DNA of 64,000 bases from the NCBI GenBank assembly GCA_016223145.1, contig JACRPN010000006.1, positions 120,211 through 184,210 of the forward strand. Reading direction: 5' to 3'. Below are positions 1 through 64,000 of this stretch, piece by piece (the stretch's first letter is position 1; the number at the start of each line of letters is the position of its first letter). The notes below the pieces were generated by a model that was given only the letters and a program-made list of their open reading frames with translations, had not been told where the DNA came from and did not search any database. A program made the translations under genes and the position numbers. This DNA is from Armatimonadota bacterium (lineage in GTDB: Bacteria > Armatimonadota > Fimbriimonadia > Fimbriimonadales > Fimbriimonadaceae).

Positions 1-347
1 GCTCCAACTTCACCCACCTCGTTTCAGTCCGCAAAATGTGGCTCGAAGAAAAGATGGCGAAGGAGGCCGCCGGCATCCCTAAGCTCGACTGGAAAACCGC
101 CAACAGGGAAGAGATGCGGAGCGGGCTGGAAATCAGTTCAGATCTGATGGTCCAACTGCTTGAGCGCAAGGCTGCACAAACAAAGCCGAGCAAGTGGTCC
201 TTACCCCTGTTCTTCGCCTACTGCATCGCCCATGAAGCACACCACCGCTCCCAAATCGAGATCGCGCTGAGAATGGCCGGCCGCGAACCCGAGGACGCGG
301 TTCTCTATGGACTCTGGGAATGGGGCAGCTTTGTCCCCAAGCCCTGA
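1..347 (+). CDS. DinB/YfiT-like (DinB_2 family) protein, C-terminal part; probably N-terminally truncated by window edge
   Basis: C-terminal HEAHHRSQIE motif typical of DinB_2 metal-binding four-helix-bundle proteins; the frame stays open back to position 3, so the true start probably lies upstream of the window. Confidence 0.45.
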   Translation, partial: SNFTHLVSVRKMWLEEKMAKEAAGIPKLDWKTANREEMRSGLEISSDLMVQLLERKAAQTKPSKWSLPLFFAYCIAHEAHHRSQIEIALRMAGREPEDAVLYGLWEWGSFVPKP

Positions 348-644
348 GCCGCAACCCGCCACGGCAGCACAACCGTGCCGTCCCAACACTCGCTTGACTC
401 AATGAGGGCCGAAGCACTGCTCACTCACGTGGCCTTGATGACGGGCCCAACGGGCCGACCAATCTAGGCGAAGCGCGGGAGCCCTAGATTTCGTGAATCA
501 AGCTTGACAGAGCTTTGCAGGCGCGACATAGGGTGTGTCCGGTGGCGGAATAACAGGCGCCGAACGCCCACACGGTACGAACGGCGCCTGGCTCCCACGC
601 TACGGGTCTGCTTTACCTTTGACTCCGATCTGACAACAACCCAC

Positions 645-1328
645 TCACTCCGCCGCCTTTTCTTCCTTTGGCATAAACACCGACTGGTATAGCAACGCCG
701 CAACGATGCCGCCCAACACCGGCGCCAGCAGGTAAACGGCCAAGTTCCCCATATCTCCGGTCGCGAGGGCCGGTCCAAAGTACCTCGCAGGGTTGAACGA
801 TCCGCCCGAAACAAAGCCGATGGACAATGCCATCGCCGACACAACCATGCCTACGAACCAGCCCCCCATCTTGGGCGCGCGGCTATCGATCGCAGTGCCG
901 AAGACCGTGAAGACGAGGAAGAACGTTCCGATTGCCTCAGCCAGGATCACCTGCAATTGGCTTGCGTCGCCAAGCGGAGTGGGAGTGATGCCGCTGATCG
1001 ACATCGGGTTATGTAACTCGGGGACCGTCATCGCCAGAACCTTGACCGCGACCAAGGCCCCCGCAAGCTGGGCAATGACGTATCCGGCGGCATCCCCCGC
1101 CTTGATCTTGCCCGCGATGAGCGCCCCAAGGGTCACTGCCGGGTTAATGTGCCCACCGCTGATGGCGGCTGTTGCCGTGATCATGATGGCAAGAGCCAGG
1201 CCATGGGCGAGGGCGGGGGCGACGCCTCCAGCTGCGCCCGGCGCCGTCGTGGCGCAGACTGAAGCCACGCCCAGAAATACGAAGCCAAAGGTGCCGACGA
1301 ATTCGGCGAGCCACGCCTTGTAGTTCAT
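645..1328 (-). CDS. aqpZ: aquaporin Z / MIP-family water channel
   Basis: Two NPA motifs (HINPAVT, SFNPARY), six predicted TM segments, 227 aa, N-terminal MNYKAWLAEFVGTF typical of AqpZ. Confidence 0.85.
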   Translation of the reverse strand: MNYKAWLAEFVGTFGFVFLGVASVCATTAPGAAGGVAPALAHGLALAIMITATAAISGGHINPAVTLGALIAGKIKAGDAAGYVIAQLAGALVAVKVLAMTVPELHNPMSISGITPTPLGDASQLQVILAEAIGTFFLVFTVFGTAIDSRAPKMGGWFVGMVVSAMALSIGFVSGGSFNPARYFGPALATGDMGNLAVYLLAPVLGGIVAALLYQSVFMPKEEKAAE

Positions 1329-1395
1329 CCTATCCCTCCAATGTGGCTAGGACGGACGTCTAATTGGATAAGGAGCGGGCAAAAACCCAGCCCAA

Positions 1396-2400
1396 TTAAG
1401 CCCAGGGCTTCGCATTGGGCCCGAAATTGGCGTTGTAGTACTCGGAAACGTGCGTTCCCGGCGCGATCACCGCGTCGACCGCCTTCATTACCTTTTCCGA
1501 AAGCTTCATCTGGCAGGCAGCGGCAGACTCCTCCAACTGGGACTCGGTGCGCGCGCCGATGATCGGCGCGGTGATTCCGGGCTGGCCCGCGACCCACGCC
1601 AGACTCAGAGTGGCCAAAGTCATCCCGTTCCGGTCGGCGATCCGCTTGAGCCTGGAGACCACCTGCGAGGACCGAGCGTTTACGCGCTTCATCGGGTCGC
1701 TGGTGGCATAGCGCGCACGGCCCGCGGTGGAGCCGAGGTATTTGCCGCTCAACTGGCCTCCAGCCAAGGGCGACCATGGGATCACACCCCAGTCGTAGGT
1801 CCGGCAGAAGGGAAGGAACTCTCGCTCGATGCGCCGGTCGAGCAGGTTGTAGGGCGGCTGCTCGCAAACGAAGCCGTGGGTCCCCAGCGATTTAGCGACA
1901 TAGTGCGCTTCGCAGGCCTGCCAAGCGGCGTAGGTGGATGTCCCAACGTACCGCACCTTCCCAGCCCGGATTAGGTCATCGAGCGCGCGCAGCGTCTCGT
2001 CGATCGGAATCGTCGGCTGGGGACGATGAATCTGATAGAGGTCGATCCAGTCCGTGCCCAAGCGCTTGAGCGAGGCCTCGCATGCCTCGATCACATGCCG
2101 CCGCGAGTTGCCCCAGGCGTTCGGGTCGTCGTCGGCCATCCGGCCGTGGCACTTGGTGGCAAGCACCAGCTTGTCGCGCTTGCCCTTGATCGCCTTGCCG
2201 AGGATCGTCTCAGAAACGCCCCTGGCGTAAACATCGGCGCAATCGAAGAAGTTGATGCCGAGGTCGAGCGCTTTTGCGGCGATCGTCAGCGCCTCCTCCT
2301 CTTGCGATCCCCAATCGTCGGGCTCCCACCCAAAGGTCATCGTCCCCATGCACGCCACGGAGACCTGCATTCCGGTCCTTCCTAGTGATCGATACTCCAC
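1396..2400 (-). CDS. aldo/keto reductase family oxidoreductase
   Basis: N-terminal MEYRSLGRTGMQVSVACMGTMTFG, FDCADVYA, the IPWSPLAGG motif, 334 aa; classic AKR (Tas/YajO-like) signature. Confidence 0.8.
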   Translation of the reverse strand: MEYRSLGRTGMQVSVACMGTMTFGWEPDDWGSQEEEALTIAAKALDLGINFFDCADVYARGVSETILGKAIKGKRDKLVLATKCHGRMADDDPNAWGNSRRHVIEACEASLKRLGTDWIDLYQIHRPQPTIPIDETLRALDDLIRAGKVRYVGTSTYAAWQACEAHYVAKSLGTHGFVCEQPPYNLLDRRIEREFLPFCRTYDWGVIPWSPLAGGQLSGKYLGSTAGRARYATSDPMKRVNARSSQVVSRLKRIADRNGMTLATLSLAWVAGQPGITAPIIGARTESQLEESAAACQMKLSEKVMKAVDAVIAPGTHVSEYYNANFGPNAKPWA

Positions 2401-2698
2401 TGCTGGGATTTACCCCATCCCGGGGCATTGCGTCATCGATGCCGGACCAGGCCGACTCAATCTGCACCGAAACCGCCCAAAGATGTAGAACGCTATGACG
2501 CCCATCATAGTGGACGAAAAAGTCAAGAATGTTCAATCAATCTATACATTTATTCGTTGTATCTTCATCGGGCATTGAGTCAACATCCCCGACGCGTGAA
2601 ACGTAGTAGATTGCCCATAGTTGCTATAGAATTGCGCTGGGCGAGCGCCCTGAAGTCGCCAATCATGCCGTGAAGCGTGGATCGGTACCATCGTAGCG

Positions 2699-3811
2699 AT
2701 GAACTACCCGGCGGTCGATCCTATCCCGATACCGGCGCCAATCTGGCTGCTGAAGCTGCTGAGCTACGTGACCCTCGCGCTTCATTTTGCCGCTGTGATG
2801 ATCCTGGTAGGCAGCCTGATTCTGGTCATCTACCACAACCTTCGCGGCAGAACCAAAAAGAACGCCGACCTACTGTCGGCTTCGTTTGTCATAGCGCGCA
2901 GGCTCCCCGTCCTGATGACCTTCGTGATCAACCTGGGGGTCCCGCCACTCTTGTTTGCCCAGGTGCTCTATGGCCGGGCGCTCTATTCGAGCAGCATCCT
3001 TATCGGAGCCATGTGGTTCTCCGTGATCCTGCTCTTGATGCTGGTTTACTGGCTGCTCTATCGCCTGTCGTCAGCGATCGAACTCGGCAAGCCAGGCTGG
3101 CCTATTGCTTCGCTTGCGTTCCTCGTCACGCTGGGGGTTGGCCAGATTTACACGATGAACATGACCCTCATGCTCAGGCCCGAAGCTTGGAAAGATCTCT
3201 ACCTCCAGAGCCCTTCAGGACTCCAGGGGCCAGGGTCCGATCCCACGATGATGCCGCGCTGGCTCTTCGTGATGGCCGGCGGCCTGGTGTTCGGAGGGCT
3301 TTGGGCGCTCATGCTCTCGAACATGAAGCACATCGGAGACGCCGTGCCTCGCATCCTTCGCCGGAGCGGCGGGGCGATGGCGGCCATTGGTGCTCTGGCG
3401 CAGCTCTTCTTCGCCTACCAGACCGTCCAAGCGCAGAAGCCGGAGGTCCTCGAGGGCATCAAGGGAAGCATCGTGCACACCTCGGGCGGCTATCTGTTCG
3501 CGGTGGGAATCGTCTTGGCCACCGTGCTTGTGTCGATTCAGGGGCTGACGACAAAGTCGAGCGTGTTCCTTGCCGTGGTTGGCCTGCTCGCCGGCTTTCT
3601 GAGCGCCGCTGGAGCCGTCATCTACCGAGACGGCATCCGAGACTTCACGCTTAAAGCAAAAGGCTTCGATGTGTGGCAGCGCGCAGAGTTCAGCAATTGG
3701 AGCGTCATCGCCCTGTTCCTCTTCCTCTTCGTGGTGATGCTCGCGGTGGTCGTCTGGCTGCTGCTCGTGATGAAGCGCGCGAGCGCTCCGAAGGAACAGG
3801 TGGCTCAATGA
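2699..3811 (+). CDS. polytopic membrane protein, CydA-like (cytochrome bd subunit I-like) paralog lacking the cyt c domain; first gene of a Rieske/cyt b operon
   Basis: 370 aa, about 9 TM segments; N-terminus MNYPAVDPIPIPAPIW...LALHFAAVMILVGS parallels MNYPVWDVPIIGGPWV...AIFHVLIAWFAV of the gene at 5380; the pattern resembles the CydA N-terminus (conserved His in helix 1); its stop overlaps the Rieske start (ATGA at 3808-3811). Confidence 0.5.
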   Translation: MNYPAVDPIPIPAPIWLLKLLSYVTLALHFAAVMILVGSLILVIYHNLRGRTKKNADLLSASFVIARRLPVLMTFVINLGVPPLLFAQVLYGRALYSSSILIGAMWFSVILLLMLVYWLLYRLSSAIELGKPGWPIASLAFLVTLGVGQIYTMNMTLMLRPEAWKDLYLQSPSGLQGPGSDPTMMPRWLFVMAGGLVFGGLWALMLSNMKHIGDAVPRILRRSGGAMAAIGALAQLFFAYQTVQAQKPEVLEGIKGSIVHTSGGYLFAVGIVLATVLVSIQGLTTKSSVFLAVVGLLAGFLSAAGAVIYRDGIRDFTLKAKGFDVWQRAEFSNWSVIALFLFLFVVMLAVVVWLLLVMKRASAPKEQVAQ

Positions 3812-4296
3812 TGGATGAATCGAAACTAAACGCCGAGCCCACGGAAGCGCTGGGCACAGAGACCTCTCGGCGAACCTTTGTGCGCGTGGCGGTTGCGGGC
3901 ATGGGGCTGGCTTACGCCGGCGCCATCGGCTACCCCATCTTTCGCTACCTCAACTCCAACGTCGAAAAAGAAGCCGAGCTTGCCGCGATTAAGGAGGTCA
4001 CTCTCAAAGACGCCGGCAAGCTGCCCAAGGGCTCGATTCTCATGTTCAAGTTTGGGCCCAGGCCGGCCATGCTCATCCACCACGCCGACGACACCTGGTC
4101 GGCCTTTGAAGCGGTCTGTACGCACATGGGGTGCACGGTCGGTTACGATGCCGCCCGCGAGCGAATCGCCTGCCAGTGCCATGGCGGGCAGTACGACCCC
4201 AAGACCGGCGAAAACGTGGGTGGGCCGCCGCCCCGGCCGCTCATGAAATACAACCTCGTAATGTCCAAAGGACTGGCAACGGTAACAAGGATCTAG
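3808..4296 (+). CDS. petC: Rieske [2Fe-2S] iron-sulfur protein of a cytochrome bc/b6f-type complex
   Basis: Cluster-binding boxes CTHMGC and CQCHGGQY; N-terminal Tat-like/TM anchor RRTFVRVAVAGMGLAY; ATG at 3808 overlaps the upstream stop; the ORF-track start at 3673 is an upstream in-frame extension. Confidence 0.85.
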   Translation: MMDESKLNAEPTEALGTETSRRTFVRVAVAGMGLAYAGAIGYPIFRYLNSNVEKEAELAAIKEVTLKDAGKLPKGSILMFKFGPRPAMLIHHADDTWSAFEAVCTHMGCTVGYDAARERIACQCHGGQYDPKTGENVGGPPPRPLMKYNLVMSKGLATVTRI

Positions 4297-4298
4297 CC

Positions 4299-5369
4299 AT
4301 GGCAAAGGTCAGCACGTACATCGTCGAAAGACTAGGCCTGCAGGACACTCTGCAATATGCGTCTCAGAAGGCAGTGCCGCAGCACAAGCACAGCTTCTGG
4401 TACTTCTGGGGCGGCATATCCCTCTTCAGCTTTCTCATCCAAGTGGTGACCGGAATCCTGCTCATGGTTTATTACCGGCCCGGTCCGGAAGCCCACGAAT
4501 CCGTCCGGCAGATTACGTACCAGATGAACTTCGGGTGGCTCATCCGCTCGACCCACAACTGGGCAGCGTCGATCTTCATCGTCTCGATCTTCGTGCACAT
4601 GTTCTCGGTCTACTTCATGAAGGCGTACCGAAAACCGCGCGAATTCCTCTGGCTCAGCGGGGTTGTCCTGCTACTGTTGGGTTTGACCTTCGGTTTCAGC
4701 GGCTACCTCTTGCCGATGGACATGCTCTCCTACTTCGCCACGAAAGTAGGTCTCGAAATCCCAAAGTCGCTGCCGTTCATCGGCCCTGCGGTCGCCGATA
4801 TCCTTCGCGGAGGTATCGACGTCACCGAATTCACGGTGCAGCGGTTCTTCGCGCTCCACACCGTGATCCTCCCCATGGTCTTCATCCCCTTCCTGCTCGC
4901 GCACCTGTGGATGGTGCAGAAGCATGGGAACAGCCTGCCGGAGAGCGAGGAGGCCAAGCCCGAGACCGATAGGAAGTCCATCCCGTTCTTCCCGAACTTC
5001 CTGATGCAAGACCTGGCCATGTGGCTGATCGCTCTGAACGTGATCGCGCTCCTCGCCGCGATGTTCCCCTGGCAGCTCGGCGAACCTGCGGACCCGCTCA
5101 AGCCGGCGCCGGTAGGCATCCACCCCGAGTGGTACTTCATGAGCCCCTTCCAGACCCTCAAGCTCATCGGGAAGCTGATTCCCGGCGCAGCGGGCGAGGT
5201 AATCGGCATGTCCGTTTTCACCCTCGGCATGGTGCTCTGGATCCTGATTCCGTTCTACGACGTGAAGAGCAAGGGCGCCCAGCGGGCCAAGCGTGCGACC
5301 TATTTCGGACTGCTGGCGCTGTTCATTCTGGTCGGGACGTCCGCCTGGGGATACCTGGGAGTGCAGTAG
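4299..5369 (+). CDS. petB: cytochrome b (fused b6/subunit IV-type) of a quinol:cytochrome c oxidoreductase
   Basis: Paired His in helices B and D (HNWAASIFIVSIFVHM, ALHTVILPM...AHLW), Qo-site PEWY motif (HPEWYF), 356 aa; ATG at 4299 lies 3 nt after the Rieske stop. Confidence 0.9.
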   Translation: MAKVSTYIVERLGLQDTLQYASQKAVPQHKHSFWYFWGGISLFSFLIQVVTGILLMVYYRPGPEAHESVRQITYQMNFGWLIRSTHNWAASIFIVSIFVHMFSVYFMKAYRKPREFLWLSGVVLLLLGLTFGFSGYLLPMDMLSYFATKVGLEIPKSLPFIGPAVADILRGGIDVTEFTVQRFFALHTVILPMVFIPFLLAHLWMVQKHGNSLPESEEAKPETDRKSIPFFPNFLMQDLAMWLIALNVIALLAAMFPWQLGEPADPLKPAPVGIHPEWYFMSPFQTLKLIGKLIPGAAGEVIGMSVFTLGMVLWILIPFYDVKSKGAQRAKRATYFGLLALFILVGTSAWGYLGVQ

Positions 5370-5379
5370 GAGATAACAG

Positions 5380-6777
5380 ATGAATTATCCAGTTTGGGAT
5401 GTTCCAATTATCGGCGGACCGTGGGTCATCGGCATCGTCGCGATCTTCCATGTGCTCATCGCATGGTTCGCGGTCGGCGGAGGGCTCTACCTCCCGATGG
5501 CCGAATCGAAGCTCTACAGGGAAGGCAGGGAAGAGTGGCTGCCCGTGCTCATGAAGCATTCCAGGTTCTTCCTCGTGCTCACGAGCGTCTTTGGCGCCAT
5601 CTCGGGCGTCGGCATCTGGTTCTCGATCGGCTTGGTGCACCCCGAAGCGACCTCGACCCTCATCCACAACTTCCTCTTCGGCTGGGCGATCGAGTGGGTG
5701 TTCTTCGTGGTCGAGCTCGCGGCAGCGGCGGTCTACTACTTCACTTGGAATCGCATCCCCCGTGAGCTTCATCTCAAGGTGGGCTATCTCTACGCCATCG
5801 CGTCGTTCCTGACGCTGGTCATCATCAACGGAATCCTCTCCTTCATGCTCACCCCCGGTGGCGCCTGGCTCGAGGTGGCTGGAACCGGGCAGGAGGCCTC
5901 CAAGTTCTGGTTTGCCTTCTTCAATCCGACCTATGTCCCGTCGCTCATCATGCGGAGCCTAGCGTGTACCGCGCTGGCTGGGATCTACGCGCTCATCAGC
6001 TATTCGATGGTGTCCGATCCGGGACTCCAAAACACAAAGGTCCATATGGTTCGGTGGTCTGCCAAGTGGCTCACGCCGATCTTCTTCCTGATGCCGGTTG
6101 CCCTCATATGGATGCTCTTGGCGATGTCGGCGGAGAGCCGAAGCCTGCTGGAGCTTGGGATGTCCACCATCGGCTCAGGAGCCTTCACCCAGGTCACAAG
6201 GATCGCCATGCTGACCATCCTGACGACCTTCACCATCGGCGGTGTCGTCTATTTCTTCGCCTATCGATCACCGCGCGACTTTTCGCTGGGGCATGCCATC
6301 TCCATTCTGGCGCTCGCCGCCGTGGCGACGGCATCCACAGAATTCGCCCGCGAAATGGTTCGAAAACCCTATGTGATCGGCGAGCACATGTATAGCAATG
6401 GGGTCCGTGTGAGGGACGTTCAGAAGCTGAACCGGGACGGATATTTGACAGGCTCGCTCTGGAAGGAAGAGCACATGGGGCGCGCAGAAATGGGCGAGAT
6501 CATCTTCCGGGGCGAGTGTATGAGCTGCCACACCGTGGACGGCTACCGATCAATGAGACGGCTCCTGCAGGCGCGAAACGAGGATGCGATCAAGAAGCTC
6601 CTCGCCATGCTCCACAACCCGCCAAAGGACTCCCCGTACAGGAAGTACATGCCTCCGCTGGTGGGCACTCCCGAAGAGATCGACGCCCTCGCCGGCTACC
6701 TCGTCGTGCTCTCAGGCCCACCCGCACCAGGTTCACCACCGGCAGCCCAACCACAACCATCCACCAAAACGCCTTGA
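5380..6777 (+). CDS. membrane-integral c-type cytochrome: CydA-like polytopic N-domain fused to a C-terminal monoheme cytochrome c domain
   Basis: About 370-aa multi-TM N-domain paralogous to the gene at 2699; C-terminal soluble domain carries a single CMSCH (CxxCH) followed by a Pro/Ala-rich tail; immediately downstream of cyt b. Confidence 0.7.
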   Translation: MNYPVWDVPIIGGPWVIGIVAIFHVLIAWFAVGGGLYLPMAESKLYREGREEWLPVLMKHSRFFLVLTSVFGAISGVGIWFSIGLVHPEATSTLIHNFLFGWAIEWVFFVVELAAAAVYYFTWNRIPRELHLKVGYLYAIASFLTLVIINGILSFMLTPGGAWLEVAGTGQEASKFWFAFFNPTYVPSLIMRSLACTALAGIYALISYSMVSDPGLQNTKVHMVRWSAKWLTPIFFLMPVALIWMLLAMSAESRSLLELGMSTIGSGAFTQVTRIAMLTILTTFTIGGVVYFFAYRSPRDFSLGHAISILALAAVATASTEFAREMVRKPYVIGEHMYSNGVRVRDVQKLNRDGYLTGSLWKEEHMGRAEMGEIIFRGECMSCHTVDGYRSMRRLLQARNEDAIKKLLAMLHNPPKDSPYRKYMPPLVGTPEEIDALAGYLVVLSGPPAPGSPPAAQPQPSTKTP

Positions 6778-6889
6778 ACCCAAAGGGTCTGCTGAAAAAC
6801 GACTTCCAGCAGGACGGTCGGGGTTTGACCCCAACGGGGTCAGCAGAAAGTAGCCAGGGGTTGAGCGAAGCGAAACCCCTGCAGAGCCG

Positions 6890-9394
6890 TCAACCCTTCC
6901 CCCCATGATCCTTCATTTCGGCGCTCTTGCGGTCGTTCGCGCCCAGCAGGTGCTCGGCGAAATACTCCATGGTCATCTGGCTGAAGTAGGTTTGCATCGG
7001 CCCATACCCGTGCGCCTGACCGGGGAACAGGATGAAGTCGAACCGCTTGTTCGCTTTGATCAACGCGTCCACGAGCCGGTAGGTGTTCGCCGGGTGGACG
7101 TTGTTATCCATGTCGCCCGTCGCGAGGAGGAGTTTGCCCTTCAGGTTCGCTGCGAGCTCGACCGTCGTCGGCACCTTGATCTCAAGCTTGGTCTCGGTCT
7201 CCAGCGGGATGATCTTGCCGTCCTTGTCCTTCTTCGGCACCTTGGTTTCCTTGATGCCGTGGTACTGCTCGCTCCAGTTGTCGTTGTAGATGTTGTTGTC
7301 GTGGTTGCCGGATGAGCTGACACCGACCTTGAAGAAGTCGTTGTAAGGCGGCAAGAGCAGAGCCGCGGCGGTCATGAATCCCCCGCCGGAGTGCCCGTAG
7401 ATCCCGACCCGTTCGATGTCAATCCAGGCGTACTTGCTCGCGAGCTGCTCGATGCCGGCTTTCTTGTCGGCAAGGCCGTAGTCGCGCAGGTTGAAGTAGC
7501 TGTAGCTCTGATAGGCGTTGGATCGCGCGGGGTTGCCGCCCCGATTGCCGATCTGGATCACGATGAACCCAAGCTGTGCGAGCCGCTGGTCGCCGGCGGA
7601 AGCCGAGAACGTGGAGGCAACGCTCTCGGTCTGAGGTCCCGGATAGACGTGGGCGATCACTGGATAGCTCTTGTGCGGGTTGAAGTCAAACGGCTTCCAC
7701 AGGTTGCCGTAGATGTTGGTGACCCCATCAGCCGCCTTGACCACGAAAGTCTCCGGCATTTTCCAGCCCGTCTCATACAACCGGCTCAGGTCGGCCTTCT
7801 CCAGCGGCAGAAGCTCCTTGCCGTTCTCGTCTCGAAGCACGGATTCGGGCGCAAGGTCCACCCGCGAGTAGTTGTCCACGACGAACTTCTTGCTGGGTGC
7901 GAGCACGGAGTTGTGGTCGGCGTTTCCAGGATCGAGAAGCGTAATGCTCTTGCCGTCAGGGCTGACCCGGTACAGATGGCGATAGTAGGGGTTCTCTCCC
8001 TCCTCGCGGCCAACGCCACGAACCCAAGCCGTACCCTTGTCCTCGTCGAGCTCAGCGATTTGGTCGAACCGCGAGGGTCCTTCCGTCATCGCGTTCTTCA
8101 GCTTGCCGTCTTGCCCGTAGAGATAGTAATGCCCCCAGCCCGTCCGTTCAGACCACCAGATGAAATCGCCGTTCTTGAGCCTCCGTGGCGCCTGCACCTC
8201 AAGATTGGCCTGCTCGATCGACTCGGAGAGAAGCACCTTCACCGAGCCCGCCTTCGGGTCGTATTCGCAATAGTCCAGGTTCCGCTGGAGCCGGTCGCGC
8301 CGGCAGAACCGCATGAGGCTGGAGTCTCCATTCCAACTCATGTTCATGAGCCGTTGATCCTGCCACTTGCCCACGTTGGCCGTCTTTAGCTTCTTCTCGG
8401 CTTTATCGAATGTGAAGAGCTCGGTCTGGGTGACGTCGGCCTCGCCGGGCATTGCATAACGATATTGCGAGAGCGTGGGCCGAGGCTGCGCCAGGTTGTT
8501 GACCAAGAACAGCTCCTTGACCTTGCGCGAGTCGCTCCGCGTCACATAGAACATGCTCGAATCTTTCGACCACGTCACGTTGGCTCTCACTCGGCGCTCC
8601 GGCGGCTGGTTGGTCTGCTGGCCGGTTCCGCCTTGCACCAGGTCCTCGATCTGCTGTTGCTGCTGTTGCTGCTGTTGCTGCTGGAACTGCTGAAACTGCT
8701 GGCGATCCTCATAGCTGCCAAAGCTGAAATAGCGCTCGCCGTCCTTGGAGAGCTGGACCGGATTCTTCTCGTCGGCCACTTCGACGAAATAGAGGTTGTG
8801 GTCAAGGGCGTAGACGTAGGCCTTTCGATCCGGGGAGTAGTTCCGGAAGCCATCTGCGGCATTGGCGCCCTGACCACCTCCGCCACCTTGGCCGCCACGA
8901 TTCCCGCCACCGCGACCCCCCCCGCCCGGGGGCCCGCCTGCCGGAGCGGCTCCACCGGCAGGTGCATCGCCTAAGAGCTTGAGTGTCCCTTTGGCAATAT
9001 CGTACTCATACCGCTTGGCGTCGACCGTAAACGTGAAGGTGTCTCCCTTATCCGAAAACGTGAGCGTCGTGATGGCCAAATTGGTGATGTCGTAGGGCTT
9101 CTTTCCAAGCTCCGAAAGCTGAGCCGCCATCTTGTTGGAATCGAAGAGCGGCTGCTTCTTGCGCGCCTTGCAGTCGACGATATAGAACTTGACGCCCTCC
9201 CGATCCTGCCACCGGTACCAGAACTTGTCTTGGTCCTTGAGCCAACCGGGCGTCACCGCGGTGCTGTAGGTGTACTGCCGGATGAACTCGTTCGTGAACT
9301 TGTCGGCGAGCTTCCAGTTGGCGGTCTCTACGGCGGGAGCCAGGGGTTGCGCGGCGAGAGAAACCCCAAATAGGAGAGCGGTTAACGAAGTCAT
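6890..9394 (-). CDS. S9 family serine peptidase (dipeptidyl-peptidase IV / prolyl oligopeptidase-like), secreted, with low-complexity insert
   Basis: Signal peptide MTSLTALLFGVSLAAQPLAPA; DPP-IV-like beta-propeller N-domain; catalytic GHSGGGF (GxSxGG) plus downstream Asp/His; insert GGAAPAGGPPGGGGRGGGNRGGQGGGGGQG and QQFQQFQQQQQQQQQQQ; ATG verified at 9394. Confidence 0.8.
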   Translation of the reverse strand: MTSLTALLFGVSLAAQPLAPAVETANWKLADKFTNEFIRQYTYSTAVTPGWLKDQDKFWYRWQDREGVKFYIVDCKARKKQPLFDSNKMAAQLSELGKKPYDITNLAITTLTFSDKGDTFTFTVDAKRYEYDIAKGTLKLLGDAPAGGAAPAGGPPGGGGRGGGNRGGQGGGGGQGANAADGFRNYSPDRKAYVYALDHNLYFVEVADEKNPVQLSKDGERYFSFGSYEDRQQFQQFQQQQQQQQQQQIEDLVQGGTGQQTNQPPERRVRANVTWSKDSSMFYVTRSDSRKVKELFLVNNLAQPRPTLSQYRYAMPGEADVTQTELFTFDKAEKKLKTANVGKWQDQRLMNMSWNGDSSLMRFCRRDRLQRNLDYCEYDPKAGSVKVLLSESIEQANLEVQAPRRLKNGDFIWWSERTGWGHYYLYGQDGKLKNAMTEGPSRFDQIAELDEDKGTAWVRGVGREEGENPYYRHLYRVSPDGKSITLLDPGNADHNSVLAPSKKFVVDNYSRVDLAPESVLRDENGKELLPLEKADLSRLYETGWKMPETFVVKAADGVTNIYGNLWKPFDFNPHKSYPVIAHVYPGPQTESVASTFSASAGDQRLAQLGFIVIQIGNRGGNPARSNAYQSYSYFNLRDYGLADKKAGIEQLASKYAWIDIERVGIYGHSGGGFMTAAALLLPPYNDFFKVGVSSSGNHDNNIYNDNWSEQYHGIKETKVPKKDKDGKIIPLETETKLEIKVPTTVELAANLKGKLLLATGDMDNNVHPANTYRLVDALIKANKRFDFILFPGQAHGYGPMQTYFSQMTMEYFAEHLLGANDRKSAEMKDHGGKG

Positions 9395-9512
9395 GGGACG
9401 GGTATTCGATTGCCGCGACAACAATTCCTCCGTATGCCACGAGATTGGGCCGGTAAGCAGTATTTTGGTCCGAACTTGATTTAGCCCCGGCAAAGGTCAA
9501 TAATCATCCATC

Positions 9513-9950
9513 GTGGTTTGTCCTCGTTGCGGCCGACAAAATGAGCCCCACAACCTCTTCTGCGGAAGGTGCGGGCTGGAGTTTGCGAAGGTCGAGCAGC
9601 CATCAGATAACGCCTCCGACGCCAGGCCCTGCTCGCGCCATCCGCGCGAAATGACCGTCCTATCCTGCGGAAAGTGCGGCGTGGCGATCTGTTACCGCTG
9701 CGTGGTCATCGGCCCCGCGGGTCCACGCTGCAAGGGTTGCGCCCGGAACAAGCTGCCAATCTCAGCCAGAACGGTGGCCGGAGAAGCCAAGATCGGCTTC
9801 CGCCGGCTATTCCAGGCGGGGCCTTTCGTGATCTACTGGTGGATCGTCATCATCGTGCTGGGCGTGAGCCTGGTGCGAGGGTGCGCCTCGATGACAAGAG
9901 GTAACGATAGCCCGCCTTCACGATATTCTCGCGATCAGGCCGGCGAGTAG
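9513..9950 (+). CDS. zinc-ribbon domain protein with C-terminal TM segment (hypothetical)
   Basis: Two CxxC...CxxC units (CPRCG...CGRCG; CGKCG...CYRC...CKGC) followed by hydrophobic FVIYWWIVIIVLGVSL. Confidence 0.4.
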   Translation: MVCPRCGRQNEPHNLFCGRCGLEFAKVEQPSDNASDARPCSRHPREMTVLSCGKCGVAICYRCVVIGPAGPRCKGCARNKLPISARTVAGEAKIGFRRLFQAGPFVIYWWIVIIVLGVSLVRGCASMTRGNDSPPSRYSRDQAGE

Positions 9951-10087
9951 GGGCAAACCCAGGTGTGCCTCGAAGGCATGGCTGAAGGCTGAGAATCCCG
10001 AAGGGCGAGGGCCAAGCTCAGGTAGCACAAAGCCCGTTGCGCATCTCCTTTGCGCAACGGGCAATCTCCGTGAGGAGAGGCTTGTGC

Positions 10088-10828
10088 TTACTTTCGGCGG
10101 CGTCGTGCGAGGGCAGCGACGGCGAGGCCGAGGACCGCGATCGTTGCGGGCTCAGGCACGGCCAGGATCTCATAGCGCGAGGTGCCACCGGCGAGGTCCA
10201 TCGCAGAGAGATCGAAGTCCCAAACGGCGTGCATATCACTGACCGCTCCGGCCACAGGAGCCCAGCCATAGTTGGCCGATTGAGTGGCGGAGCCGCCGGC
10301 ACTCACAGAGAACGGCGAGATCATCGACTGGAACAGACTTCCAGGCATTCCGTTGTAGCGGGCAAAAAAGCTGTCGCCGCCACGGGAATCGCCGAATGAG
10401 GCGCCGTCCTGGTCGAAGTCCGTGATCGTCACACCGGCGCTCGTCTGGCCCACCGCGTTCGAGATGGTCGGGAAGCTGAGCAGAGCGGACGAAATCGTGA
10501 AGTGCGTCGTCGTGGCGCCGGCAAACACCGCGTACCCAATGGCAACGACAGGGTCGTTGACGTAGCGGGCATAGCCGCTGCTGAGCGTGGCGATCGTGAC
10601 GCCCTCGGCGTTCTTGATGTCGACCGACTGAGCCAACGACCACGAATTCGTATAGTTGTTGGGATCGAAGCCGGCCTGCTCTCGGGTCACCTCGAAGGTG
10701 CCGGTGCCGAGGCTGTTGGTGGCCGTGACTTTGAAGATCACGTTGCCGAAGTCGGCGCTGGCGGCAGCGGCCAGAGACGCAAAAGCGAGAATAGCGATAT
10801 TGGTACGAAGCAAGCGAGTATTCACCAT
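10088..10828 (-). CDS. PEP-CTERM sorting-domain secreted protein
   Basis: Signal peptide; C-terminus VPEPATIAVLGLAVAALARRRRK (PEP motif + TM + basic tail); strong SD (GGGGAGG) before ATG 10828. Confidence 0.8.
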   Translation of the reverse strand: MVNTRLLRTNIAILAFASLAAAASADFGNVIFKVTATNSLGTGTFEVTREQAGFDPNNYTNSWSLAQSVDIKNAEGVTIATLSSGYARYVNDPVVAIGYAVFAGATTTHFTISSALLSFPTISNAVGQTSAGVTITDFDQDGASFGDSRGGDSFFARYNGMPGSLFQSMISPFSVSAGGSATQSANYGWAPVAGAVSDMHAVWDFDLSAMDLAGGTSRYEILAVPEPATIAVLGLAVAALARRRRK

Positions 10829-11000
10829 GTCCTCCCCACGAAACGATCAATTCGAGCGCACACCCATTGATGTGCTATCTCGTGAGGTCAAGTATACGGG
10901 ACAATCGCCAGATCCGACCTAGCAAAAGTTCCGGGTTTGAGTCACAAAAACGCGACTGAGCGTCCCGGAACCAGAGAGTTCCTAAGCAAGTTTGCGGGGA

Positions 11001-11741
11001 TCAGCGCCGCCGCCGCAGACAGCCCACGAATCCGAGAGCAAGGGCCGCGAGCATTGACGGCTCCGGAACCGGCAACACCTCGTACCGGGAGGTTCCGCCA
11101 GCAAAGTCGAACGACGACAAGCGGAAGTCCCAATGTGCCGTCATGTCGCTCACCGGTGCTCCGACGTTGACCCAACCGTAGTTGTCGTTGTGCGTCAGCG
11201 AGCCGTTTGCACCAACCCCAAAAGAAGCCAGAGCCGAATGAAACTCAGAGCCAGGCACACCGTTGTAGAGCGCGCGATAAGAATTCGTTCCGGAGGCGCT
11301 GCCAGTGAAGCTGGCCGTATCGCCCAAGACGTCGGTCACCGTGACTCCGGCGCTCGTCTGGCCCGTGGGGTTGGCGATCGTTGCGAACGACATCGTTGCC
11401 GACCAAATCGAGAAGTGCGTCGTCGAGGCGCCTGCTCCCACCGAAAAACCGAGGCTGATCAGAGGGTCGTTGGAATAGTAGATGACCGCGCCCATCAACG
11501 TGGCGATGATCTCTTGAGCGTCGTTCCTGATGTCAACCTGCTCAGGCAGCGACCAGAAGTAGCCCTGTCCCGAGTTGGTCACATATTGGGAATCGTATTG
11601 AGCCTCAAAGGAGCCGGTGCCGGCAGCGTTGGAGGCAATGACCTTGAACATGGGCCCGCCGAAGTCGGCATAGGACAACGCCGTCAAAGCGGACAAGGAC
11701 GCGACGAAAAATAGCGAACGAACCGAGCGCAAATACACCAT
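11001..11741 (-). CDS. PEP-CTERM sorting-domain secreted protein, tandem paralog of 10088..10828
   Basis: C-terminus VPEPSMLAALALGFVGCLRRRR; long collinear similarity with the neighbor (FKVIASNAAGTGSFE / FKVTATNSLGTGTFE, TTHFSI / TTHFTI, TSAGVTVTD / TSAGVTITD); ATG 11741 preceded by a GAGGAAG SD. Confidence 0.8.
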   Translation of the reverse strand: MVYLRSVRSLFFVASLSALTALSYADFGGPMFKVIASNAAGTGSFEAQYDSQYVTNSGQGYFWSLPEQVDIRNDAQEIIATLMGAVIYYSNDPLISLGFSVGAGASTTHFSIWSATMSFATIANPTGQTSAGVTVTDVLGDTASFTGSASGTNSYRALYNGVPGSEFHSALASFGVGANGSLTHNDNYGWVNVGAPVSDMTAHWDFRLSSFDFAGGTSRYEVLPVPEPSMLAALALGFVGCLRRRR

Positions 11742-11957
11742 CTTCCTCACCACCCAATCAAACAGGGAGCAACCCAAAGCGGCTGCAACCCAGCAATATT
11801 GACAGTATAACCCGAACTTGCCAAGATAGACCTGGCAAAAATATCAGTTGTACTGGTCAAATTGCCTGGGTTGTGCCTGAACTGCCGGAACTCTGAAGGG
11901 TCCCAGATACAGCCGCGCCTGGAACTTTCCGAGCCAAAAGTGGCATCTAATAAGGTC

Positions 11958-12407
11958 ATGCGACCAACCAAAATCCTGACGGTCCTCGTGCTCGCCTCGC
12001 TCGCCACGCTTTCTCTTGCGACGGAGGGCCTAAAGTGGCTGACGTCCTACAGCGAAGCGGTGAAGATCTCAAAAAAGACGAAGAAGCCGATCCTCGCCGA
12101 CTTCACCGGGAGCGACTGGTGCACCTGGTGCATCAGGCTGCACAAAGAGGTGTTTGACCAGCCCGAGTTCGCGAAGTGGGCGAAAAAGAACGTCGTTCTT
12201 CTTGAGCTCGACTACCCGCAGTCGAAGCCTCAGCCCGCCGCCATCAAGAAGCAGAACTCCGAACTGCAGCAAAAGTACCAGATCGAGGGCTATCCGACCG
12301 TGCTCTTTCTCGACCACACCGGAAAGGTGCTCGGGCAGTACGGCTATGATCGAGGCGGCCCCCCCGTTTGGATCAAGAAAGCCAATGAAATGATCAAGGG
12401 CAAATAG
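11958..12407 (+). CDS. thioredoxin-fold protein (thiol:disulfide oxidoreductase-like), secreted
   Basis: Signal peptide MRPTKILTVLVLASLATLSLA; CTWC redox motif in GSDWCTWCIRLHKEV; 149 aa. Confidence 0.7.
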   Translation: MRPTKILTVLVLASLATLSLATEGLKWLTSYSEAVKISKKTKKPILADFTGSDWCTWCIRLHKEVFDQPEFAKWAKKNVVLLELDYPQSKPQPAAIKKQNSELQQKYQIEGYPTVLFLDHTGKVLGQYGYDRGGPPVWIKKANEMIKGK

Positions 12408-12440
12408 GACTGGGTTGGACCAGTGAAAACCTGGAAAAGG

Positions 12441-12476
12441 GGCTCGCTTGGCGTCTGCCGGCGAGCCCCCTTCATT
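12441..12476 (+). terminator. rho-independent terminator candidate downstream of the thioredoxin-fold gene
   Basis: GGGGCTCGC-N-GCGAGCCCC hairpin followed by CTTCATTTGTC. Confidence 0.45.
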
Positions 12477-12607
12477 TGTCGGCGCACCCAAAAGGAAACG
12501 GAGGAAGAACCTGTTGCCCGGGCGTCCCAAATGGGGGCCTGCAGGTCAGCGCCTTGAGTTCCCCGCGCCAAAACAGCACTTCCAAAAGGCCCAAACGGCT
12601 GCCGGCC

Positions 12608-13996
12608 TTACAGCGCCAGGCTCCCCATCGGGTCCCAGGGAGGTAGCACCACCGGCGTCCTCTGAAGGGCCCTTAACGACTTCTTCGGCACGTACTTGGT
12701 CTGAACTACGACCTCGAAGTTGTAATCGTCGAACCAGCGATCGCTCATCTGGTAGAACCCTTTGTCGCCGCCTTTGTCCGACCAGGAGTTCTCGATTCGC
12801 CAGCGGTTGGGCTTCCCGGTGTCGTTCAGGTCCACGCCGGTAAAAACCATCGCGTGGTTCATGGCGGAGTGTCCGTACATCAGCCGGCCCGCTTTGTCCA
12901 AGCCGGCCGACCCGTCCCAGCCATAGGTCTGGGAGTAATCAAAGAGTCCAGGGCACATCGCGCCAGAATCTCGATCCAGGAACTTTCCCACGTCGCAGCC
13001 GAACCACACCGGCTCGCCATCCTTGAGCTGTTGAATGGCAGCGGCCTTCATCGTTTCAAGGTCGACGTTAAGGTAAAGCACAGGCGATCCGCCGGTTACA
13101 TTGCCAAGGTATTGAACCGTGTAGACCTCGTCGAACCGGTGCATGGGCCTCGGATCATGGATGAGGCAAACCGTCGCCTCGAGGTCGATGTTCACAAATT
13201 TCTTGTAGAAGCCTTGAGGCGTGATCGTCCCGGAGCGATGGAAGTTGCGGTCCTTGTCGCGCCACTGCCAGTGAAACGTCTCCGGTGGGACGCCGAGGTG
13301 CATGCACAGCATCCGGTAGATCTCGGCCATCATGGCATCCTTTCGCGTCCGAAGCTTCGCCTGAGTTTTGGCGTCGCTCTTCCCGCCGGCACCCTCTCGA
13401 AGCTCCTTGGCGAAAGTCCTCAGCCGCTCAGTAACGAAGTGGTTCATTAGGCCCGTGTTTGAGCTGGAGTCGGTCTCGGGCATCACCGACTTGGGCACGA
13501 CGCCGTGCTTCCGGATCACGTTCGTGAACATGTGCCACTGGCCGCCGTCCTGGATCGGCGCCGCGAGGAGATAATCGAGGACCCGGCTGCCAACCGGTTC
13601 CTCCAAGGTCACGAGGATGTTCTCCAGAAAGTAGTTTGCCTTCTCCAACTTGTCCCAGAAGCAGACGTGCGCCTGGCTCAGCTCAAACTCCTCCCCCAGC
13701 TTCATCTCGGCGATGGCTTTGACCCTGAACGTGTTCAGCGCCGCAAATATCCAGCACCTGCCGCTGGAGTTCTGAGCCGTGGCCTTGTTCTCGGGGAGGT
13801 GAACGCTGAAGCTGTTGTCGAGGGCACAGACCGCGGCCCGGTTGAGCGCGACCTTGTTCACCGGCGTCGTGGTGATTGCGTTCATGGATTGCCGGTTGCG
13901 GGCTTCGCGCTCGAATTCCTTGCGATAGCGGGCAAGTGAGGCGCTATCGAGCACGCCCGGAAGGGAAGGCGGAGTCTGGCTCTTTTGGGCTGGCAT
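12608..13996 (-). CDS. pepC: aminopeptidase C / bleomycin hydrolase (peptidase C1B)
   Basis: Papain-fold active-site Cys in QNSSGRCWIFAALN; conserved His/Asn region (NHAMVFTGVD, ENSWS); about 463 aa from ATG 13996. Confidence 0.8.
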   Translation of the reverse strand: MPAQKSQTPPSLPGVLDSASLARYRKEFEREARNRQSMNAITTTPVNKVALNRAAVCALDNSFSVHLPENKATAQNSSGRCWIFAALNTFRVKAIAEMKLGEEFELSQAHVCFWDKLEKANYFLENILVTLEEPVGSRVLDYLLAAPIQDGGQWHMFTNVIRKHGVVPKSVMPETDSSSNTGLMNHFVTERLRTFAKELREGAGGKSDAKTQAKLRTRKDAMMAEIYRMLCMHLGVPPETFHWQWRDKDRNFHRSGTITPQGFYKKFVNIDLEATVCLIHDPRPMHRFDEVYTVQYLGNVTGGSPVLYLNVDLETMKAAAIQQLKDGEPVWFGCDVGKFLDRDSGAMCPGLFDYSQTYGWDGSAGLDKAGRLMYGHSAMNHAMVFTGVDLNDTGKPNRWRIENSWSDKGGDKGFYQMSDRWFDDYNFEVVVQTKYVPKKSLRALQRTPVVLPPWDPMGSLAL

Positions 13997-14061
13997 AGAA
14001 CCCAATTCTGTCACGTCTGGTTTTGTCCTGCCCGGGCCCCCCTTTGGAAGCAGCCCTGCGT

Positions 14062-14451
14062 CTAGGAGCGAGCCGCCCGCTCCATCGCCTTGAGCCGCAA
14101 GAAAATGAGAAAGCTGCTTAGGGCGATGCCCGACAACGGCACGGTTACCGCATAGAGCCACATCGCCTCGAAGGGCGACTCGACGTGCTGGTTCATGGTC
14201 AAGTAGTAGAAAAGAGCCAGGTCCACCAAGACGGCCAGCGAGTAAGCCTTGCGGAAAGCGCTCAACCCGACCAGCGCAACCATCTTGTCCACCCATCCAT
14301 AGGCCTTCGACTCAAGGAGCCAGTTGATAAACCCGACGCAGATTCCCAGGAGGATGGCCCGACGCCCAAGGTCCGTCCCGCTATCGAGCGCTACGGCGGT
14401 GAACCCGGCCCCCACACACAGAACGCGAAGCGTCACCAAAATGGGCTTCAT
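14062..14451 (-). CDS. small integral membrane protein (hypothetical)
   Basis: 129 aa, four predicted TM helices; no recognisable motif. Confidence 0.4.
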   Translation of the reverse strand: MKPILVTLRVLCVGAGFTAVALDSGTDLGRRAILLGICVGFINWLLESKAYGWVDKMVALVGLSAFRKAYSLAVLVDLALFYYLTMNQHVESPFEAMWLYAVTVPLSGIALSSFLIFLRLKAMERAARS

Positions 14452-14479
14452 GACCTAATCGTCGGTTGCGCGCATGCGC

Positions 14480-15355
14480 CTACACCGAAACGGCGGCAGA
14501 ACCGAGCGACGCCAAGGCCCGGTCGACAACGGATTTCTCCTGGGGCTCCAACTCGACCAGAGGCAATCGGACCAACTCGCAATCGAATCCCGATCGGCTC
14601 AACGCGTACTTGACCGGCACAGGGCTCGGCGCGCTGAAGAGCGCACGGAAGACCGGCGTCAGGCGGTGGTGCAGGCGCGCCGCCTTCTGAGGGTCTCCGC
14701 CGAGGAATGTCGTGATCATGTCGCGGATCTCTGCGCCGACCACGTGGGCCGCGACGCTCACCAGGCCATAGCCCCCCACGCTGAGGATCGGCACGGTCAA
14801 GCCGTCGTCGCCCGAGTAGACGCGAAAGCCCTCCGGCGCTTCACGGCAGACGTCTCCGATCTGGGCGAGGTTGCCGCTGGCCTCTTTGACCGCAACGATG
14901 TTCCTGATTTGGGCCAGCTTGAGCAGCGTCGGCGTCTCCAGGTTGATCGCCGACCGGGGCATGATGTTGTAGAGCATCACCGGTAGGCTGGTCTCCTGGG
15001 CAATGGTCGAAAAATGGGCGTAGAGCCCCGCCTGCCCAGGACGCGAATAGTAGGGATTGACGAGCATGATCCCGTGAGCGCCGCGTTTCTCGGCCTCGCG
15101 CGTCATCACCACCGATTCGGCCGTGTCATAGGTTCCCGCCCCAAAGATGATTGCGGCTCGATCGCCGACCGCTTCCAAAACGACCTCGAGGAGCTGCAGC
15201 TTCTCACCTTCATCGAGGGTGGGGGACTCGCCCGTCGTGCCGCTTACGACGATCCCATCGTTCCTCTGGGTCTCCACAAGGTGCTTGGCGACGCGTTTGG
15301 CCTCTTCGAAGTTGACCGAGCCGTCTGGTTTGAACGGCGTGAGCATGGCTGTCAT
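14480..15355 (-). CDS. dapA: 4-hydroxy-tetrahydrodipicolinate synthase
   Basis: TPF...GTTGES motif, active-site Lys region IVAVKEASGN, about 291 aa; start at MTAML preceded by GGGGCAGG SD (ORF-track first ATG at 15394 is probably upstream of the real start). Confidence 0.85.
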   Translation of the reverse strand: MTAMLTPFKPDGSVNFEEAKRVAKHLVETQRNDGIVVSGTTGESPTLDEGEKLQLLEVVLEAVGDRAAIIFGAGTYDTAESVVMTREAEKRGAHGIMLVNPYYSRPGQAGLYAHFSTIAQETSLPVMLYNIMPRSAINLETPTLLKLAQIRNIVAVKEASGNLAQIGDVCREAPEGFRVYSGDDGLTVPILSVGGYGLVSVAAHVVGAEIRDMITTFLGGDPQKAARLHHRLTPVFRALFSAPSPVPVKYALSRSGFDCELVRLPLVELEPQEKSVVDRALASLGSAAVSV

Positions 15356-15490
15356 CAGCCTGCCCCAATCTCTCTGTCCGAAGAATGCTCCCATGGTTAT
15401 GCCTCGCCTGGCGTGTTGTACCTAAGGGATACGTCAAAAAGCCCCAGCGCGTGTTCGCGCTGGGGCTATCGTGCCGCTATTCCGATCGGC

Positions 15491-16168
15491 CTACCTCTTG
15501 CGGCGGCGCAAGGCGAGGCCCATGCCTCCAAGAGCCAGCACCGCAATGCCGCTCGGCTCAGGCACCAGTACGCAGTGGGTGCCAAAGCACATCTCCTCAA
15601 GGAAGATGATGCCAGGATGATACTGGCCTGTGGCATCTGTGAATCCGGCGCCCATGCCGAATGCCTCCCATTCCGGCTGTGGGAAGAAGCTGCCTTCCAT
15701 GGTCCAGCGCCAGCGCGTGCCGTCGCCGTTCAGGTCCTCGAAGGCAACGGTGCCCCAAGCCTCCAGCTGGGTGTTTGCATACGACATCCATGCGTAGATG
15801 TTTCCGTCGTACCTGAAGGTGAACTGCATCCAAAACAGCTTTCGGCGGTCTGGGTCGAATCGATTGGCAATCCGGAACCCGAACTCGCTCTGCTCGGCCG
15901 TTCCGTCCGAGCCGGTACCGTCGATGATGATGTCGTGGCCGTCCCAGAAGACGTCGCCAAACCCTGTTGGCTGGGGCAAGCCGTAGGGATTGAGCCCCAC
16001 AGAATCAAAGTACGGGTCGGCTGGGTTCTCAAAATCCCAGCAAGCGCTGGTCGTTGAGCCGTCATCGATTCCCCACCAACTGGGAAATCCCTGGGCGAAA
16101 GCGCCCGTCGCCAGTCCACAAACCAGCAACCCTGCTGCGCACCGAAGTGCGGTGATCTGCTTATTCAT
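15491..16168 (-). CDS. PEP-CTERM sorting-domain secreted protein
   Basis: Signal peptide MNKQITALRCAAGLLVCGLATGAFA; C-terminus VPEPSGIAVLALGGMGLALRRRKR; AAGGAG SD before ATG 16168. Confidence 0.75.
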   Translation of the reverse strand: MNKQITALRCAAGLLVCGLATGAFAQGFPSWWGIDDGSTTSACWDFENPADPYFDSVGLNPYGLPQPTGFGDVFWDGHDIIIDGTGSDGTAEQSEFGFRIANRFDPDRRKLFWMQFTFRYDGNIYAWMSYANTQLEAWGTVAFEDLNGDGTRWRWTMEGSFFPQPEWEAFGMGAGFTDATGQYHPGIIFLEEMCFGTHCVLVPEPSGIAVLALGGMGLALRRRKR

Positions 16169-16311
16169 TTTTGTGCTCCTTTGAGTAAATGGCCCCTCTT
16201 GCGAGGGTCGCAAGCCGCCCTCAACGCGTACTTGCGTTAGAGTTCAGTGGCAGGGTAACACGACCTGTCAAAAATACCAAGGAATCGTGACTAGTATATT
16301 TGCTGGTTCTG

Positions 16312-17025
16312 CTATCCCTCGTGAGTCGCGATGAACACGAACAAAAGGCTCCACGCGGCTTCGGCGATCATCGTGAAGCAGAATTGCAGGTTCACAGGCA
16401 TCGAATAGGAACAGCACAGCACAGGAGTCCAGAACGCCCAACAAGGGAGGAGGGCTGGAAGCACCTTGTCGCGGTAGAAGGTCGGGCTCAACTCGGCCAA
16501 GAGCGCCCTTGCGGCGAATCCCCGCTTGTACCATTCAAAAAGCAGCACCGCCGTCGGGATCGAGATGATCGTCGAGAACAGCGCCATATCGACGAGCGTC
16601 TTCAGCAGAAATGTCCGGGTGTCGGTGCCGCTGCCGATCCAAAGGGCCAGGAATTGGTAGAACAGGTCCACCTGAACGGCCACGATCCCGTAGACCAAGC
16701 CTGTGAAGGCCACTTTGCCGAGCCAAGCCCGGTCAAACCGTCTGAGTTTCCCCGTGGCGAGCTTGGCCGCCTCTGGAATCAGGCTGCAGGCCAAAAAGCC
16801 GACGACAAAAGCGAAAGGCAGCCCACCGCGCGTCTTGATACGGGCAAGCTCATCCGCAAGGGCCTGGAGCGAAGCGGAATGGTAATAGGTGATGACCAGG
16901 CCCAGTGCGGCAGCCTGGATCAAAAGGAACGCCTGCCAATGGCCGCGGACCGCTAAGAGCCCTGGCCTCAGGGCGCCGCGCAGCGTCCAGGGTACTTCAT
17001 GAGAGGGAGAAGTCGAGGTGGACAC
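16312..17025 (-). CDS. polytopic membrane protein (hypothetical)
   Basis: 237 aa, about 6 TM segments; no confident family assignment. Confidence 0.45.
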   Translation of the reverse strand: MSTSTSPSHEVPWTLRGALRPGLLAVRGHWQAFLLIQAAALGLVITYYHSASLQALADELARIKTRGGLPFAFVVGFLACSLIPEAAKLATGKLRRFDRAWLGKVAFTGLVYGIVAVQVDLFYQFLALWIGSGTDTRTFLLKTLVDMALFSTIISIPTAVLLFEWYKRGFAARALLAELSPTFYRDKVLPALLPCWAFWTPVLCCSYSMPVNLQFCFTMIAEAAWSLLFVFIATHEG

Positions 17026-17058
17026 CGCACCCCCAAGTATGAAGCCTGAAGCCTCCGG

Positions 17059-17370
17059 TTAGCTCTCGATGCGTTCGCTGATGGGTTCGGGCTGTGGTGG
17101 GAGAGAACTGGACCGCCTCATTTCCTCAAAGTGAAGGATCTGTGAGTTCATCCGGTCTTTAAGCATGGCCATTTCCGCTTCGATTCGGCCCAATCTCTCG
17201 TGGAGCCCGGCGTCTCCAGTTTGGTTCCTATGAACCAGTTCGGCCATGAACTTCTGGTGGCGAAGCAGCATGGCGACCACCGGCAGCACCACGAACATCC
17301 CGATGCCCAGTACCATCGGGGCGATGACATCCCAATCAATAGGGGCTGCAAGTAATTGCGAAGGAGGCAT
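17059..17370 (-). CDS. small membrane-anchored protein with coiled-coil (hypothetical)
   Basis: 103 aa; one TM segment then an amphipathic stretch. Confidence 0.35.
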   Translation of the reverse strand: MPPSQLLAAPIDWDVIAPMVLGIGMFVVLPVVAMLLRHQKFMAELVHRNQTGDAGLHERLGRIEAEMAMLKDRMNSQILHFEEMRRSSSLPPQPEPISERIES

Positions 17371-17443
17371 GGACCCACTATCTTACAACCTGGAGACTAG
17401 GAAGACCAATGAGGACCCGGGCCCTGGAGCGAGCGGCCACCCG

Positions 17444-18118
17444 CTAATGAAGGCCCATAACAGCCTCGACCACTTCCTCGATCGTCATGCCACTGGTGTC
17501 GAGGACAATCGCGCCCTCGGCAACCTGAAGCGGGCTGTCCTCGCGGGTCGAATCGCGATGGTCCCGGGTCGCGATCATCTCCTCGACCTCCAGAAGCGTG
17601 ATGCCCGGTTGCTTTGCCTGAAACTCGGCGAGGCGGCGCTTGGCGCGAGTCCGAAGATCGGCAGTGAGGTACACCTTGACCTCGGCGTTCGGCGCGACCA
17701 CCGTGGTCGTGTCCCGACCCTCAAGCGTGACGCCTCCGTGGGACACGATCTCTTTCTGAAGGCGGACCAGCTCCCTGCGCACAGCCGAATGCGCGCTGAG
17801 CGCAGAAGCCAGCTCACCGATCTCGGGCGTGCGGATCGCCTCCGACACGTCCTCGCCGTTCAGTAGGACGCGTTGCGCCCCAATGCCTCCGCCATCTGCT
17901 GGGGGCTCTGCAAAGTCGATGCTTATGGACCTGGCGATTTCAGAAGCCGGCCCCCCATCGTCCTTGCCAAAGCCCTGGCGCGAAGCCGCCAAAGCAACGC
18001 ACCGGTACATCGCCCCGGTGTCCAGATAGCGCAGATGAAGCCGCTTTGCCAGGAGCATCGCAACCGTCGACTTTCCCGCTCCCGCTGGGCCATCGATGGC
18101 GATGACGATAGGCTTCAT
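17444..18118 (-). CDS. cmk: cytidylate kinase
   Basis: MKPIVIAIDGPAGAGKSTVAMLLAKRLHLRYLDTGAMYR P-loop and CMP-binding signature; stop overlaps the aroA region. Confidence 0.85.
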   Translation of the reverse strand: MKPIVIAIDGPAGAGKSTVAMLLAKRLHLRYLDTGAMYRCVALAASRQGFGKDDGGPASEIARSISIDFAEPPADGGGIGAQRVLLNGEDVSEAIRTPEIGELASALSAHSAVRRELVRLQKEIVSHGGVTLEGRDTTTVVAPNAEVKVYLTADLRTRAKRRLAEFQAKQPGITLLEVEEMIATRDHRDSTREDSPLQVAEGAIVLDTSGMTIEEVVEAVMGLH

Positions 18119-19398
18119 GATTGCAGCCTCGCGAGGTCGTCGAGGAAGTTTGGGTAGCTGGTTGCGATACTTTCGGCGCCTTCGATGGCGGTCTCACCTT
18201 CAGCAATCAGACCTGCGATGGCAAAGGCCATCGCGATGCGGTGGTCACCGTCGGCTTGGATTCTCGTTCCGCTAAGCGGGGCCGGACCCTCGATGGCCAT
18301 GCCGTCATCCAGAGCTTCGATCTTGGCGCCCATCGACCTCAGACCCTCCACCACCTTCGCGATGCGGTCGCTCTCTTTAACCTTAAGCTCCCTCGCGTCC
18401 CGAATGACGCTCTCCCCGTGAAGCTGTGTGGCAAGCACTGCGAGTACGGGGATCTCGTCGATAAGGCGCGGAACCAACTCCCCCTCGATCCGAAACCCCT
18501 TGCCTTCGCCATGGAGTACCTCGAGGTCTGCCACTGGCTCGCCGAGGGCCTCCGCGAGGAGCGCCTGTCCGATGGGAAGCCCGGCTTGCCCAAAGACGTC
18601 GAGAACCCCCGTTCGGGTCGGATTGACGCCAATACCTGCCAGCCGCACTGACGATCCGGCGACCATCGCCGCCGCCACCAACCAGAAGGCAGCGCTCGAA
18701 ATGTCCCCCGGCACAGAGAGTTGAAACCCTGAGGGTCGAGACCAGCCTTTGACTCCGACTCGGTGCCCGCCCTGAGCCAAGATCTCGGAGGAAACCTCAA
18801 CTCCACACGCCCTCAGCATCCGCTCGGTGTGGTCGCGGCTCAACGTGGGCTCGGTAACCCAAGTTTGGCCTTGCGCCCTAAGCCCCGCCAAGAGCACGCA
18901 GCTCTTGATCTGTGCGCTGGCGACGGGGCTCTGATAGTCGATGGCTTTCAGCTCGCCGGAACCCGCAACCCGCAAAGGGGGCACGTCGCCATACACCTTG
19001 GCGCCCATCAGCCTCAATGGTTCGGCAATTCGCTTCATTGGGCGCCGGCTGAGCGAGGCGTCCCCGACCAGAGTGACGTCGATCGGGTACGAAGCTACGA
19101 TCCCGCTGAGAAGCCGCATCGTGGTGCCGCTGTTGCCGCAATCGAGTTCGCCCTCGGGTTGCATCAGCGCTGGCAGAGGAAAGACCTTTCTGGCGCGGCC
19201 AACAGACTCGATCCTTGCCCCAAGCGCCTCCATGCATCGGACCGTGGACTCACAGTCCTCTCCCGTCAACGGGTTCGAGATCTCCGAAGGCCCATCCGCA
19301 ATCGAAGCGAACATATACGCGCGATGGGTGAGGGACTTGTCGGATGGGGGGCGGATCTCGCCCCGAAGCGGTCCCGAACGCTGGACGACGAGCCTCAA
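18115..19398 (-). CDS. aroA: 3-phosphoshikimate 1-carboxyvinyltransferase (EPSP synthase)
   Basis: EPSP synthase motifs (PSDKSLTHRA, LGNSGTTMRLL, GDHRIAMAFAIAGL); probable TTG start at 19398 overlapping the tyrA stop (TTGA); the ORF-track 5' extension to 19563 overlaps tyrA. Confidence 0.85.
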   Translation of the reverse strand: MRLVVQRSGPLRGEIRPPSDKSLTHRAYMFASIADGPSEISNPLTGEDCESTVRCMEALGARIESVGRARKVFPLPALMQPEGELDCGNSGTTMRLLSGIVASYPIDVTLVGDASLSRRPMKRIAEPLRLMGAKVYGDVPPLRVAGSGELKAIDYQSPVASAQIKSCVLLAGLRAQGQTWVTEPTLSRDHTERMLRACGVEVSSEILAQGGHRVGVKGWSRPSGFQLSVPGDISSAAFWLVAAAMVAGSSVRLAGIGVNPTRTGVLDVFGQAGLPIGQALLAEALGEPVADLEVLHGEGKGFRIEGELVPRLIDEIPVLAVLATQLHGESVIRDARELKVKESDRIAKVVEGLRSMGAKIEALDDGMAIEGPAPLSGTRIQADGDHRIAMAFAIAGLIAEGETAIEGAESIATSYPNFLDDLARLQS

Positions 19399-20231
19399 TT
19401 GCCCGCCCCCTTTCGCTTCGCTTCCGCTGCCCGGGCAAAGAACGTGCGCATCCACGGAAGGTTTCGCCTGTAGAGGGCCGAGCGCACTCCCGTCAGCTCC
19501 TTGATCAGGCCGTTCAGCGCGCGAATTACCTCCTTGCGATTGCTTGCCGTGAGCTGGGTCCAAAGCTCCGGGTTGCTACCGCCAACACGCGTCGCGTCCC
19601 GCCATGAACCCCCTGAGGGCACCCGAACCGCGGGGCGGTCGGCCTGAATCAGCAGCGCTGCGGCGAGGATGTGGGGAAGATGGCTGACCAAGGCAATTTG
19701 GGCGTCGTGGTCGCCGGCTTCGACCCGGATCGGGATCGCACCGAGCGCCTTCACGGCAGCCTCGACCGTGTAGTAAGCGGTTTGCCCGCCGTTCCTGGGC
19801 GGCGTGAGGATCCAGGCTTTCCCGGCGAACATGTCGGGGTCCCCGTGCGCAGGGCCCGAGTGCTCGGTGCCTCCCATCGGGTGCCCCGGTACGAGCCAGT
19901 GCCGGCGGCCACGGGGCCTTGCCCAACGCGCGATCTCGGACTTCACTCCGGCGCAGTCGCTGACAATCGTGGCCTCGCCGCGAAACTTCTCGATGAAGCT
20001 CAGCGTGGCGATGACCGCGTCCGGCGGCACGGCGACGAACACGAGGTCGCACTGGGCGATCTTTTCAAGCGGAATACAGACGTCGACAGCACCAGTCTGG
20101 GCAGCGATGGACTCATGTTCAGGCAGCCCGTCATGGCCGTAGATCTCATAGACGGAGGCCCATTTCCGCAGACCCAAGCCTATGGAGGTGCCAATCAGGC
20201 CGAGGCCGACGATCCCAACGCGCATCGGCAT
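19395..20231 (-). CDS. tyrA: prephenate dehydrogenase
   Basis: Rossmann N-terminus MRVGIVGLGLIGTSIG; TyrA-family core; same strand and coupled with aroA and cmk. Confidence 0.8.
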   Translation of the reverse strand: MPMRVGIVGLGLIGTSIGLGLRKWASVYEIYGHDGLPEHESIAAQTGAVDVCIPLEKIAQCDLVFVAVPPDAVIATLSFIEKFRGEATIVSDCAGVKSEIARWARPRGRRHWLVPGHPMGGTEHSGPAHGDPDMFAGKAWILTPPRNGGQTAYYTVEAAVKALGAIPIRVEAGDHDAQIALVSHLPHILAAALLIQADRPAVRVPSGGSWRDATRVGGSNPELWTQLTASNRKEVIRALNGLIKELTGVRSALYRRNLPWMRTFFARAAEAKRKGAGN

Positions 20232-20391
20232 AGGTTACTTGACGAGGGCCAATCTGGGGGATGGGGTTCAGTGTTCAGGGTGCAGGTCTCAGGGCACGGG
20301 CGGGTGAGTTTATGTCGGTCAAGTCTTGTCTTCACTTCACTCCACGGTGCAACCGAGGCCTCCATGGTCTCGTCTTGCCAGAAGAGGGCAC

Positions 20392-21909
20392 ATGGAACTT
20401 CAGGACAAGCTCGAAGGTCCGCCAAGAGCCGTACGGTGGTTCACCATGCTGCTGCTTGTCGGCTTTGTCGCCTCGGCCCTCCTCGCCTTCCTACCGCTTT
20501 GGAGGATCGTGTTTGGATGGTATGACCTGGAAACAGGCGATCCGTCGCCCTTTGAGATTTACTGGCACTGGGTAGCCTCCGCCATCCTGCTGGGGATCGC
20601 TCTGCGTTTCTGTAAACAGCGCTCGCCAAGAGCTCCTGCTTGGGCCCTCGCGGCGATCGTGGGGGTCTTGGCTTCGATGGTTGACGAGTTTTCAAGGATG
20701 CCGCAGGGCTACGGGTTCGTTTTCGATGAGCTCATGGGTGAGCCGCGGACCCTTTGGGACCGCATTCTCTTCACGCTGGGAATAGACGTTCCGAGGAATA
20801 TCTCGGCACTTGTGGCCCTGTCTGTTGCCGCCTTGGCGACACGACGGCTCCTTTTTGTGTCAGACCTTCGCGGCGATTTCGGAAGCTCTGCGCCCGGCGA
20901 GGATGGCTTCCCCGGAAAATCATTTGGGTTGCATGCGAAGTCGCGCTTCGGGATTCCGACGCTTGTCGTTTCGGCCTGGCTGCTTTTCGTTTTGTTCGGG
21001 TGTTTGGTTGGCCCGCTTGGCCGACTCGTCCCGTTTTGGATCGTTGCCGAGCCGTTCGGGATGGTCTACACATCCTCGTGGATTGATTGCCTCACCAAGA
21101 CGTGGCTGCCATTTTTCGTCGCCTTCTCGGTGATCATCTGGCAGTGCACCGAACGGCTGGACATCTCAGATGAAGGGATCCGGCTCTTTCTGTTTGATCG
21201 CCGCTGGACCATCTGGTTCGCGCCTTGGGACAGGATCAAGCTAATCGAGTTCATGCGGCATGGCGCCGAGTTGACGCTGGCGAACGTCCGCTACCGTTTT
21301 CGCTTCAATATCCCGATCTGCTTCGGCATCCCGTTTCGCAGATATGTCGCTTCTCTCGGGTTGCAGGAGCGGCTCACCGGCGCGGCAACCGAAATCGGCA
21401 TCCCAATTAAGGAGATGCGCTCGTCTCGATGGATGGGGTTCGCCGCATGGGCTGTCATCCTCTGTGGCTTCGGCTCATCGATCGCGATGAAAGCCGAATC
21501 GGCCCATCTCATGAACCTGATGGCGGCCGACCCGTTCCCGGAGGCCGAGTATCAGCGTTTGGCCGGACTGTTCCCCTTGACGGCGCTCTATCTCGCCAGC
21601 GTATTGTTGGTCGGTTTGGGGATCGGCATGAAGGTGGGGCATGACCGGGGATTTCCGCAGTTTTGGCCCCTGGTCCTGTGGCTCTGCGCCGTTCAGATGC
21701 TTCCAGACCCTGTGTTGCACTGGCTGGTCTACGTCGCGATTTTCTCCATCCTTGCCGCACGGACGGGGACGATTATCCAGGTCCCTCACGTTCCCGTGCC
21801 ACCCTATTGGCAGACGGAGCTTGCCCACAATCTGGTCCTTTTCTCACCGGTCCTGGGGTTCCTGGGATACATGATAGGCGTGCCATTGGCCCGCCGGATC
21901 GTTAGGTGA
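20392..21909 (+). CDS. large polytopic membrane protein (hypothetical)
   Basis: About 505 aa, more than 10 predicted TM helices, no recognisable catalytic motif; start 20392 (MELQ) or 20326 uncertain. Confidence 0.5.
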   Translation: MELQDKLEGPPRAVRWFTMLLLVGFVASALLAFLPLWRIVFGWYDLETGDPSPFEIYWHWVASAILLGIALRFCKQRSPRAPAWALAAIVGVLASMVDEFSRMPQGYGFVFDELMGEPRTLWDRILFTLGIDVPRNISALVALSVAALATRRLLFVSDLRGDFGSSAPGEDGFPGKSFGLHAKSRFGIPTLVVSAWLLFVLFGCLVGPLGRLVPFWIVAEPFGMVYTSSWIDCLTKTWLPFFVAFSVIIWQCTERLDISDEGIRLFLFDRRWTIWFAPWDRIKLIEFMRHGAELTLANVRYRFRFNIPICFGIPFRRYVASLGLQERLTGAATEIGIPIKEMRSSRWMGFAAWAVILCGFGSSIAMKAESAHLMNLMAADPFPEAEYQRLAGLFPLTALYLASVLLVGLGIGMKVGHDRGFPQFWPLVLWLCAVQMLPDPVLHWLVYVAIFSILAARTGTIIQVPHVPVPPYWQTELAHNLVLFSPVLGFLGYMIGVPLARRIVR

Positions 21910-21947
21910 CGCTCGCCGACTCACAGATTCCCCGATTCTCAGGTTCC

Positions 21948-22130
21948 CCGGTTCTCCGGTTCTCCGGTTCTCGTATCCCGTTCCCCCTCACCCCCGTTCG
22001 CTTCGCTCACGGTCCCTCTCCCCCGAAGGGAGAGGTGGTTCACCGACTTAACGTCCAACCGCCTCTCAGTTCATCGACTCATCGACTCACCGACTCACCG
22101 ACTCACCGGTTCTCCGGTTCTCCGGTTCTC
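21948..22130. repeat. composite intergenic repeat: [CCGGTTCT]x3, ~62-bp core containing CCCCCTCACCCCCGTTCGCTTCGCTC, [TCAYCGAC]x5, [CCGGTTCT]x3
   Basis: Direct reading of tandem octamers; the core is homologous to elements at 32645-32716, 34131-34200 and 49192-49305. Confidence 0.7.
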
Positions 22131-22133
22131 CCC

Positions 22134-24917
22134 CTATCCCCCTTCCTTCCCCTTCTGGACGGCAGGAACACCGCTCGTTACCCATTTCTCGGGCTTGGCG
22201 CCCTTTAGGTACACGTCGAAGAAGTGTCGAACCCGGTGCGCGTAGTCAAGCTGGTTTGGCCGCTTGGCCAGACCGTGGTTCTCACCGGGGTAGACCAGCA
22301 TGATGATCTGCTTGCCCATGCGCCGTAGGGTGTTGTAGAACTGCTGGCCCTGATGCCAGTCCACCGCTCCGTCGCTGTCGCCAAAGGCGATCATCATCGG
22401 GGTGTTCAGGTTCTTTGCGTTCCACATCGGCGAGTTGTCTGTATAGGCCTTGATGTCCTCATACCAGGGCACCTCCATGCGGCCCTGGCTGGACTCAAAG
22501 ATCACCTGGTCGGTGATGCCCGCGTTCCAGTAGAAGCTGTTGTACATCGTGATCAGCTCGGTCAGAGGCGCGCCAGCCACCGCAGCGGCGAACACGTTGC
22601 TCTGAGTGGGCACAAAGGCGGTTTGATAGCCGCCCCAAGAGTGGCCCACCAAACCAACCTTCGCCGGATCGACGCCAACCTTCTTGCTCAGCACCGCCTG
22701 GACCGCAGGCTCCAGACACTGCACCGCAGACACGCCAGGCTGACGGTCGCGATAGGCGATGTCCGGCATGAAGACGAAGTACCCTTGTTGAATCCAGTGC
22801 TGCATGTTGTAGCTGCCCCAAGGGCTGGGCATCGCATAGTTGTGGAATCCATCGGAGAGCTGCTCGTAGATGTAGGTGATCATCGGGTAGCTCTTTCCCG
22901 CCTCGTGGCCCGCGGGAAAGTAGAGAATCCCCTGAAGCTCCTTGCCCCATTTGCTCTTGAAGTCCACCAGCTCTGCCTTGCCCCAAAGAAACTCAGCCTG
23001 TTGCGGGTTGGTCCGTGCCAACGGTTTGATCGCCGAGAATTGCTCGTTCGTGAGCTGCCATGAGGGCGACTTTTCGAACGACTGCATCGTGAAGATCATG
23101 CGGTCGACGTCCTTCGCGCGCCGCAATTGCCCGAGGCTGCTGTCGTCGAGCACCAGCATCTTGCCTTCCTTTGCTCCAGGATCGAACCGCAGATAGCCCG
23201 ACTTCTTGGTCTTCTCGTCAAACGCCCGTAAATAGAGGGGGTCCGTGATGCGCAAACCCTCATCACTGAAACCCGGGTTCACAACCTGAAACTCTACGTG
23301 GTCGTCCTTGCCGTCCGTGAGTTGGGTGGCCTTTCCTGCAGCAGGGTCGAACAGCCATTTGTCGTACTTGTCGCCGACAATGAGCCCTGCATCGTCGTTG
23401 AGCCAAACCGGAAACGAAGCCGCGGGCTTTTCCTTGATGGTGTGATCGTCGTCCGTGTCCCAGAAGTCGCGCTTGATGCCCTGGGTTAGATTCCGCGCCT
23501 TGTCTGCGGCGACGTCGTAAACCCACCAGGCTTTCTGCGCGTAATAGGCGAGGAACTTGCCCTCGGGAGAAGGAGTTGGCCCGAACTGGCGCTTCTCCAG
23601 GAAACGGGTGCGGTGGCCCGTGAGCGTGTCGACAACATACCAATCGGAATACTCGATTCCTCCCGGGCGCGTGGGGTCCTCATACGGTTCCGTGTTTTCC
23701 CAGAGCGCTGTCTGGAAGTTCCCGATCAGACGCACCGACTTGACCTCCGGCGATCCGATCTGGGTGAACGTGTTCGTCTCGGGCCGCCAAAGGCAGAGGT
23801 AGGTCTCTCGCTTGGTCTGCTCCAGCACTCTCTGCTGGTAGGGCTGAAGGTCGTAGTCCTTGTAGTGCCAGACGTCCACATTGGGCTTTTCCTCCGGCTT
23901 GGCCTTGTCCTCTTTCTTGTCCTCCCATTCCTTGATGCCGAACGCCACGATGTCCCCCTTCTCGTTTTGCTGAAGGGCGGCGAACTCGGCGATGCGGAAT
24001 CCTTTGGGGAATCTGGAATCGGCAGCGGGGTCGAACGACGCCACGGTGATCGCAGGCTTGTCGAACCCTGTGGCCCGATAGATCACGTTGGCGGCGCCCT
24101 CCTTCTTGGGGTCGGTGGTGCCGGCAAGGAACGTCAGAATGGGCGCCTTTTCAGCCCAGGAGATCAGCCCGAGGTTGCCTTTCTGGAACCGAACGTCTCG
24201 GAGCCTTCCCAAGGCGAAGTCATAAACCTGCACCCCCTTCTGGTCCCCGCCGCTGTCGATGCCAACCGCCATCAGGCCCCCATCCTTGTGGATGTTGAAC
24301 GACACTACATTGCCGATCGTCAGAGCCGACCCCGCCTTCAGATCGAAAATGGATAGGTCGCTGCCACCCGTTTGCCGAGTGGCGGGACGGTAACGCAGGG
24401 CCACCAGGTAGCCGCCACCTTTCGTGAACTCCCAAGACTGAACGCCTTCGAGGATCCTCTCCGCTCCCGTCGCAAGTTCCCGGAGCGCAAGCTTGTTTTC
24501 GACCGGCTTCTTTTGTTCGCGCAGGGCCTCCGCATCCTTCTTGGCGACCTGGATGGAATACGCCACCCATTTCGAGTCGTCGCTGAAGCGGGGGCCAGTT
24601 CCCAGCGGCGTCAGTGCCTGCTGCGGCGCATCGCAGTTCTTGACCACCAAATACCCATCCATGTCCACCTTGTTCACGGTGTAGGCAAACCAGTGCCCGT
24701 CAGGCGAGATTGCCGCCGCCCCAAGAGACTCCCATTGCGCGTAGTCCTCAACCTTGAGCGCGCGCTTTGGACCCTGGGTCGCCGGGGCGCCTTGGGGTGG
24801 CTTGGTCTCTTGGCCCTGGCTGAGAATGTAGGAGTCACTCCAAGCGGGAGCGAGCGCCGCCCCCAGCAGGGAAGCGAGGAGCAAGGGAGTGAGAGTTCGA
24901 AAGATGGCTAGCTTCAT
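22134..24917 (-). CDS. S9 family serine peptidase with N-terminal TolB-like beta-propeller domain (acylaminoacyl-peptidase-like), secreted
   Basis: Signal peptide MKLAIFRTLTPLLLASLLGAALAPAWS; catalytic GHSWGGYQ (GxSxG), downstream Asp and His (GENHG); 927 aa from ATG 24917. Confidence 0.8.
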   Translation of the reverse strand: MKLAIFRTLTPLLLASLLGAALAPAWSDSYILSQGQETKPPQGAPATQGPKRALKVEDYAQWESLGAAAISPDGHWFAYTVNKVDMDGYLVVKNCDAPQQALTPLGTGPRFSDDSKWVAYSIQVAKKDAEALREQKKPVENKLALRELATGAERILEGVQSWEFTKGGGYLVALRYRPATRQTGGSDLSIFDLKAGSALTIGNVVSFNIHKDGGLMAVGIDSGGDQKGVQVYDFALGRLRDVRFQKGNLGLISWAEKAPILTFLAGTTDPKKEGAANVIYRATGFDKPAITVASFDPAADSRFPKGFRIAEFAALQQNEKGDIVAFGIKEWEDKKEDKAKPEEKPNVDVWHYKDYDLQPYQQRVLEQTKRETYLCLWRPETNTFTQIGSPEVKSVRLIGNFQTALWENTEPYEDPTRPGGIEYSDWYVVDTLTGHRTRFLEKRQFGPTPSPEGKFLAYYAQKAWWVYDVAADKARNLTQGIKRDFWDTDDDHTIKEKPAASFPVWLNDDAGLIVGDKYDKWLFDPAAGKATQLTDGKDDHVEFQVVNPGFSDEGLRITDPLYLRAFDEKTKKSGYLRFDPGAKEGKMLVLDDSSLGQLRRAKDVDRMIFTMQSFEKSPSWQLTNEQFSAIKPLARTNPQQAEFLWGKAELVDFKSKWGKELQGILYFPAGHEAGKSYPMITYIYEQLSDGFHNYAMPSPWGSYNMQHWIQQGYFVFMPDIAYRDRQPGVSAVQCLEPAVQAVLSKKVGVDPAKVGLVGHSWGGYQTAFVPTQSNVFAAAVAGAPLTELITMYNSFYWNAGITDQVIFESSQGRMEVPWYEDIKAYTDNSPMWNAKNLNTPMMIAFGDSDGAVDWHQGQQFYNTLRRMGKQIIMLVYPGENHGLAKRPNQLDYAHRVRHFFDVYLKGAKPEKWVTSGVPAVQKGKEGG

Positions 24918-25042
24918 GTCGGGCACAAGACCTCTGATTGCATGGACGGGAAAGCACGGCTCGGCGAACCTCGAAAATGGAGGCAAAAACAGACGGCCCC
25001 ATCGGAGACCGATGGGGCCGTCGTGGTGAATCAATAGGGAGG

Positions 25043-25450
25043 CTACAGGTCGTAACGCTTGGGGCCGCTCTTGTCGTCGTCGTTGCCCTGAGCGATGCGC
25101 TTGACGAACGTGACCAGCTCCATCGGGTTGAACGGCTTGGTCAGATACATGTCGGCGCCGTAGTGATAGCCCTCGAAGACGTCCTTGTCCTGAGCCTTCG
25201 CCGTAAGCATAATGACGGGGAGCGTCTCGGTCTCGGGGTCGCGCCGCAGGTTCTTCAGAACCTCGAAGCCGTCCATGTACGGCATCATCACGTCGAGCAC
25301 GACCATGTTGGGCTTCTCGGATTTGACCTTCTCCAGGCCCTCTTTGCCGTCGAAGGCCGTGATCACCTCAAAGCCCTGCCGTTCGAGGTTGACCTGGATC
25401 AACCGTACAATGTGCCTCTCGTCGTCGCAAACCAGAACCTTTAGCGCCAT
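25043..25450 (-). CDS. single-domain response regulator (CheY-like receiver)
   Basis: VLVCDDERHIV...VVLDVMMPYMDGFEVL...TAKAQ...YLTKPF; phospho-acceptor Asp and Lys present; no output domain. Confidence 0.8.
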   Translation of the reverse strand: MALKVLVCDDERHIVRLIQVNLERQGFEVITAFDGKEGLEKVKSEKPNMVVLDVMMPYMDGFEVLKNLRRDPETETLPVIMLTAKAQDKDVFEGYHYGADMYLTKPFNPMELVTFVKRIAQGNDDDKSGPKRYDL

Positions 25451-25558
25451 GGGGAATTCCACCAAACCGATGCTTGTTGAGCCATCCTACCTGAAAGACC
25501 TCCTTTAGTCAATCGGTCCCTGGCCGCACCGGAATGTACCCCAGGTACCCTTTGAAAG

Positions 25559-26362
25559 TTGAAGCTCTGCAGATTCCAACTCCATACGGACCCGGAGACC
25601 CCTCGATCCGGCATCGTCCATGGCGGAAAGGTCTACGAAACCGACGGCAGCCAGCCGATTGCGGTTCATGAGTGGACCGACGCCGTCCTGTTGGCGCCGA
25701 TCGGCAGGCCCCCGACGATCCGGCTCTTTACCGGTGCCAGACCCTCGCTGATCGAGTGGCTGCAGTCGGATGAAGCCGGCGCTGAAGCGGGGCCGGACTA
25801 TATCTACTTGAACCCCTCGCTGATGGTGGGCACACAGAGCGCCATTCCCGAGTCGCCACTCTCGCCGCTAATCGGGGTGAAGGTCTGTTTGGGGGTGGTG
25901 ATCGGCGAAGCGGCGCACCGGATCACGCCGGATGAGGCGGAGAGGCTGGTGCTTGGCTACACGATCGCCGCCGTGCTCTATGCCGCCGACGTCGAGCGAA
26001 ACGAGATGGCGTCCAGCCAGGGGCTGGTGCGATCGCATGAGATCGGAGTGGCCGTGGGGCCCGCACTGACCACCCTCGATGAGCTAGAAGAGGCGCTTCT
26101 TCCAGAAGAGGGCGCTTCGCGCTACAAGATCGACTTTTCCGCGAGCATCGACGGGGCCGAGGCAGCCCAGTTCGCCAGCGACGAAGTGCCGTTTGCCATG
26201 GCGGACCTGGCCAGTTACGCCTCTCGGACGGCGCCCCTCATGGCCGGCGACCTCATCCTGCTGGCGATGGGCTCGACCGCTCCGCACGCGTACTTGGCGG
26301 TGGGGTCTGAACTTCGGATCGTCACGAAGAACCTGGGCACCCTTAGCTTGAAGTATGGGTAG
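25559..26362 (+). CDS. fumarylacetoacetate hydrolase (FAH) family protein, divergent
   Basis: N-terminus MKLCRF...GIVHGGKVYE and a GVVIGEAAHRI...GYTIAAVL core resemble FAH-fold hydratases/isomerases; several canonical residues not clearly recognisable. Confidence 0.45.
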   Translation: MKLCRFQLHTDPETPRSGIVHGGKVYETDGSQPIAVHEWTDAVLLAPIGRPPTIRLFTGARPSLIEWLQSDEAGAEAGPDYIYLNPSLMVGTQSAIPESPLSPLIGVKVCLGVVIGEAAHRITPDEAERLVLGYTIAAVLYAADVERNEMASSQGLVRSHEIGVAVGPALTTLDELEEALLPEEGASRYKIDFSASIDGAEAAQFASDEVPFAMADLASYASRTAPLMAGDLILLAMGSTAPHAYLAVGSELRIVTKNLGTLSLKYG

Positions 26363-26420
26363 TTTGATGGAGGGGGCGGGGGCTGTATGGGGCGGTTGCG
26401 CTTCATAATCACGGAACCCC

Positions 26421-27647
26421 ATGTCCTCCTTTAAGCAATACACCCTCGAAAACGGCGTGCGTGTGCTCGTCGAACCTGTCGACTACGTCCGCTCCGCCAG
26501 CATCGGCCTTTGGTGCCAGACCGGAAGCCGCCACGAGCACGACGACGAGGCCGGCATCACCCACCTCATCGAGCACATGCTCTTCAAAGGCACCAAGACC
26601 CGCACGTCCAAAGAGATCGCCGAGGCCATTGAGGGGCGAGGCGGGCACCTGAACGCCTTCACCGACAAGGAGAACACCTGCTACTACTGCCGCGTGCTCA
26701 GCGACGACGTGGAGAACGGCATCGACGTGCTGACCGACATGATGCGCAACTCGCTGATCGAACCTGAAGAGCTGGAGCGCGAGAAGGGCGTGGTCCTGGA
26801 GGAGATCAAGCGCGGCGAGGATGAGCCGAGCGACCACGTGCACGACCTGCACCTTCAGGGCCGCTGGGGCGAGCACCCGCTGGGTAAGCCGGTCATCGGC
26901 ACGCCGGAGTCGGTTTCCAGCTTCAAACAGGCCAATCTGAACACCTATATGGACCGCCGGTACCGGGGCGGGAGCATCCTGCTATCCGTGGCGGGGAACG
27001 TGGATCCGGAATCGGTGTGCTCGTGGGCTCGGGCTCACTTGGAGAGCATCGAGCCGGGTGACGGCAAGCTGGAATGCTCCCGGCCCGCGGGCGAACCCGG
27101 CCCGAACTTCGTGAAAAAGGACGTCGAGGCGGTGCACTTCTGCATCGGTTCAGACGGCGTGGGTCTCTTCGACGATGAACTCTACACGATGGCGGTAATG
27201 GATGCGGCGCTCGGTGGCTCGATGAGCAGCCGGCTGTTCCAGGAGATTCGCGAAAAGCGAGGCCTGGCCTATGCGGTGGGCAGCTATTCGCTGACGTACT
27301 CGGCAGGTGGGGCGTACACGGTCTACGGCGGCACGGGCGCGCAGACCTGGGGCCAGGTGCAGGAGCTGGTGCGGACCGAGTTCGACAAGGTGATGGCGGA
27401 CGGTCTGGAAGCGGATGAGCTGGAGCGGACCAAGCGCAACATCTGCGGGAGCATCGTGCTGGCGCTGGAGGGCATGAGCTCTCGCATGATGCGCATGGCC
27501 AAGAATGAGCTCGTCTACGGCCGCCAGATCCCGGTGGACGAAACGGTGGCGAAGGTCAATGCGGTGACGAACGAGGATGTGACGACGCTTGCCCGGCGGG
27601 TGCTGGATGCCGCGAACATGAGCACGACGGCCATTGGGCCCGCGTAG
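26421..27647 (+). CDS. M16 family zinc peptidase (pitrilysin/insulinase-like)
   Basis: Inverted zinc motif HLIEHMLFKGT (HxxEH) with downstream Glu (GGHLNAFT...E); 408 aa. Confidence 0.8.
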   Translation: MSSFKQYTLENGVRVLVEPVDYVRSASIGLWCQTGSRHEHDDEAGITHLIEHMLFKGTKTRTSKEIAEAIEGRGGHLNAFTDKENTCYYCRVLSDDVENGIDVLTDMMRNSLIEPEELEREKGVVLEEIKRGEDEPSDHVHDLHLQGRWGEHPLGKPVIGTPESVSSFKQANLNTYMDRRYRGGSILLSVAGNVDPESVCSWARAHLESIEPGDGKLECSRPAGEPGPNFVKKDVEAVHFCIGSDGVGLFDDELYTMAVMDAALGGSMSSRLFQEIREKRGLAYAVGSYSLTYSAGGAYTVYGGTGAQTWGQVQELVRTEFDKVMADGLEADELERTKRNICGSIVLALEGMSSRMMRMAKNELVYGRQIPVDETVAKVNAVTNEDVTTLARRVLDAANMSTTAIGPA

Positions 27648-27656
27648 ACTATCTTC

Positions 27657-29234
27657 ATGACCTCCCTGTTGCAGCGCGCGTGCCTGGCCGGAAACGAGGA
27701 CGAAGTGTGCGCCGAGGCGGCCGCGCACCTCGTCCAGGTGCTCGGCGCGAGCGGCTGCGACATCCTTTATGGCACCGAGGGCGGCGGACTGGTCCTGCGT
27801 GCCAGCACCTATGCGCCCGACTACATCCATCGCTGCCGCCTGGGCAAGGGCGTGGGCATCAGCGGGCAAGCCCACCTCGCCGGACAGCCCGTGCTGATCC
27901 GCGCGCGGGCCAAGCAAGACCCCAGATTCGTGGACTATCCAGGCCTTCCCAGCGACCAGTGGAACGGTGCGGCGGCGATTCCGCTCGGCGGCGAGGAGCC
28001 GTTCGGCGTGGCGGTTCTCTATAAGGAGGACTCTTGGGAGTTCGGCCCCCAAGAGCTCGAAAAGATTGTCCAGCAGGTCGAGGAGACGGGCCGTGTGCTC
28101 GATCTCTATCGCCGGGCGTTTCGCCTCGGTGCCAGGTCGACCCGCATGGGCGCGCTCAGCGAGGTCTCGCGGAACATTGCTTCGAGCCCCTATCTGGAGG
28201 AGATTCTCCAACTCCTCGTAAACCTCACAGCACAGCAGTTCGATTACCGCGTGTGCACGGTCCGGCTTCTGGATGAGGAACGCCAAGAACTGGTGCTGCG
28301 CGCCACCCAAGCGCAGGCGAAGGCTTATCAGCGCAAGCGGGCGATCAAGTTCGGGGAGTCCATCGCGGGAAGGGTGATCCAGGAAAAGCGCCCCATCGCG
28401 GTGGAAGATGTGCAGGTCGAGCCGGACTACATCGGCCACGACCTGGCGGTCGAGCAGGGGCTGCGCTCGATGATCTGCCTGCCGCTGCTCATGCAGGACC
28501 GGCCGCTGGGAGTCTTGACCTGCTACACCGGCGTCGTGCGCCAGTTCAGCCCCGAGGAGATCAGCGCCCTGGAGACGCTCGCCAAGCAGGCCTCGATCGC
28601 CATCGAGCATGCCCGTTTGGCGGTGCGCAGCACCCTGCTCCAGGAGATGCACCACCGGGTGAAGAACAACCTGCAGCAAGTCGCCTCGCTGCTCCGGCTC
28701 CAGATGCGTCACGGCGAATACAAGTCGCTGGAACAGGCGCTGAACGACATGCTCGGCAGAATCCTGGCGATTGCGGCGGTCCACGAGCTTCTGAGCCGCG
28801 ACGACCTCGACCATGTCGGGCTAATCACGCTCGCCGAGAACCTGCTTCACCACCACCGAGAGTCACTGATCGCGCCGGACCGGCAGATTCAGTTTCAGGT
28901 ACGCGGCGACGATGTGCACTTGAACACCACCCAAGGCACGCAAGTGGCCTTGATCCTGAACGAACTGATCCAAAACGCCGTCGAGCACGGGTTCCAACAG
29001 ACCACCTCAGGTGAGGTGCACATCACGGTCGAGGAGCACGACGGCGAGATTCGGTTCTGGGTCTCGAACAATGGCGATCAGCTCCCTGAGGGGTTCGACT
29101 TGGCGACGGCGGGACACCTGGGAACTCAGATCGTAGACAACCTGGCGCGGGCGCTGGGAGGGAAGTTCAAGCTCTCGAACGTGCTGGGCTGGGCGGTGGC
29201 CGAAGTGACGTTTCAGAGGACGGGTGGGGAGTAG
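27657..29234 (+). CDS. GAF-domain sensor histidine kinase (HisKA_2/HWE-type)
   Basis: Two GAF-like regions; H-box EMHHRVKNNLQQVASLLRLQ; HATPase_c N/G boxes (LNELIQNAVEHG, GHLGTQIV); no TM segments, so cytoplasmic. Confidence 0.75.
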   Translation: MTSLLQRACLAGNEDEVCAEAAAHLVQVLGASGCDILYGTEGGGLVLRASTYAPDYIHRCRLGKGVGISGQAHLAGQPVLIRARAKQDPRFVDYPGLPSDQWNGAAAIPLGGEEPFGVAVLYKEDSWEFGPQELEKIVQQVEETGRVLDLYRRAFRLGARSTRMGALSEVSRNIASSPYLEEILQLLVNLTAQQFDYRVCTVRLLDEERQELVLRATQAQAKAYQRKRAIKFGESIAGRVIQEKRPIAVEDVQVEPDYIGHDLAVEQGLRSMICLPLLMQDRPLGVLTCYTGVVRQFSPEEISALETLAKQASIAIEHARLAVRSTLLQEMHHRVKNNLQQVASLLRLQMRHGEYKSLEQALNDMLGRILAIAAVHELLSRDDLDHVGLITLAENLLHHHRESLIAPDRQIQFQVRGDDVHLNTTQGTQVALILNELIQNAVEHGFQQTTSGEVHITVEEHDGEIRFWVSNNGDQLPEGFDLATAGHLGTQIVDNLARALGGKFKLSNVLGWAVAEVTFQRTGGE

Positions 29235-29286
29235 GGGGCCAAACTGGACCTATAGGTCCTATATGTCCTATACGACTCATCCCCCC

Positions 29287-30087
29287 CTACACTTCAAACT
29301 CTGCCACAACCGGCGTGTGGTCTGAGGGCCGTTCCAGGCCGCGCGGATGCTTATCGATGCGGCACGATACACACCTCGCTGCTAGGTCGGCAGGCGCATA
29401 GATGTGGTCGATCCGCCATCCCAGGTTCCTTTCAAACGCCTTCGGGATCACGAACTCCCAAAAGGTGTGGTGTCCCGGTCCCGATTCGAACTTGCGAAAG
29501 AGGTCGTTCCATCCCCAATCGGTGTTGGCCTTCAGGGCGTCGATCTCGACCTGGCTAAAGCCCACCTTGCCCCGGTGCTTCTCGGGATCGAAGAGGTCGT
29601 CTGAGGTCGGCGCGACATTGATGTCGCCGAGCCATACTACGGGCGATCCTGCGCTGAAGCGCGAGGCCACCAGAGATCTGAACCGCTCCATCCAGCGCAG
29701 CTTGTAGTCGAACTTCTCGGAGCCCACCTGGGTCCCGTTGGGCACATAGGTGTTGAGGATCGTCAGCGGACCCACCTGCCCTTGGATGATCCGGCAGTCC
29801 TCCGGCCACAGAGGGTCGCCGAACCCAGTCGAGACGTTTAGGATCGGCTGTCGGCTAATGAGAGCGACCCCATTGAAGCCTTTCTGGCCATGAATCGCGA
29901 CCTGCCAACCGGCATCTTCGAACGCCTCCATCGGAAAGCTGCCGTCCTCACACTTGGACTCCTGGATTGCCAGAACATCCGGTTCGTTTTCACCCAGCCA
30001 GTCGAGCACGATATCGAGCCGAGCACGAATGCCGTTGACGTTGAAGGTGGCGACTTTCACTTCGGCTGATTCTACTGTCTGTGCCAC
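29287..30087 (-). CDS. xthA: exodeoxyribonuclease III (AP endonuclease)
   Basis: VATFNVNGIRAR...LAIQESK...GFNGVALISR...WLGDINV; ExoIII/EEP family signature; 266 aa. Confidence 0.85.
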   Translation of the reverse strand: MAQTVESAEVKVATFNVNGIRARLDIVLDWLGENEPDVLAIQESKCEDGSFPMEAFEDAGWQVAIHGQKGFNGVALISRQPILNVSTGFGDPLWPEDCRIIQGQVGPLTILNTYVPNGTQVGSEKFDYKLRWMERFRSLVASRFSAGSPVVWLGDINVAPTSDDLFDPEKHRGKVGFSQVEIDALKANTDWGWNDLFRKFESGPGHHTFWEFVIPKAFERNLGWRIDHIYAPADLAARCVSCRIDKHPRGLERPSDHTPVVAEFEV

Positions 30088-30171
30088 GACGAACGGTGTA
30101 GCGCGGGCGTCTCGCCCGCGATGCTAAGGGCATACCCACAAGTAGCTACAGATTCGGCCATCAGGCTCAGC

Positions 30172-31416
30172 CTACGTCTTGGCGGAAAGCCCGAACTTCA
30201 GCGCTGCTGCCTCGACCGTTTCCTTCGTCACCGGGAATCTCCACCGCTGGAACGCGGACACCAGGTCCACCTTGCACTCGCGGTTCAGGATCGCTACCGC
30301 GAGATTGATCTTCTCCTCAGGAGTGGTGGGCGGTTTCATGCCCTTGGCGGCCAAGGTTCGATAGCTGCGGTACCACGCCTTGAAGGGCTCCCAACCATAG
30401 ACTCGCTGCAGCCGCTGGAAGAAGCTGTGGATATCGTCGGAGGACATGGAAGTCCAAGCTCGAGACGCATCGCCCAAATACTTGTCGCCAAAGACCAGGA
30501 AGAACTTCTCGACGAGCTCCGTTCCGCGCAGCCGAATCTGCTTGTCCGGTGCCGGATACTCCACGGCCTGCCACTTCCAGTTGACCCGGTAGGATTGGTC
30601 CTTTATCGTCTCAAGCGCATAAGCCAGCTTGAAATTGGCCTGAAACTCGGCAGAAGGTCCGTCCCAGATGTACCAATCCCCGAGCACGTCGAAGTTGTGG
30701 CCAACCTCGTGGACCCAGCCGAAGGCGATGATCCCATCGTCGAAGTCCTTAAGCGTAGCCTCAACGTAGTCGGTGTTGAGGATCATCTCCTGGCCCGCAT
30801 AGGCCCACCAAGGGTGCGGCGGCGCTTCTTTGAACACCATCAGCTTACCATCGAATGGGTGCTCGCCGGTGAGTTCGATCATGGCGCCGTAGGCCTGGTC
30901 GATCCAGCGCAGGGTCCGGTCAAGGTGCTTGAAGGTCCTGAACCGAGACTCCATGAGTTCGATACCTGCCGTCTTGCCTTTCACGAGCTTGAGCTTTTCC
31001 GGAAGGATGTACTCGGGGACCTCGATACGGAAGGGAAGGGCTCGCTCGCCCGTGCCTTCCATCACGCGAAACACGCCGACAATCGCCGCGGCGCCTGGCC
31101 TCGCCGTCGCCGCGACCGTGGCCGGCAGGACGCCAACCTCATCCTTGGTGATCTCGTTGCCGGCGGGAAGCGCCAGATTGGCATCTCCTCCGAAGTCGTC
31201 GCCGATCTTCTTGCCTTTGGCCTCCCAGTGGGCGGTCCAGGAGAGGGCCTTGGCATCAGCCGGGCCTGCGTTCTTGAAAACGAACCGGAAGCCTCCCCAG
31301 CCATCGGCTCCCCATCCTTTGGGCTGACGGTTCGAAGCGGCCAGAGTGACCGATTGGGCGCAGCAATTGCCGGCCATAAGGGTCAGAAGAAGAGGCAGAG
31401 TCGAATGGAGCCTCAT
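30172..31416 (-). CDS. secreted HExxH zinc metallopeptidase (M60-like/enhancin-like?)
   Basis: Signal peptide MRLHSTLPLLLTLMAGNCCAQS; FGWVHEVGHNFD zinc-binding motif with downstream Glu (SAEFQ); family assignment tentative. Confidence 0.5.
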   Translation of the reverse strand: MRLHSTLPLLLTLMAGNCCAQSVTLAASNRQPKGWGADGWGGFRFVFKNAGPADAKALSWTAHWEAKGKKIGDDFGGDANLALPAGNEITKDEVGVLPATVAATARPGAAAIVGVFRVMEGTGERALPFRIEVPEYILPEKLKLVKGKTAGIELMESRFRTFKHLDRTLRWIDQAYGAMIELTGEHPFDGKLMVFKEAPPHPWWAYAGQEMILNTDYVEATLKDFDDGIIAFGWVHEVGHNFDVLGDWYIWDGPSAEFQANFKLAYALETIKDQSYRVNWKWQAVEYPAPDKQIRLRGTELVEKFFLVFGDKYLGDASRAWTSMSSDDIHSFFQRLQRVYGWEPFKAWYRSYRTLAAKGMKPPTTPEEKINLAVAILNRECKVDLVSAFQRWRFPVTKETVEAAALKFGLSAKT

Positions 31417-31519
31417 GCCATGAAGGTAGCCGATTTTCGTCGGTGTTGGGGTGAGGGCTTTCCTGGTGGCCTATGCGAGAAGGGATTGTGACAGCAGTGA
31501 CGAAGTACCGTCTACAGCG

Positions 31520-32541
31520 ATGGACTTCGACCAGTTCCGCAAGGTGATGCAGTCTCTCAATGAGCAGGCACAGCGCGCCGCTGCGGGCAACCAGCCTTCC
31601 TCCAGTGGCGTTCCGCCACCCCAGTTTGACCTCACGGGTTCATCGCAAAGCTACAACAGCTACCGACGCACAGCCGGCTCCTCGGCAGGCAACACCATGA
31701 TCGTCAACTATCTTTCGTTTCTGGTCTTTGTGGTCCTCATGGGGATCGGGTTCGTGTTTTTCGGCGCGAGCCAGATCTTCACGCAAGACACTCCCCCCAT
31801 TGGTGGAATGGTGGCTTGGTTCATCGGTAGCTGGGTGATCGCCAGCGCGATCAAGCTCGCCGCACAATGGGAGCGCGTGCTGGTGTTTCGTTTGGGGCGA
31901 TATGTTCGCACTACCGGCCCCGGCGTCTATATGGTCATCCCCCTGTTCGAGCAGGTGCGCGCCATCGACACCCGCGTCGTGACCGTGGACATCCCTCGGC
32001 AAGAGGCCATCACCAAGGACAATGTGCCCGTGATGATCGACGCTGTCGTGTTTCTGCGCGTGGTACGGCCTGACCAAGCCGTAATCAACGTGCAGGACTA
32101 CATGTTCGCGATCGTCCAGTACGGACGGTCGGCTCTGCGGGATGTGATTGGCGGGCGCACGCTGGATGAGGTGTTAACCGATCGCGAGGGCATCGGCAAG
32201 CAGATTGGGGAGATGCTGAGCGCCGAAACCGAGCATTGGGGCATGGAGGTGGACGGCATCCGCATGCAGGATATCGTGCTGCCGGAAGACCTGAAGAAGG
32301 TCATGAGCCGCCAAGCGGGGGCCGAGCGCGAAAAGCGCGCGAATATCACCAAATCGGAAGGCGACCGCATCGCAGCAGAGAACCTCGCCCAAGCCCCGGG
32401 GCGATGCAGCTTAGAACGCTTCAGACCATCGACGGTTTGGGCCCAACGGCTTCGAACACCGTGGTTCTGGCGGTACCCGTAGAGATCATGGAGGCGGTGG
32501 ACGCGGTGGTCAAGGCCAGGAAGGGAAGGGCTGAGGAGTAG
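31520..32541 (+). pseudogene. SPFH/band-7 (stomatin-like) protein interrupted by a 1-nt frameshift in a G4 run near 32398-32401
   Basis: TM N-terminus then a stomatin core (ERVLVFRLGRY...ITKDNV...RDV...EREKRANI...AAENLAQAP); the conserved C-terminus AMQLRTLQTIDGLGPTASNTVVLAVPVEIM continues in a different frame (ORF 32236..32541); the two frames join at CCGGGGCG, where one more G would restore the reading frame. Confidence 0.55.
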
Positions 32542-32716
32542 GGACGTAGGGATCTAGGGACCAAGGGACAGACGGACCAAGGGACAGACGGACAGAGGGA
32601 CAGACGGACAGAGGGACAGACGGTCAGAAGGACAAAGGGAACACCTCGCCCCTGGGGGAGAGGTCGGTGCCTGCCCCCATTTCCATCGGGGAGCGAAGCG
32701 AACCGGGTGAGGGGGA
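32542..32716. repeat. composite intergenic repeat: GGGACNNA/GGACAGAC octamer tandem array (about 12 units) plus ~72-bp conserved core, minus orientation
   Basis: TAGGGACGTAGGGATCTAGGGACCAAGGGACAGACGGACCAAGGGACAGACGG..., then the core CGCCCCTGGGGGAGAGGTCGGTGCCTGCCCCCATTTCCATCGGGGAGCGAAGCGAACCGGGTGAGGGGG, about 90% identical to 34131-34200. Confidence 0.75.
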
Positions 32717-32726
32717 ACGCGCTGCG

Positions 32727-34004
32727 CTACCCCAAGAGCCGCGTCGGATTTTGCAGGTAGTCCCGCACGACGTTCATGAACTTCGCGCCGATCGCGCCAT
32801 CCACCACCCTGTGGTCGAAGCTGCCGGTCACGTTCATCCTTAGCCGGACTTCGAGGGTCACCTCGTCAGAACCCTCTGCCTCCACCGGCACGACCAACTT
32901 CTTTGCCGAGCTGACCGCCACGATCGCCGCATTCGGCACGTTGATGATCGCCGCGAAATTGTCTACGCCCAACATCCCCATGTTTGAGATGCTGAAGGTG
33001 CTCCCGGAAATCTCGTCCATCGAGAGCCGGTTCTCGCGGGCCTTCGCCGCAAGCTCCTTTGACTTGGCCGAAATCTGTCGGATCGAGAGGTTTTGCGCGC
33101 CATGCAACACCGGCACCGTTAGCCCGTCTTCCAGGGCCACGGCCATGCCGATATTTACTGCCCCGAACTGAAGGATCTTGTCTCCCTGGAACGTGGCATT
33201 CACCTGAGGCATTTCGACCAGCGCCTGAGCACACGCCTTGATCACGAAGTCGTTGATGCTCACCTTTCCGGCGCCGTCCGACTCAAACTGCTCCCTTAGC
33301 GACTGCATGCGCTCGCAGTCCACTTCGACGGTCACGTAGAAGTGGGGCACCGTCTGCTTGGACTGCGTCGTGCGCTGCGCCGTGATCTGTCGAATCTTGT
33401 TGAGCGAGACAAACCGGTCCTCGGCAGCGGCCGCAATCGGAGTCGGCGCCTGAGCGGGCGTTGGTGCCAAAGAGGGCTGAACCGAAAGACGGGTCGCACC
33501 CCTGACGTCCTTCTCGACCACACGTCCGCCGGGTCCCGAGCCTGAAATCTGGGACAAGTCGACGCCGAGCTCTTCCGCGATCTTTCTGGCAAGGGGGCTG
33601 GCCTTCACCCGATCCGAAGAGACGGCCCTAGGCTCGGGAATCTCCACTGGCGGAGTGGGAATCGTCGGTCCGGCAGTCACTGCCGCGACCGCGGCGACCG
33701 AAGCCGGTTCGGATGGAGCAGCCACCGGAAGCGCTTCGGCGGTTCCCCAACCGGCGGGGACGGATTCACCCTCCTTCAGGAGAAGCGCCAAAGGCTCTCC
33801 CACTGGGACCGTTTCACCCGCCTTGATCAGGATGCCCGCCAACACGCCACTGCCGTCGGCCTCCATCTCAAGGGTCGCCTTGTCGGTCTGAATCGTGGCG
33901 ATTGCTTCGCCGGATTTGACGCTGTCGCCCTCCTTCTTGAGCCATTCGAGGAGGATCCCCTCCTCCATTCCGTCACCCATCTTGGGCATGATCACTTCCG
34001 TCAT
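32727..34004 (-). CDS. dihydrolipoamide acyltransferase E2 component of a 2-oxoacid dehydrogenase complex (probably pyruvate dehydrogenase E2)
   Basis: N-terminal lipoyl domain (IQTDKATLEMEA), Ala/Pro-rich linkers, peripheral subunit-binding domain (SPLARKIAEELGVDL), catalytic domain with DHRVVDGA. Confidence 0.85.
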   Translation of the reverse strand: MTEVIMPKMGDGMEEGILLEWLKKEGDSVKSGEAIATIQTDKATLEMEADGSGVLAGILIKAGETVPVGEPLALLLKEGESVPAGWGTAEALPVAAPSEPASVAAVAAVTAGPTIPTPPVEIPEPRAVSSDRVKASPLARKIAEELGVDLSQISGSGPGGRVVEKDVRGATRLSVQPSLAPTPAQAPTPIAAAAEDRFVSLNKIRQITAQRTTQSKQTVPHFYVTVEVDCERMQSLREQFESDGAGKVSINDFVIKACAQALVEMPQVNATFQGDKILQFGAVNIGMAVALEDGLTVPVLHGAQNLSIRQISAKSKELAAKARENRLSMDEISGSTFSISNMGMLGVDNFAAIINVPNAAIVAVSSAKKLVVPVEAEGSDEVTLEVRLRMNVTGSFDHRVVDGAIGAKFMNVVRDYLQNPTRLLG

Positions 34005-34020
34005 TGAGGCGAAAGAGTAC

Positions 34021-34305
34021 CCCTAGCGAGGGGAGATGAAGGGATGAACAGATGATGGGACAAAGGGACATAGGGACGAAGGGACAAAGGGACAGGGGGC
34101 AAGGGGGGATAAGGTGCAGAAGGGGGCCACTTCGCCCCTGGGGGGAGAGGTCGGTGCCTGCCCCGGTTCCATCGGGGAACGCAGTGAACCGGGTGAGGGA
34201 GCTTCGCAGTGCGGCAACATGGCGCCGCTCTGGGTTGGGATGAGGGGGTGAGGGGGTAAAGGGACAATGGGTCATCCGCCCTTCATCCCTTCATCCCTTC
34301 ATCCC
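34021..34305. repeat. composite intergenic repeat: GATGAAGGG x2, GGGACAnA octamer array, ~70-bp conserved core, then CCCTTCATC x3 (inverted relative to the left end)
   Basis: Core at 34131-34200 (TTCGCCCCTGGGGGGAGAGGTCGGTGCCTGCCCCGGTTCCATCGGGGAACGCAGTGAACCGGGTGAGGG) matches 32645-32716; terminal GATGAAGGG / CCCTTCATC form an inverted repeat. Confidence 0.75.
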
Positions 34306-34313
34306 ATCACTCC

Positions 34314-36989
34314 CTACTCGGACCCTTGGTCCGAGGCGTTCTCCACGTGGATTGTGGTCGTGTAGGTCTTGTCGCCTACTTTCAGCGTGACCTTGTAGTC
34401 ACCCGGGCCGAACCGCCTTCGCTGCCCGCCGCCAGGTCCACCGCCAAAGCCGCCACCTGGAGTCCAGCGCTGAACGTGCATGCCCGCCGCGCGATATCCC
34501 GTGAGCTGCTGACCGACAGTGTTCCCGTCGACGTCCGTCACCGTGATCGTCACGTCGCCGGTTTGGTCTGCTTTGAAGTAGTAGCAGATGTCTGTGCCGG
34601 GCTGCGTGTTTCGCGCCGCCCAGATGCGATCGCCATCCCAGTTGTCCTGCTGGCCGCTGCGCGGGTTCATGATGTACACGTTCTGGGGCCGTGCCAAGAA
34701 CACGTCCTTGTCGGTGTTGGCTTTGATGAGCTCCTCAAGGGCTGAGATGTTCAGCGTCCAGATGCTGCGACCGTGCGTGGCGATGACGGCGTCGAGCTCG
34801 CGGGGATGGATGCGGATGTCGTGCACTGGAACGGTCGGGAACTCCTTGTACTTGGTCCAATTTTCGCCCCGATCGAGCGAGACATAGATCCCGTATTCGG
34901 TCCCAACCAGGAGCAGGTCCGGATTCTGAGTGCCTTCACGAACCACGTGGCACGGCTCATCCGTCCGCATCCCGTTCACGATCTTCTTCCAGGTCTTCCC
35001 AAAGTCCTCCGTCACGAAGACGTAGGTGCTGATGTCGTCGATCCGGTGGTTGTCGAGGGTCACATAGCATCGGCCGGCCGCGTATTTGGAGGCTTGTACC
35101 CGGCTGACGTAGGAATTGCGAGGAACCTCTGCAGGCAGGTTCTCGGCGACCGACGACCAGGTCGCGCCAAAGTCCTGTGTCACCCAAATCTTCCCGTCGT
35201 CGGTACCACCCCAGATCACTCCGGCCTTGGCGCCTGATTCGCTGATGGTGATGACCGTGCAATAGTTCTCCGCGCCCGTTCTATCCCAGGTCACGCTCGG
35301 GGGCCCGGGCTTCTTGGTCGTGTCGTTGGTAGTCAAGTCCGGGCTGATCGCGGTCATGCCGGCGCCGCGATCTAGGCTCCTGAAGATCTTGTTGCCGCCG
35401 AGGTAGACGATCCTCGGGTTGTGTGGCGACAGCTCAATGGGAGTGTTCCAGTTGAACCTGTACGGCGGTTCCCCTTCGGGCCTGGCTGGCCTAAGGTTGC
35501 GCCGCTCGCCGGTTCTGAGATTCACCATGCCGGCAGCACCACCCTGGCTTTCAGAGTAAACAACACCCCAGTCGTCGGGGTCGTTCTGCGTGTAGAAGCC
35601 ATCGCCTCCACCCACGCCGTACCAGTCCCAAAAGGCCACGCTTCCGCGCGCGGTCTGCGTGGGGCCGCCCCAACTGCCGTTGTCCTGAAGCCCGCCATAG
35701 ACGTAATAGGGCTTCCTCATATCGAACGAGCACGCATAGAACTGGCCGATCGCCATGTAGTTTAGGTGCTCCCAGGTGGCGCCGCCGTCGCGCGTCTGCC
35801 CCACGCCGCCGTCCTCGCCGATCAGGATGTGGTTGCTGTCGTTCGGGTTGATCCACATGGCGTGATGGTCCACGTGGACGGAAGTGGGGAAGTTCCGCAT
35901 CGTTTTGCCCTTGTCGTCGCTGACAAAGATCTGGACATCGGGTGTATAGATGCGATTCTCGTTGTTTGGGTCATACCTTGGGATCGTGAAATAGAAGTAG
36001 CGGTAGCTACGCGAACTCATCTTGGTCCACGACTCGCCTCGATCCTCGCTGTAAAAGACGCCGCCCGTTGGGGTGGGGGCAAGCGTCGGGTCAGCGTTCG
36101 GAGTCGACGCCTCGATCTGCATGATCATCTTCCGGGGGTCGTTCCGATGGATGTCGATGCCGATGCGGCCATAGGTTCCTTCGGGCATACCCTTGGAGAT
36201 CTTGCGCCAGGTCTTGCCTGCGTCGGACGATTTGTAGAGCGCGCTGCCCGGCCCGCCGGAAATGTAGTTCCACGGGAGGCGAATGCGCTGGTAAGCCGCT
36301 GCGAAAAGGACCCTGTTGTTGGAAGGGTCCATCACCATATCGACCACGCCCGTCTTCTCGTCGATCTTTAGGACGTGCTGCCAAGTCTTGCCCCCGTCGG
36401 TGGTTTTGAAGACGCCGCGCTCCTCGTTGGTGCCCCAGAGCTTTCCAAGCGCCGCCACATAGACTGTGTCGTTATCCTTGGGGTCAACGATCACCTGAGA
36501 GATGTGGCGCGTGGCCTTAAGACCCATGTCCTGCCAGGTTTTGCCTCCATCAGTGGACTTGTAGGCTCCATCGCCCCAGGACACCGAGTTCCGGCTGTTC
36601 TGCTCGCCAGTGCCGATCCAAACCAGGTTCGGGTCTTTCTGGCTCACGTCCACCGCACCGAGCGAAATCGAGGTGCCTCGATCCCACACCGCTTGCATGG
36701 TCATGCCGCCATTGGTGGTCTTCCATAGACCGCCCGCTGCCGTGGCCACATAGAAGATCCGCGGCTCTTTTTCAAAGACCGCGATGTCGGCGATGCGCCC
36801 ACCCATGCGCGTTGGACCCAGGCTTCGAGCCTTTAGCTCGCCCAGGACGTTGTCGAGGTTTTGGCCGAGAGCGGCCGTGGCGGCTAGCGCCGCAAGTACA
36901 AAAGACAGGGTTCCCTTAGTCAACCAAATGCTCCTATAGAGTTTGCTCGCGACGGCCTTTCGCCGCGTGTAATGGGGCCAATTCGCCAC
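34314..36989 (-). CDS. BNR/Asp-box repeat beta-propeller protein (GH74-like / sortilin-Vps10-like glycoside hydrolase family), secreted or membrane-anchored
   Basis: At least 9 Asp-box motifs S/T-x-D-x-G-x-T-W (STDGGKTWQ, TTDGGKTWQ, SSDAGKTWR, SEDRGESWT, TRDGGATWE, TQDFGATWS, TEDFGKTWK, SLDRGENWT); N-terminal signal/anchor; 891 aa. Confidence 0.7.
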   Translation of the reverse strand: MANWPHYTRRKAVASKLYRSIWLTKGTLSFVLAALAATAALGQNLDNVLGELKARSLGPTRMGGRIADIAVFEKEPRIFYVATAAGGLWKTTNGGMTMQAVWDRGTSISLGAVDVSQKDPNLVWIGTGEQNSRNSVSWGDGAYKSTDGGKTWQDMGLKATRHISQVIVDPKDNDTVYVAALGKLWGTNEERGVFKTTDGGKTWQHVLKIDEKTGVVDMVMDPSNNRVLFAAAYQRIRLPWNYISGGPGSALYKSSDAGKTWRKISKGMPEGTYGRIGIDIHRNDPRKMIMQIEASTPNADPTLAPTPTGGVFYSEDRGESWTKMSSRSYRYFYFTIPRYDPNNENRIYTPDVQIFVSDDKGKTMRNFPTSVHVDHHAMWINPNDSNHILIGEDGGVGQTRDGGATWEHLNYMAIGQFYACSFDMRKPYYVYGGLQDNGSWGGPTQTARGSVAFWDWYGVGGGDGFYTQNDPDDWGVVYSESQGGAAGMVNLRTGERRNLRPARPEGEPPYRFNWNTPIELSPHNPRIVYLGGNKIFRSLDRGAGMTAISPDLTTNDTTKKPGPPSVTWDRTGAENYCTVITISESGAKAGVIWGGTDDGKIWVTQDFGATWSSVAENLPAEVPRNSYVSRVQASKYAAGRCYVTLDNHRIDDISTYVFVTEDFGKTWKKIVNGMRTDEPCHVVREGTQNPDLLLVGTEYGIYVSLDRGENWTKYKEFPTVPVHDIRIHPRELDAVIATHGRSIWTLNISALEELIKANTDKDVFLARPQNVYIMNPRSGQQDNWDGDRIWAARNTQPGTDICYYFKADQTGDVTITVTDVDGNTVGQQLTGYRAAGMHVQRWTPGGGFGGGPGGGQRRRFGPGDYKVTLKVGDKTYTTTIHVENASDQGSE

Positions 36990-37044
36990 CGCCCCTCAAA
37001 TCCCTTCTGCAAGGGGACTTTAGGCCTCATAATCTGGCCATCCC

Positions 37045-37614
37045 ATGCGCCTGTTCTTCGCGATCGACGTCCCCGAAGAGGCCGACGAAGCGCTTTTCGA
37101 GGCGCAGCGCGGGCTCCGAGAGTTGCTCGCATGCGCAAAGGTCTCTTGGGCGCCTCAAGAGAAGTGGCACGCAACAATAGCCTTCCTTGGAGAGGTGCCC
37201 GAGACCGACCTGCCACAGATCATCGACGCTGGGCGCCGGGCAGCGAGCAGGGCTGAGGAGTTTGAAGTTTCGCTATCCGGCCTTGGCGTGTTTGGCACAA
37301 GCGCAAGATACGGCGCTGCGGTTTGGGCAGGTCTGAAGGCGAGTGGCCCGGCGTTTGAGCTGCTTGCCAAAGACCTGCGCCATTCGCTTCGTGAACATTG
37401 TCGGGAGCGCGAAGGCGCGGCTTTCGTGCCACACGTGACCTTGGCCAGGGTACGACAGGCCTCCCCTCAACAGCTCAAAACGCTCAGGACCTTCGTCAGG
37501 TCCTACACAATTCGGCCATCCGTTCCCTGGCAGTGCGCGCGCATCATCCTCTACGAGAGCACACCCCATACTCCAAATGCCCCGTACAGACGCATTCTGG
37601 ACTTTTCTTTATAG
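37045..37614 (+). CDS. thpR: RNA 2',3'-cyclic phosphodiesterase / 2'-5' RNA ligase (2H phosphoesterase)
   Basis: Two H-x-T/S-x motifs (HATIAFLG and HVTLARV) at the spacing typical of LigT/ThpR; 189 aa. Confidence 0.75.
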   Translation: MRLFFAIDVPEEADEALFEAQRGLRELLACAKVSWAPQEKWHATIAFLGEVPETDLPQIIDAGRRAASRAEEFEVSLSGLGVFGTSARYGAAVWAGLKASGPAFELLAKDLRHSLREHCREREGAAFVPHVTLARVRQASPQQLKTLRTFVRSYTIRPSVPWQCARIILYESTPHTPNAPYRRILDFSL

Positions 37615-37661
37615 AATGAATTTCGCCAGAATGGGGCCTAAACGGCGACTCAGAGCCCCCT

Positions 37662-37743
37662 GATTTGCCAAAACTGACAGCCGAGCCCTGGGCACTCAGA
37701 TTCAAACGAAGCCCAATGCGGGGGGATTTGCCAAATCTGACCA
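37662..37743 (+). promoter_or_regulatory. pair of 17-bp direct repeats GATTTGCCAAA(A/T)CTGAC upstream of the decaheme cytochrome operon
   Basis: Copies at about 37662-37679 and 37725-37743 (1 mismatch), about 180-260 bp upstream of ATG 37922, in a lower-GC intergenic region. Confidence 0.35.
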
Positions 37744-37921
37744 TGCTTGCCCTCCACGTAGCTTTTCGCCAAACCACTAGGTGCAAAATAGGTCACGCAT
37801 TCGATCTACTCTAGGAGTGAAGTGAGCCTAACCTGGCCATTTCTGACGAGGGTGTAAAGAATAACTAAGGGTCGACCAGAGACACTACGGGACAACGGGT
37901 AGATCGAAGACGGAGGAAACG

Positions 37922-38899
37922 ATGCGTTCGGGCACACTGGCCACAATTGCAGTCTTAGCGCTCTGGCTATTGGTGGGAGCAGCCAGCCAAGGCAACCAAA
38001 AGCCGGTTCCATTCCCCACACAACTCTTTGCCGAAGCCAAGGACGAGGACTTCGGCGGTGAGGAAGCTTGCGGAGCCTGCCATCCGGATCGGATGGATAG
38101 CTACAAGCGATCGCCCCACAGCGAGTTTGTCCACAACGCCAAGCTTGGTCCGTCGAAGCAGGGCTGCGAAGCGTGCCACGGCCCGCTCAACATCCACCAG
38201 CGCGAGAACGACCCCAAGGTCATCAGCTACGGAAAGCTCAACTTTGCCGACGTCAACGCGGCCTGTCTGCGGTGCCATCAGTCGACGATGCGTCCCGAGC
38301 ACTACGCCAAGACGGAGCATGCGCGGGCCAAGGTTTCCTGTACGTCTTGCCACCAAATCCACGTGGAAGCCCCGGGAACCAATTCTGAGAAGTCCGGCAA
38401 GCTGGGCGCCGCCGGCACGGTTCGAGTGTCAGCTTTTGCCGCCGAGCGCGCCGTCAAGAAGCTCCTGAAGGCGCCGGAAACCGAGCTCTGTGGCCAATGC
38501 CATCGGGCAGAGTCGGCTCAGTTCCGCCAGAACTCCCACCACCCTGTACCCGAAGGAGTGCTCGTTTGCAGCGACTGCCACGAGCCGCATCCTGCGAAGA
38601 GCGCAGCGCGCAAGTCCGCTGCCCTGACCCAGAAGTGCATGGGCTGCCATGCGGAGCAAGCCGGACCCTTCGTGTATACGCATGACCCAGTTCAGGGCCT
38701 GACCGGCGACGCCTGTATGGAGTGCCACAAGCCGCATGGCTCTAACAACCCAAGGATTCTGAAGAGCTTCAGCCGCGGTCTTTGCATGCAGTGCCACACC
38801 GACAAGTCCCAGCACAACCCCGGATCCACTTGCTGGACCGCCGGATGCCATTCGGCCATGCATGGTTCGAACACGGACCGGCTGTTCTTGACCCCGTAA
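37922..38899 (+). CDS. periplasmic deca-heme c-type cytochrome (MtrA/DmsE/PioA-like)
   Basis: Signal peptide; 9 CxxCH (CGACH, CEACH, CLRCH, CTSCH, CGQCH, CSDCH, CMGCH, CMECH, CMQCH) plus a C-terminal CWTAGCH (CX4CH) in 325 aa; heme density and size match the MtrA family; the next gene is an OM beta-barrel. Confidence 0.75.
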   Translation: MRSGTLATIAVLALWLLVGAASQGNQKPVPFPTQLFAEAKDEDFGGEEACGACHPDRMDSYKRSPHSEFVHNAKLGPSKQGCEACHGPLNIHQRENDPKVISYGKLNFADVNAACLRCHQSTMRPEHYAKTEHARAKVSCTSCHQIHVEAPGTNSEKSGKLGAAGTVRVSAFAAERAVKKLLKAPETELCGQCHRAESAQFRQNSHHPVPEGVLVCSDCHEPHPAKSAARKSAALTQKCMGCHAEQAGPFVYTHDPVQGLTGDACMECHKPHGSNNPRILKSFSRGLCMQCHTDKSQHNPGSTCWTAGCHSAMHGSNTDRLFLTP

Positions 38900-38933
38900 C
38901 CCCGACCGATCAAAGAGAGACCACCAGGAGGAA

Positions 38934-40568
38934 ATGAACGTGAAACGCTTGCGAGCTGCCGCCATGAGCCTCGTTCTCGCGGCTGCCTTCACCAGCGCAC
39001 AGGATGCGCAGGATAAGAAAGAGGGTCAGGACGCGGAAGCGACAAAAACCCCGAAGTACTTCGCCACGCTTGGTCTTTACGACTGGGGGTTGAGCGGGAA
39101 TCCGCACAAGCTGCGGCAGTATGCCACGCCCGCCACGGGTTTGGTGCTGAAGGACTTCTACACCCAATTCGGTGTGCCGAGGGGCCAAGCTTGGCTTCAC
39201 GCGGCGGGGCCTGGCCAAGAGGACTACGCCTACGAAGGAAGGATGATCTTTAGCAACGGGAAGCTGTCGCTCGACGCTTATCGGATGAGGAACAAGTTCT
39301 TCGACAACACGCCGACGTTCATCCCGCACAGCCAACGGGACGTGGAAGAAGTCAACGGCAGGCTCGCCGTCACGGACAATATCGCGGTGAGCGGAACCTA
39401 CCGCCGGGAGGAGCGCTCGCAGTCCTTTGAGGCGCCGCGCGACCCGCGCAACGATCGCAACTACCTTTGGAATGCCAACATTGACGCCAACCTGAAGGGC
39501 GGCTCGGCCAGCGTCGGTGTGACGGAGCGCCGCTATTACGACCGGCTCAACGTCTACCCAGACTCCAAAACCAAACAGGTGCGGTTCTCCTTCGACCATA
39601 ACATCGGCCCAAAGCTGAACGTTGACGGCACGATCGCCCAGACCAAGATCGAGCAGGGCACGGCGCCCGAGGCGCAGATCGACAATTGGGGCTTGGGGGG
39701 CCAATTCACCCTCAGCGATGACACCGAGATTGGCTTCCGAACGACGCGAGAGAAGTCCGATATTCCGCAAGCCAACCGGGCCTGGGTGAGGGAGCGGTTC
39801 AGCACGACTGCGAACGTGTATCACAGCATTGGCGAGTGGCAGTTGCAGGCCGGCTATACGCGCCGTGAGCATGAGCGCGTTCGAGGTGACCTCTCTTTTG
39901 TCGATCTATCGAAGTGGGACATCTATGAGGGCAGGCTCACCGGCCACGTCAACGATTGGCTCAAGCTGAACTTGAAGGTCAAGCAGCAATCGCTCCGAAA
40001 GGGTGCGATCATGCTGACCGAGGACACGCGCGCGCTCTATTTCGACGACCGGACGACGATTCAGGCCAAGCTGGACGGAAGCAGGGGCCGCACCACCGGA
40101 TACGGCGTGTACACGCAGACCTACCTCGAAAACGAGCCGCGGGACGTGAAGATTCGGAACCACGCCTACACGTTTGGCGGCACCTATCAGCTCACCGACA
40201 CCATGGACGTGTTCGGGGAATACATGAACGAGAGATCGAACGTGAAGAGCGAAGTAGTCGATCCGTTCGAGCTCAAGCTGTTCTTCCCGCAGAGCACGAC
40301 GTTCTCTTGCGGCCTGAACTGGGCCACCAGCCAGAACACGTTCCTCAGCATTGCCTTTACCGAATTTGCGACAGACAATGACAACCCTTTGAACCTGCAG
40401 GACGGCAACGTCCATGGCAGGACACTCAGCACTACACTACGGCACCGTGCGTCCTCGGGCAACGAGTTCTCCATCACGGTGGCGCCCTGGCGATACAACG
40501 ACAAGATGTTCAGCCAATTGGGCTTCCGGACGACCTTGATCCAACTGAACGCAAGCATCCGCTTCTAG
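38934..40568 (+). CDS. outer-membrane beta-barrel protein (MtrB/PioB/OmbB-like porin partner of the decaheme cytochrome)
   Basis: Signal peptide MNVKRLRAAAMSLVLAAAFTSAQD; 544 aa rich in alternating Y/G/T/N/R beta-strand patterns; C-terminal residue Phe (ASIRF), typical of beta-barrel OMPs; 35 nt after the decaheme gene. Confidence 0.6.
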   Translation: MNVKRLRAAAMSLVLAAAFTSAQDAQDKKEGQDAEATKTPKYFATLGLYDWGLSGNPHKLRQYATPATGLVLKDFYTQFGVPRGQAWLHAAGPGQEDYAYEGRMIFSNGKLSLDAYRMRNKFFDNTPTFIPHSQRDVEEVNGRLAVTDNIAVSGTYRREERSQSFEAPRDPRNDRNYLWNANIDANLKGGSASVGVTERRYYDRLNVYPDSKTKQVRFSFDHNIGPKLNVDGTIAQTKIEQGTAPEAQIDNWGLGGQFTLSDDTEIGFRTTREKSDIPQANRAWVRERFSTTANVYHSIGEWQLQAGYTRREHERVRGDLSFVDLSKWDIYEGRLTGHVNDWLKLNLKVKQQSLRKGAIMLTEDTRALYFDDRTTIQAKLDGSRGRTTGYGVYTQTYLENEPRDVKIRNHAYTFGGTYQLTDTMDVFGEYMNERSNVKSEVVDPFELKLFFPQSTTFSCGLNWATSQNTFLSIAFTEFATDNDNPLNLQDGNVHGRTLSTTLRHRASSGNEFSITVAPWRYNDKMFSQLGFRTTLIQLNASIRF

Positions 40569-40623
40569 TGAGCGTAAACGCATGCGACACGAAACCAAAA
40601 CGGAGCGAACAAAGAGGAAAACC

Positions 40624-42180
40624 ATGAAAGCGAGATGGCTATTAGCGACGGCGGCGTTGGCGCCTTTTGCCGTTGCCGTCCTGGCGCTGCAGAGTTGTGG
40701 CGGCGAAGGTGGGCCCATTGGCGGCGGAGGAGGCGGAGGGACCGGTGACACTGCGCTCGTGGCGCAGTTCAAGGGCCTCTTCACCGATTCTCAAAAGGCA
40801 GGGGCGACTTATGTCGGCTCTGAATCCTGTGGAGCCACCGGTTGCCACGGGACCCGTGACAATGAGGACATCTATTCGACTTGGCACGAAACCAAGCACT
40901 TTGGCAAGAACGTAGGTTGCGAGAGCTGCCACGGTCCTGGCAGCGCGCACGTTGCCAGCCAGAGCGACGCAGATATTTTGACCTTTCCGAAGATCACGAA
41001 TGCTGTGGTTTGCGGCCAATGCCACGGGCCGATCTATAACGACTATCTTCGGTCTGGCCACCGCCAGATCGTTGAGTCGCCTGTGCATGAAGCCGCAACG
41101 AACCCAAATACCTATGGGAAGAGCTCGCGATGCATTTCCTGTCACAGCGGTCTATTCAGGACTGAAATCAACGAAAAGGGCGTCGACGTCGCGACGATGG
41201 ACAACGCCAGGATCACTGAAATTGCGGAAGAGACCCTCAACGACGTGCCCAACATCGCCAACTGCGCGACGTGCCACAACCCGCATGCCCAGACCGGCAA
41301 CGTGAGCAAGGGTGGAAAGGAGGTCCAGTTACGGCATCTCGTCCACAACGAGAGCGTGACGGACATCAACGGCGCTCAGACCACCGTGCCGACGCCGGCA
41401 ACCTTCACGAACTTCAACCACATCTGCGGCCAATGCCACAACGGCCGAGCCGCGGATGGCCGTGACCCCAAGCTGACGAGCAGCACGAGCCGCCCCAACA
41501 TGCACGACTCCAACCAGTTCAACATGCTGATGGGCGTCGGTGGCGCTGAAGGGGCAGGTCCCCCGATTCGCAACATGGCGCATGCACAAGCCCCTGGCCA
41601 ATGCTCCGCCTGCCACATGCCGGGTTCCAGGCACACCTTCACGGTGAGCTACGATAAGGGTTGTGCGCCTTGCCATAGCGCCGAAGACGCGGCAGTTCGA
41701 AAGAGCGCCATCGCCAATGAGATCACTGGCGGACTGTATTCCCTGCGGCAGAGAATGGCGGACTGGTCGGCATCGTTCTACAACGCCAGCAAGCCTGGTT
41801 ACGAGAACGTGCCTGCAGCCCTGCGGCCCTATCTGTGGGAGTACTCCACCATGATCAATGCTGCGGCCACGGAACTTGGTATCACGACGACCAACGTTCC
41901 AACCAACCACCAGTCGGTGTTGCCGATCCAGATCAAGCGAGCGCGACACAACTACTACTTCATCGTCCGAGACTCCTCCATCTGCCCGCACAACCCGCCG
42001 TATGCACGGCACCTGTTGAACGTAGGCAACGACAACATGGATGAACTAACGGGCGGCAGCGCCTACGGAGCCAGCACTTCCAAGAGCAAGTTGCCGAGCT
42101 TCGCGGCGATGCAGCGGGTCCTCCAAGCCGACAAGGCACGAGCAGCCCGTGCGGAAATGAACAACCCGCACGACGACTAA
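40624..42180 (+). CDS. multiheme c-type cytochrome, probable outer-membrane lipoprotein (OmcB/MtrC-role candidate)
   Basis: Signal peptide with Cys (LALQSC), then Gly-rich flexible linker GGEGGPIGGGGGGGTGD; 7 CxxCH (CESCH, CGQCH x2, CISCH, CATCH, CSACH, CAPCH) plus CGATGCH (CX4CH); 14 nt after the barrel gene. Confidence 0.7.
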   Translation: MKARWLLATAALAPFAVAVLALQSCGGEGGPIGGGGGGGTGDTALVAQFKGLFTDSQKAGATYVGSESCGATGCHGTRDNEDIYSTWHETKHFGKNVGCESCHGPGSAHVASQSDADILTFPKITNAVVCGQCHGPIYNDYLRSGHRQIVESPVHEAATNPNTYGKSSRCISCHSGLFRTEINEKGVDVATMDNARITEIAEETLNDVPNIANCATCHNPHAQTGNVSKGGKEVQLRHLVHNESVTDINGAQTTVPTPATFTNFNHICGQCHNGRAADGRDPKLTSSTSRPNMHDSNQFNMLMGVGGAEGAGPPIRNMAHAQAPGQCSACHMPGSRHTFTVSYDKGCAPCHSAEDAAVRKSAIANEITGGLYSLRQRMADWSASFYNASKPGYENVPAALRPYLWEYSTMINAAATELGITTTNVPTNHQSVLPIQIKRARHNYYFIVRDSSICPHNPPYARHLLNVGNDNMDELTGGSAYGASTSKSKLPSFAAMQRVLQADKARAARAEMNNPHDD

Positions 42181-42186
42181 AGCCAG

Positions 42187-42214
42187 AAGCCCGCTCCCTC
42201 AACAGGGGGCGGGC
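42187..42214 (+). terminator. rho-independent terminator candidate after the + strand cytochrome operon
   Basis: AGCCCGCTCCCT-CAAC-AGGGGGCGGGCT hairpin (11/12 bp stem) 7 nt after stop 42180. Confidence 0.5.
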
Positions 42215-42766
42215 TCTCTGAGCCGCCTCTTTGAACATCTGCTCCCGGACCTGAACCGGTATCCTGACTTCCACGAGAGGTCAGGGTGCCGGTTCGCCTT
42301 TTGTGTGATGGTTCAGTAACGCTGGCGAATGGGGTTGGTTTAGGGACTCAACGGCGCGCATCCAGCCCAAAGCCGACGAGGTCGCGGAGTTCTCGGGATG
42401 GGGGTCGGATTTGCCCCTCCAAGGAAAGCAAGAGAACGACAACGAGTGAATGTCTGGCGCAGCTCTAATCGTCTCCATGAGGGAGTGGACGTTGTTGCTT
42501 CGAGGTGGAAGCAGACCTTGCCGGTTGAGACGGCAAAGCAGGAATCTGATTTCTCAACGTCGTCTCTGGCTCGAAGGAGCTGGCCAGCACTTGAAAGCCG
42601 AGGACTGGGCCGCATCTCAAGTGTCGGTCAACGAGGTCCAACGGCCCAACGTGATGGAACGTCGAGCGGGGTCCTGGAACCTGGCGCAAGGGAATGCGCA
42701 AGTCCAGAAGGATTGCCTCGTTGACCTTTGAGATGGCTTCTATCGCTGCAATCGCTGACAAAGGTC

Positions 42767-44026
42767 TCAGTCGTGGGCAGGTTGGCCTTTCTTGCTAAAG
42801 AGGATTTCCACAGCGACTTTGACCATGAGGGTGAAGATCAGGAACCCGATGCCGAACACGCCGATCGCAACACGCACTTCCGAGGCGCTGGGCACGTAGT
42901 GGTAAATCTGCCCCAATGGATCGGGCGTGTAGCCAGGGATGATCAAAGCGATGCCCTTCTCGATATAGACCGACAAGTAGATGAGCACACACCCTACGTT
43001 CATCGTGATCGGGTTCATGCGAGTCTTGGGCACAATGAAGAGAACAAAGGACGAGATCGCAAAGAGTAGAGACATCCAAGCATACGGAGCGATCGGGGAG
43101 CTTTCTCCATGGAGTCCGGTGAAAAGGTACTGGTAGTGTACCAAGTGATGCGTGTTCGAGTAGTACTCCTTGAACACTTCAGCACCAAAGAGGAAAAGGT
43201 TCAAAGCCATGGCGTATGCCATATACTCGGCTACCTTATGGATCGCCTCGTCCTTGATTTCAAAAGACGATATTTTTCTCAATATCTGGAAAAGAATCAG
43301 GAGAAGGGCCGGGCCAGAGCAAAATGCGGAAGCAATGAACCTCGGAGCCAGAATGGCGCTGTTCCAGTAGGGGCGGCTCGCCATGCCGTTGTAAAGGAAC
43401 GCGGTCACCGTATGAATGCCAATGGCCATCGGGATCGACAAGATGACAAGGGGAACCACGATCTTTGGGTTGTATTTCTTGCCATGATAGGCGCAATAGA
43501 CCAAATATGTGGCTACGCAGAAATTGATCAATAGGTAAGCGTTCAGAACCGTGGCATCCCAAGCCATGATCGACTGCGGCAAGTGCATGTGCCCAATGAA
43601 TGGTATGAGATGCCAGAAGCGGTCTGGCCGACCCATGTCAACGCTAACGAAGAGTAGGCACATAATGATCGAGGCGACGGCTAGCAGCTCGCCGAAAATG
43701 ACAACCTCTTTGATTGGTTTCCAGTTGTAGACATAGGCGGGAATAACCAGCAAGACCGCAGCAGCAGCAACGCCGACCAAGAACGTAAAGTTACCAATAT
43801 AGAAACCCCACGAGACGGAGTCGCGCATATTGGTGGTGATGAGTCCGTACTGGAATTGATGGGCATAGGCGAAAACCGCCTGCAAGATGCAGACGCATAG
43901 CAGAGCAAGCCAGAGGTAATAGGTTCTGCTTCCACCCAAAAATGCCATCCGTGCGGTTCCTGAAACGAAGTTCCAGGGAGTTCTTAGGACTTTCATTGAA
44001 TCATGGTTCCTTTTTGAAGCCACCAC
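42767..44026 (-). CDS. NrfD/PsrC-family integral membrane quinol-interacting subunit
   Basis: 419 aa, about 10 TM helices with the conserved NrfD-like pattern (WDATVLNAYLLINF, AILAPRFIASAF); downstream of the NrfC-like Fe-S gene on the same strand. Confidence 0.8.
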   Translation of the reverse strand: MVASKRNHDSMKVLRTPWNFVSGTARMAFLGGSRTYYLWLALLCVCILQAVFAYAHQFQYGLITTNMRDSVSWGFYIGNFTFLVGVAAAAVLLVIPAYVYNWKPIKEVVIFGELLAVASIIMCLLFVSVDMGRPDRFWHLIPFIGHMHLPQSIMAWDATVLNAYLLINFCVATYLVYCAYHGKKYNPKIVVPLVILSIPMAIGIHTVTAFLYNGMASRPYWNSAILAPRFIASAFCSGPALLLILFQILRKISSFEIKDEAIHKVAEYMAYAMALNLFLFGAEVFKEYYSNTHHLVHYQYLFTGLHGESSPIAPYAWMSLLFAISSFVLFIVPKTRMNPITMNVGCVLIYLSVYIEKGIALIIPGYTPDPLGQIYHYVPSASEVRVAIGVFGIGFLIFTLMVKVAVEILFSKKGQPAHD

Positions 44027-44133
44027 TTCGTCTCACGAGAGGCGGTGCACGAGCTGCAAGTGCTTATGCTGAGCCTCCAAAGTGGTGCTCAGCCCGATCG
44101 CAGACGTGTAAAGACGAATTACCTGGAGCATCC

Positions 44134-45093
44134 TTACAAACCGTAGTAGTAGAAGAATTTGGGTTGGGTGTTCAACTCCTCTTTCAGAATCAGAACACGC
44201 TTGTTCTCAATGATGTAGCGGACCTCGCTCTCCGGGTCAAGAAGATTGCCAAACTTGCGGGCACCCACCGGACAGGCTTCCACACACCTTGGATAGAGTC
44301 CCTTTCGAACTCTTCCAATGCACCAAGTGCACTTTTCAACCACGCCACGGGGTCGCGGCCTGTTGCCGAGGTAATCGGTCTCCGTATTTATCTGATCCTT
44401 CGGAATCGTTGGAGTTGTCCAGTTGAAACGTCGCGCACCGTAAGGGCAAGCTGTAATGCAGCATCGGCACCCAATGCACCAGTTGTAGTCGATGACGACG
44501 ATGCCGTCGGGCTCCTTCCACGTTGCACCCACCGGACAGACTTTCACGCAAGGAGGATTCTCACAGTGCTGACAAGCGACCGGCATATAGAACTTGCCTG
44601 GGGCGGGGACTTCCTCGTGGTCGTAAAACGCATCTGCTTTGGCAAGATCAACACCTCCCTCTTTGTCCATTTCCAAGACCGTGATCCAATGCGTCTGTGG
44701 GTCACGAGATTGGTTGTTTTCGTCTACGCATGCGTAGACACACTTCCGGCAACCTATGCACCTGGAAAGGTCGAGCGCATATCCGTACAGCACACCCTCC
44801 AAAGGCGGTGTGGAGGTAACGTTAATGTGCTTGCCGTAATCTTCCCAGTACTGCTTTTCCATCCGGGCGAGTGTCGTCTTCAGTTCTTCCGGCGAAAGGT
44901 CCTTAAAGTACTTCTGAACGAAATCGTCACGTATTCGCTTATCCGCCAGACAGCCCGTCAGGGAAGCCGTTGCAGCCAGCGAAAAAAAGGTCTGGACGAT
45001 TATCTCGCGGCGACTTGGCCCGTTACGATCCATCTTCGGGGGCGGTTTTGAAGCGACTTGAAGTTTGCTCATCGTGTGACCTTCCAGAATCAC
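44134..45093 (-). CDS. Tat-exported 4x[4Fe-4S] ferredoxin-type iron-sulfur subunit (NrfC/PsrB/HybA-like)
   Basis: Twin-arginine leader SRREIIVQTFFSLAATAS; four Cys clusters (CIGCRKCVYAC, CQHCENPPCVKVCP, CIGCRCCITACP, CTWCIGR...CVEACP); start overlaps the stop of the upstream tetraheme gene. Confidence 0.85.
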   Translation of the reverse strand: MILEGHTMSKLQVASKPPPKMDRNGPSRREIIVQTFFSLAATASLTGCLADKRIRDDFVQKYFKDLSPEELKTTLARMEKQYWEDYGKHINVTSTPPLEGVLYGYALDLSRCIGCRKCVYACVDENNQSRDPQTHWITVLEMDKEGGVDLAKADAFYDHEEVPAPGKFYMPVACQHCENPPCVKVCPVGATWKEPDGIVVIDYNWCIGCRCCITACPYGARRFNWTTPTIPKDQINTETDYLGNRPRPRGVVEKCTWCIGRVRKGLYPRCVEACPVGARKFGNLLDPESEVRYIIENKRVLILKEELNTQPKFFYYYGL

Positions 45094-45614
45094 CGGATCT
45101 CCTCTTGTGGCAGTGGAGGGGGCATAGGCTTGAGTGGCTTGAAGCGAGGGGAGTGGGGGTTGTGACAGCTTACGCAGAGCAAGTACTGCTTCTGTCCCGA
45201 CCAGGATCCCGTCCGCTTTCCGTGTTCACCGGCTTTCCAAGCGCGAAGTGTCGGGCCATGGCATTGGCCACAGAGACGATAGGACTCAGTGAACGGAACA
45301 GGGCGGCCGTCAGCAAGGTGAAGCTGGTCGCGATTTTGGGCATCGTGGCAATCGAGACACCACCTGTTCTTTTCATCATGGTGCAGCTCGATGTCAGGAT
45401 GGGCATCCACGGCATGTGGGGTTCGGTTGACGATCGCATCCTTCATATGGCAGTTTGAACACGGAAAGATGCCTTCAGAAAAAGGTGGAGGCGACACAGG
45501 AAGCAGATTTGCAGTTCCGCCATTGGGTCTGGTTGAAGCATTGTTGAAGTGGAGGGATCTCCCGGTTGTCTGGTCGCAACCGCTCAAGAGAATGGAGCCG
45601 ATCCCTACCGCCAT
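45090..45614 (-). CDS. tetraheme c-type cytochrome, probable lipoprotein
   Basis: Lipobox-like ILLSGC after MAVGIG; CSNCH, CLDCH, CGQCH, CVSCH; start uncertain (45614 ATG; the ORF track extends to 45863 with a non-signal-like N-terminus). Confidence 0.65.
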   Translation of the reverse strand: MAVGIGSILLSGCDQTTGRSLHFNNASTRPNGGTANLLPVSPPPFSEGIFPCSNCHMKDAIVNRTPHAVDAHPDIELHHDEKNRWCLDCHDAQNRDQLHLADGRPVPFTESYRLCGQCHGPTLRAWKAGEHGKRTGSWSGQKQYLLCVSCHNPHSPRFKPLKPMPPPLPQEEIR

Positions 45615-45798
45615 CCAGATAGATGGCTTGCCAAAGGTTGCTTTTAGTCTATTTCGCACGTGCGTGCTCCTCAATTCTGAAAGAGAAGAGCTGAATAGCC
45701 GCTCCCCACCTGATGCTCTACTTTGACGGGCTGGATTCAATGATCCTGATTCTCTGAATCCGTCATAGAGAATCCAGCCGAACCCAATGTTGAGCCTG

Positions 45799-46134
45799 CT
45801 ACTTGCTCTTTTCGTCGCCGGGCAACGTGCCCTTCTTGAGTTCGTCGCCGTTCTTGACACCATCTTTGTCCGAGTCGAGCGCCTCGATCTTTTTAAGGAT
45901 GCCAGCCGTCAGCTCCGAGCCTCCCGAGGCCTTAAGAGCCTTGTCAACATCCCTGCCGTAAGCGTTGACAGGGCCGCCCTTATTTGATGGATGACAAGCG
46001 GTGCACATGGCTTTTGAAAGCGCCGAGCCGGCCGGTGCTTTGTAGGCGCCAATGAAGGTCTTGAGAAACATCGGCTTTGGCATGGCGAAGCAGGCGATCG
46101 AGCCGAGGATGACGAGGATTGTTGTTCTTTTCAT
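45799..46134 (-). CDS. small secreted monoheme cytochrome c
   Basis: Signal peptide MKRTTILVILGSIACFA; single CTACH; 112 aa; ATG 46134 overlaps the Rrf2 stop. Confidence 0.7.
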   Translation of the reverse strand: MKRTTILVILGSIACFAMPKPMFLKTFIGAYKAPAGSALSKAMCTACHPSNKGGPVNAYGRDVDKALKASGGSELTAGILKKIEALDSDKDGVKNGDELKKGTLPGDEKSK

Positions 46135-46616
46135 GGTTGTTCTCGATGAGGATGCGAAAGAGAATTCTTGTTGCCTTGATGACCTGCCTCCTTGATCCCT
46201 TCCGAGCCGGCAAGACCTTCTAGCGTGCGGCTTGCGAGGATATGGCAGACCGAGTCCCTCATCCCACTCCAAAGGTGGTGGAGCTGACAAGGAGATTCGG
46301 CGTTGCAGACTCGGTCGTGGTTCAAGAAACACCAAGGCTTCACAAATGGGCCCTCGTATGCTTCGATGATCTCCAGTAGGGTGATTTCAGAGGCGGACCG
46401 GGCCAAGCTGTATCCACGCACGGCGCCTCGATGAGGCCGGAGCAATCCGGAATTGACCAGTTGGCTGAAGATATTGCGGGCGAATTTACACGGGATCGAG
46501 GCGCCGGTTGCGATCTCTTCGGCTTGGATGGGGCGGCCCGGGGGCTGGCCGGCAATCCACATCATTGCCGACAAAGCGTACTCACATCCCCTCGTCAGTC
46601 GAAGAACCTGTGCCAT
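46131..46616 (-). CDS. Rrf2 family transcriptional regulator with probable Fe-S cluster (IscR/NsrR-like)
   Basis: N-terminal wHTH LRLTRGCEYALSAMMWIA...IPCKFARNIFSQLVNSGLL; three clustered Cys C-x7-C-x5-C (PWCFLNHDRVCNAESPC); first gene of the - strand cytochrome/NrfCD operon. Confidence 0.8.
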   Translation of the reverse strand: MAQVLRLTRGCEYALSAMMWIAGQPPGRPIQAEEIATGASIPCKFARNIFSQLVNSGLLRPHRGAVRGYSLARSASEITLLEIIEAYEGPFVKPWCFLNHDRVCNAESPCQLHHLWSGMRDSVCHILASRTLEGLAGSEGIKEAGHQGNKNSLSHPHREQP

Positions 46617-46620
46617 TGGG

Positions 46621-46633
46621 TTGAGTCACTCAA
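46621..46633. promoter_or_regulatory. perfect 13-bp palindrome TTGAGTcACTCAA immediately upstream of the Rrf2 start; candidate operator
   Basis: 6+1+6 inverted repeat, 5 nt upstream of ATG 46616 on the - strand. Confidence 0.3.
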
Positions 46634-47033
46634 GTGTCTCAATTGAATGACTGATGCCAGTTTAGGTGATGTCTATCCAGATGTCAAGGGTTTTGGGCAG
46701 AAAATATCAAAATAGGATCGACGCTAGGGAATCGGAACGGGCTTGGTGAGCATTCCGACAGTAGGGTAACGGATCGTTCCGGACACATGGTTGACACGTC
46801 CTCCCACGGCCAGAGCGAGCCGTGGGAGGACGGCCGTGCCCTGGAAGGAGTGTTCGGCAATCGACGAACGATCGTTTATTGTCGCTCGCCATTTGGAGGG
46901 TGAGGAGATGGGCCACTTGACCCGCTTCGAAACTGCTGGGTACAGCTTCTGGGGATACCTTGGATCGTCATCCGACGTCGTGAAAGGCTAATTCTGGCCG
47001 TGCGGATTATCCAGCCGTTCTTCCGGCATGGAC

Positions 47034-47109
47034 AAAGGGGGAGTGGTAGCCCGGACGGGACTTGAACCCGCGACCTCCGCCTTGAAAGGGCGGCATCCTA
47101 ACCACTAGA
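47034..47109 (-). tRNA. tRNA-Glu (anticodon UUC)
   Basis: Reverse complement reads GGCCCGGTCGTCTAGTGGTTAGGATGCCGCCCTTTCAAGGCGGAGGTCGCGGGTTCAAGTCCCGTCCGGGCTACCA: cloverleaf with 7-bp acceptor, anticodon loop CTTTCAA (UUC), T-loop TTCAAGT, encoded CCA; close to E. coli tRNA-Glu (CGUCUAG...CGCCCUUUCACGGCGG). Confidence 0.8.
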
Positions 47110-47167
47110 CGACCGGGCCAGAAGCTCTGGATTGTGGCCTATTCAGGGCCTTCTCGGCAAGCGGGGC

Positions 47168-47638
47168 CTAATCGATCGACTCGACCCTGTAGCGCTGCGT
47201 GCCCGCCGGCGTTTCCACGTCGGCCTCGTCTCCCACTTCTTTGCCAAGGATCGCGGACCCCAGCGGGGACGTTATCGAGATGAGATTCTTGGCCGGGTCG
47301 GCTTCGTAAGACCCGACGAGGGTCACCTGAAGCTTGTCTCCCCATTCCATGTCCTCGAGAGTGACCACCGAACCCAAGTGCGCCACGTGCTCACTGGCCT
47401 CCGGCCGTTCGACGATCTTCGCGACGAGCAGCATTTTCTCCAGTTCCCCGATGCGCTGTTCGAGGCGGTCTTTGTTGAGCTTGGCTTCATGGTACGCGGC
47501 GTTCTCACGGAGGTCGCCGTGCGATTTGGCCTCGCGGATCGCCTCTGCGATCTCGCGTCGGGCTCGCGATTTCAGATCGTCGAGCTCTTCCTTCAGGCGA
47601 TGATAACCCTCAGGGGTGAGCATTACGGGGTTCGACAT
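47168..47638 (-). CDS. greA: transcription elongation factor GreA
   Basis: MSNPVMLTPEGYHRLKEELDDLK...HGDLRENAAYHEAK coiled-coil N-domain plus FKBP-like C-domain; 156 aa. Confidence 0.85.
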   Translation of the reverse strand: MSNPVMLTPEGYHRLKEELDDLKSRARREIAEAIREAKSHGDLRENAAYHEAKLNKDRLEQRIGELEKMLLVAKIVERPEASEHVAHLGSVVTLEDMEWGDKLQVTLVGSYEADPAKNLISITSPLGSAILGKEVGDEADVETPAGTQRYRVESID

Positions 47639-47713
47639 GGGAAGGTGATTGTAGCACGGGAGGCCTTGCAATGCCCAGGCAAAGAGCTGGAGCAGAGCCT
47701 TGGGGCATGGCCG

Positions 47714-48070
47714 TCAGTCCCCGATCCCTCTACGCCTGTCCGTGGCGCCAGACTGCCAAGCCACTAAGAAATAGGCGCCGCCAATGCCCAGAACAGCCCC
47801 AGATATCCGAAGGGTCTCATCGGGCCAGAAAAAGTGGGCGGCCAAGAAGCAGGTCGCTGCAATCAGGACTGCGCGAGCGATAGGCAACGTCAGGGGTTTT
47901 TGTACTTCACGCCTGAAGCGCTCCCTGAACCCCTCGAAGGTGGGATCGGGAACGGGATTGGGATTCTCTCTGCAAAAGTCGCCGTGAGCCAGCCGGAGGT
48001 TCTCCTGTTGGAGTTCCTCGGTCAACCGAACCAGTTTGCCGTCGCGCCAGGTCAATGGCTGATCGTCCAT
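47714..48070 (-). CDS. small membrane protein (hypothetical)
   Basis: About 118 aa, two C-terminal TM segments; no motif. Confidence 0.35.
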   Translation of the reverse strand: MDDQPLTWRDGKLVRLTEELQQENLRLAHGDFCRENPNPVPDPTFEGFRERFRREVQKPLTLPIARAVLIAATCFLAAHFFWPDETLRISGAVLGIGGAYFLVAWQSGATDRRRGIGD

Positions 48071-48116
48071 GGCTTCACCGTTGCATGGGCGGCGGGGCAC
48101 TGATCATGGGCAAGAC

Positions 48117-49169
48117 CTACAAACCTGCAGGCTTCATCGAGCCGATGCTGATTTGGGCGGCAAGGTTCCCTGCGATCTTGCGAAAGGCATCGGCTTGCGG
48201 CCTATCGGGCCAGGCGATCAAAGAGGGCACTCCCTCATCCGAAGACGAACTGATCGACGGATCGAGCGGGATCGACCCCAAGAACGGCGTGTCCAGCCGA
48301 TGGGCCAGGTCCTCGCCCGAGAGACCCGTGAAGATCGGCGTTTCTTCGCCGCACTTGGGGCAGATGAAGCCCGCCATGTTCTCGACGACGCCCAAGATCG
48401 GCGCTTCGAGCTTGCGGAAGAGCTGGACCGCCTTGCCCGCGATGTTCGCGGCCACGTGGTGAGGGGTTGCGACGATCACGACGCCCGTGAGGGGGGCTAG
48501 CTGGGCCAGCGACATTGGCGCGTCGCCGGTGCCAGGGGGAAGGTCCACCAACAGGTAGTCGAGCTCTCCCCAGTCCACATCCTCCAAAAGCTGCTTTACG
48601 GTTCCGGCGACCATCGGGCCGCGCCAGAGCACAGCTTGGCCCTCTTCGAGGAGGAACCCGAGCGACATCAGCTTGAGCCCGTACTTCTCGATCGGCATGA
48701 TCTTGTTGTTTTGGGTCATCGGGCTCTCGTCGCAGCCGAGCATCAACGGGATGCTGGGACCATAGACGTCGGCATCGAGGAGACCCACCTTGGCGCCCTT
48801 TTCGGCGAGCGCAATGGCAAGGTTGACGGTGACCGTGCTCTTGCCGACACCTCCCTTGCCGCTGGCGATCGCGACGCAGTTCTTGACCCCGGGGATCAGG
48901 TCTTCCTTGCGGACCTCGTGCTTTCGAACCTGGGCGGTCATCTCGATTTCGACCGAGGCGACTCCAGGCAAGGCGCGGACCACGTCCTCAGCCTGCTCTT
49001 TGAGGAGGTCTTTGACCGGGCAAGCGGGGGTGGTCAGTTCGATTTTGAAGACGACGTTGCCACCGTCGACAGAAAGGTCCTTGACGAATCCCAGGGAGAC
49101 GATGTCGCGATGCAGGTCGGGGTCCATCACGGCGCGCAGGGCGTTTAGGACGTCGTCGGTGGTAGGCAT
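48117..49169 (-). CDS. apbC: Mrp/NBP35-family Fe-S cluster carrier ATPase (ApbC) with N-terminal DUF59/MIP18-like domain
   Basis: Deviant Walker A GKGGVGKST; CxxC (GFICPKCGE); N-terminal DVLNALRAVMDPDL...IVSLGFV. Confidence 0.85.
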   Translation of the reverse strand: MPTTDDVLNALRAVMDPDLHRDIVSLGFVKDLSVDGGNVVFKIELTTPACPVKDLLKEQAEDVVRALPGVASVEIEMTAQVRKHEVRKEDLIPGVKNCVAIASGKGGVGKSTVTVNLAIALAEKGAKVGLLDADVYGPSIPLMLGCDESPMTQNNKIMPIEKYGLKLMSLGFLLEEGQAVLWRGPMVAGTVKQLLEDVDWGELDYLLVDLPPGTGDAPMSLAQLAPLTGVVIVATPHHVAANIAGKAVQLFRKLEAPILGVVENMAGFICPKCGEETPIFTGLSGEDLAHRLDTPFLGSIPLDPSISSSSDEGVPSLIAWPDRPQADAFRKIAGNLAAQISIGSMKPAGL

Positions 49170-49191
49170 GGGCTTTGAGGGTACCCGGAGG

Positions 49192-49305
49192 CCCCCTCAC
49201 CCGGTTCGGTGCCCTCACCGGCCTCTCCTACGAGGGGCGAGGCAGTTGCCCCCTCACCCGGTTTGTTGCCCATTCCGGCCTCTTCAACGAGGGGCGGGCC
49301 TCACG
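49192..49305 (+). repeat. tandem pair of ~55-bp palindromic repeat units (CCCCCTCACCCGGTT...CCTCT..ACGAGGGGCG)
   Basis: Unit 1 CCCCCTCACCCGGTTCGGTGCCCTCACCGGCCTCTCCTACGAGGGGCG; unit 2 CCCCCTCACCCGGTTTGTTGCCCATTCCGGCCTCTTCAACGAGGGGCGGG; the termini (CCCCTC / GAGGGG) can pair; same core as the 21.9/32.6/34.1 kb elements. Confidence 0.7.
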
Positions 49306-49357
49306 CTGATGGGGAGCTGAGACTCTATATGCCAAACTCCCTCAAGAGGCTCCAACC

Positions 49358-51904
49358 ATGCTCACACTCCTCGCCACCCTCGCTCTTGCCCCAGAAGCCC
49401 TCGCCCAGCAAAGCGCGCCTCAGATGCTCCCGGTGGGCAAGTTGATCCAGCCCGCCGGCAGGCACGTCGGCGTGGGCAGCTACCCGGTCAACATGGCCGC
49501 CACTCCCGACGGCGAGAAGGTCGTGGTCACCGACATCGGCTTTCGACAGGCGCTGACCGTGCTCAGCAAGGACGGCAAGCTGCTGAGCCGGATCGAGGTG
49601 AACAAAGAGGTCGGCAATGACAAGGAAGGGCTCTACTACGGCCTCGCCTTCCGCCCGCCTGCGCCAAACGTCCGCATGTCGGGCCATGCGCTGTATGCCT
49701 CGCGCGGAGCGGAAGACAAGATCGCGCCCTATATCATCGACTCCAAGGGGACCATCCGAGCCGTCGAGGGCACGATTGCCAACCCTTCGGGCGACAAGGA
49801 CCTCCCCAACCACCCCGCAGGAATCGCCTTTAGCTCGGATGGCTCGCGCCTCTATGTCGCCAACAACCAGACCGGACTGCCCACGAACTTCGTGGGCTCC
49901 GTCTCCGTGATCTCGATGGCCGATGGCGGAGAAGAGAAGCGCATCCTCACGCGCGGCTTTCCCTTTGCGCTGGCGGCCATCACCAAGGGCGCGGCCAAGG
50001 ACAAGAAGGTTTATGTCGCCAGCGAGCGCGACGGGCTCGTGGAGTCGCTGGACGTCGAGAAGGCGGAGGTCAAGCGGCAGATCGTGACCGGCGCGCAGCC
50101 CGAAGGCCTCCTGCTCAACGAGAGCCAAAGCCGCCTCTACGTCGCAAACGCCGGCAGCGACACCGTCAGCGTGGTGGACACGAGCACCGACAAGGTGCTG
50201 GCGACCATCCTGCTTCGGCCCACCGAACTGCGCGGTCTCCCCGGCGTCGCGCCGACGGGCATGGCGCTCTCGCCGGACCAGAAGACGCTTTACGTCGCGA
50301 TGGGCGACATGAACGCGGTGGGGGTGGTCGACCTCGACAAGAACGCGCTGGTCGGCATGATCCCGACAGGTTGGCTGCCCACGAGTTTGGTGGCCTACAA
50401 GGACCACCTCTTGGTGGCCTGCGCCAAGGGCGTGAGGGCCATGAATCCAAACGGCAAGCCCGTGGGGAAGTGGGGCCAATACATCCAGGACATCATCGAG
50501 GGCTCGGTCTCCAATATCCCGCTAGGCAACCCCAAGCAGCTTGAGCAATGGACCCGGACGGTGGTCAAGTGCAACCGCTTGCGCCCAGGGCTGGAATCGG
50601 CAAGTCACCCCACCTTCGCAAACCCGGGCATCCAGCACGTGATCTATGTGATCAAGGAGAACCGGACCTACGACAACGTGCTCGGAGACCTGAAGCAGGG
50701 CAACGGCGACCCCAGCATCTGCCTGTTCCCGCGCAAGGTGACCCCCAACCAGCACGCGCTCGCGGAGCGGTTCGTGCTGCTGGACAACTTCTACGTCTGT
50801 GCAGAGGTCAGCCAGGACGGATGGATGTGGTCCACCTGCGGGATGGTCAGCCCCTATGCCAGCCGCAATACGCCCTATAACTATAGCGGCCGCGGGAGGA
50901 ACTACGACACCGAGGGATCGAACAACAACGTGCCGATCGACCTTCTGGGCATCGCAGACGTGGCCCGTCCCGCCAGCGGCTACATCTGGGACCACTGCGG
51001 CAAGTTCAACGTCACGTTCCGCAATTACGGGTTCTTCACGACCTTCCTGGACCCCAAGGACAAACGCTACGACGCCTTGAGCCCGGAAGGGGATAACTTC
51101 CCGACGAAGAAGGCGCTCCTGGGCTCGACGGACGTGGACTTCCGGCGCTATGACCTGAACTATGCCGACAGCGAGGCTTGGGTGAAGTACGACAGCCCGT
51201 TTCCGAAGCAGGTCAAGAGGATGGGCCGATACGACATGCCGAGCCGGTTCTCGGAGTGGTACCGCGAGTTCAAGGAGTTCGAAGCACAGGGCAGAATGCC
51301 GAGGTTCCAGATGATCCGCTTCCCGGTGGACCACACCGCCGGCACCAGCGCGGGCATGCCCACGCCTGAGGCAATGGTCGCGGACAACGACTACGCCGTT
51401 GGGCAGCTTGTGGAGGCCGTCTCGAAGAGCCAATTCTGGGAGTCGACGGTGGTCTGCATCCTGGAAGACGACGCCCAGGCCGGATACGACCACGTTGACG
51501 CGCACCGTTCGACGGCCTATCTGATCAGCCCGTACATCAAGAAGGCAACGGTAGACCACCGGTTCTACAACACCGACTCGATGCTGCGGACGATGGAACT
51601 GCTGCTCGGCATGCCGCCGATGTGCCAATACGACGCGGTCGCCGACCCGATTGACGTGTTCGGGAGAGACCTAACGAACTTAGAGCCGTTCGCAGCGATC
51701 CTGCCGGCGAAGGAGATCGTGACGGCGGTCAACAAGAAGACGGCCTATCGTCAGAAGGACAGCGCGAAGATCAGCCGCTGGGCGGAGGAGTCGGCGATCG
51801 ACGAGGACCTCAACGACATCCTTTGGGGCGCGATCAAGGGAGCAAGAACGCCGAGGCCGAGGGTGGTGAGGTCGCTTGGGTACAGGGCAGGAAGGGAAGA
51901 CTAG
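49358..51904 (+). CDS. secreted two-domain protein: N-terminal YVTN-type beta-propeller + C-terminal phosphoesterase-family (phospholipase C / acid phosphatase AcpA-like) domain
   Basis: Signal peptide MLTLLATLALAPEALA; repeats like LYVANAGSDTVSVVD (YVTN beta-propeller); HVIYVIKENRTYDNVLGDL matches the phosphoesterase-family signature; 848 aa. Confidence 0.65.
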   Translation: MLTLLATLALAPEALAQQSAPQMLPVGKLIQPAGRHVGVGSYPVNMAATPDGEKVVVTDIGFRQALTVLSKDGKLLSRIEVNKEVGNDKEGLYYGLAFRPPAPNVRMSGHALYASRGAEDKIAPYIIDSKGTIRAVEGTIANPSGDKDLPNHPAGIAFSSDGSRLYVANNQTGLPTNFVGSVSVISMADGGEEKRILTRGFPFALAAITKGAAKDKKVYVASERDGLVESLDVEKAEVKRQIVTGAQPEGLLLNESQSRLYVANAGSDTVSVVDTSTDKVLATILLRPTELRGLPGVAPTGMALSPDQKTLYVAMGDMNAVGVVDLDKNALVGMIPTGWLPTSLVAYKDHLLVACAKGVRAMNPNGKPVGKWGQYIQDIIEGSVSNIPLGNPKQLEQWTRTVVKCNRLRPGLESASHPTFANPGIQHVIYVIKENRTYDNVLGDLKQGNGDPSICLFPRKVTPNQHALAERFVLLDNFYVCAEVSQDGWMWSTCGMVSPYASRNTPYNYSGRGRNYDTEGSNNNVPIDLLGIADVARPASGYIWDHCGKFNVTFRNYGFFTTFLDPKDKRYDALSPEGDNFPTKKALLGSTDVDFRRYDLNYADSEAWVKYDSPFPKQVKRMGRYDMPSRFSEWYREFKEFEAQGRMPRFQMIRFPVDHTAGTSAGMPTPEAMVADNDYAVGQLVEAVSKSQFWESTVVCILEDDAQAGYDHVDAHRSTAYLISPYIKKATVDHRFYNTDSMLRTMELLLGMPPMCQYDAVADPIDVFGRDLTNLEPFAAILPAKEIVTAVNKKTAYRQKDSAKISRWAEESAIDEDLNDILWGAIKGARTPRPRVVRSLGYRAGRED

Positions 51905-51939
51905 GCGGAGTGAGTAGAATCTCACTTTGAGAAGCGAAA

Positions 51940-52740
51940 GTGTCAAGTCTCGTCCATGAGATTGCCTACAGAAACAAACGTCGAATGGCGCTTGCGACAG
52001 CGAGTCTAATTGCTCTGCCGATTTTGTGCGCTTGGGTTTCCGGGAATGCCAGCTACATCTTGTATGGGTTGTTCCTGCCCGCCTTCTTCGTTATTTGGAT
52101 GCGGCTTGTCGGCGGCAAGAGCCAGTTTGTACCGCTGGAGCCTGATACTGAGGCTGCTTTGGCCAGAGCCAGTGCAAGCGCTGGGGTCATGGGTGTCAAG
52201 TTCCACAAAATGGAATCCGGCGACAACTGCAACTATCCTCGACCGCTTGTTGTCGGGGCTTCTGTTTCCCTATCCCGTAGAGTCCTGCGGGAATGGTCCC
52301 ATCCAGCTATTGTGTGGATGGTCCGAGCTGAGTCTCTCGCAGAAAAGCGGTTTGCGCGGTACGTCGAGCGTTGGATCTTGGCAAGTGCGGTCCTTGGGTT
52401 ACTCCTGATGAGCTATCTTGAGAGGCTGCACGTGGAGCGCCTTTTCATAGCTGCTCCTGTCGCCCTGATTCTCGGTGTGGTCGCGCTTGCAAGCTATTTC
52501 AGCCAAAGGTTCCAATTAGCTTCAGACCTGGAGTGTTGCTCAACAGAACACGATTTTTCAGCCGCCAAAGAGGCGCTCTCTACCTCTTTCTTCGCTCAAT
52601 CTGAATACACTTTCTCGAACCGCTGGCTCTATTCTAGGCGAGAGCTTTCGAAGCGAGCCAGGAATCTGGGGATCACGCTTGAGAAGGGTTTCAAAGTGGG
52701 TAATGTCCCTGGCCAAAGCGATAGCGATACAAAAGAGTAG
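51940..52740 (+). CDS. membrane protein (hypothetical), lower-GC gene
   Basis: 266 aa, about 5 TM helices; local GC about 50% versus about 63% in flanks. Confidence 0.4.
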   Translation: MSSLVHEIAYRNKRRMALATASLIALPILCAWVSGNASYILYGLFLPAFFVIWMRLVGGKSQFVPLEPDTEAALARASASAGVMGVKFHKMESGDNCNYPRPLVVGASVSLSRRVLREWSHPAIVWMVRAESLAEKRFARYVERWILASAVLGLLLMSYLERLHVERLFIAAPVALILGVVALASYFSQRFQLASDLECCSTEHDFSAAKEALSTSFFAQSEYTFSNRWLYSRRELSKRARNLGITLEKGFKVGNVPGQSDSDTKE

Positions 52741-52807
52741 ACATTCGTTACCTCTCCGGTCCATACTGTTCCGAACAACCGGGCGGGGAGCCCGCGGGGT
52801 GATACCA

Positions 52808-53326
52808 ATGCGAAAACTAGTGACGATTTTTACCGCCGTGGCCGTGTGCGCCTCGGCGATGGCGTTCGACGAGTCGGCCGACTTCGGCAAGTTCCTCAAG
52901 GGGTTCATGCCGAAGCTTGAGAAGGCGTTTGCGAAGATGGATGTCAAGTTCTTTGAGGACTGGACGACCGACGACTTCACCGAGACCATGATGGGCCGCA
53001 CCTCGACCAAGAAAGAGTCGATGGCGAACATGCGGATGCAGCTCATGGCGACCAAATCCATGACCGCCAAATTCAAGGTGCTCTCCTCCAAAGCTGCCAA
53101 GGGCACAGGGATCTCGATGACCCATGGTGTGATCGCGATGTTCACCAAGCCGACCGAGCAGGACAAGGTCTCTCACAAGTGGGAGATGGAAGTCTGGGAG
53201 AAGCAGACCTGGGCTAAAGTGGGCAACGTTTGGAAGCTGAAGAGGCTGGAAGAAGCCAAGCCGCTGAAGATGAAGGTGGATGGCAAGGCCATTGACCCGA
53301 AGCAGGCGATGGGCGGCGGCGGGTAG
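52808..53326 (+). CDS. secreted hypothetical protein (possible NTF2/SnoaL-like fold)
   Basis: Signal peptide MRKLVTIFTAVAVCASAMA; Lys/Met-rich; no catalytic motif. Confidence 0.4.
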   Translation: MRKLVTIFTAVAVCASAMAFDESADFGKFLKGFMPKLEKAFAKMDVKFFEDWTTDDFTETMMGRTSTKKESMANMRMQLMATKSMTAKFKVLSSKAAKGTGISMTHGVIAMFTKPTEQDKVSHKWEMEVWEKQTWAKVGNVWKLKRLEEAKPLKMKVDGKAIDPKQAMGGGG

Positions 53327-53396
53327 TCCAGCGGCAAGCAAGACGAAATGGCCCCCACGGCGTCGCCGTGGGGGCCATTTCTGTGTGAATCGGCCG

Positions 53397-54734
53397 CTAG
53401 GCTAGCTCCAACGCCGCCTCCAGATCAGCCAAGACGTCGCGGACGTCCTCGATGCCGAGGCTCATTCGGATGCCACCAGGTGAGATTCCTGCCGCGAGCT
53501 GGGCATCGGGCGGGATCGTGCTGTGCGTCATCGAGGCCGGATGCTCGATTAGCGTTCGAATCTGCCCCAGCGACACAGCGAGCGTGATCGAGAGCGATGA
53601 CGAGGCGATTTGGTTGATCACCTTGACCGCCTTGGCATACGACTCCGACGGTTCTCCCTCCATCTCGAAGTAGAGCATCGAGCCGGGCGCGAAGTTGCCG
53701 TCGATGTCGCGCATCTGCTGGCAGGCGAGCTCCCGCTGTGGGAAGCTGTCCAGCCCGGGATACAGGACCTTGGCGACCTTAGGGTGCAGGTCCAGGAACT
53801 CGGCGACGCGCATCGCGTTCTGCTGCTGGCGCTCAACCCGCAGCGAGAGCGTGGGGACTCCATAAGTGAGGATGGTCCACGCCACTTTCGGCGAAAGCGA
53901 ACCGCCGAAGTCCTTGCGAAAGAGGAGCAGGTCAGTCTCTGCGGCCCGCGGGCCGATGACCGCGCCGCCCATGTCCGCGCCAAAGCCACCCAGGTTCTTC
54001 GTGAGCGAATGGACCACGAAGTCAACGCCCATCGTGAGCGGGCGCTGGCAGAAGGGAGTGGCAAACGTGTTGTCGACGATCGTTCGAATGCACTTACCGT
54101 CTTCGCGCTTCTTGTTCGCTTCTTGAACCAGATCGACCACCGCGCGAATGTCAATGAGGTCAAGGGTGGGGTTGCATGGCGATTCGAAATAAGCCACTCG
54201 AGTCTCGGGCCGGATCGCCTTCTTGACGGCCGATAGGTCGCGGAAATCCACCAGGGTGTGCGAGATGCCGAACCGCTCGAGCCAGTTCGTGATGAAGCTG
54301 TAGGTGCAGCCATAGAGCGTGTGGTGGGCCAGAACGTGATCGCCTGCCCTCACATGGATGCCGATGGCCGCGCTGATCGCGGCCATGCCCGTAGCGAAGG
54401 AGACGGCGGTTTCGCCCTTTTCAGCGAATGCAAGCGTTTCCTCGAGCAGACCCTGCCCCGGCTCATCCAGGCGGTCATAGATGTAGATCGGCCGAATGGT
54501 GTGGCGGTCGAGTTCGGGGTTGGCGAACTGCTGGAACGCTTGCGCGCCGCGCTCTGCCGACCTGAGCCGGAACGCGACCGAAGTCGTGATCGGGGGCAGA
54601 ATGTGGTCCTCAAAATCCCACTTGGAGGACGTGAACTTGCCGTGGATGAGCACGGATCGGTCCCGGTAGGGCTGGTGATGATTGACGTTGGAAGGCGGCA
54701 TGGGGCCGCCGTTTGGTTTGGGTTTCTCTGCCAT
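53397..54734 (-). CDS. Cys/Met-metabolism PLP-dependent enzyme (O-acetylhomoserine sulfhydrylase / methionine gamma-lyase family)
   Basis: PLP-Lys motif HSLTKNLGGFGADMGG and the fold-type I trans-sulfuration core; 445 aa. Confidence 0.8.
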   Translation of the reverse strand: MAEKPKPNGGPMPPSNVNHHQPYRDRSVLIHGKFTSSKWDFEDHILPPITTSVAFRLRSAERGAQAFQQFANPELDRHTIRPIYIYDRLDEPGQGLLEETLAFAEKGETAVSFATGMAAISAAIGIHVRAGDHVLAHHTLYGCTYSFITNWLERFGISHTLVDFRDLSAVKKAIRPETRVAYFESPCNPTLDLIDIRAVVDLVQEANKKREDGKCIRTIVDNTFATPFCQRPLTMGVDFVVHSLTKNLGGFGADMGGAVIGPRAAETDLLLFRKDFGGSLSPKVAWTILTYGVPTLSLRVERQQQNAMRVAEFLDLHPKVAKVLYPGLDSFPQRELACQQMRDIDGNFAPGSMLYFEMEGEPSESYAKAVKVINQIASSSLSITLAVSLGQIRTLIEHPASMTHSTIPPDAQLAAGISPGGIRMSLGIEDVRDVLADLEAALELA

Positions 54735-54961
54735 GTTTTGGCCTCCTCACTTCGTCGTGATTCGAGGCCGGCGCAGCCCGAGCTCCGGGCCCGCTCTATG
54801 GGCCGATACGCTAATGATTATGGCAGGAAGCGTATGGGAGAGGAGGTCCGAGGTGCGTGGTGCGTGGCAAGTGGGACGTGAACCGATCAGCAAAAGAAAG
54901 GACCGGAGAGCAGGGCCCACGCAGATGAGCGCCCCAAAAGGAGAGAGGCGATCTTGAGCCC

Positions 54962-55213
54962 CTAGGCCTGCTCGGTATTCTGAATGCCGTATTTGCGCAT
55001 AAAGCGCTCGACGCGGCCGGCCGTGTCGACCAGCTTCTTCTGGCCCGTGTAGAAGGGGTGCGTGAAGGCGCTGATTTCGCAGTTCACCACATAGTATGTG
55101 ACGCCGTCGACCTCTCGGGTCTGGTTGGTCTTCATGGTGGAAGTGCCCTTCCATTCGTGGTCGCCGTCCACGAAGATGACCGGATGGAGAGTCGGATGGA
55201 TGCTTGCCTTCAT
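54962..55213 (-). CDS. rpmE: 50S ribosomal protein L31
   Basis: MKASIHPTLHPVIFVDG...HPFYTGQKKLVDTAGRVERFMRKYG; 83 aa; the ORF-track extension to 55444 is an upstream in-frame read-through. Confidence 0.8.
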   Translation of the reverse strand: MKASIHPTLHPVIFVDGDHEWKGTSTMKTNQTREVDGVTYYVVNCEISAFTHPFYTGQKKLVDTAGRVERFMRKYGIQNTEQA

Positions 55214-55371
55214 GCGAATACCCTGGCGCCGTTGGCGCGGACTCGTATTGTGGCATATCTGCCAAAGCGGAGGCAAGTTCGGCCAGTGCACGCCGACTTT
55301 GGCCGCTCTCGTACGTCTCTGAAGAGTGCGTGTGTGGTCCAATCCACACTCTTTGGGGTAGTTTAGACTGG

Positions 55372-55623
55372 ATGGCAGCAGTGGCCGAAACGTTGCGATT
55401 TCAAGATGTGAAACAGGGCATGAGGGCTCGCGTGGTTTCTGCAACGTGCGAGAGCCCCGACTGCAGGCGGCTTCAGGAAATGGGCCTGACCCAAGGCGCT
55501 GAATTCACAGTGCTCAAGGTCGCGCCGCTGGGAGACCCCATCGAGATTCTGCTCCGCGGCTATCGGCTCTGCTTGCGTCGAAATGAGACGCATGGCGTCG
55601 TCGTCGAAGTGCTGGAGTTCTAG
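55372..55623 (+). CDS. feoA: ferrous iron transport protein A
   Basis: SH3-like FeoA pattern (LRFQDVKQGMRARVVSATCE...GLTQGAEFTVLKVAPLGDPIEILLRGYRLCLRRNE); 83 aa; stop abuts the feoB start. Confidence 0.75.
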   Translation: MAAVAETLRFQDVKQGMRARVVSATCESPDCRRLQEMGLTQGAEFTVLKVAPLGDPIEILLRGYRLCLRRNETHGVVVEVLEF

Positions 55624-57792
55624 GTGGCGTTTTCGGTCCCCGGTCAAGACGGACTGTCGTGGGATGACGCTTTCATTGCCGTGGTCGGCAACCCCAATGC
55701 GGGGAAAACAACCCTCTTCAATGCGCTGACCGGCTCGCATCAAAGGGTCGCCAACTATGCCGGCGTGACGGTCGAACGCGTCTCCGGGAAGCTTCACATC
55801 GGAGGCCGAAACGTCGAGATCATCGATGTACCGGGGCTCTACTCTCTGGAACCCGTCTCCGAGGATGAGCGTGTGGCCGTGGACGTTATCGAGGGCCGCG
55901 CAGAGGGTGGACGCACCCCTTCGCTGCTGGTCTGTGTGATTGACGCCGGCAACCTGGAGCGTAACCTCTACTTCTTCAGCCAGCTCTGCGATCTACGAAT
56001 TCCCGCCGTCGTTGCGCTGACCATGACGGACCTGGTCCGAAGGAACGGCTCAGACATCGACCTGCCGCGCCTGGCGAAGCTGCTCGGAGTGCAGGTAGTG
56101 CCCGTGGTGGCGCACCGCAAGCTCGGCCTCAAAGAGCTTCGGCAAGCGATTATGGACGGGCTTGAGGGGCAGAGGCCTCCGGAGCGGGACCTCGGCCCAA
56201 CCAACGCCTTTGAGATGAAGGTGGCGGCCCTTTCCGAACGCCTCGCTCGGTCGGGCTTCGACGTACCTCGTGAGGAGGTGCGCGCCGCGCTGGAGGGCAA
56301 AGAGAGCGAGTTCGCGCAGAGCCTGAGCGAGGCTCCCGAACTCCTCGAAGCGTTCGAATCGGCCCGTGCGAGCCTGGAGGCGCTCGGTAAGGGCGATGCC
56401 GGCGCCGAGGTCGCGGACCGCTACCACTGGGCCGCTATGGTCCAGCGCGCCTGCGTCCACCAGACTGGAGCCCCAAAGGAGCAAGGTCTGACCGACAAAC
56501 TCGACCTCGTGCTGACCCATAAGTTTCTTGGTTTGGCCCTTTTCGTCGGCGTTATGTATGTGGTGTTCCAGTCCATCTACACCTTCGCCCAGCCGCTGAT
56601 GGAGGGGATCGGGTGGTGTTTCGATCGCCTGGGCGGGATGCTTTCGGCGCGGTTGGAGGGGGTCCCATGGCTTAAGTCGCTGGTGGTGGATGGGATTCTG
56701 ATGGGCGTGGGCACGCTGCTGACCTTTCTGCCCCAAATCTGCATTCTCTTTTTGTTCATATCGATCCTGGAGGGAACGGGCTACCTCTCTCGAGCGGCGT
56801 TCATGATGGACCGGCTGCTCGGCTGGTGCGGGCTCAACGGACGGGCGTTCATCCCCTTGCTTTCGAGCTTTGCATGCGCGGTGCCCGGCATCATGGCGGC
56901 GCGAATTATGCCCGATAAACGGAGCCGTCTGGCGACCATCCTGGTGGCGCCGCTCATGAGCTGCAGCGCGCGGCTTCCGGTGTATCTGGTGCTCATCGGG
57001 GCGTTCATTCAGCCCGCTTATGGGTCCGCCGTCGCGGGAATCGCTCTGTTCGCGATGCACCTACTAGGTCTCTTTGTGGCGGTGCCAGTAGTCTGGGTGC
57101 TCAACCGAGGCCTCATCAAAGGCACGAAGCTGCCGTTCCTATTGGAGCTTCCGCCGTACCAGTGGCCCAAGTGGAGGGATGTCTGGATCGCCGTCTACTT
57201 CCGGGGCAAGGTGTTCGTGCAGACCGCGGGCACGATCATCGTCGTGATGTCGGTGATCATCTGGGCGCTGCTGTACTTCCCGCGCTCCGAAGAGGCGACC
57301 GCGCGATACAGGTCCGAGTTCGCGACCAGGAGGAACCAGACGGAAGTCTCCATGGACGCCTATGTCGAGGGCAGAATGCGCGAGAACTCCTACCTGGGGA
57401 GGTTTGGCAAGGCCATCGAACCCGCGTTTCTTCCTGCCGGATTCGATTGGCGGCTAACCACAGCCATCCTCTCCTCGTTCCCCGCACGCGAAACCATGGT
57501 CTCCGGAATGGGGATTCTCTTTGACGTCGGCGATGCGGCCGAGAACGAGGCGGGGCTGACCGAAGCCCTGAAGCGCGCCTCCTGGCCCGACGGAAGGCCG
57601 TTGGTGACGCCCTGGACGGCGGTTGGGCTCATGGTGTTCTTCGCGCTGTGCTGCCAGTGCATGTCGACGCTTGCGGCCATCCGCCGTGAGACCAACTCCT
57701 GGAAGTGGCCGGTGTTTGTCTTCACCTACATGACCGCCCTCGCGTACCTGGGCGCCGTGCTGGTGCACCAGTTGGAACTACGGTTCGGGTAG
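55624..57792 (+). CDS. feoB: ferrous iron transporter B (G-protein domain + membrane permease)
   Basis: G1 motif GNPNAGKTTLFNALTG, G4 MTDL; two Gate-motif membrane domains; GTG start at 55624. Confidence 0.9.
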   Translation: MAFSVPGQDGLSWDDAFIAVVGNPNAGKTTLFNALTGSHQRVANYAGVTVERVSGKLHIGGRNVEIIDVPGLYSLEPVSEDERVAVDVIEGRAEGGRTPSLLVCVIDAGNLERNLYFFSQLCDLRIPAVVALTMTDLVRRNGSDIDLPRLAKLLGVQVVPVVAHRKLGLKELRQAIMDGLEGQRPPERDLGPTNAFEMKVAALSERLARSGFDVPREEVRAALEGKESEFAQSLSEAPELLEAFESARASLEALGKGDAGAEVADRYHWAAMVQRACVHQTGAPKEQGLTDKLDLVLTHKFLGLALFVGVMYVVFQSIYTFAQPLMEGIGWCFDRLGGMLSARLEGVPWLKSLVVDGILMGVGTLLTFLPQICILFLFISILEGTGYLSRAAFMMDRLLGWCGLNGRAFIPLLSSFACAVPGIMAARIMPDKRSRLATILVAPLMSCSARLPVYLVLIGAFIQPAYGSAVAGIALFAMHLLGLFVAVPVVWVLNRGLIKGTKLPFLLELPPYQWPKWRDVWIAVYFRGKVFVQTAGTIIVVMSVIIWALLYFPRSEEATARYRSEFATRRNQTEVSMDAYVEGRMRENSYLGRFGKAIEPAFLPAGFDWRLTTAILSSFPARETMVSGMGILFDVGDAAENEAGLTEALKRASWPDGRPLVTPWTAVGLMVFFALCCQCMSTLAAIRRETNSWKWPVFVFTYMTALAYLGAVLVHQLELRFG

Positions 57793-58857
57793 ACGAAGGG
57801 CGGGAGTCGCCGCCACACCCAGAACCGGCAAGGCGCTCTTCTTGCTCGGATACGCCTTGGCAATGCGTCTACAAAGGCCCTTCCATGCCTCAAGCGCGCC
57901 CTTGACTTTGACCTTTCCGAGCACGCGGGTTCTGCCGCCCTGGATCGAGCAGGGCGTAACCTCGATGCTCCGCAAAGAAGCGCCCTCGAACGCCAGGGTA
58001 AAGACACCCGTCACGGCGGGCCGGGGAGACACGAGGTTTCCCAGCGAGTAGAGGATCGGCTTTCCCTTGTAGATCTCGGCACCCTGAAGCACGTGCGGGT
58101 GGTGGCCCACGACCAGGTCGGCGCCGGCATCGACGAAGGCCCGGCCCAGCGCCACCTGAAACGAATTGGGAAGGCTCTGGCGTTCAACCCCCCAGTGCAG
58201 CGCCACAATGAGCATCGAGCCGTCCGCCTTCTCTTGCTCCACGATCTCTTGGATCTTTGCGCGCGCCCTGTCGTTCACTGCGCCGATTCCCAGCCAGGCC
58301 ACGCCTGGTTTGTCAAGGGTCGCGGGCGTGCAGTGGGCCGCTCCCTTGGCCGATTGAAACGCCAGAAGCGATAGAAACTTGATGCTTGGCGTGTTTCTTC
58401 GTTCCAAATGAGCCGATCTCCGAGCCTCCGCCAGGTTTGCTCCCGCGCCGGACCACACGATCCCTTTGGACTTCAGGAGGCCGGACATCTCCTTCAGCCC
58501 GGCGACCCCAAAGTCCATGGCATGGTTGTTGCCAAGACTGACGGCGTCGATCCCGCACCCGAAAAGGGACCCGATGTGCGCGGGGTCGGCCTTCAGGATG
58601 AACTGGGTCTTGGCCCGGAGCTCCGCGGGCGATTTGCGCCGCGTTGCCGTCTTCGCGGCGGTAATCGGAATCTCCAGGTTCACGATCGAGAGGTCCGCCT
58701 TTCGAAGGATCGGCGCCACTTCGGCCAAAGGTCGCGACTTCGGCGCGACCCCGTTCAGCATGACGTCGCCCCCAAGCGCCAAGGTCCATGTGCGTTCCTG
58801 CCCACCCTCGCCGCTGCTCAAAACGGCAAAGGCCAGCAAGGCGGCGGGCACGATCAT
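57778..58857 (-). CDS. CapA/PGA_cap family metallophosphoesterase-like protein (poly-gamma-glutamate capsule synthesis family)
   Basis: LGGDVMLNG, VNLEIPIT, GNNHAMDFG, VALHWGVE, VVGHHPHVLQG; signal peptide. Confidence 0.7.
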   Translation of the reverse strand: MIVPAALLAFAVLSSGEGGQERTWTLALGGDVMLNGVAPKSRPLAEVAPILRKADLSIVNLEIPITAAKTATRRKSPAELRAKTQFILKADPAHIGSLFGCGIDAVSLGNNHAMDFGVAGLKEMSGLLKSKGIVWSGAGANLAEARRSAHLERRNTPSIKFLSLLAFQSAKGAAHCTPATLDKPGVAWLGIGAVNDRARAKIQEIVEQEKADGSMLIVALHWGVERQSLPNSFQVALGRAFVDAGADLVVGHHPHVLQGAEIYKGKPILYSLGNLVSPRPAVTGVFTLAFEGASLRSIEVTPCSIQGGRTRVLGKVKVKGALEAWKGLCRRIAKAYPSKKSALPVLGVAATPALRLPEP

Positions 58858-59013
58858 CCCAAACCCGCCGGCAGGTAACTGGACCGTTCGCTCGCCATTT
58901 CACCGTAACGCATCGAAGCTTAGTTACGTATGGGACATAGGAAACGAATCGGCAATCTGTCAAAATGCTGCCAATCAGCCAGCCCAGCGCCGGCACCATC
59001 GGAGACTCTACTC

Positions 59014-59877
59014 ATGAATCGCAAACCCCTTCTCGCAGCCCTGCCCGTCTTGTTCCTTTTCACGGTTGCTGCCATGCAGCAGGACGGCATTTTGCTCCGC
59101 CGCCAACTCAAAGAGGGCGAGCAGACCAACTACCGCATCGAAATCTCAGGCGACATGAAGGCTGACATCCCGACCATGGGCGAGCAGGACATGGGGATGA
59201 AGGGCGGCATGGACTATTCCATGAAGCTCGGTAAGGTGGACGGCAACAAGGCCGACGCCGAGATCCTCGTCTCCAACGTGAAGATGGAGGTCACAGGGCC
59301 GATGGCGGACATGGCGCCGCCCCAAGAGGCTCCCAAGGACCAGAAGTCGACGGGCAAGATCGATAACCTTGGCAGGGTCATCCTGAACAAGACCGCGGGC
59401 ATGTCGCCGGAGCTTATGATGATGGCGGGCCCAGGCATGAACACGATGGGCCAGACGATCGAGTTTCCCGAAAAGGCCGTGAAGATCGGCGACACCTGGA
59501 CGGTGACCGTGCCCAAGAGCCCGATGAGCGCCAAGGTGGACTCGCAGCTCACTGCAAAGCTGATCGGCGAGAGTGAGCTGGAAGGCGTCCCGGTTTATGA
59601 GATCACCCTGGAAGGCAAAACGCCCCTGGACATCGACTTCGCAGAGGTCCTAAAGGCCATGCCCGACAGCCCGATGGCTGGAATGCTGGGCGGCATGAGC
59701 ATCTCTCTGAAGGGTAGCGTCGGCATCAAGTCCAAAGGCTTCTTCGAGAGGTCCACAGGCAAGGCGATCAAGCTTGAGACGACGCTTGACAACGACCAGA
59801 CCATCAACATCGAGCAGATGGGCATGTCGGTGAAGACCGTCGGCAAGATCGTTATCAAGATGTCGCTTAAGAAGTAG
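59014..59877 (+). CDS. secreted methionine-rich protein (hypothetical)
   Basis: Signal peptide MNRKPLLAALPVLFLFTVAAMQ; about 30 Met in 287 aa, clustered as MxxM/MGxM motifs (MGEQDMGMKGGMDYSM, MMMAGPGMNTM, MPDSPMAGMLGGM). Confidence 0.5.
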   Translation: MNRKPLLAALPVLFLFTVAAMQQDGILLRRQLKEGEQTNYRIEISGDMKADIPTMGEQDMGMKGGMDYSMKLGKVDGNKADAEILVSNVKMEVTGPMADMAPPQEAPKDQKSTGKIDNLGRVILNKTAGMSPELMMMAGPGMNTMGQTIEFPEKAVKIGDTWTVTVPKSPMSAKVDSQLTAKLIGESELEGVPVYEITLEGKTPLDIDFAEVLKAMPDSPMAGMLGGMSISLKGSVGIKSKGFFERSTGKAIKLETTLDNDQTINIEQMGMSVKTVGKIVIKMSLKK

Positions 59878-61969
59878 GGGTTGCCTGAACGTCTTCCCAA
59901 CTTTCGAGCTTCTTTCCGGCAAGATGAGCGCGGTGGGCTGCAGTCAGGAACCTCTCAAAGTCCCTGACCGACCCCTCGTCATGGAAGAGCTTCCCGCTGT
60001 TGGCGGCCACCTGGGCCGACCAGTCTTCGCGGAACGGCCGATCCGTCGCTGACCTTGCCGCAAGCGCTACAAACTCCTCGTCGGTATCAGCCGCCAACGG
60101 TTCCAGGCCCATCATCCTATAGAGTCCCGAGGTCATGCGTCCCCGCATCAGGCTTCCGTTCCAGGTCACTACCGGCACGCCAAGCGCGAAGCAAAGGTAA
60201 GTCGTAAACCCGCCCGTGAAGTGCTTCGTGTCGATCACGGTATCGGCCGCCTGCAGGGCGCCCTGGAACGCGCTGCGATCCAATCGCGGCGAGAAGCGAA
60301 CCCTTTCGGCAAGTGTGCCGAGGCTCCGACGGAATCGATTCCGAAGGAGGTCCCCCCACTCGGGGTGCAAGCCCTCGAAGAACAGCAAGTGGGCCTTGGG
60401 GTCAGCCTCCAAGATGCCCTTGAGCGCGATGTCGAACTCAGGATGGACCTTGGGAAGCGACTGTGCGCAGAGGTATAGGTGGGATTCCTCCGGAACCCCC
60501 AAGTCGCGCTTGGAGACCGAACTGGGTGACAGCGTCGGCGGGTCGATGTAGGTGTACAGCCTCGGAAGCTGGATAAGGGTCTCGGAGTAGTGCTCTTCGG
60601 CTCCTTCGGGCTCGAAGGCCGAGGTGGACAGGAAGTAGTCGACATTGGGCACTCCGCTCGTGTCTGGGAATCCCCAAAGCAGAACCTGCACCGGCGCAAG
60701 GCGGCTGTAGCTGAGGAAGCTGGTGAGCGGCTCTGCCCCGAAATCCGTGAAAAGCAGCAGGTCGAGCTCTGCCTCGGCGATCGCCTCTCTGGAATGGGCC
60801 AAATGCCCTTCGAGCAGCACGACACGGTCTGCAACCCCTTCCAGGGCCTCCTGGACGGGGTCTGAAGGCCGCCCCACGCGAAAGAGAATCACGTCGAACC
60901 GGCTGCGGTCGAGCTTTCGAAACAACCCAGACATCACGTGGGCGATCGTGTGGTCCCACATGAAGGCGCTGCAGACCCCCACACGGATCTTCTGTTCGGA
61001 GCGAGGTTTGCGTTGCTGAAGGCTCTCCGCCTCCCAGGCCAGCTCGGGGCAAACGGCCAGATAGGCCCTGGAAATGGCCTCTTGAAGCTGCCTGCTGGGT
61101 ACCCCCTGATAGGTGGGCAGGGAGTGCATCGCGCCGACCTCGGCAAAAGGGTCTCTGAGCTTGGCCCCGGAGCGCCTAAGCGCCTCATAGTCCGAGAACA
61201 TCCGGGACCGCACGTGCTCGATCTGCTCCTGCGATTCGAGGATGACCGGCGCCACCCGCGCGTTCAGAAACCTGAGTCCCGGGTGTTGCGAACCCCCAAG
61301 CCGCGCCGCGGTTTCACACTGTTTCTTCGCCTGCTCATAGAGCCCCTTTTCAGCCCAGATTCCGGCGAGATTGGCGTAGGTGATGGGCAGATCGGGGCGC
61401 AAGGACTGGACTCGCTGGTAGATGCGCACGGCCTCGTCGAACCGTTTTAGGCCCACAAGCGCCTGCGCCTTCTTGAAAAGAATCTCGGGGTCGTTTGGCC
61501 TGATCCTGTCGAGCTTCTCGAATAGGAGCAACGCCTGGTCCATTTCTCCAATACCGGCATAGGCGCCGGCAACACGGCTCAGCGCGCCGAAGTCCGAGCC
61601 CGCCATTTCGGCCCCCTGCTCAAGGAGCTCGAGACACTCGGCCGTCTTTCCCAACGCGGCTTTGGTGCGGGCAAGCCCGATAACGGCGGGGAAGTGGAGG
61701 GAGTTGAGTTCCAGCATCTCCCCGAACACCTGCTCGGCCACTTCGAACTGCCTGAGCGCCGTGTGGCAGATTCCGATGAGCTCTCGGGCGTCCATGTCGT
61801 AGGGTTCGCTCTCCAGCCTGGCCATGCTTTGGCGAATGGCCTCTTCGTGCCGCCCAGCCTGAAAAGCCTGGATCGCCGCGGCAAGAGGGTGGCCGCTGGG
61901 AGGAGGGGGAGGCCCGGCGCTTTGCCTGGCGACCTGCTGCTTGATCCACTTCTTCTGGAGGTTGCCCAT
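59867..61969 (-). CDS. TPR-repeat O-GlcNAc-transferase-like glycosyltransferase (GT41 family)
   Basis: N-terminal TPR repeats; C-terminal half collinear with the OGT catalytic region (IRVGVCSAFMWDHTIAHVM / LRVGYVSSDFGNHPTSHLM; PVQVLLWGFPDTSG / PIQAMWLGYPGTSG); ATG at 61969. Confidence 0.7.
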   Translation of the reverse strand: MGNLQKKWIKQQVARQSAGPPPPPSGHPLAAAIQAFQAGRHEEAIRQSMARLESEPYDMDARELIGICHTALRQFEVAEQVFGEMLELNSLHFPAVIGLARTKAALGKTAECLELLEQGAEMAGSDFGALSRVAGAYAGIGEMDQALLLFEKLDRIRPNDPEILFKKAQALVGLKRFDEAVRIYQRVQSLRPDLPITYANLAGIWAEKGLYEQAKKQCETAARLGGSQHPGLRFLNARVAPVILESQEQIEHVRSRMFSDYEALRRSGAKLRDPFAEVGAMHSLPTYQGVPSRQLQEAISRAYLAVCPELAWEAESLQQRKPRSEQKIRVGVCSAFMWDHTIAHVMSGLFRKLDRSRFDVILFRVGRPSDPVQEALEGVADRVVLLEGHLAHSREAIAEAELDLLLFTDFGAEPLTSFLSYSRLAPVQVLLWGFPDTSGVPNVDYFLSTSAFEPEGAEEHYSETLIQLPRLYTYIDPPTLSPSSVSKRDLGVPEESHLYLCAQSLPKVHPEFDIALKGILEADPKAHLLFFEGLHPEWGDLLRNRFRRSLGTLAERVRFSPRLDRSAFQGALQAADTVIDTKHFTGGFTTYLCFALGVPVVTWNGSLMRGRMTSGLYRMMGLEPLAADTDEEFVALAARSATDRPFREDWSAQVAANSGKLFHDEGSVRDFERFLTAAHRAHLAGKKLESWEDVQATPTS

Positions 61970-62247
61970 CGAGAATTCAGTATAGAGCAGGTCGTCTCGG
62001 AGGGTGAAGGCGGTGAGGGAGTTGGTGCCGAGGGGTGGAAGGGTGATGAGGAAGGTGAGGCCGCTACAGAGTGCGGCGGCCTCGCGCAGCCTTGACCGAG
62101 ATGCCGGCAGATCACACAGAGTCTTTGTAGCCGCCGGTCCGGTGCCGGCGCTCTGCCGGACGATCACACAGAGTTCGCAAACCTACTCCGAGGCTGCAGT
62201 CAAGGCGAGCCAGGCAGGGCGATCATAAGTCCTCCAATCAACACAAA

Positions 62248-62276
62248 GCGGACCTCAGCCACTGGCTGAGGTCCGC
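62248..62276 (-). terminator. rho-independent terminator downstream of rpsT
   Basis: Perfect 13-bp stem GCGGACCTCAGCC-AC-TGGCTGAGGTCCGC about 25 nt after the rpsT stop on the - strand, followed by a T-rich stretch on that strand. Confidence 0.6.
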
Positions 62277-62302
62277 CCAAAATGATCTCAAAGCAGGAGC
62301 GA

Positions 62303-62572
62303 CTACTTCGCGGCGGCTTTGTTGGCTGCCTTGGCGGCGCGGGACTTGCGGCGGGCGGCCTGGTTCTTGTGAATGATGCCGTGCTCGGCGGCTTTGTCCA
62401 GCGCGCTGGAGGCCTTTGAGAGGGCCGTGCCGGTCTTCGTGGTGTCGCCCGCAGCGGCAGCCTGTCGCACGCGCTTGACGAACGTCTTCAGGGCGGTTTT
62501 GACGCTTTGGTTGCGCTCGCGGCGCTTCTCGGTCCTTCGCAGGTCCTTCTTCGATGATCGCTTGTTTGCCAT
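62303..62572 (-). CDS. rpsT: 30S ribosomal protein S20
   Basis: MANKRSSKKDLRRTEKRRERNQSVKTALKTFVKR...; 89 aa basic helical protein. Confidence 0.85.
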   Translation of the reverse strand: MANKRSSKKDLRRTEKRRERNQSVKTALKTFVKRVRQAAAAGDTTKTGTALSKASSALDKAAEHGIIHKNQAARRKSRAAKAANKAAAK

Positions 62573-62612
62573 GGTAGGTTAGAGGGAGGGATTGTACCCC
62601 GCAGAAGCGGCG

Positions 62613-63944
62613 TTACTTTTTGATGAACTTCTTCTTGGTCTTGTCGAAGCCGAGTTCGATCTTCTTGTTGTCAAAGTGCCAGACCGGTGATCCGGATCGC
62701 TGGTAGAAGCACTGATAGCAGGAAAGAAGCGAGGCGACGAGCCTGCGCGTGCTGCGGCGCACCACGTTGGTTTCCGCCAGCAGGGTCAGGAAGTCCGCGC
62801 CCTTCGGCCAGTGATGCATCACCTCGACAAGGATGTCGAGAGTGCTCATGTTTTCGCTTCGCGACTGAATCTCCCTCAGGAGCTCCATGCGCTGCGAGCT
62901 GATGTAGAGCAGAGGGTCGGTCTGGTCTTCCCAGGCGAACTCAAAAACGTTCGGTTTCTCGGTTTTCGCGAGCGTAAAGACCGCGCCGCTCTCCACGGGT
63001 TGCTCGAACCACCAGTCGATGAGGTTATAGAGCAGCCGGGCCTCGGTGTTCGCCCAAACCTGGAGCTCCTTGCCGTTCGGATCCATGAAGATGAGCTCTT
63101 GCACCGAAGGCTGCTCGTCCAGAAAGCCCGTCGGAATCTGGCAGAGCGGAAAGGTGCCAAGCTCGCGGTGGATCGACTTCAGCACGAGCCGGATCTTCTC
63201 GGGAATCTGCTTGGGCCGAGGCATCGCGTCCTCGTCCAAAACGTCGGTCGCCAGAGGGTGAGAAAGGAGCTTCCGCAGCGAGCTGGAGAGGCCGTCGTCG
63301 TTGACCTCGACGTCGATTGGGTCGCCCTCCGGATCCAGGAATGGCGAAGGCGCGTATTGGAACAATTCCGGAACGGAGTAAACGAACTCGGGCGCCGACT
63401 CCGGCTTGCGGAATCGGTCCGCGCCAACCCACCACACGGCCTTTTCGGCTTGCAGCGCGCCGACCAGGTTGGCAAGGTCGTCGGGATAGGTCTTGTTGCC
63501 GACCGTAATCTCGTAAAACTCCTCGAGCAGCGAAGTTGCCGTAACGGTGGTTTCGCCGGCGATGATCCGCTTGATCGCCTTGTCAAGATCGGCCTGTTTG
63601 ATGTCGATCGGAGCGGCATCCTCGACGTCCAGCGTCGGAGCGAGTTTGTCAGCCAGCCGCACGGCGGTGCTGATCCATTTCTTGGTTTCCGCTTCGGGAT
63701 ACACGACGCCATCGGCCCCATACACGTAGCCGGGCACGCTGATCAGCTTGGCAAAGAACTCTCGGCCGTCAAAGACGAGAGTACCGGCAGGATTCTCGGG
63801 CTTGAGGGCTTGCCACGCGACGGCTGCGAGGGTTTTCGCTGAAATGGGGGCGGCGGCGGCGAGCGCCTTCGAAATCGCGTCGGAAGCGCGCCAGTCGATT
63901 CCTGCGAGCTTGGAAGCCGCGGCCTCCACATCCTCGCTGTTCAC
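62613..63944 (-). CDS. hypothetical protein (may continue beyond ORF-track start toward window end)
   Basis: 443-aa ORF with coding-like composition; no motif recognised; lies beside rpsT, the position where holA often sits, but similarity is not demonstrable by eye. Confidence 0.35.
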   Translation of the reverse strand: MNSEDVEAAASKLAGIDWRASDAISKALAAAAPISAKTLAAVAWQALKPENPAGTLVFDGREFFAKLISVPGYVYGADGVVYPEAETKKWISTAVRLADKLAPTLDVEDAAPIDIKQADLDKAIKRIIAGETTVTATSLLEEFYEITVGNKTYPDDLANLVGALQAEKAVWWVGADRFRKPESAPEFVYSVPELFQYAPSPFLDPEGDPIDVEVNDDGLSSSLRKLLSHPLATDVLDEDAMPRPKQIPEKIRLVLKSIHRELGTFPLCQIPTGFLDEQPSVQELIFMDPNGKELQVWANTEARLLYNLIDWWFEQPVESGAVFTLAKTEKPNVFEFAWEDQTDPLLYISSQRMELLREIQSRSENMSTLDILVEVMHHWPKGADFLTLLAETNVVRRSTRRLVASLLSCYQCFYQRSGSPVWHFDNKKIELGFDKTKKKFIKK

Positions 63945-64000
63945 ACCATAGAGCTCAAAGGCTCGGTCGGAGCTCTCGTCGTAGCCAAGGAATGCCCAGG

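Follow-up and report, generated by a model that had tools for sequence, protein, structure and literature searches.

The window is a 64,000-nucleotide stretch of an Armatimonadota genome, in which four consecutive genes on the + strand, two of them here called A and D, encode proteins identical to NCBI entries MBI5706289.1-MBI5706292.1 (Armatimonadota MAG). The genes and their features are as follows.

2401..2698, no strand: non-coding spacer upstream of gene A, between divergently oriented genes, less G+C-rich
2699..3811, + strand: gene A, 370 aa, 9-helix membrane protein, OR-C1b-type partner subunit
2783-2785, + strand: His29 of A, in helix 1
3808..4296, + strand: Rieske [2Fe-2S] subunit gene, 162 aa
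4117-4134, + strand: Rieske cluster motif CTHMGC, at least 97% conserved
4171-4188, + strand: Rieske cluster motif CQCHGG, at least 97% conserved
4299..5369, + strand: cytochrome b gene (cytochrome b6 fused to subunit IV), 356 aa
5124-5135, + strand: PEWY of cytochrome b (aa 276-279), Qo motif
5380..6777, + strand: gene D, 465 aa, OR-C1a-type cytochrome bd subunit-I homologue
5449..6354, + strand: bd-type active-site residues of D (H24, E105, E112, H131, T145, R192, E321/R324/E325/R328)
5449-5451, + strand: H24 of D, His19 equivalent
5692-5694, + strand: E105 of D, with E112 the Glu99/Glu107 equivalents
5713-5715, + strand: E112 of D, at the qOR3-like 7-residue spacing from E105
6352-6354, + strand: E325 of D, candidate E445 equivalent
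6412..6714, + strand: cytochrome c domain of D (aa ~345-445), weak PF13442/PF00034 matches
6517-6531, + strand: CMSCH of D (aa 380-384; C380-M-S-C383-H384)
6649-6651, + strand: Met424 of D, likely axial haem c ligand

All four reading frames were found where a preliminary description had placed them. The tight coupling claimed there holds for the ATGA at 3808-3811, in which the stop of gene A overlaps the Rieske start, while the following gaps are 2 nt (Rieske stop 4296, cytochrome b ATG 4299) and 10 nt (cytochrome b stop 5369, gene D ATG 5380, with a GGAG between them) instead of 3 and 11. The spacer at 2401..2698 is presumably the site of the operon promoter; a sigma-70 consensus scan of 2300-7100 found no promoter site.

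The Rieske protein matches PF00355 (E 1e-13), and its residues C104, H106, C109, C122, C124, H125, G126 and G127 are at least 97% conserved in 68 sequences. Its N-terminus carries a twin-arginine motif, SRRTFV, and a hydrophobic helix serving as membrane anchor. The nearest solved chain is 8hn2_A, a 'cytochrome b6-f complex iron-sulfur subunit' (E 9e-17), presumably the Rieske domain of Chlorobaculum tepidum. Cytochrome b matches PF00033 (E 9e-47), PF13631 and PF00032, with cyanobacterial cytochrome b6 as its closest solved structures (E 1e-52); its haem ligands, His86/His100 and His187/His202, and the PEWY motif are at least 97% conserved (68 sequences). No haem ci is expected because FWGG stands where CxGG would. 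Cytochrome b6f and green-sulfur-bacterial complexes share PEWY and a b6-like cytochrome b whose His ligands are spaced by 13 and 14 residues, but here b6 and subunit IV are fused, CxGG is missing and there is no gene for cytochrome f, c1 or c-556, the c-type acceptor being fused to a CydA-like protein instead. The Pfam matches, the cluster and haem-ligand motifs and PEWY thus uphold the identities first given to these two subunits. The earlier claim that cytochrome c1/f is missing also stood: neither the operon nor the 80 genome loci nor the metagenome loci gave a dedicated c-type subunit, be it c1, f, a dihaem c or a cytochrome b with fused c domain, the extra ORFs of some homologous cassettes have no CxxCH, and the sole CxxCH of the operon lies on D.

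The product of gene D had been taken for a homologue of cytochrome bd subunit I, and the profile search bears this out, with 64.1 bits against Cyt_bd_oxida_I (PF01654; curated cut-off 26.2). The match ends at position 203 of 418, so that it is the N-terminal four-helix core that is homologous to CydA. The AF2 model, of moderate confidence (pLDDT 75), has 8 long helices with short loops, followed by a small helical domain. A HMMER alignment with Geobacillus thermodenitrificans CydA sets H24 against H21, E105/E112 against E101/E108, H131 against H128 and R192 against H186, and a very weak second domain (0.6 bits) pairs ExxRKP of D with ExGRQPW. Residues H24, E105, E112, H131, S/T145, R192 and E321/R324/E325/R328 are invariant in 17 sequences, and also across the three OR-C architectures. 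A check of the bd haem ligands, proposed in the preliminary description, gave a divided answer: the equivalents of His19 and Glu99/Glu107 are kept, while His186 is replaced by an invariant R192 at this haem b558 position and Met393 is absent. In fact, neither a Q-loop nor the b558 ligands His186 and Met393 were seen in D by alignment, conservation or AF2 model, and helix 7 has no conserved Met, so that D lacks the quinol site. The candidate equivalence of E325 with E445 comes from the very weak second domain, and this position was scored absent in OR-C1a in a table of Murali, Gennis and Hemp 2021 (10.1101/2021.01.16.426971). Overall, D is conserved nearly as strongly as cytochrome b, with mean pairwise distances of 0.36 and 0.33.

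The C-terminal part of D is a periplasmic monohaem cytochrome c domain, as its CMSCH had suggested at first sight. Profile comparison matched it to cytochrome c6 and to the c domains found in copper nitrite reductase, and C380, C383, H384 and the Met ligand M424 are invariant in 31 of 31 sequences.

Gene A matched no sequence family, including CydB (PF02322) at E<=1, and BLASTP against D was not significant. Its predicted fold is that of CydA/CydB, and a profile comparison with D (hhalign) gave E 0.0015 at 16% probability; the proposed paralogy of A and D is thus favoured by the fold and a weak profile match, the N-terminal motif first invoked not being its basis. The protein contains no Cys, and His29 in helix 1 is invariant. 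It is a second CydA-like membrane subunit beside OR-C1a, lacks the proton-channel glutamates and is homologous to the partner gene adjoining 8-haem OR-C members. Gene A encodes the OR-C1b-type partner subunit of the OR-C family.

Within the cytochrome bd superfamily, the sequence of D agrees with the OR-C1a subfamily. It shares with OR-C1a the 8 helices, the lack of a Q-loop and of b558 ligands, and the C-terminal CxxCH domain, and it aligns full-length with 8-haem OR-C members. Furthermore, H24, E105, E112, H131 and S/T145 carry the same numbers as in the OR-C1a reference row of Murali et al. (Table S6), and L153, Y119, V77 and W80 of that row are likewise shared. The family of D is therefore not new as had been supposed, since OR-C was catalogued by Murali et al. 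in 2021, with Armatimonadota among its carriers. The OR-C reference enzymes, from Desulfovibrionia, differ in that their OR-C1a carries up to 8 haems c and their OR-C1b 2, with both genes adjacent and no Rieske/cytochrome b. In the present operon a single haem c sits on D and none on A, and the Rieske/cytochrome b pair is inserted between the two genes. Cytochrome c was proposed as the OR-C donor by Murali et al., and their text makes no Rieske/cytochrome b link for OR-C. There, petA/petB/petD adjoin the bd-like genes of OR-N1 and OR-N5, from which quinol was inferred as their donor via a bc-like module. What is new here is an OR-C variant with Rieske/cytochrome b, a linkage reported before, as far as that text goes, only for OR-N1/N5. 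The OR-N1 and OR-N5a/b enzymes (Nitrospirota, Rubrobacter, Chloroflexota) share a CydA-like pair without Q-loop encoded together with Rieske and cytochrome b, but belong to another branch of the superfamily, with 10 or 14 helices, the H186-equivalent His kept and no fused haem c; OR-N5a also conserves Q146, G154, W118 and N120, which D does not. An assignment of D to OR-N1 or OR-N5a/b was rejected on its 8 helices, R192 at the His186 position, fused haem c and OR-C1a residue set. A canonical quinol-oxidising CydAB (qOR) was rejected as well, the b558 ligands and Q-loop being absent and A having no CydB match. Compared with CydAB (qOR1-3; 5ir6, 6rko, 7d5i), D lacks helix 9 and has gained the cytochrome c domain, and A has no sequence similarity to CydB but keeps the invariant His in helix 1.

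Profiling of the four-gene cassette, suggested at the outset, showed the order A-Rieske-cytochrome b-D in all 67 complete homologous loci of species-representative genomes from about eight phyla. The carriers are Armatimonadota, Acidobacteriota, Verrucomicrobiota, Chlorobi relatives, Planctomycetota, Hydrogenedentota, Sumerlaeia and Fibrobacterota, and about 40 complete metagenome loci have the same order. The cassette is widespread among soil and freshwater bacteria, and because the order is identical in 67/67 loci the arrangement is far beyond chance. Between the four proteins, pairwise distance matrices are correlated, with Spearman coefficients of 0.42-0.68, and any other neighbour is common to at most 8 of 80 loci. 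In some cassettes unrelated genes are inserted between Rieske, cytochrome b and D, so that translational coupling is not obligatory. A lies directly upstream of D in octa-haem OR-C loci and directly downstream in di/tri-haem loci, in both cases without Rieske/cytochrome b; this pair occurs only in the monohaem clade, where it is placed between A and D. Such a distribution is consistent with a quinol-oxidising module having taken over, in the monohaem clade, from a multihaem electron-input arm.

A model is proposed, with a probability of roughly 60%, that the four genes encode one membrane menaquinol:oxygen oxidoreductase of two modules, a "bc-bd" complex. From the gene order by itself we infer that the modules are physically associated; menaquinol as donor, O2 as acceptor and the electron path between them would be as follows. 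In the first module, a b6-type Rieske/cytochrome b unit would oxidise quinol via a Q cycle. The second would be an OR-C-type bd-like pair, with D as the catalytic CydA-like subunit and A as a CydB/CydA'-like partner. The periplasmic haem c on D would substitute for cytochrome c1/f as well as for the haem b558 that D lacks; it would take electrons from the mobile Rieske cluster and deliver them to a two-haem (b595/d-type) site of D, where O2 would be reduced with cytoplasmic protons arriving via the E105/E112 channel. Of the two alternatives raised in the preliminary description, a bc-type complex with a novel haem b/haem c membrane subunit or a quinol oxidase/bc hybrid, the latter is the better fit, given the invariance of the bd active-site residues. 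A literature search found no biochemical, spectroscopic, structural or expression reports on any cassette member, no published haem b595/d binding by OR-C enzymes, and no demonstration of O2 reduction by any OR-C or OR-N enzyme. If the model is true, the enzyme would move about 2 charges per electron, against about 1 for canonical quinol bd oxidases, as derived from textbook bc1 and bd stoichiometries.

In the obligate actinobacterial bcc-aa3 supercomplex (7q21, 6hwh), a membrane haem c joins Rieske/cytochrome b to the oxidase with no soluble cytochrome c. The bc-bd complex would be alike in concept, in that a membrane haem c bridges to the oxidase; there, however, the oxidase is a proton-pumping haem-copper enzyme reached over a dihaem QcrC bridge, whereas the bc-bd complex would use a copper-free, bd-like module whose catalytic subunit itself contains the bridge. 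More tentatively, and with some doubt, the cassette may represent a never-isolated oxidase class, an obligate copper-free bc-bd respirasome running a Q cycle straight to a bd-type O2 site, in which A would bind its own haem on His29. In that case the enzyme would be pseudo-symmetric with additional redox centres, A would be no inert CydB-like scaffold, the energy efficiency would be about twice that of canonical bd oxidases, and this would be the chief bd-family enzyme of soil Acidobacteriota, Verrucomicrobiota and Armatimonadota.

Other explanations have to be weighed against the bc-bd complex. It seems unlikely that the operon encodes only a bc-type quinol:cytochrome c oxidoreductase, in which the haem c of D is an anchored c1 analogue, the CydA-like helices of A and D no longer reduce oxygen but act as anchor or scaffold, and electrons pass to soluble carriers or a separate haem-copper oxidase. 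Since the operon has no other c-type subunit, the haem c of D has to be the partner of the Rieske protein whichever explanation holds; furthermore, cassette-carrying Chlorobi relatives were described in print with 'two cytochrome b-Rieske complexes' and caa3 as the only oxidase, so the bd-like part was never counted as one. A mere anchor, however, would not keep H24, E105, E112, H131 and E321/E325 invariant across three architectures and many phyla, nor match cytochrome b in conservation, and the A+D pair exists without Rieske/cytochrome b in multihaem forms and therefore has a function of its own.

There is also a small chance that the complex is coupled as proposed but its terminal reaction is other than with O2, involving NO, H2O2, another small oxidant, or reverse or alternative electron flow. 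OR-C enzymes have no published assay, the bd-like proteins of nitrite oxidisers were called enigmatic in the literature, and the anaerobic Desulfovibrionia have octa-haem relatives. A putative Rrf2-family regulator ORF, its family assigned by reading the sequence, lies near the cassette in 8/80 loci, and some Rrf2-family members sense NO. Yet in characterised bd oxidases the residues conserved here form the O2-reducing site and the proton channel, the canonical bd oxidases of anaerobes reduce O2 too, and the monohaem carriers (Armatimonadota, Acidobacteriota, Verrucomicrobiota, 'Ca. Thermochlorobacter') belong to largely aerobic or microaerobic groups. Quite improbable is a pair of independent co-transcribed enzymes, a c-less Rieske/cytochrome b complex and a cytochrome c:O2 OR-C oxidase, linked by a diffusible cytochrome c encoded elsewhere. 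Such a pair would agree with the cytochrome c donor of Murali et al. and with the tolerated inserted genes, but a Rieske/cytochrome b complex without its own c-type acceptor would not function and no cassette has its own cytochrome c subunit; moreover, only loci whose D carries a single haem c have the Rieske/cytochrome b pair, and there it separates A from D instead of adjoining the two.

Four open reading frames on the same strand occupy 2699-6777 of the window, and their translations are identical to four consecutive NCBI proteins from a metagenome-assembled genome of Armatimonadota, listed here with their current NCBI names:

2699-3811, (+) strand: A, a membrane protein of CydA/CydB fold; MBI5706289.1, 'hypothetical protein'
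3808-4296, (+) strand: the Rieske protein; MBI5706290.1, 'Rieske (2Fe-2S) protein'
4299-5369, (+) strand: cytochrome b; MBI5706291.1, 'cytochrome bc complex cytochrome b subunit'
5380-6777, (+) strand: D, a CydA-like protein with a C-terminal haem c; MBI5706292.1, 'cytochrome ubiquinol oxidase subunit I'

The operon noticed in the preliminary description is confirmed, together with its tight coupling and the ATGA overlap, which was located at the A/Rieske junction (3808-3811). The other gaps are as tight as described, but their lengths of 3 and 11 nt had to be corrected to 2 nt, between the Rieske stop at 4296 and the cytochrome b start at 4299, and to 10 nt, containing GGAG, before the D start at 5380. 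The flanking genes are unrelated and lie on the opposite strand (aquaporin and aldo/keto reductase upstream, S9 peptidase downstream), so that the operon consists of exactly A, Rieske, cytochrome b and D; its neighbours in the window are housekeeping genes without relation to the cassette. The spacer upstream of A (2401-2698, about 300 bp) has a lower G+C content than its surroundings, and its scan for a sigma-70-type promoter gave no match.

The Rieske protein and cytochrome b form an ordinary b6-type pair. The former matches PF00355, has a twin-arginine motif and is hydrophobic at the N-terminus; its closest solved relative is 8hn2_A, the iron-sulfur subunit of a cytochrome b6-f-type complex. 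Among 68 homologues, conservation of its cluster boxes, CTHMGC and CQCHGG, is 97% or higher. In cytochrome b, the b6 and subunit IV parts are fused (PF00033, PF00032); the protein retains the four haem-ligand histidines and PEWY, and the solved chains matching it best are cyanobacterial b6. At the position of the CxGG of b6f-type proteins it has FWGG, so that no haem ci is expected, and this haem was ruled out.

Two readings of the operon had been offered, a bc-type complex with a novel haem subunit and a quinol oxidase/bc hybrid. The hybrid is supported, with three corrections, which concern the haem b558 ligands, the paralogy of A and D, and the novelty of D. Rather than belonging to an unrelated transporter family, D is homologous to cytochrome bd subunit I and is of the OR-C type, one of the Q-loop-less branches of the superfamily. 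In a HMMER alignment to Geobacillus CydA, H24, E105, E112 and H131 of D pair with H21, E101, E108 and H128, while the Q-loop is absent. The haem b558 ligands named in the preliminary description are absent as well, with the invariant R192 of D at the place of ligand His186. A very weak second HMMER domain pairs E325-x-x-R-K-P of D with E-x-G-R-Q-P-W of CydA, where the second active-site ligand of CydA lies. C380xxC383H384 and M424 of D are invariant, and a PDB sequence search with the D profile returned distant canonical CydA chains only.

The family of D is already catalogued as OR-C by Murali, Gennis and Hemp (2021; bioRxiv 10.1101/2021.01.16.426971), whose account of OR-C, which fits D, describes eight-helix proteins that lack a quinol site and carry a haem c at the C-terminus, and whose phylum table includes Armatimonadota among the carriers. 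Residues H24, E105, E112, S145, H131, L153, Y119, V77 and W80 of D are equally numbered in the OR-C1a reference row of that work. An exhaustive phmmer search with D gave 260 clusters (50% identity) at E<=1e-30, which include proteins with 2, 3 and 8 haems aligning with D residues 1-442; D is therefore classified, by sequence, as the monohaem form of OR-C1a. Membership in OR-N5 was ruled out by residues and helix number, and the features of OR-N are not those of D.

Less is evident from the sequence of A, for which no Pfam or NCBIfam match and no match of its profile to PDB sequences was found, and whose database homologues are all labelled 'hypothetical'. The claim that A and D are paralogous is not established by sequence, since BLASTP between them was not significant and their profile-profile alignment by hhalign, collinear over about 200 residues, was weak (E 0.0015, probability 16%); relatedness was thus judged by fold comparison. 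A confident AlphaFold model of A (pLDDT 89, nine helices), predicted from an alignment of database homologues, supports paralogy at the level of fold only. The A-family HMM matches, with 115-260 bits, the gene directly adjoining octa-haem and di/tri-haem OR-C1a genes, which identifies A, as far as homology tells, as the OR-C1b-type partner subunit. Like the 'b'-type subunits described by Murali et al., A is without the helix-3 glutamates; in contrast to the Desulfovibrio OR-C1b, which has 2 haems c, it contains zero cysteines. His29 in helix 1 (window 2783-2785) is nevertheless kept in every one of the 29 sequences compared across the three OR-C architectures, and its invariance despite the absent proton-channel glutamates suggests that A may carry a haem of its own, much as has been speculated for archaeal CydA'.

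These architectures were distinguished in a metagenome scan that took an octa-haem relative as its seed. A lies directly upstream of octa-haem D and directly downstream of di/tri-haem D, in both cases without Rieske/cytochrome b, whereas monohaem D is found in the order A-Rieske-cytochrome b-D. Across the three, neither the active-site residues of D nor its first haem c domain vary. The simplest reading is that A and D form the functional core and that the electron-input device depends on the clade, being a multihaem arm in some and here a Rieske/cytochrome b pair between A and D. The pair, inserted between the oxidase genes, appears to have replaced the multihaem arm, which makes the cassette a clear case of modules being exchanged in evolution.

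The course of electrons and protons through the whole cassette can be inferred as follows. Quinol would be oxidized at the Qo site of cytochrome b, one electron being cycled via haems bL and bH while the other passes to the Rieske cluster and, through its head domain, to the haem c fused to D. The donor is probably menaquinol, because box II (CQCHGG) has Gly instead of Ser, a feature of low-potential Rieske proteins. The haem c of D would act both as cytochrome c1/f and in place of the oxidase's missing haem b558, delivering electrons to a site of two haems, with H24 and probably E325 as ligands, where O2 would be reduced with cytoplasmic protons arriving via E105/E112. A would complete a pseudo-symmetric dimer, as CydB does, with an extra haem on H29 possible. 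Summing textbook stoichiometries, about 2 charges would be moved per electron, versus 1 for a quinol bd oxidase.

Both components are of known kind, the Rieske/cytochrome b pair being b6-type and the bd-like pair OR-C. The cytochrome bd oxidases known so far are all quinol oxidases and conserve little energy, and we know of no Q-loop-less OR-C or OR-N member that has been purified. Full-text searches of the literature found neither a description of the cassette nor a biochemical or structural study of an OR-C enzyme; in earlier genome papers, loci of this kind were simply entered as a second 'cytochrome b-Rieske complex'. That a bc-like module feeds a bd-like oxidase was already proposed for OR-N1 and OR-N5, which adjoin petA/petB/petD, while the passages on OR-C in the same text propose a cytochrome c donor and name no Rieske/cytochrome b association (Murali et al., 2021). 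If the cassette is a quinol:O2 enzyme leading from a Q cycle to a bd-type site, it would be a third wiring of complex III to an oxidase beside bc1-aa3/cbb3 and ACIII-caa3, and genome-based readings of aerobic or microaerobic capacity in its carriers would change.

The cassette is widespread and strongly conserved. Scanning one genome per species gave at least 593 confirmed relatives of D, and the cassette is present in at least several hundred species-level genomes from phyla abundant in soil, peat and freshwater. The best 80 of these at least 593 loci belong to Armatimonadota, Acidobacteriota, Verrucomicrobiota, Chloroherpetonaceae/'Ca. Thermochlorobacter', Planctomycetota, Hydrogenedentota, Sumerlaeia and Fibrobacterota. 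The gene order is kept in every locus long enough (67/67), and the distance matrices of the four proteins are correlated, indicating a single history for the genes; the constraint on D comes close to that on cytochrome b (mean distance 0.36 versus 0.33). In the flanks of the same best 80 loci, neither a hidden cytochrome c1 nor other conserved accessory genes were found, and no further gene is common to more than 8/80.

Enlarged intergenic gaps in some peat and soil metagenome cassettes, including those of peat Acidobacteriota, hold inserted reading frames, named here from reading their sequences. Between Rieske and cytochrome b there is a 254-aa putative short-chain dehydrogenase (L108, L125, L131, L135, L139, L141, L148, L154, L159), and between cytochrome b and D a putative small four-helix-bundle protein of 104-130 aa, 23S rRNA intervening-sequence-like (L106, L114, L116, L125, L136, L139, L148, L159). 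Neither contains a CxxCH motif, hence they are not cytochromes.

Only two neighbours recur, a divergent LuxR/PAS-type regulator (8 loci) and an Rrf2-family regulator (8 loci), situated 100-400 bp upstream of A in L006, L078 and other loci; the two, whose family names are likewise read from the sequences, may hint at control by redox state or NO in some lineages. A clearly more divergent four-gene cassette (L121, Ga0247727_10012135), with HMM scores roughly half of the others', extends the architecture beyond the tight clade sampled. By coordinates and identity, the cassettes of L007 (CALRVA020000078.1, labelled Archangium gephyra) and L020 (labelled uncultured archaeon) are almost indistinguishable from those of Chthonomonas/Armatimonadota (L006, L008), and the labels of these two contigs are probably binning or annotation errors.

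Elsewhere in the window, 10088-10828 (-) and 11001-11777 (-) encode two secreted paralogues in tandem, each with a PEP-CTERM-type sorting signal (VPEP...RRRK) at its end, the Pfam PEP-CTERM threshold being reached by the 10088-10828 protein only. In the DPP-IV/S9 peptidase at 6890-9493 (-), the N-terminal part is separated from the propeller domain by a Gly-rich run and a long stretch of poly-Gln (QQFQQFQQQQQQQQQQQ).

Follow-up and report, generated by a model that had tools for sequence, protein, structure and literature searches.

The five intergenic repeat copies in the window, that is the whole 64-kb stretch of Armatimonadota DNA analysed here, are probably degenerate members of the BoxC / PIT / TM-ECO class of intergenic DNA repeats, in a variant form with a hairpin as linker, and would act as DNA if they act at all. 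The parent class is already described and very widespread in bacteria, and the finding is largely ordinary. Different here are the variant, in which a hairpin stands for the 3-nt second loop, and the Armatimonadota host. BoxC, the potential intrastrand triplex (PIT) and TM-ECO are one and the same repeat (Bachellier, 1990s; Hoyne & Maher 2000/2002; Holder et al. 2015, PMC4666352). The published TM-ECO pattern is 5'-CCCTCNCCC N3-6 GGGNGAGGG N3 GGGNGAGGG, and the E. coli copies listed include a G·A-mismatch type (CCCTCGCCCC/GGGGAGAGGG). The second loop is limited to 1-6 nt in ITxF and to 0-10 nt by Hoyne & Maher.

On the G-rich strand the elements consist of block1 CCTC(T/G)CCC, a short loop, block2 GGGAGAGG, a linker of 17-39 nt, which is a hairpin in the canonical relatives, and block3 GGGTGAGGGGG (Table 1). 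This strand is the informative one; the original prediction had chosen the opposite strand. The blocks in the window agree with the published pattern and with the listed E. coli copies, G·A-mismatch type included. C-rich CCCTCNCCC is followed by a loop and the complementary G-rich GGGNGAGGG, a second G-rich block is mirror-symmetric (GGGTGAGGGGG in copies A, B, D and E, GGGTGAGGGAG in C), and the element is multicopy and intergenic (five copies). The second loop of 3 nt is replaced by the 17-39-nt linkers; the window copies are thus a variant and not strict matches, and would be missed by the published pattern and by ITxF (loops 1-6 nt).

Table 1. Repeat copies, their blocks and adjoining tandem arrays in the window, with the matches of the covariance model R1.
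Feature	Position	Strand	Sequence	Remarks	R1 match
Copy A	21983-22035	-		best preserved of the five	21984-22036(-), 41.3 bits, E 1.4e-7
A block1	22028-22035	-	CCTCTCCC	then loop TTCGG	
A block2	22015-22022	-	GGGAGAGG		
A linker hairpin	21994-22012	-	CCGTGAGCGAAGCGAACGG	includes GCGAAGC	
A block3	21983-21993	-	GGGTGAGGGGG		
Copy B	32644-32715	+		aligns with C across element and upstream array	32643-32714(+), 40.6 bits
B block1	32644-32652	+	CCTCGCCCC	G·A-mismatch type, cf. E. coli 'A mm' BoxC	
B block2	32655-32663	+	GGGGAGAGG	loop between blocks 1 and 2 (C)TG(G)	
B long linker	32666-32704	+		3' end GCGAAGCGAACC	
B block3	32705-32715	+	GGGTGAGGGGG		
Copy C	34130-34201	+		decaying sister of B; two mismatches in the block1/block2 part	34129-34200(+), 35.2 bits
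C block1	34130-34138	+	CTTCGCCCC		
C block2	34142-34150	+	GGGGAGAGG		
C linker	34153-34190	+			
C block3	34191-34201	+	GGGTGAGGGAG		
Copy D	49192-49242	-		22 nt upstream of Mrp/ParA ATG, sense strand	49193-49243(-), 49.5 bits, E 2.1e-9
D block1	49234-49242	-	CCTCGCCCC		
D block2	49222-49228	-	GGAGAGG	shortened	
D linker	49203-49219	-	GGTGAGGGCACCGAACC		
D block3	49192-49202	-	GGGTGAGGGGG		
Copy E	49249-49298	-		degenerate tandem duplicate of D	49250-49293(-), 18.1 bits, E 0.019
E blocks 1/2		-	CCCGCCCCTCG / GAAGAGG	eroded; block2 shortened	
E block3	49249-49259	-	GGGTGAGGGGG	intact	
Array at A	21916-21972			TRF; 8-nt unit, 16-nt superperiod	
Arrays on other side of A	22071-22131		TCACCGAC then CCGGTTCT	TRF; orientation as 21916-21972	
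Array at B	32539-32634	+	AGGGACAGACGGACAG	TRF score 114; 8/16-nt; directly 5' of block1, G-rich strand	
Array at C	34038-34094	+	GGGACAAA	TRF; 8-nt; 5' of block1	
Inverted array at C	34279-34315	-	CCCTTCAT	TRF; 8-nt; reverse complement of ATGAAGGG; 3' of C	

All five copies claimed by the original prediction were found in their places. The covariance model R1, built from 15 elements of foreign genomes only (Alphaproteobacteria and Planctomycetota), matched five copies and no sixth when run over the whole window with filters off, with E-values of 2e-9 to 3e-6 for four of them. The next-best match, at 14 bits, covers one half of copy A again, and so the window holds exactly five copies. The search for the 15-mer CCCCCTCACCCGGTT that had been proposed as a check was run on the window: with <=2 mismatches allowed it matched at 4 sites where 0.29 were expected, a count attained in 0/100 shuffles. 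Copies B and C, predicted to be about 90% identical, share 87-93% in two blocks with a 1-nt indel, and D and E are 86% identical over 49 nt at a spacing of 57 nt. The window copies are degenerate, and C and E have eroded blocks. The predicted intergenic placement applies to 5/5 copies. Concerning the neighbouring genes the prediction needs correction: A and B lie between convergent genes, each 3' of a gene on its sense strand and also antisense to the opposite convergent gene, C lies between genes of the same (-) strand, antisense to both and upstream of one, and the genes on either side of D/E are divergent, with D/E in the 5' leader of a Mrp/ParA ATPase gene, upstream of it and in sense orientation.

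R1 also recognises the E. coli K-12 BoxC pair in the hrpB-mrcB spacer (34.6 and 30.3 bits), with the linker scored as a deletion. The three blocks of E. coli BoxC are alike in order and strand and near-identical in sequence (CCCTC[T/G]CCC, GGGAGAGGG, GGGTGAGGG), and in both hosts the elements include the G·A-mismatch subtype and are intergenic, multicopy and patchy among relatives. They differ in the second loop (3 nt in E. coli, a 17-39-nt linker here), in the host (Proteobacteria, Armatimonadota) and in arrangement, since E. coli BoxC stands in inverted pairs whereas the window copies are single or tandem, partly eroded and accompanied by arrays at three loci. The original description as a REP-like, interspersed, intergenic structured repeat was right in broad terms but did not recognise the BoxC / PIT family. 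Elsewhere, R1 detected 116 elements in 56 sources. Relatives are found in Alphaproteobacteria and Planctomycetota, and the short-loop and hairpin-linker forms are both present in the same loci. Among about 84 relatives, mostly of Alphaproteobacteria, 44 belong to inverted pairs that face tail to tail and 18 to pairs that face head to head; the window has three single copies, one direct tandem and no inverted doublets. In 73 kb of related Fimbriimonadia (the closest relatives, E2 60-69% identical) zero elements were found as compared to five in 64 kb here; gene order is not conserved with these relatives. A 21-mer specific to B and C had 0 matches in a metagenome scan, and the B/C subfamily is thus so far private to this genome.

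A junction of 16-17 nt, CGAACC-GGGTGAGGGGG, is identical in Alphaproteobacteria, Planctomycetota and this Armatimonadota metagenome-assembled genome (MAG). Structure alone does not explain a junction common to three phyla, which makes a missing protein partner or mobilisation system likely. Of the 120 genome matches of a 17-mer, about half fall by chance within coding sequence (Streptomyces and others), and these were discarded. BLAST of a canonical element, insensitive at 55 nt, matched Azospirillum megaplasmids only and no phage.

The evidence for structure comes from comparison. In the linker hairpin, 7/7 pairs have changes on both sides and 93.6% of cells are paired, against 44-58% with the partners slid; the observed values were attained in 0/500 shuffles. 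Block3 varies in mirror order to block2, and block1 changes so as to compensate: G>A at position 7 of block2, G>A at position 3 of block3 and C>T in block1 occur together in 5/5 cases and never otherwise, and the combination CCCTCCCCCC/GGGGGGAGGG/GGGAGGGGGG is present in L100. Few evolutionary events may stand behind these cases. In an independent metagenome sample, 83/133 CCCTCCCCC...GGGGGAGGG hairpins have a mirror GGG[AT]GGGGG within 16 nt 3', a direct repeat is found in 5/133 and the canonical block in 13/133; on the 5' side of the 133 hairpins there is no mirror, direct or canonical block. Such an excess of mirror over direct order (83 vs 5) is the prediction of an antiparallel purine triplex. 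As the sample was not chosen by a triplex rule, this is apparently comparative support for the triplex that is free of a triplex-based search.

Neither as RNA nor as DNA, on either strand, did a single copy fold significantly better than shuffles (z -1.85 to +0.69), and structure is therefore not arguable from the window alone. By prediction, the fold of the family is two local hairpins and a free G-rich tail. Folded as DNA, a canonical element forms two hairpins and leaves block3 free (z -5.9), and copy A forms two hairpins with a free tail (z -1.85). The end-to-end hairpin proposed originally, block1 with block3, survives as an alternative fold that is predicted to be best for B, D and E, but differs from that of the family.

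We propose that block1 (CCCTCNCCC) would pair with block2 (GGGAGAGGG) when the G-rich strand is single-stranded during replication, repair or in a transcription bubble. The linker would fold on itself, often round a core, GCGAAGC, that contains tandem G·A pairs, and so return block3 (GGGTGAGGG) antiparallel along block2, where G·G:C, A·A:T and T·A:T triads would be possible. Copies may multiply locally (the D/E tandem, the B/C composite units) and be gained and lost patchily between lineages. We infer the triplex in its hairpin-linker form, its occurrence in vivo and the mode of copy spread. In vitro, such structures stall polymerases, and in E. coli a link with local rearrangement has been described. 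According to Holder et al. (PMC4666352), the short-loop E. coli motif gives triplex signatures in vitro when single-stranded, but as double-stranded DNA it formed no triplex, and DMS footprinting in vivo detected no protection; the structure may hence never form in cells.

The original prediction offered a small RNA as an option. A small structured or cis-acting RNA on the G-rich strand, with two hairpins and a GGGUGAGG tail that binds protein or RNA, is the weaker reading and appears quite unlikely. Its model is whalefall-1, described as an sRNA from whale-fall metagenomes only (RF01762; Weinberg et al. 2010, PMC2864571) and rated there as certainly an RNA, which has a CUCUCC/GGAGAG hairpin, a second, variable hairpin and a GGGUGAGG tail in the layout and on the strand of the window elements. 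Relatives from a Planctomycetaceae MAG match its full model with the same layout, both helices pair well, covariation in the linker helix is strong, and A and B (3' of genes) and D/E (5' leader) are all on the sense strand. However, stem sequences differ, and even these best relatives reach 24.9 bits, below the gathering score of 37. Copy A scores 12.2 bits, B and C have no match at E<=5 and D and E none at E<=10, and an Rfam scan at gathering thresholds of the window and 18 loci with canonical elements returned only a tRNA and one unrelated sRNA. Orientation is mixed, with C antisense to both neighbours, A/B antisense to the opposite convergent gene and the relatives mostly in inverted pairs (44 and 18 of about 84, as above). 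Mismatches in the linker helix show no wobble bias: G·T (10) and A·C (9) are equally rare and thus give no strand-specific signal, while G·A/A·G number 49 and GCGAAGC occurs in 20 elements, its complement in 5. RNA pairing does not explain that the tail mirrors block2. According to Holder et al. (PMC4666352), purine-motif triplexes have been reported to form in DNA and not in RNA, and E. coli PIT elements lack promoter and terminator activity. The evidence favours a DNA element, widespread in cultured and uncultured lineages, over a whalefall-type sRNA. A G-quadruplex is very unlikely. Block2 and block3 do supply four runs of >=3 G (GGGAGAGGG...GGGTGAGGGG) that satisfy the formal pattern and could fold as G4, with block1 competing, but mirror order, which G4 does not require, prevails over direct order by 83 to 5; the GGGAGAAGG/GGATGAGGG variant interrupts two G-tracts, and block1 carries the compensating change, for which G4 would have no need; and the signatures of the single-stranded E. 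coli motif are reported to be those of a triplex by Holder et al. (PMC4666352).

A non-autonomous mobile element of the REP/REPIN or MITE type, with its transposase elsewhere and the triplex-like symmetry as recognition feature, is unlikely, if the least so of the alternatives. The elements are scattered over intergenic DNA, their presence differs from one related genome to the next, relatives and E. coli often have them as inverted doublets, the element is also on Azospirillum megaplasmids, and the junction identical across three phyla suggests horizontal spread or a conserved partner. Like REP, BIME and REPIN sequences, these are short GC-rich intergenic hairpins, often in inverted doublets and of strain-variable copy number. 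REPs are mobilised by RAYT and carry a GTAG head, and neither was found in the window: domains of transposases, RAYT or integrases are absent from the approximately 57 ORFs scanned in the 64 kb, and the five copies have no GTAG-type REP head. The copies also lack terminal inverted repeats and target-site duplications, and the MITE option of the original prediction is not supported. The copies end in CCTC.../...GAGGGGG with flanks not duplicated, and inverted 8-mer arrays further out are found at locus C only. REP families are as a rule species-specific, but these elements are common to several phyla and have a third, mirror-symmetric block that is absent from REPs. To our knowledge, no enzyme mobilising BoxC is known. 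A mobile element would be compatible with the BoxC-type reading, as the route by which copies spread. Intrinsic terminators or mRNA-stabilising 3' hairpins are highly improbable: A and B contain GC-rich hairpins and lie between convergent genes, but no U-tract follows the hairpins, D/E lie between divergent genes and C upstream of a gene. A terminator scan gave 12 sites vs 9.4 expected; only two weak ones (32652-32638 and 32653-32636, minus) touch an element, copy B at its edge, and D/E have none. The terminator and promoter reading was rejected on these scan results; E. coli PIT elements also lacked terminator activity (PMC4666352). No gene-regulatory role of the elements is demonstrated. Chance likeness of low-complexity GC-rich spacers deserves practically no credence: the blocks are of low complexity and single-copy fold energies are not significant, but the 15-mer enrichment, the E-values from a model of other phyla and the more than 100 homologous elements elsewhere refute it.

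Reading the loci as BoxC/PIT-type DNA repeats has consequences for annotation: they should carry this label rather than that of genes, sRNAs or terminators, and ORFs across them should be dropped. Those at 21906-22208 and 33973-34275 do look like artefacts, as claimed originally; they have no Pfam match and span arrays as well as repeats. A single model ties together E. coli BoxC, the repeats of Alphaproteobacteria, Planctomycetota and Armatimonadota and the layout of whalefall-1. With a hairpin able to take the place of the short second loop, some members of the class may escape triplex finders whose loop limit is 6-10 nt. Together with the mirror relation of block3 to block2, these results may be of interest to researchers on bacterial repeats and non-B DNA. 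A bolder idea, in our judgement speculative and rather unlikely, sees in the hairpin-linker form a single-stranded-DNA element that is active, spreads horizontally and has a mobilisation or recognition partner. It would explain the CGAACC-GGGTGAGGGGG junction shared by the three phyla. If true, the duplicating unit here would be the G-rich 8-nt array plus the triplex motif, through both of which B and C align, and the Rfam 'sRNA' whalefall-1 would be a DNA triplex repeat and no RNA gene.

Next to three of the four loci (A, B, C) lie 8-nt tandem arrays, which the original prediction did not mention. A general link between the triplex motif and 6-9-nt arrays was rejected, as an array lies <=150 nt away in only about 3/282 elements (1.74 Mb), a rough count because the regex script missed the window's three array-adjacent loci and L056. 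In cyanobacteria, heptamer tandem arrays (STRR) are limited to intergenic DNA; we know of no description that ties them to triplex motifs. The window arrays resemble them in being short-period (7-8 nt) and intergenic only, and differ in unit sequences and phylum. In the alignment, the array at copy B is in register with that 5' of copy C. The inverted array on the other side of C pairs with 34035-34059 through 25-nt arms that are 88% complementary.

The repeats of the window form a real, correctly located family of a known kind, namely a hairpin-linker variant of the BoxC/PIT (potential intrastrand triplex) repeats known from E. coli, and the Armatimonadota MAG carries five partly decayed copies (A to E) here. 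All five were found where the original prediction had placed them. The 15-mer core occurs four times in the window at up to two mismatches (0.29 expected), a count reached in 0/100 shuffles. Copies B and C, which had been described as about 90% identical, align in two blocks, 87% and 93% identical, with a 1-nt indel between them; D and E are 86% identical and spaced 57 nt. By a crude gene map with Pfam scans every copy lies in a spacer, as predicted. The accompanying claim that three copies sit between convergent or terminating genes needs correction in view of the gene settings, since C lies between same-strand and D/E between divergent genes. The orientation of the copies relative to genes is mixed.

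Repeat copies, tandem arrays and other features of the window
Feature	Position	Strand	Setting or description
Copy A	21983..22035	-	convergent genes: 527-aa ORF, S9 peptidase
Copy B	32644..32715	+	convergent genes: SPFH/Band 7, 2-oxoacid dehydrogenase E2
Copy C	34130..34201	+	two minus-strand genes: E2, BNR/sortilin-like
Copy D	49192..49242	-	divergent genes: Mrp/ParA ATPase, phosphoesterase/beta-propeller protein
Copy E	49249..49298	-	same spacer as D
8-nt-period array	21916-21972
8-nt-period array	22071-22131
8-nt-period array	32539-32634
8-nt-period array	34038-34094
8-nt-period array	34236-34315
Inverted array, locus C	34035-34059 / 34279-34303		arms
Weak 9-nt repeat	29249-29272		CCTATAGGT, 2.7 copies; 52-nt spacer, GAF histidine kinase / endonuclease/exonuclease/phosphatase-family genes
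9-mer repeats	8651-8702		coding
PEP-CTERM gene	10088-10828	-	tandem paralogue
PEP-CTERM gene	11001-11777	-	tandem paralogue
Gene cluster	37922-46616
Multihaem c-type cytochrome	37922-38899
Porin-like protein	38934-40568
Multihaem c-type cytochrome	40582-42180
NrfD-like membrane subunit	42767-44026
4Fe-4S protein	44134-45093
Multihaem c-type cytochrome	45090-45863
Rrf2 regulator	46131-46616
tRNA gene	47047-47119	-	66.1 bits

The exact query CCCCCTCACCCGGTTYG, scanned over 185,579 species genomes, gave at least 120 loci. About half of the listed matches are chance occurrences inside genes, e.g. in Streptomyces; the remaining listed loci share one clear architecture. The informative strand is the G-rich one, opposite to that originally read. 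On this strand block1, CCCTC(T/G)CCC, is followed by a loop (usually CTTGC), block2 (GGGAGAGGG) with a single T after it, a linker hairpin (e.g. GGTTCGCC...GGCGAACC) and, at the 3' end, block3 (GGGTGAGGGG(G)). Hosts among the listed matches include many alphaproteobacteria (Bradyrhizobium, Rhodopseudomonas, Hyphomicrobium, Blastochloris, Devosia, Sphingomonadaceae, Hyphomonadaceae, Kiloniellales) and Planctomycetota (Planctomycetaceae, Pirellulales, Gemmatales, Phycisphaeraceae). A canonical element also matches Azospirillum megaplasmids; BLAST found no phage match, at the low sensitivity of a query of 55 nt. Copies with a 3-4-nt linker co-occur in hairpin-linker loci. Relatives outside Planctomycetota mostly form inverted pairs (44 tail-to-tail and 18 head-to-head, out of ~84 elements), and those in Planctomycetota form direct tandems too, like D/E. 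In the Planctomycetota MAG JPMR_metabat.7_sub, 4-5 hairpin-linker elements at a time stand in direct tandem with a period of ~63 nt (L030 6428-6667; L060 1509-1815), and their linker stems differ from unit to unit, each fully compensated.

A covariance model, R1, was trained on 15 foreign elements with both helices as structure. With filters off it returned exactly five copies from the whole window (49.5, 41.3, 40.6, 35.2 and 18.1 bits) and no sixth, the next match (14 bits) being half of copy A. It also found 116 elements in 56 sources, and the BoxC pair that E. coli K-12 carries between hrpB and mrcB scored 34.6 and 30.3 bits, the linker being scored as a deletion. Holder et al. (2015, PMC4666352) define the motif TM-ECO as 5'-CCCTCNCCC N3-6 GGGNGAGGG N3 GGGNGAGGG and count 3610 occurrences in 262 proteobacterial genomes; it is identical with the E. 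coli BoxC repeat and with Hoyne and Maher's PIT element. The CCCTCGCCCC/GGGGAGAGGG mismatch type among the E. coli copies tabulated there (PMC4666352) is also present in copies B and D. The published rule sets the second loop at 3 nt; the window copies, with linkers of 17-39 nt, do not obey it. The Rfam motif whalefall-1 (PMC2864571) shares the layout, with a CUCUCC/GGAGAG hairpin first, then a hairpin of variable sequence and finally a GGGUGAGG tail, and relatives from a Planctomycetaceae MAG, whose layout matches, gave a full-model match on the same strand (24.9 bits; gathering score 37). Comparison with Rfam, which the original prediction had suggested, yielded a shared layout, but window copies remain below the gathering score of 37 (A 12.2 bits, B-E no match). 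Because they fail both this threshold and the 3-nt rule, the window copies are best classed with BoxC/PIT as a hairpin-linker variant and are strict members of neither defined pattern. The link between BoxC, cross-phylum repeats and the whalefall-1 layout is a modest new point.

Concerning the helices, 93.6% of cells are paired in the 116-element alignment, which was fitted to R1 and is biased toward its pairing, compared to 44-58% with slid partners. In the linker helix 7/7 pairs changed on both sides, and the observed values were reached in 0/500 shuffles. Model-free covariation is seen in raw sequences (GGTTCGCC/GGCGAACC, GGTTTGGC/GCCAAACC, GGCCTGC/GCAGGCC). Among linker-helix mismatches G·T (10) and A·C (9) are equally rare, with 49 G·A/A·G; therefore an RNA wobble signal is absent on either strand. 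Of the two strands, the G-rich one folds better. GCGAAGC, a DNA mini-hairpin of unusual stability, occurs in 20 elements versus its complement in 5.

The small structured RNA and MITE readings of the original prediction lack support, as does a terminator. No U-tract follows any element, and a terminator scan stayed at background, the sole sites in contact with an element being two weak ones at the edge of copy B. The genes of the window are housekeeping genes, and domain scans of ~57 of its ORFs turned up neither a transposase nor a RAYT or integrase domain. The proposed long hairpin is an alternative fold: the predicted best fold in B, D and E pairs block1 with block3, which is favoured because block1 G can wobble-pair with block3 T, but no fold of a window copy is better than shuffled sequence. 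Copy A, the best preserved, folds as DNA into two hairpins with a free tail (z -1.85); a canonical element does fold better than shuffled sequence (z -5.9). B and C are sister copies with a common long linker, blocks 1 and 3 being eroded in C; block2 is shortened in D, and little beyond block3 is left in E.

If the elements form an antiparallel purine-motif triplex, block3 position j should track block2 position 10-j, with block1 compensating. In the R1 alignment all five cases of block2 G7>A also carry block3 G3>A and block1 C3>T, changes not seen without it; read in direct register, all five are mismatched. Variants at L100 (CCCTCCCCCC/GGGGGGAGGG/GGGAGGGGGG), L084 (GGGGGAGAGG/GGAGAGGGG) and L067 (GGGGGAGAGG with GGGTGAGGGGGGGG) fit the mirror rule. 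As an independent sample, a metagenome scan for CCCTCCCCC-N3-6-GGGGGAGGG with the third block left free gave at least 120 loci. Among the matches listed, 83 of 133 distinct hairpins have the mirror block GGG[AT]GGGGG at most 16 nt 3' of block2, compared to 5 with a direct repeat and 13 with the canonical block; on the 5' side, 0/133 listed hairpins have any of the three. This mirror covariation is a second modest new point. Pairing of the mirror block with block1 costs two mismatches and a G-quadruplex, also considered, needs no mirror order; triplex geometry is the simplest account of the sequence pattern. According to PMC4666352, the E. coli motif adopts a triplex in vitro when single-stranded, neither duplex DNA nor in vivo DMS footprinting gave evidence of one, PIT elements have neither promoter nor terminator activity, and purine-motif triplexes are not formed in RNA. 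A second subfamily, CCCTCCCCC/GGGGGAGGG/GGG[AT]GGGGG with a second loop of 2-3 nt, abounds in metagenome contigs (L128-L247; at least 120 loci).

The next relatives of the E2 protein encoded near B and C are 60-69% identical; where a source name is given, it is Fimbriimonas or Fimbriimonadaceae. These relatives have not conserved the gene order around E2, and they hold 0 elements in 73 kb versus 5 in the 64-kb window. This patchiness among Fimbriimonadia resembles that of TM-ECO in enterobacteria, as reported in PMC4666352. A 21-mer of the B/C subtype had no exact match in the metagenome collection.

Tandem arrays of 8-nt period (units e.g. GGGACAGA, GGGACAAA, GAGAACCG, GTGAGTCG), overlooked originally, adjoin A, B and C, i.e. 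three of the four repeat loci. On the G-rich strand the B and C arrays lie 5' of block1, array and element aligning in register as composite units, and locus C is closed by an inverted array. The window holds no further arrays of this period, save the weak 9-mer and the 9-mer coding repeats. The array-element layout recurs, with a heptamer array, in one Planctomycetaceae locus (L056). Spacers with 7-9-nt arrays were seen in Planctomycetaceae, Vicinamibacterales, Pyrinomonadaceae and Fimbriimonadia (L056 229-329; L006 5712-5938; L107 819-920; L123 9471-9535; L125 7886-7915), some of them paired in inverted orientation to give long imperfect palindromes; L056 alone combines an array with an adjacent triplex-motif element. 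By a rough regex-based count a general array-element link fails across all fetched loci, and relatives in Fimbriimonadia carry arrays of this sort but no element. The adjacency might stem from slippage next to a stalling structure, from insertion into arrays already present or from shared permissive spacers.

The cytochrome-rich gene cluster may encode a porin-cytochrome or NrfCD-type electron conduit; at 42-46 kb of the window GC drops to 0.54. The tRNA gene is the sole Rfam gathering-threshold match in the window. The two tandem paralogues, both with PEP-CTERM anchors, are 70-73% identical at the DNA level over stretches of 145 nt and 67 nt.

Follow-up and report, generated by a model that had tools for sequence, protein, structure and literature searches.

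The locus described here, from an uncultured Armatimonadota bacterium, probably encodes a route for electrons across the cell envelope, of the Mtr or porin-cytochrome kind and with parts of mixed ancestry. It lies in a 64,000-nucleotide stretch of DNA (the window) as two separate, convergent operons, A-B-C on the plus strand and H-G-F-E-D on the minus strand (Table 1). The conduit reading, first proposed in an earlier note on the window, is supported by the resemblance of A to MtrA, by the predicted barrel of B and by the adjacency of the two halves in three orientations. Open-reading-frame and motif checks also bore out the nine-gene arrangement, with every gene in place and haem counts as described; outside the cluster, the open reading frames of the window each have at most one CxxCH motif. 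The description of the host as a high-GC, PEP-CTERM-bearing organism held as well, with a PEP-CTERM protein encoded at 10088-10828.

Table 1. Features of the electron-transfer locus, with positions in the window.
Feature	Position	Strand	Remarks
A, periplasmic decahaem c-type cytochrome, MtrA/DmsE/OmcK homologue by sequence	37922..38899	+	Sec signal peptide, 325 aa
B, predicted outer-membrane beta-barrel, ~26 strands, no plug	38934..40568	+	544 aa, one Cys, ends ...SIRF
C, octahaem lipoprotein, predicted OcwA/NrfA-like fold	40624..42180	+	presumed cell-surface electron outlet
D, NrfD-family integral membrane subunit, ~10 TM helices	42767..44026	-	presumed quinol/quinone site
E, Tat-exported NrfC-type protein, 4x[4Fe-4S]	44134..45093	-	four Cys groups, SRREII twin-arginine motif
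F, tetrahaem c-type cytochrome lipoprotein	45090..45659	-	4 CxxCH; overlaps E by 4 nt
G, small periplasmic monohaem cytochrome	45799..46134	-	111 aa, 1 CxxCH, EF-hand-like loop
H, Rrf2-family regulator, first gene of H-G-F-E-D operon	46131..46616	-	Pfam Rrf2, 101.8 bits
Promoter-like site TTGACA-17-TAAACT	46687-46659	-	10/12 promoter positions match
Palindrome AGTCAYTCAA-N9-TTGARTGACT	46652-46624	-	directly after promoter-like site of H
Terminator-like hairpin with T-rich tail	42252..42296	+	20-pair stem, then CCTTTTGTGT; ends A-B-C operon
Two copies of GATTTGCCAAANCTGAC	37662-37678, 37725-37741	+	5' of A; possible regulator site

The plus-strand triad

On sequence grounds, A is a homologue of MtrA, as had been proposed. 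It carries nine CxxCH motifs and one CX4CH (CWTAGCH), whereas 2000 composition-preserving shuffles yielded a maximum of 2 CxxCH, and it aligns with MtrA (6r2q_A) over residues 6-298, nearly full length, at E = 6.6e-33. Matches to MtrA/DmsE and OmcK models reach E values of 1e-54 to 1e-56; NrfB is far weaker (1e-14, 54 bits only), and A does not group with NrfB/ActA-type chains. Its score of 182.8 falls just under the cut-off of the DmsE family TIGR03508 (192.2), which its orthologues in loci L009 (206.1) and L018 (198.5) exceed, and its best NCBIfam match is NF041028, the GSU2203/OmcK family (191.8 bits; cut-off 325). The GATTTGCCAAANCTGAC repeat 5' of A, found twice where 0.02 matches are expected by chance, is a possible regulator site; L001 and L003 both keep the second copy; of the first, a part is kept, and in L003 only.

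The start of B stays at ATG 38934, in agreement with the start of orthologue P0002, and gives the signal peptide MNVKRLRAAAMSLVLAAAFTSA followed by QD. An AlphaFold2 model built on a 4-sequence alignment predicts a large outer-membrane barrel of 26 strands from which a plug is absent. When this fold was compared with 350,542 PDB chains using Foldseek, MtrB came out on top (E = 5.4e-9), with the highest TM-score among the matches listed. The supposed kinship with MtrB and PioB thus stands as far as the modelled fold is concerned, but it fails at the level of sequence, where B matches neither the MtrB_PioB family nor MtrB itself. B is also ~100 residues shorter (544 versus 649 in 6r2q_B) and has a single Cys. 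Its family is small, at ~150 clusters, and unmodelled; 8 of 75 relatives match the GSU2204 family weakly (at most 27 against a cut-off of 350), and the window's own B does not match it at all. The porin family of B is MtrB-like and new.

The third protein, C, departs from what had been expected of it. The reading as an MtrC/OmcB-like cytochrome fails, as the predicted fold is OcwA/NrfA-like and lies nearest to OcwA and to the S-layer undecahaem of Carboxydothermus ferrireducens, two Gram-positive surface cytochromes. The open reading frame (40582-42180) encodes seven CxxCH motifs and CGATGCH. Its start was revised to ATG 40624, in agreement with that of a 518-aa public gene call, so that the protein begins MKARW...LALQSC, a lipobox, followed by a Gly-rich linker; exposure of C at the cell surface is assumed here.

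A widespread inner-membrane cassette beside the triad

Profile scores place the minus-strand proteins E and D in the NrfC and NrfD families, as the earlier note had suggested. D scores 138 bits against Pfam NrfD, although its best score is to NCBIfam DsrP (418.7; equivalog cut-off 350), and E scores 189 against DsrO (cut-off 200), with weaker matches to the QrcC, TtrB and NrfC models. A revised GTG start at 45659, preceded by GAGGAG, makes F a protein of 189 aa with the lipobox LLSGC; its identity to the tetrahaem counterparts in the cassettes of L003, L015, L016, L017 and L021 is 56-72%. The start of G was moved to ATG 46134, giving a 4-nt overlap with the stop codon of H; we presume that G serves the conduit as a shuttle or an accessory protein.

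At the head of this operon, H has the features of an Fe-S-type Rrf2 regulator claimed for it, with its Pfam match and the arrangement Cys96-X7-Cys104-X5-Cys110, then His113, as in Fe-S-binding members. The palindrome 5' of H occurs once in the window, with 0 copies expected by chance, and none was found 5' of A; it is probably an autoregulatory Rrf2 operator. No H homologue was found beside the related clusters L001-L014 and L021, the loci covered by that search.

Gene neighbourhoods around the triad are conserved. A and B are neighbours in every related locus with enough sequence, and the pair is conserved across Armatimonadota metagenome-assembled genomes. C follows A-B in L001, L003, L005, L007, L009, L011, L012, L018, L019, L020 and L021; a single lineage is the exception. 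The F-E-D cassette lies beside A-B-C in three orientations: convergent in the window, co-directional 3' of C in L003 and L022 (two contigs of one sample with a 30-nt overlap) and divergent in L021, where F-E-D directly adjoins A-B-C with G between the two units. Orthologues of G also stand beside A-B-C in L007, L018 and L019.

Other relatives are organized differently. In L009, L011, L018, L019 and L020, no F-E-D cassette lies within 10 kb of the triad. L018 and L019 encode a multihaem-cytochrome b fusion (CbcL-like) and a NapC/NirT-type 7-haem protein of ~500 aa (ImcH-like), both ~3-7 kb 3' of C, past cytochrome c maturation (Ccm) genes that adjoin them; L009, L011 and L012 have a pentahaem gene 5' of A. 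In these more distant relatives, the position of the cassette is taken by CbcL-like and ImcH-like genes or by the pentahaem.

How tightly the cassette belongs to the conduit is the point at which our reading meets its strongest competitor. A-B-C could be a real conduit fed by inner-membrane proteins encoded elsewhere, with F-E-D and the Rrf2 gene mere neighbours and the cassette a general-purpose module that passes electrons from quinol to cytochrome c (or from cytochrome c to quinone) in other respiratory chains. We consider this unlikely. The claim that F-E-D is a dedicated part of the conduit does fail: it is a generic, highly conserved and widespread cassette. The cassette, and D with it, is 68-86% identical among the matches listed, the named ones coming from other phyla (Gemmatimonadota and Verrucomicrobiota). 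In L015, L016 and L017, which represent Verrucomicrobiota, Gemmatimonadota and one other lineage, its neighbours are unrelated genes, and porin-cytochrome genes are missing from the vicinity. The five loci in which it is not beside the triad, the convergence of the operons, the candidate operator 5' of H only, and the GC content of the H-to-D genes (0.51-0.57, below the 0.59-0.62 of A-C and the flanks) all point the same way. Against this, the cassette sits directly beside the triad in three independent arrangements, and G, triad-linked elsewhere, shares an operon with F-E-D in the window and stands between cassette and triad in L021.

Direction of electron flow

In the trans-envelope pathway that we infer, the locus proteins would form a complex and D would exchange electrons with the quinone pool. 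From D, electrons would pass to the periplasmic four-cluster protein E, then to the lipid-anchored tetrahaem F and on to A, directly or by way of G. Threaded through the barrel of B like MtrA in MtrB, A would hand them to C on the cell surface, and C may deliver them to Fe(III) or Mn(IV) minerals, humic substances, an electrode or another acceptor outside the cell. H would probably repress its own operon, H-G-F-E-D, upon an Fe-S-sensed signal.

We modestly prefer this outward flow. The same hardware could run inward as a conduit for Fe(II) or mineral oxidation of the MtoAB/PioAB kind, with C and A taking electrons from extracellular Fe(II), an MtoD-like G passing them to a terminal oxidase and F-E-D pushing a share of the electrons uphill to the quinones; we rate this as rather unlikely, next in line after the mere-neighbour possibility. 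Cultured Armatimonadota are known as aerobes, which counts toward inward flow. Genes for a cytochrome b and a bd-type oxidase-like protein also lie in the window, and a small monohaem is kept beside the triad, parallel to MtoD in mto clusters. In a survey tree, an MtoA-annotated decahaem of Armatimonadota lies closer to the Fe(II)-oxidising PioA/MtoA than to Shewanella MtrA/DmsE (PMC9671151). However, the triad retains a large multihaem lipoprotein whose predicted fold is nearest to those of surface cytochromes from metal-reducing Gram-positives, the CbcL-like and ImcH-like genes a few kb 3' in relatives have outward-transfer roles in Geobacter, and Cyc2, HiPIP and cupredoxin genes are absent from the locus.

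It is improbable that C is instead a catalytic, NrfA- or octahaem-reductase-like enzyme acting on a soluble substrate (nitrite, hydroxylamine or sulfite), with A-B only supplying electrons outside the periplasm as DmsEF does to DmsAB. OcwA itself reportedly reduces nitrite and hydroxylamine in vitro. Yet C has no CxxCK motif, its best fold matches are two surface cytochromes rather than enzymes, and in 60 homologues its eight haem sites and eight further His are invariant; the matching invariant extra His at 8/8 haem sites suggests that all are electron-transfer haems with bis-His ligation and that none has an open site. Nor did the locus prove to be a known nitrite- or sulfur-respiration operon, as catalytic genes of the Nrf, Psr and Dsr systems are absent from the window. 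That the minus-strand genes belong to a DsrMKJOP-type sulfur-respiration complex is highly improbable: the DsrP and DsrO scores of D and E and a Gemmatimonadota homologue auto-named DsrP at NCBI favour it, but DsrM, DsrK, DsrJ, DsrAB and DsrC are absent from the locus and from the large open reading frames of the window, the tetrahaem F matches no DsrJ model, and in Gemmatimonadota and Verrucomicrobiota, where the cassette is common, it has no Dsr genes around it.

Relation to known systems

The locus resembles MtrCAB, MtoAB and PioAB of Shewanella, Sideroxydans and Rhodopseudomonas (6R2Q) in its homologous decahaem of ~325 aa, in the ~26-strand barrel, with MtrB as best PDB fold match, encoded by the next gene 3', and in a lipoprotein multihaem with a Cys-Gly-Gly start in the same operon. 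It differs from MtrCAB in its gene order, A-B-C, and C differs from the MtrC/OmcA fold, with eight haems and its OcwA/NrfA-like architecture. OcwA (Thermincola potens) and the C. ferrireducens undecahaem have 9 and 11 haems and are found on Gram-positive cell walls or S-layers, whereas C is a lipoprotein that has a porin and an MtrA homologue as partners. GSU2203 (OmcK) and GSU2204 of Geobacter sulfurreducens, both induced by iron oxides (PMC4070692), offer another parallel through the best NCBIfam match of A and the weak matches of some B relatives, but the scores lie far under the cut-offs. GSU2204, listed in a review as an MtrB/PioB-type barrel family (PMC13188914), includes proteins with a CXXCH or selenocysteine motif that B does not have.

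The F-E-D cassette has counterparts in NetBCD of Aeromonas, an NrfBCD-like module that, as cited in PMC8805035, feeds MtrCAB, and in Geobacter Cbc4 (CbcS-CbcT-CbcU), which comprises a tetrahaem, a 4x[4Fe-4S] protein and a membrane subunit (bioRxiv 10.1101/2025.04.14.648717). The likeness is one of architecture, a multihaem cytochrome with NrfC-type 4x[4Fe-4S] and NrfD-type partners, and for both modules a link from quinol to periplasmic or Mtr cytochromes has been proposed or shown; the NetBCD genes are located in mtrCAB clusters. CbcS, however, has a transmembrane anchor where F is a lipoprotein, NetB is pentahaem, and D scores best to DsrP. With DsrJOP and with the Hmc/Nhc/Ohc and Qrc complexes of sulfate reducers, the locus shares a DsrP-like NrfD protein of ~10 helices, a DsrO/QrcC-like protein and a periplasmic cytochrome c partner encoded alongside; unlike DsrMKJOP, it lacks DsrMK and DsrJ genes, sulfur-metabolism genes are missing from its surroundings, and its cytochrome has four haems. 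Because NetBCD–MtrCAB and Cbc4 are precedents, the earlier claim of an undescribed combination was overstated. MtrCAB has been reported in three phyla, with Armatimonadota outside those three (PMC8805035). The type of system that the locus most likely encodes is an established one; what is new is the porin family, and Armatimonadota is not a phylum known to carry such systems.

The proposed outer-membrane triad

Armatimonadota may, we tentatively propose at a little under an even chance, widely carry a distinct class of electron conduit through the outer membrane, in which an MtrA-type decahaem cytochrome sits in a new, compact barrel of about 26 strands and is capped by an OcwA-type octahaem cytochrome, a type known before only from the cell walls of Gram-positive bacteria. 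It would be accompanied by a conserved monohaem cytochrome with unusual ligation and a calcium-binding-like loop, and by swappable inner-membrane feeders (Cbc4-like, CbcL/ImcH-like or pentahaem). All nine genes that the earlier note had placed at the locus were recovered as described in an ORF check, and no other ORF in the window holds more than one CxxCH motif.

The 325-aa decahaem cytochrome (A) has a hydrophobic signal at its N-terminus, nine CxxCH motifs and one CX4CH; 2000 shuffles of its residues gave at most two CxxCH each. Its best NCBIfam matches are the decahaem family of GSU2203 (OmcK; 191.8 bits) and, second, the DmsE family (TIGR03508), at 182.8 bits narrowly under the curated cut-off of 192.2, and the NrfB model gives only 54 bits. 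Because orthologues from a Fervidibacterota MAG (L009; 206.1) and a Fimbriimonadaceae MAG (L018; 198.5) pass the TIGR03508 cut-off, we place A within the MtrA/DmsE lineage, as a divergent member. Its top match among solved structures is MtrA in the Mtr complex (6r2q_A, E = 6.6e-33), aligned near full length (query 6-298, chain 18-287), and its gene adjoins a large barrel gene both in the window and in all related loci that have sufficient sequence.

That protein (B), claimed from the sequence alone as a 544-aa outer-membrane barrel, was also modelled as one: AlphaFold2 (pLDDT 73.8) predicts a barrel that lacks a plug and has 26 strands by DSSP, for which Foldseek ranks MtrB (6r2q_B) first among 350,542 chains (E = 5.4e-9, TM 0.44). 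MtrB/PioB family membership of B did not survive profile searches. MtrB_PioB (PF11854) matches neither B nor, even at E <= 1, any of 75 family members, and 6r2q_B was not found in the PDB by B-family profiles of 4 or 75 sequences. No NCBIfam model matches B, whose only family match is a marginal one to the generic porin model Porin_4 (30.7 bits). We read B as MtrB-like in its predicted fold, but not as a sequence-level member of MtrB/PioB. The only sequence bridge between the two is the GSU2204 family, matched weakly by 8 of the 75 relatives; GSU2204 has the gene number adjacent to that of OmcK, and a selenoproteome review lists its family as an MtrB/PioB-type barrel (PMC13188914). A word-index search with B returned 5 relatives, whereas HMMER run exhaustively over 1.84 billion representatives returned 150 clusters (90 at E <= 1e-30), full-length members being nearly all 500-600 aa. 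A locus search with a 4-sequence B alignment gave five genome loci and three metagenome loci. The best-conserved motif among the closest homologues, WGLxGNxxKxRQYAxPxxG (residues 51-69), lies in a low-pLDDT region before the confidently modelled strands; it may mark a stretch in the periplasm or the lumen that touches the decahaem.

The start of the third gene, the octahaem lipoprotein (C), was revised to ATG 40624 (MKARW...LALQSC-GGEGGP), the start also used by a 518-aa public gene call. Its lipoprotein signal, LALQSC-GGEGGPIGGGGGGG, leads into a Gly-rich linker, and Cys25 is invariant in 60 homologues, as are, among C homologues, the eight haem sites and eight further His. Homologues form at least 320 clusters, the named ones all from Armatimonadetes, Fimbriimonas, Fimbriimonadaceae or Chthonomonas. 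The confident structural model (pLDDT 86.2) is similar in fold to OcwA and the Carboxydothermus S-layer cytochrome, and C does not combine the ten haems, fold and model match of the MtrC/OmcA family (TIGR03507). Instead of the OmcB/MtrC kinship raised in the earlier note, the model thus points to an OcwA-like protein with an NrfA-related fold.

A 20-pair hairpin with a T-rich tail lies at the end of A-B-C. Upstream of A is a direct repeat, GATTTGCCAAANCTGAC, with 0.02 matches expected by chance; in L001 and L003, two related loci, it is partly kept and accompanied by GTAAAGATTAAC and a strong GGAGGAAACGATG ribosome-binding site.

The minus-strand operon and its cassette

On the opposite strand, the tetrahaem gene (F) was assigned a GTG start preceded by GAGGAG, its protein reading ...GIGSILLSGC, and the monohaem gene (G) an ATG start; longer starts (45863 and 46335, respectively) were rejected because the chosen ones give proper signal peptides and match orthologues. 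Since G overlaps the stop codon of the Rrf2 gene (H) by 4 nt and F overlaps the NrfC-type gene (E) by 4 nt, H-G-F-E-D reads as one operon, ending in the NrfD-type gene (D). Upstream of H is a promoter-like site matching at 10 of 12 positions, directly followed by a palindrome that occurs once in the window. H scores 101.8 bits as an Rrf2 protein, has three clustered C-terminal Cys and a His (C96, C104, C110, H113) as candidate ligands of the Fe-S-type members' kind, and lies under every cut-off of the IscR, NsrR, RirA and CymR equivalog models. A search for co-regulation of both operons by H found no support: the palindrome has no copy upstream of A.

The NrfC and NrfD family membership proposed for the minus-strand genes holds. 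D, with about 10 helices, falls in the NrfD family, and E has four Fe-S Cys groups and a twin-arginine motif (SRREII). A single operon encodes the NrfD-type membrane subunit, the Tat-exported NrfC-type protein with its four clusters, and a multihaem cytochrome c. D passes the DsrP equivalog (418.7 versus a cut-off of 350) and E falls just short of DsrO (189 versus 200); the NrfC and NrfD equivalog models are far under their cut-offs (112 versus 378; 29 versus 348). DsrM, DsrK, trihaem DsrJ and DsrAB/DsrC are absent from the locus and the window's large ORFs, and DsrJ models do not match F, which has four haems. Nor do these ORFs include Nrf or Psr catalytic genes, which would have marked the locus as a known respiratory operon. 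Judged by sequence, D is an NrfD-family and E an NrfC-family protein; their arrangement is Cbc4-like, and they are not a Dsr complex. Geobacter Cbc4 comprises the tetrahaem CbcS, the 4x[4Fe-4S] protein CbcT and the membrane subunit CbcU (bioRxiv 10.1101/2025.04.14.648717), an architecture that F-E-D shares by gene type. The pairing of conduit and module, which (with the Rrf2 regulator) the earlier note did not recognise as described, has a precedent: a passage in PMC8805035 cites Aeromonas NetBCD as functionally joining an Mtr-type conduit to an NrfCD-type quinol module.

D is 68-86% identical to its best 120 listed homologues, the few named ones being from Gemmatimonadota and Verrucomicrobiota, and in three such genomes the tetrahaem–NrfC–NrfD cassette stands amid unrelated genes; we therefore take F-E-D to be a generic, strongly conserved module. 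After the stand-alone cassette on a 2-Mb contig from another lineage (L016) come genes for a NapC/NirT-type 7-haem protein of 500 aa, a monohaem and a protein with 8 haems, which shares 30% identity with the C-terminal two-thirds of A. Outside Armatimonadota, too, multihaem chains may be partners of the cassette.

GC content across the operon is low (D 0.51, E 0.53, F 0.55, G 0.56, H 0.57) relative to A-B-C (0.59-0.62) and the flanks (0.61), and across phyla the H-G-F-E-D proteins show much stronger conservation than A-B-C. Horizontal acquisition may explain this, but we do not rely on recent transfer, because GC does not fall in a related locus (L021) and D encodes a hydrophobic membrane protein. 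A tRNA-Glu (UUC) lies between the operon's promoter and a putative greA, so assigned from its sequence; tRNA genes often serve as sites of integration, and this proximity may bear on the lower-GC operon.

Features of the window and of related loci (L numbers)
Feature	Location	Strand	Detail
Cytochrome b/b6-type gene	4131-5369	+	
465-aa protein	5380-6777	+	
Direct repeat upstream of A	37662-37678, 37725-37741		63 bp apart
A, decahaem	37922-38899	+	9 CxxCH + CWTAGCH
B, barrel	38934-40568	+	
C, octahaem (ORF)	40582-42180	+	7 CxxCH + CGATGCH
Hairpin	42252-42296		
H-G-F-E-D operon	42767-46616	-	
F, tetrahaem (revised)	45090-45659	-	4 CxxCH
G, monohaem (revised)	45799-46134	-	1 CxxCH
Palindrome	46652-46624		
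Promoter-like site	46687-46659		
tRNA-Glu (UUC)	47044-47119	-	
FeoB	55624-57792	+	
G orthologues	L007:6805-7140; L018:13888-14217; L019:13898-14221; L021:7801-8133, 11289-11618		
Non-haem lipoprotein	L013, L014: 7260-8924		
Ccm, CbcL-like and ImcH-like genes after triad	L018:14290-17762; L019:16850-20244		
Extra sequence within triad	L012:5800-6627, 8207-9694		
Gaps within triad	L008:1855-3396; L011:9181-9922		
Stand-alone F-E-D region with multihaem genes	L016:9487-14545		
Gene pair adjoining F-E-D	L021:12797-16911		

Arrangements in related loci

A check of whether the whole arrangement recurs in relatives gave a partial match: A-B, usually with C, is conserved and F-E-D adjoins it in three arrangements, but the cassette is absent there in several genomes and the Rrf2 gene, with its candidate operator, was seen in this genome only (no H homologue in L001-L014 or L021). 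C comes next after A-B in all related loci with enough sequence except one lineage (L004, L013, L014), which has a non-haem lipoprotein upstream of A. In L013 and L014 this 554-aa protein (LFVRC-GGGGP) lacks CxxCH, carries DUF5980, Ig-like and C-terminal 'lipo-invert' anchoring domains, and precedes a decahaem–barrel pair (barrel 28% identical) with no C; it may be a different surface partner. In a Fervidibacterota-like clade, 0.7-1.5 kb of extra sequence separates the decahaem, barrel and octahaem genes, and the inserts of L012 hold ORFs of 275 and 495 aa, real or spurious, with 12 Cys each and no family match.

F-E-D is convergent with the triad in the window, co-directional and 3' of C in L003 and L022 (one sample, joined by an exact 30-nt overlap), and divergent and immediately adjacent in L021; several genomes have no F-E-D near the triad. 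G lies within the F-E-D operon in the window and beside the triad in L007, L018, L019 and L021, the last with two copies flanking the cluster. In the Fimbriimonadaceae and Chthonomonas MAGs (L018, L019) the triad is followed by CcmF, CcmE and CcmABC and, past these maturation genes and a few kb 3' of C, by a 604-631-aa multihaem–cytochrome b fusion with 6-7 haem motifs and then an approximately 500-aa NapC/NirT-type 7-haem membrane cytochrome, a pair that we take to resemble Geobacter CbcL and ImcH by architecture only. A pentahaem gene precedes A in L009, L011 and L012. With three F-E-D arrangements, G in both units and other inner-membrane genes in relatives, the gene pattern is consistent with a conserved conduit across the outer membrane whose inner-membrane feeders can be exchanged. 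In L021, F-E-D adjoins a gene pair for a molybdopterin protein of 886 aa and a Complex1_51K/NADH_4Fe-4S protein; the pair resembles an NAD-linked formate dehydrogenase and could supply electrons.

The G family has an invariant CxxCH without an invariant distal His or Met; its invariant residues include K25, Y31, K41, Y59 and K100, and an EF-hand-like loop, LDSDKDGxKNxDE, is conserved near the C-terminus. Such predicted ligation and such a loop are unusual for a simple electron shuttle.

Proposed electron flow and its possible meaning

The system would work as Mtr, Mto or Pcc conduits do, a reading with good bioinformatic support; past gene content, homology and fold, we infer every step. D would oxidize quinol and the Fe-S clusters of E would carry the electrons to F, which would pass them to A directly or via G; A, inside B, would then deliver them to C on the surface, where an external acceptor would be reduced. 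We modestly favour this outward flow, by analogy, because C is similar to cytochromes on the surface of Gram-positive metal reducers and because CbcL-like and ImcH-like genes lie a few kb from the triad in relatives. Flow may instead run inward, with Fe(II) oxidation: the conserved monohaem G recalls MtoD, and a survey placed an Armatimonadota MtoA-like protein near PioA/MtoA (PMC9671151). Elsewhere in the window, a FeoB ferrous-iron transporter gene lies 9 kb from the locus, probably by coincidence, although it would be relevant if the conduit produces Fe(II). An unusual respiratory pair (4131-6777) comprises a cytochrome b/b6-type gene and, directly after it, one whose 465-aa product has one CxxCH and matches cytochrome bd oxidase subunit I over the N-terminal half of that subunit.

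Armatimonadota are known from aerobic heterotrophs, and our search of the literature on Armatimonadota or Fimbriimonadaceae with extracellular electron transfer, ImcH or porin-cytochromes found only a passing MtoA annotation, of one gene in an Armatimonadota hot-spring MAG (PMC9671151). A census of MtrCAB reported three phyla, Armatimonadota not among them, using HMMs that require an MtrB match (PMC8805035); since the B family escapes MtrB-HMM searches, the Armatimonadota system is invisible to standard iron-cycling gene annotation.

If the system is functional, extracellular electron transfer would be a common, overlooked trait of Armatimonadota, and an OcwA-type terminal reductase would be common to monoderm and diderm envelopes. 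If confirmed, it would offer a compact alternative to MtrB for engineering, and it would mean that MtrA-type wires pair with OcwA-type outlets and several quinol modules, which bears on the evolution of these conduits by module swapping. The phylum, which is common in soils, hot springs, sludge and freshwater, would then count among the organisms able to exchange electrons with minerals or electrodes.
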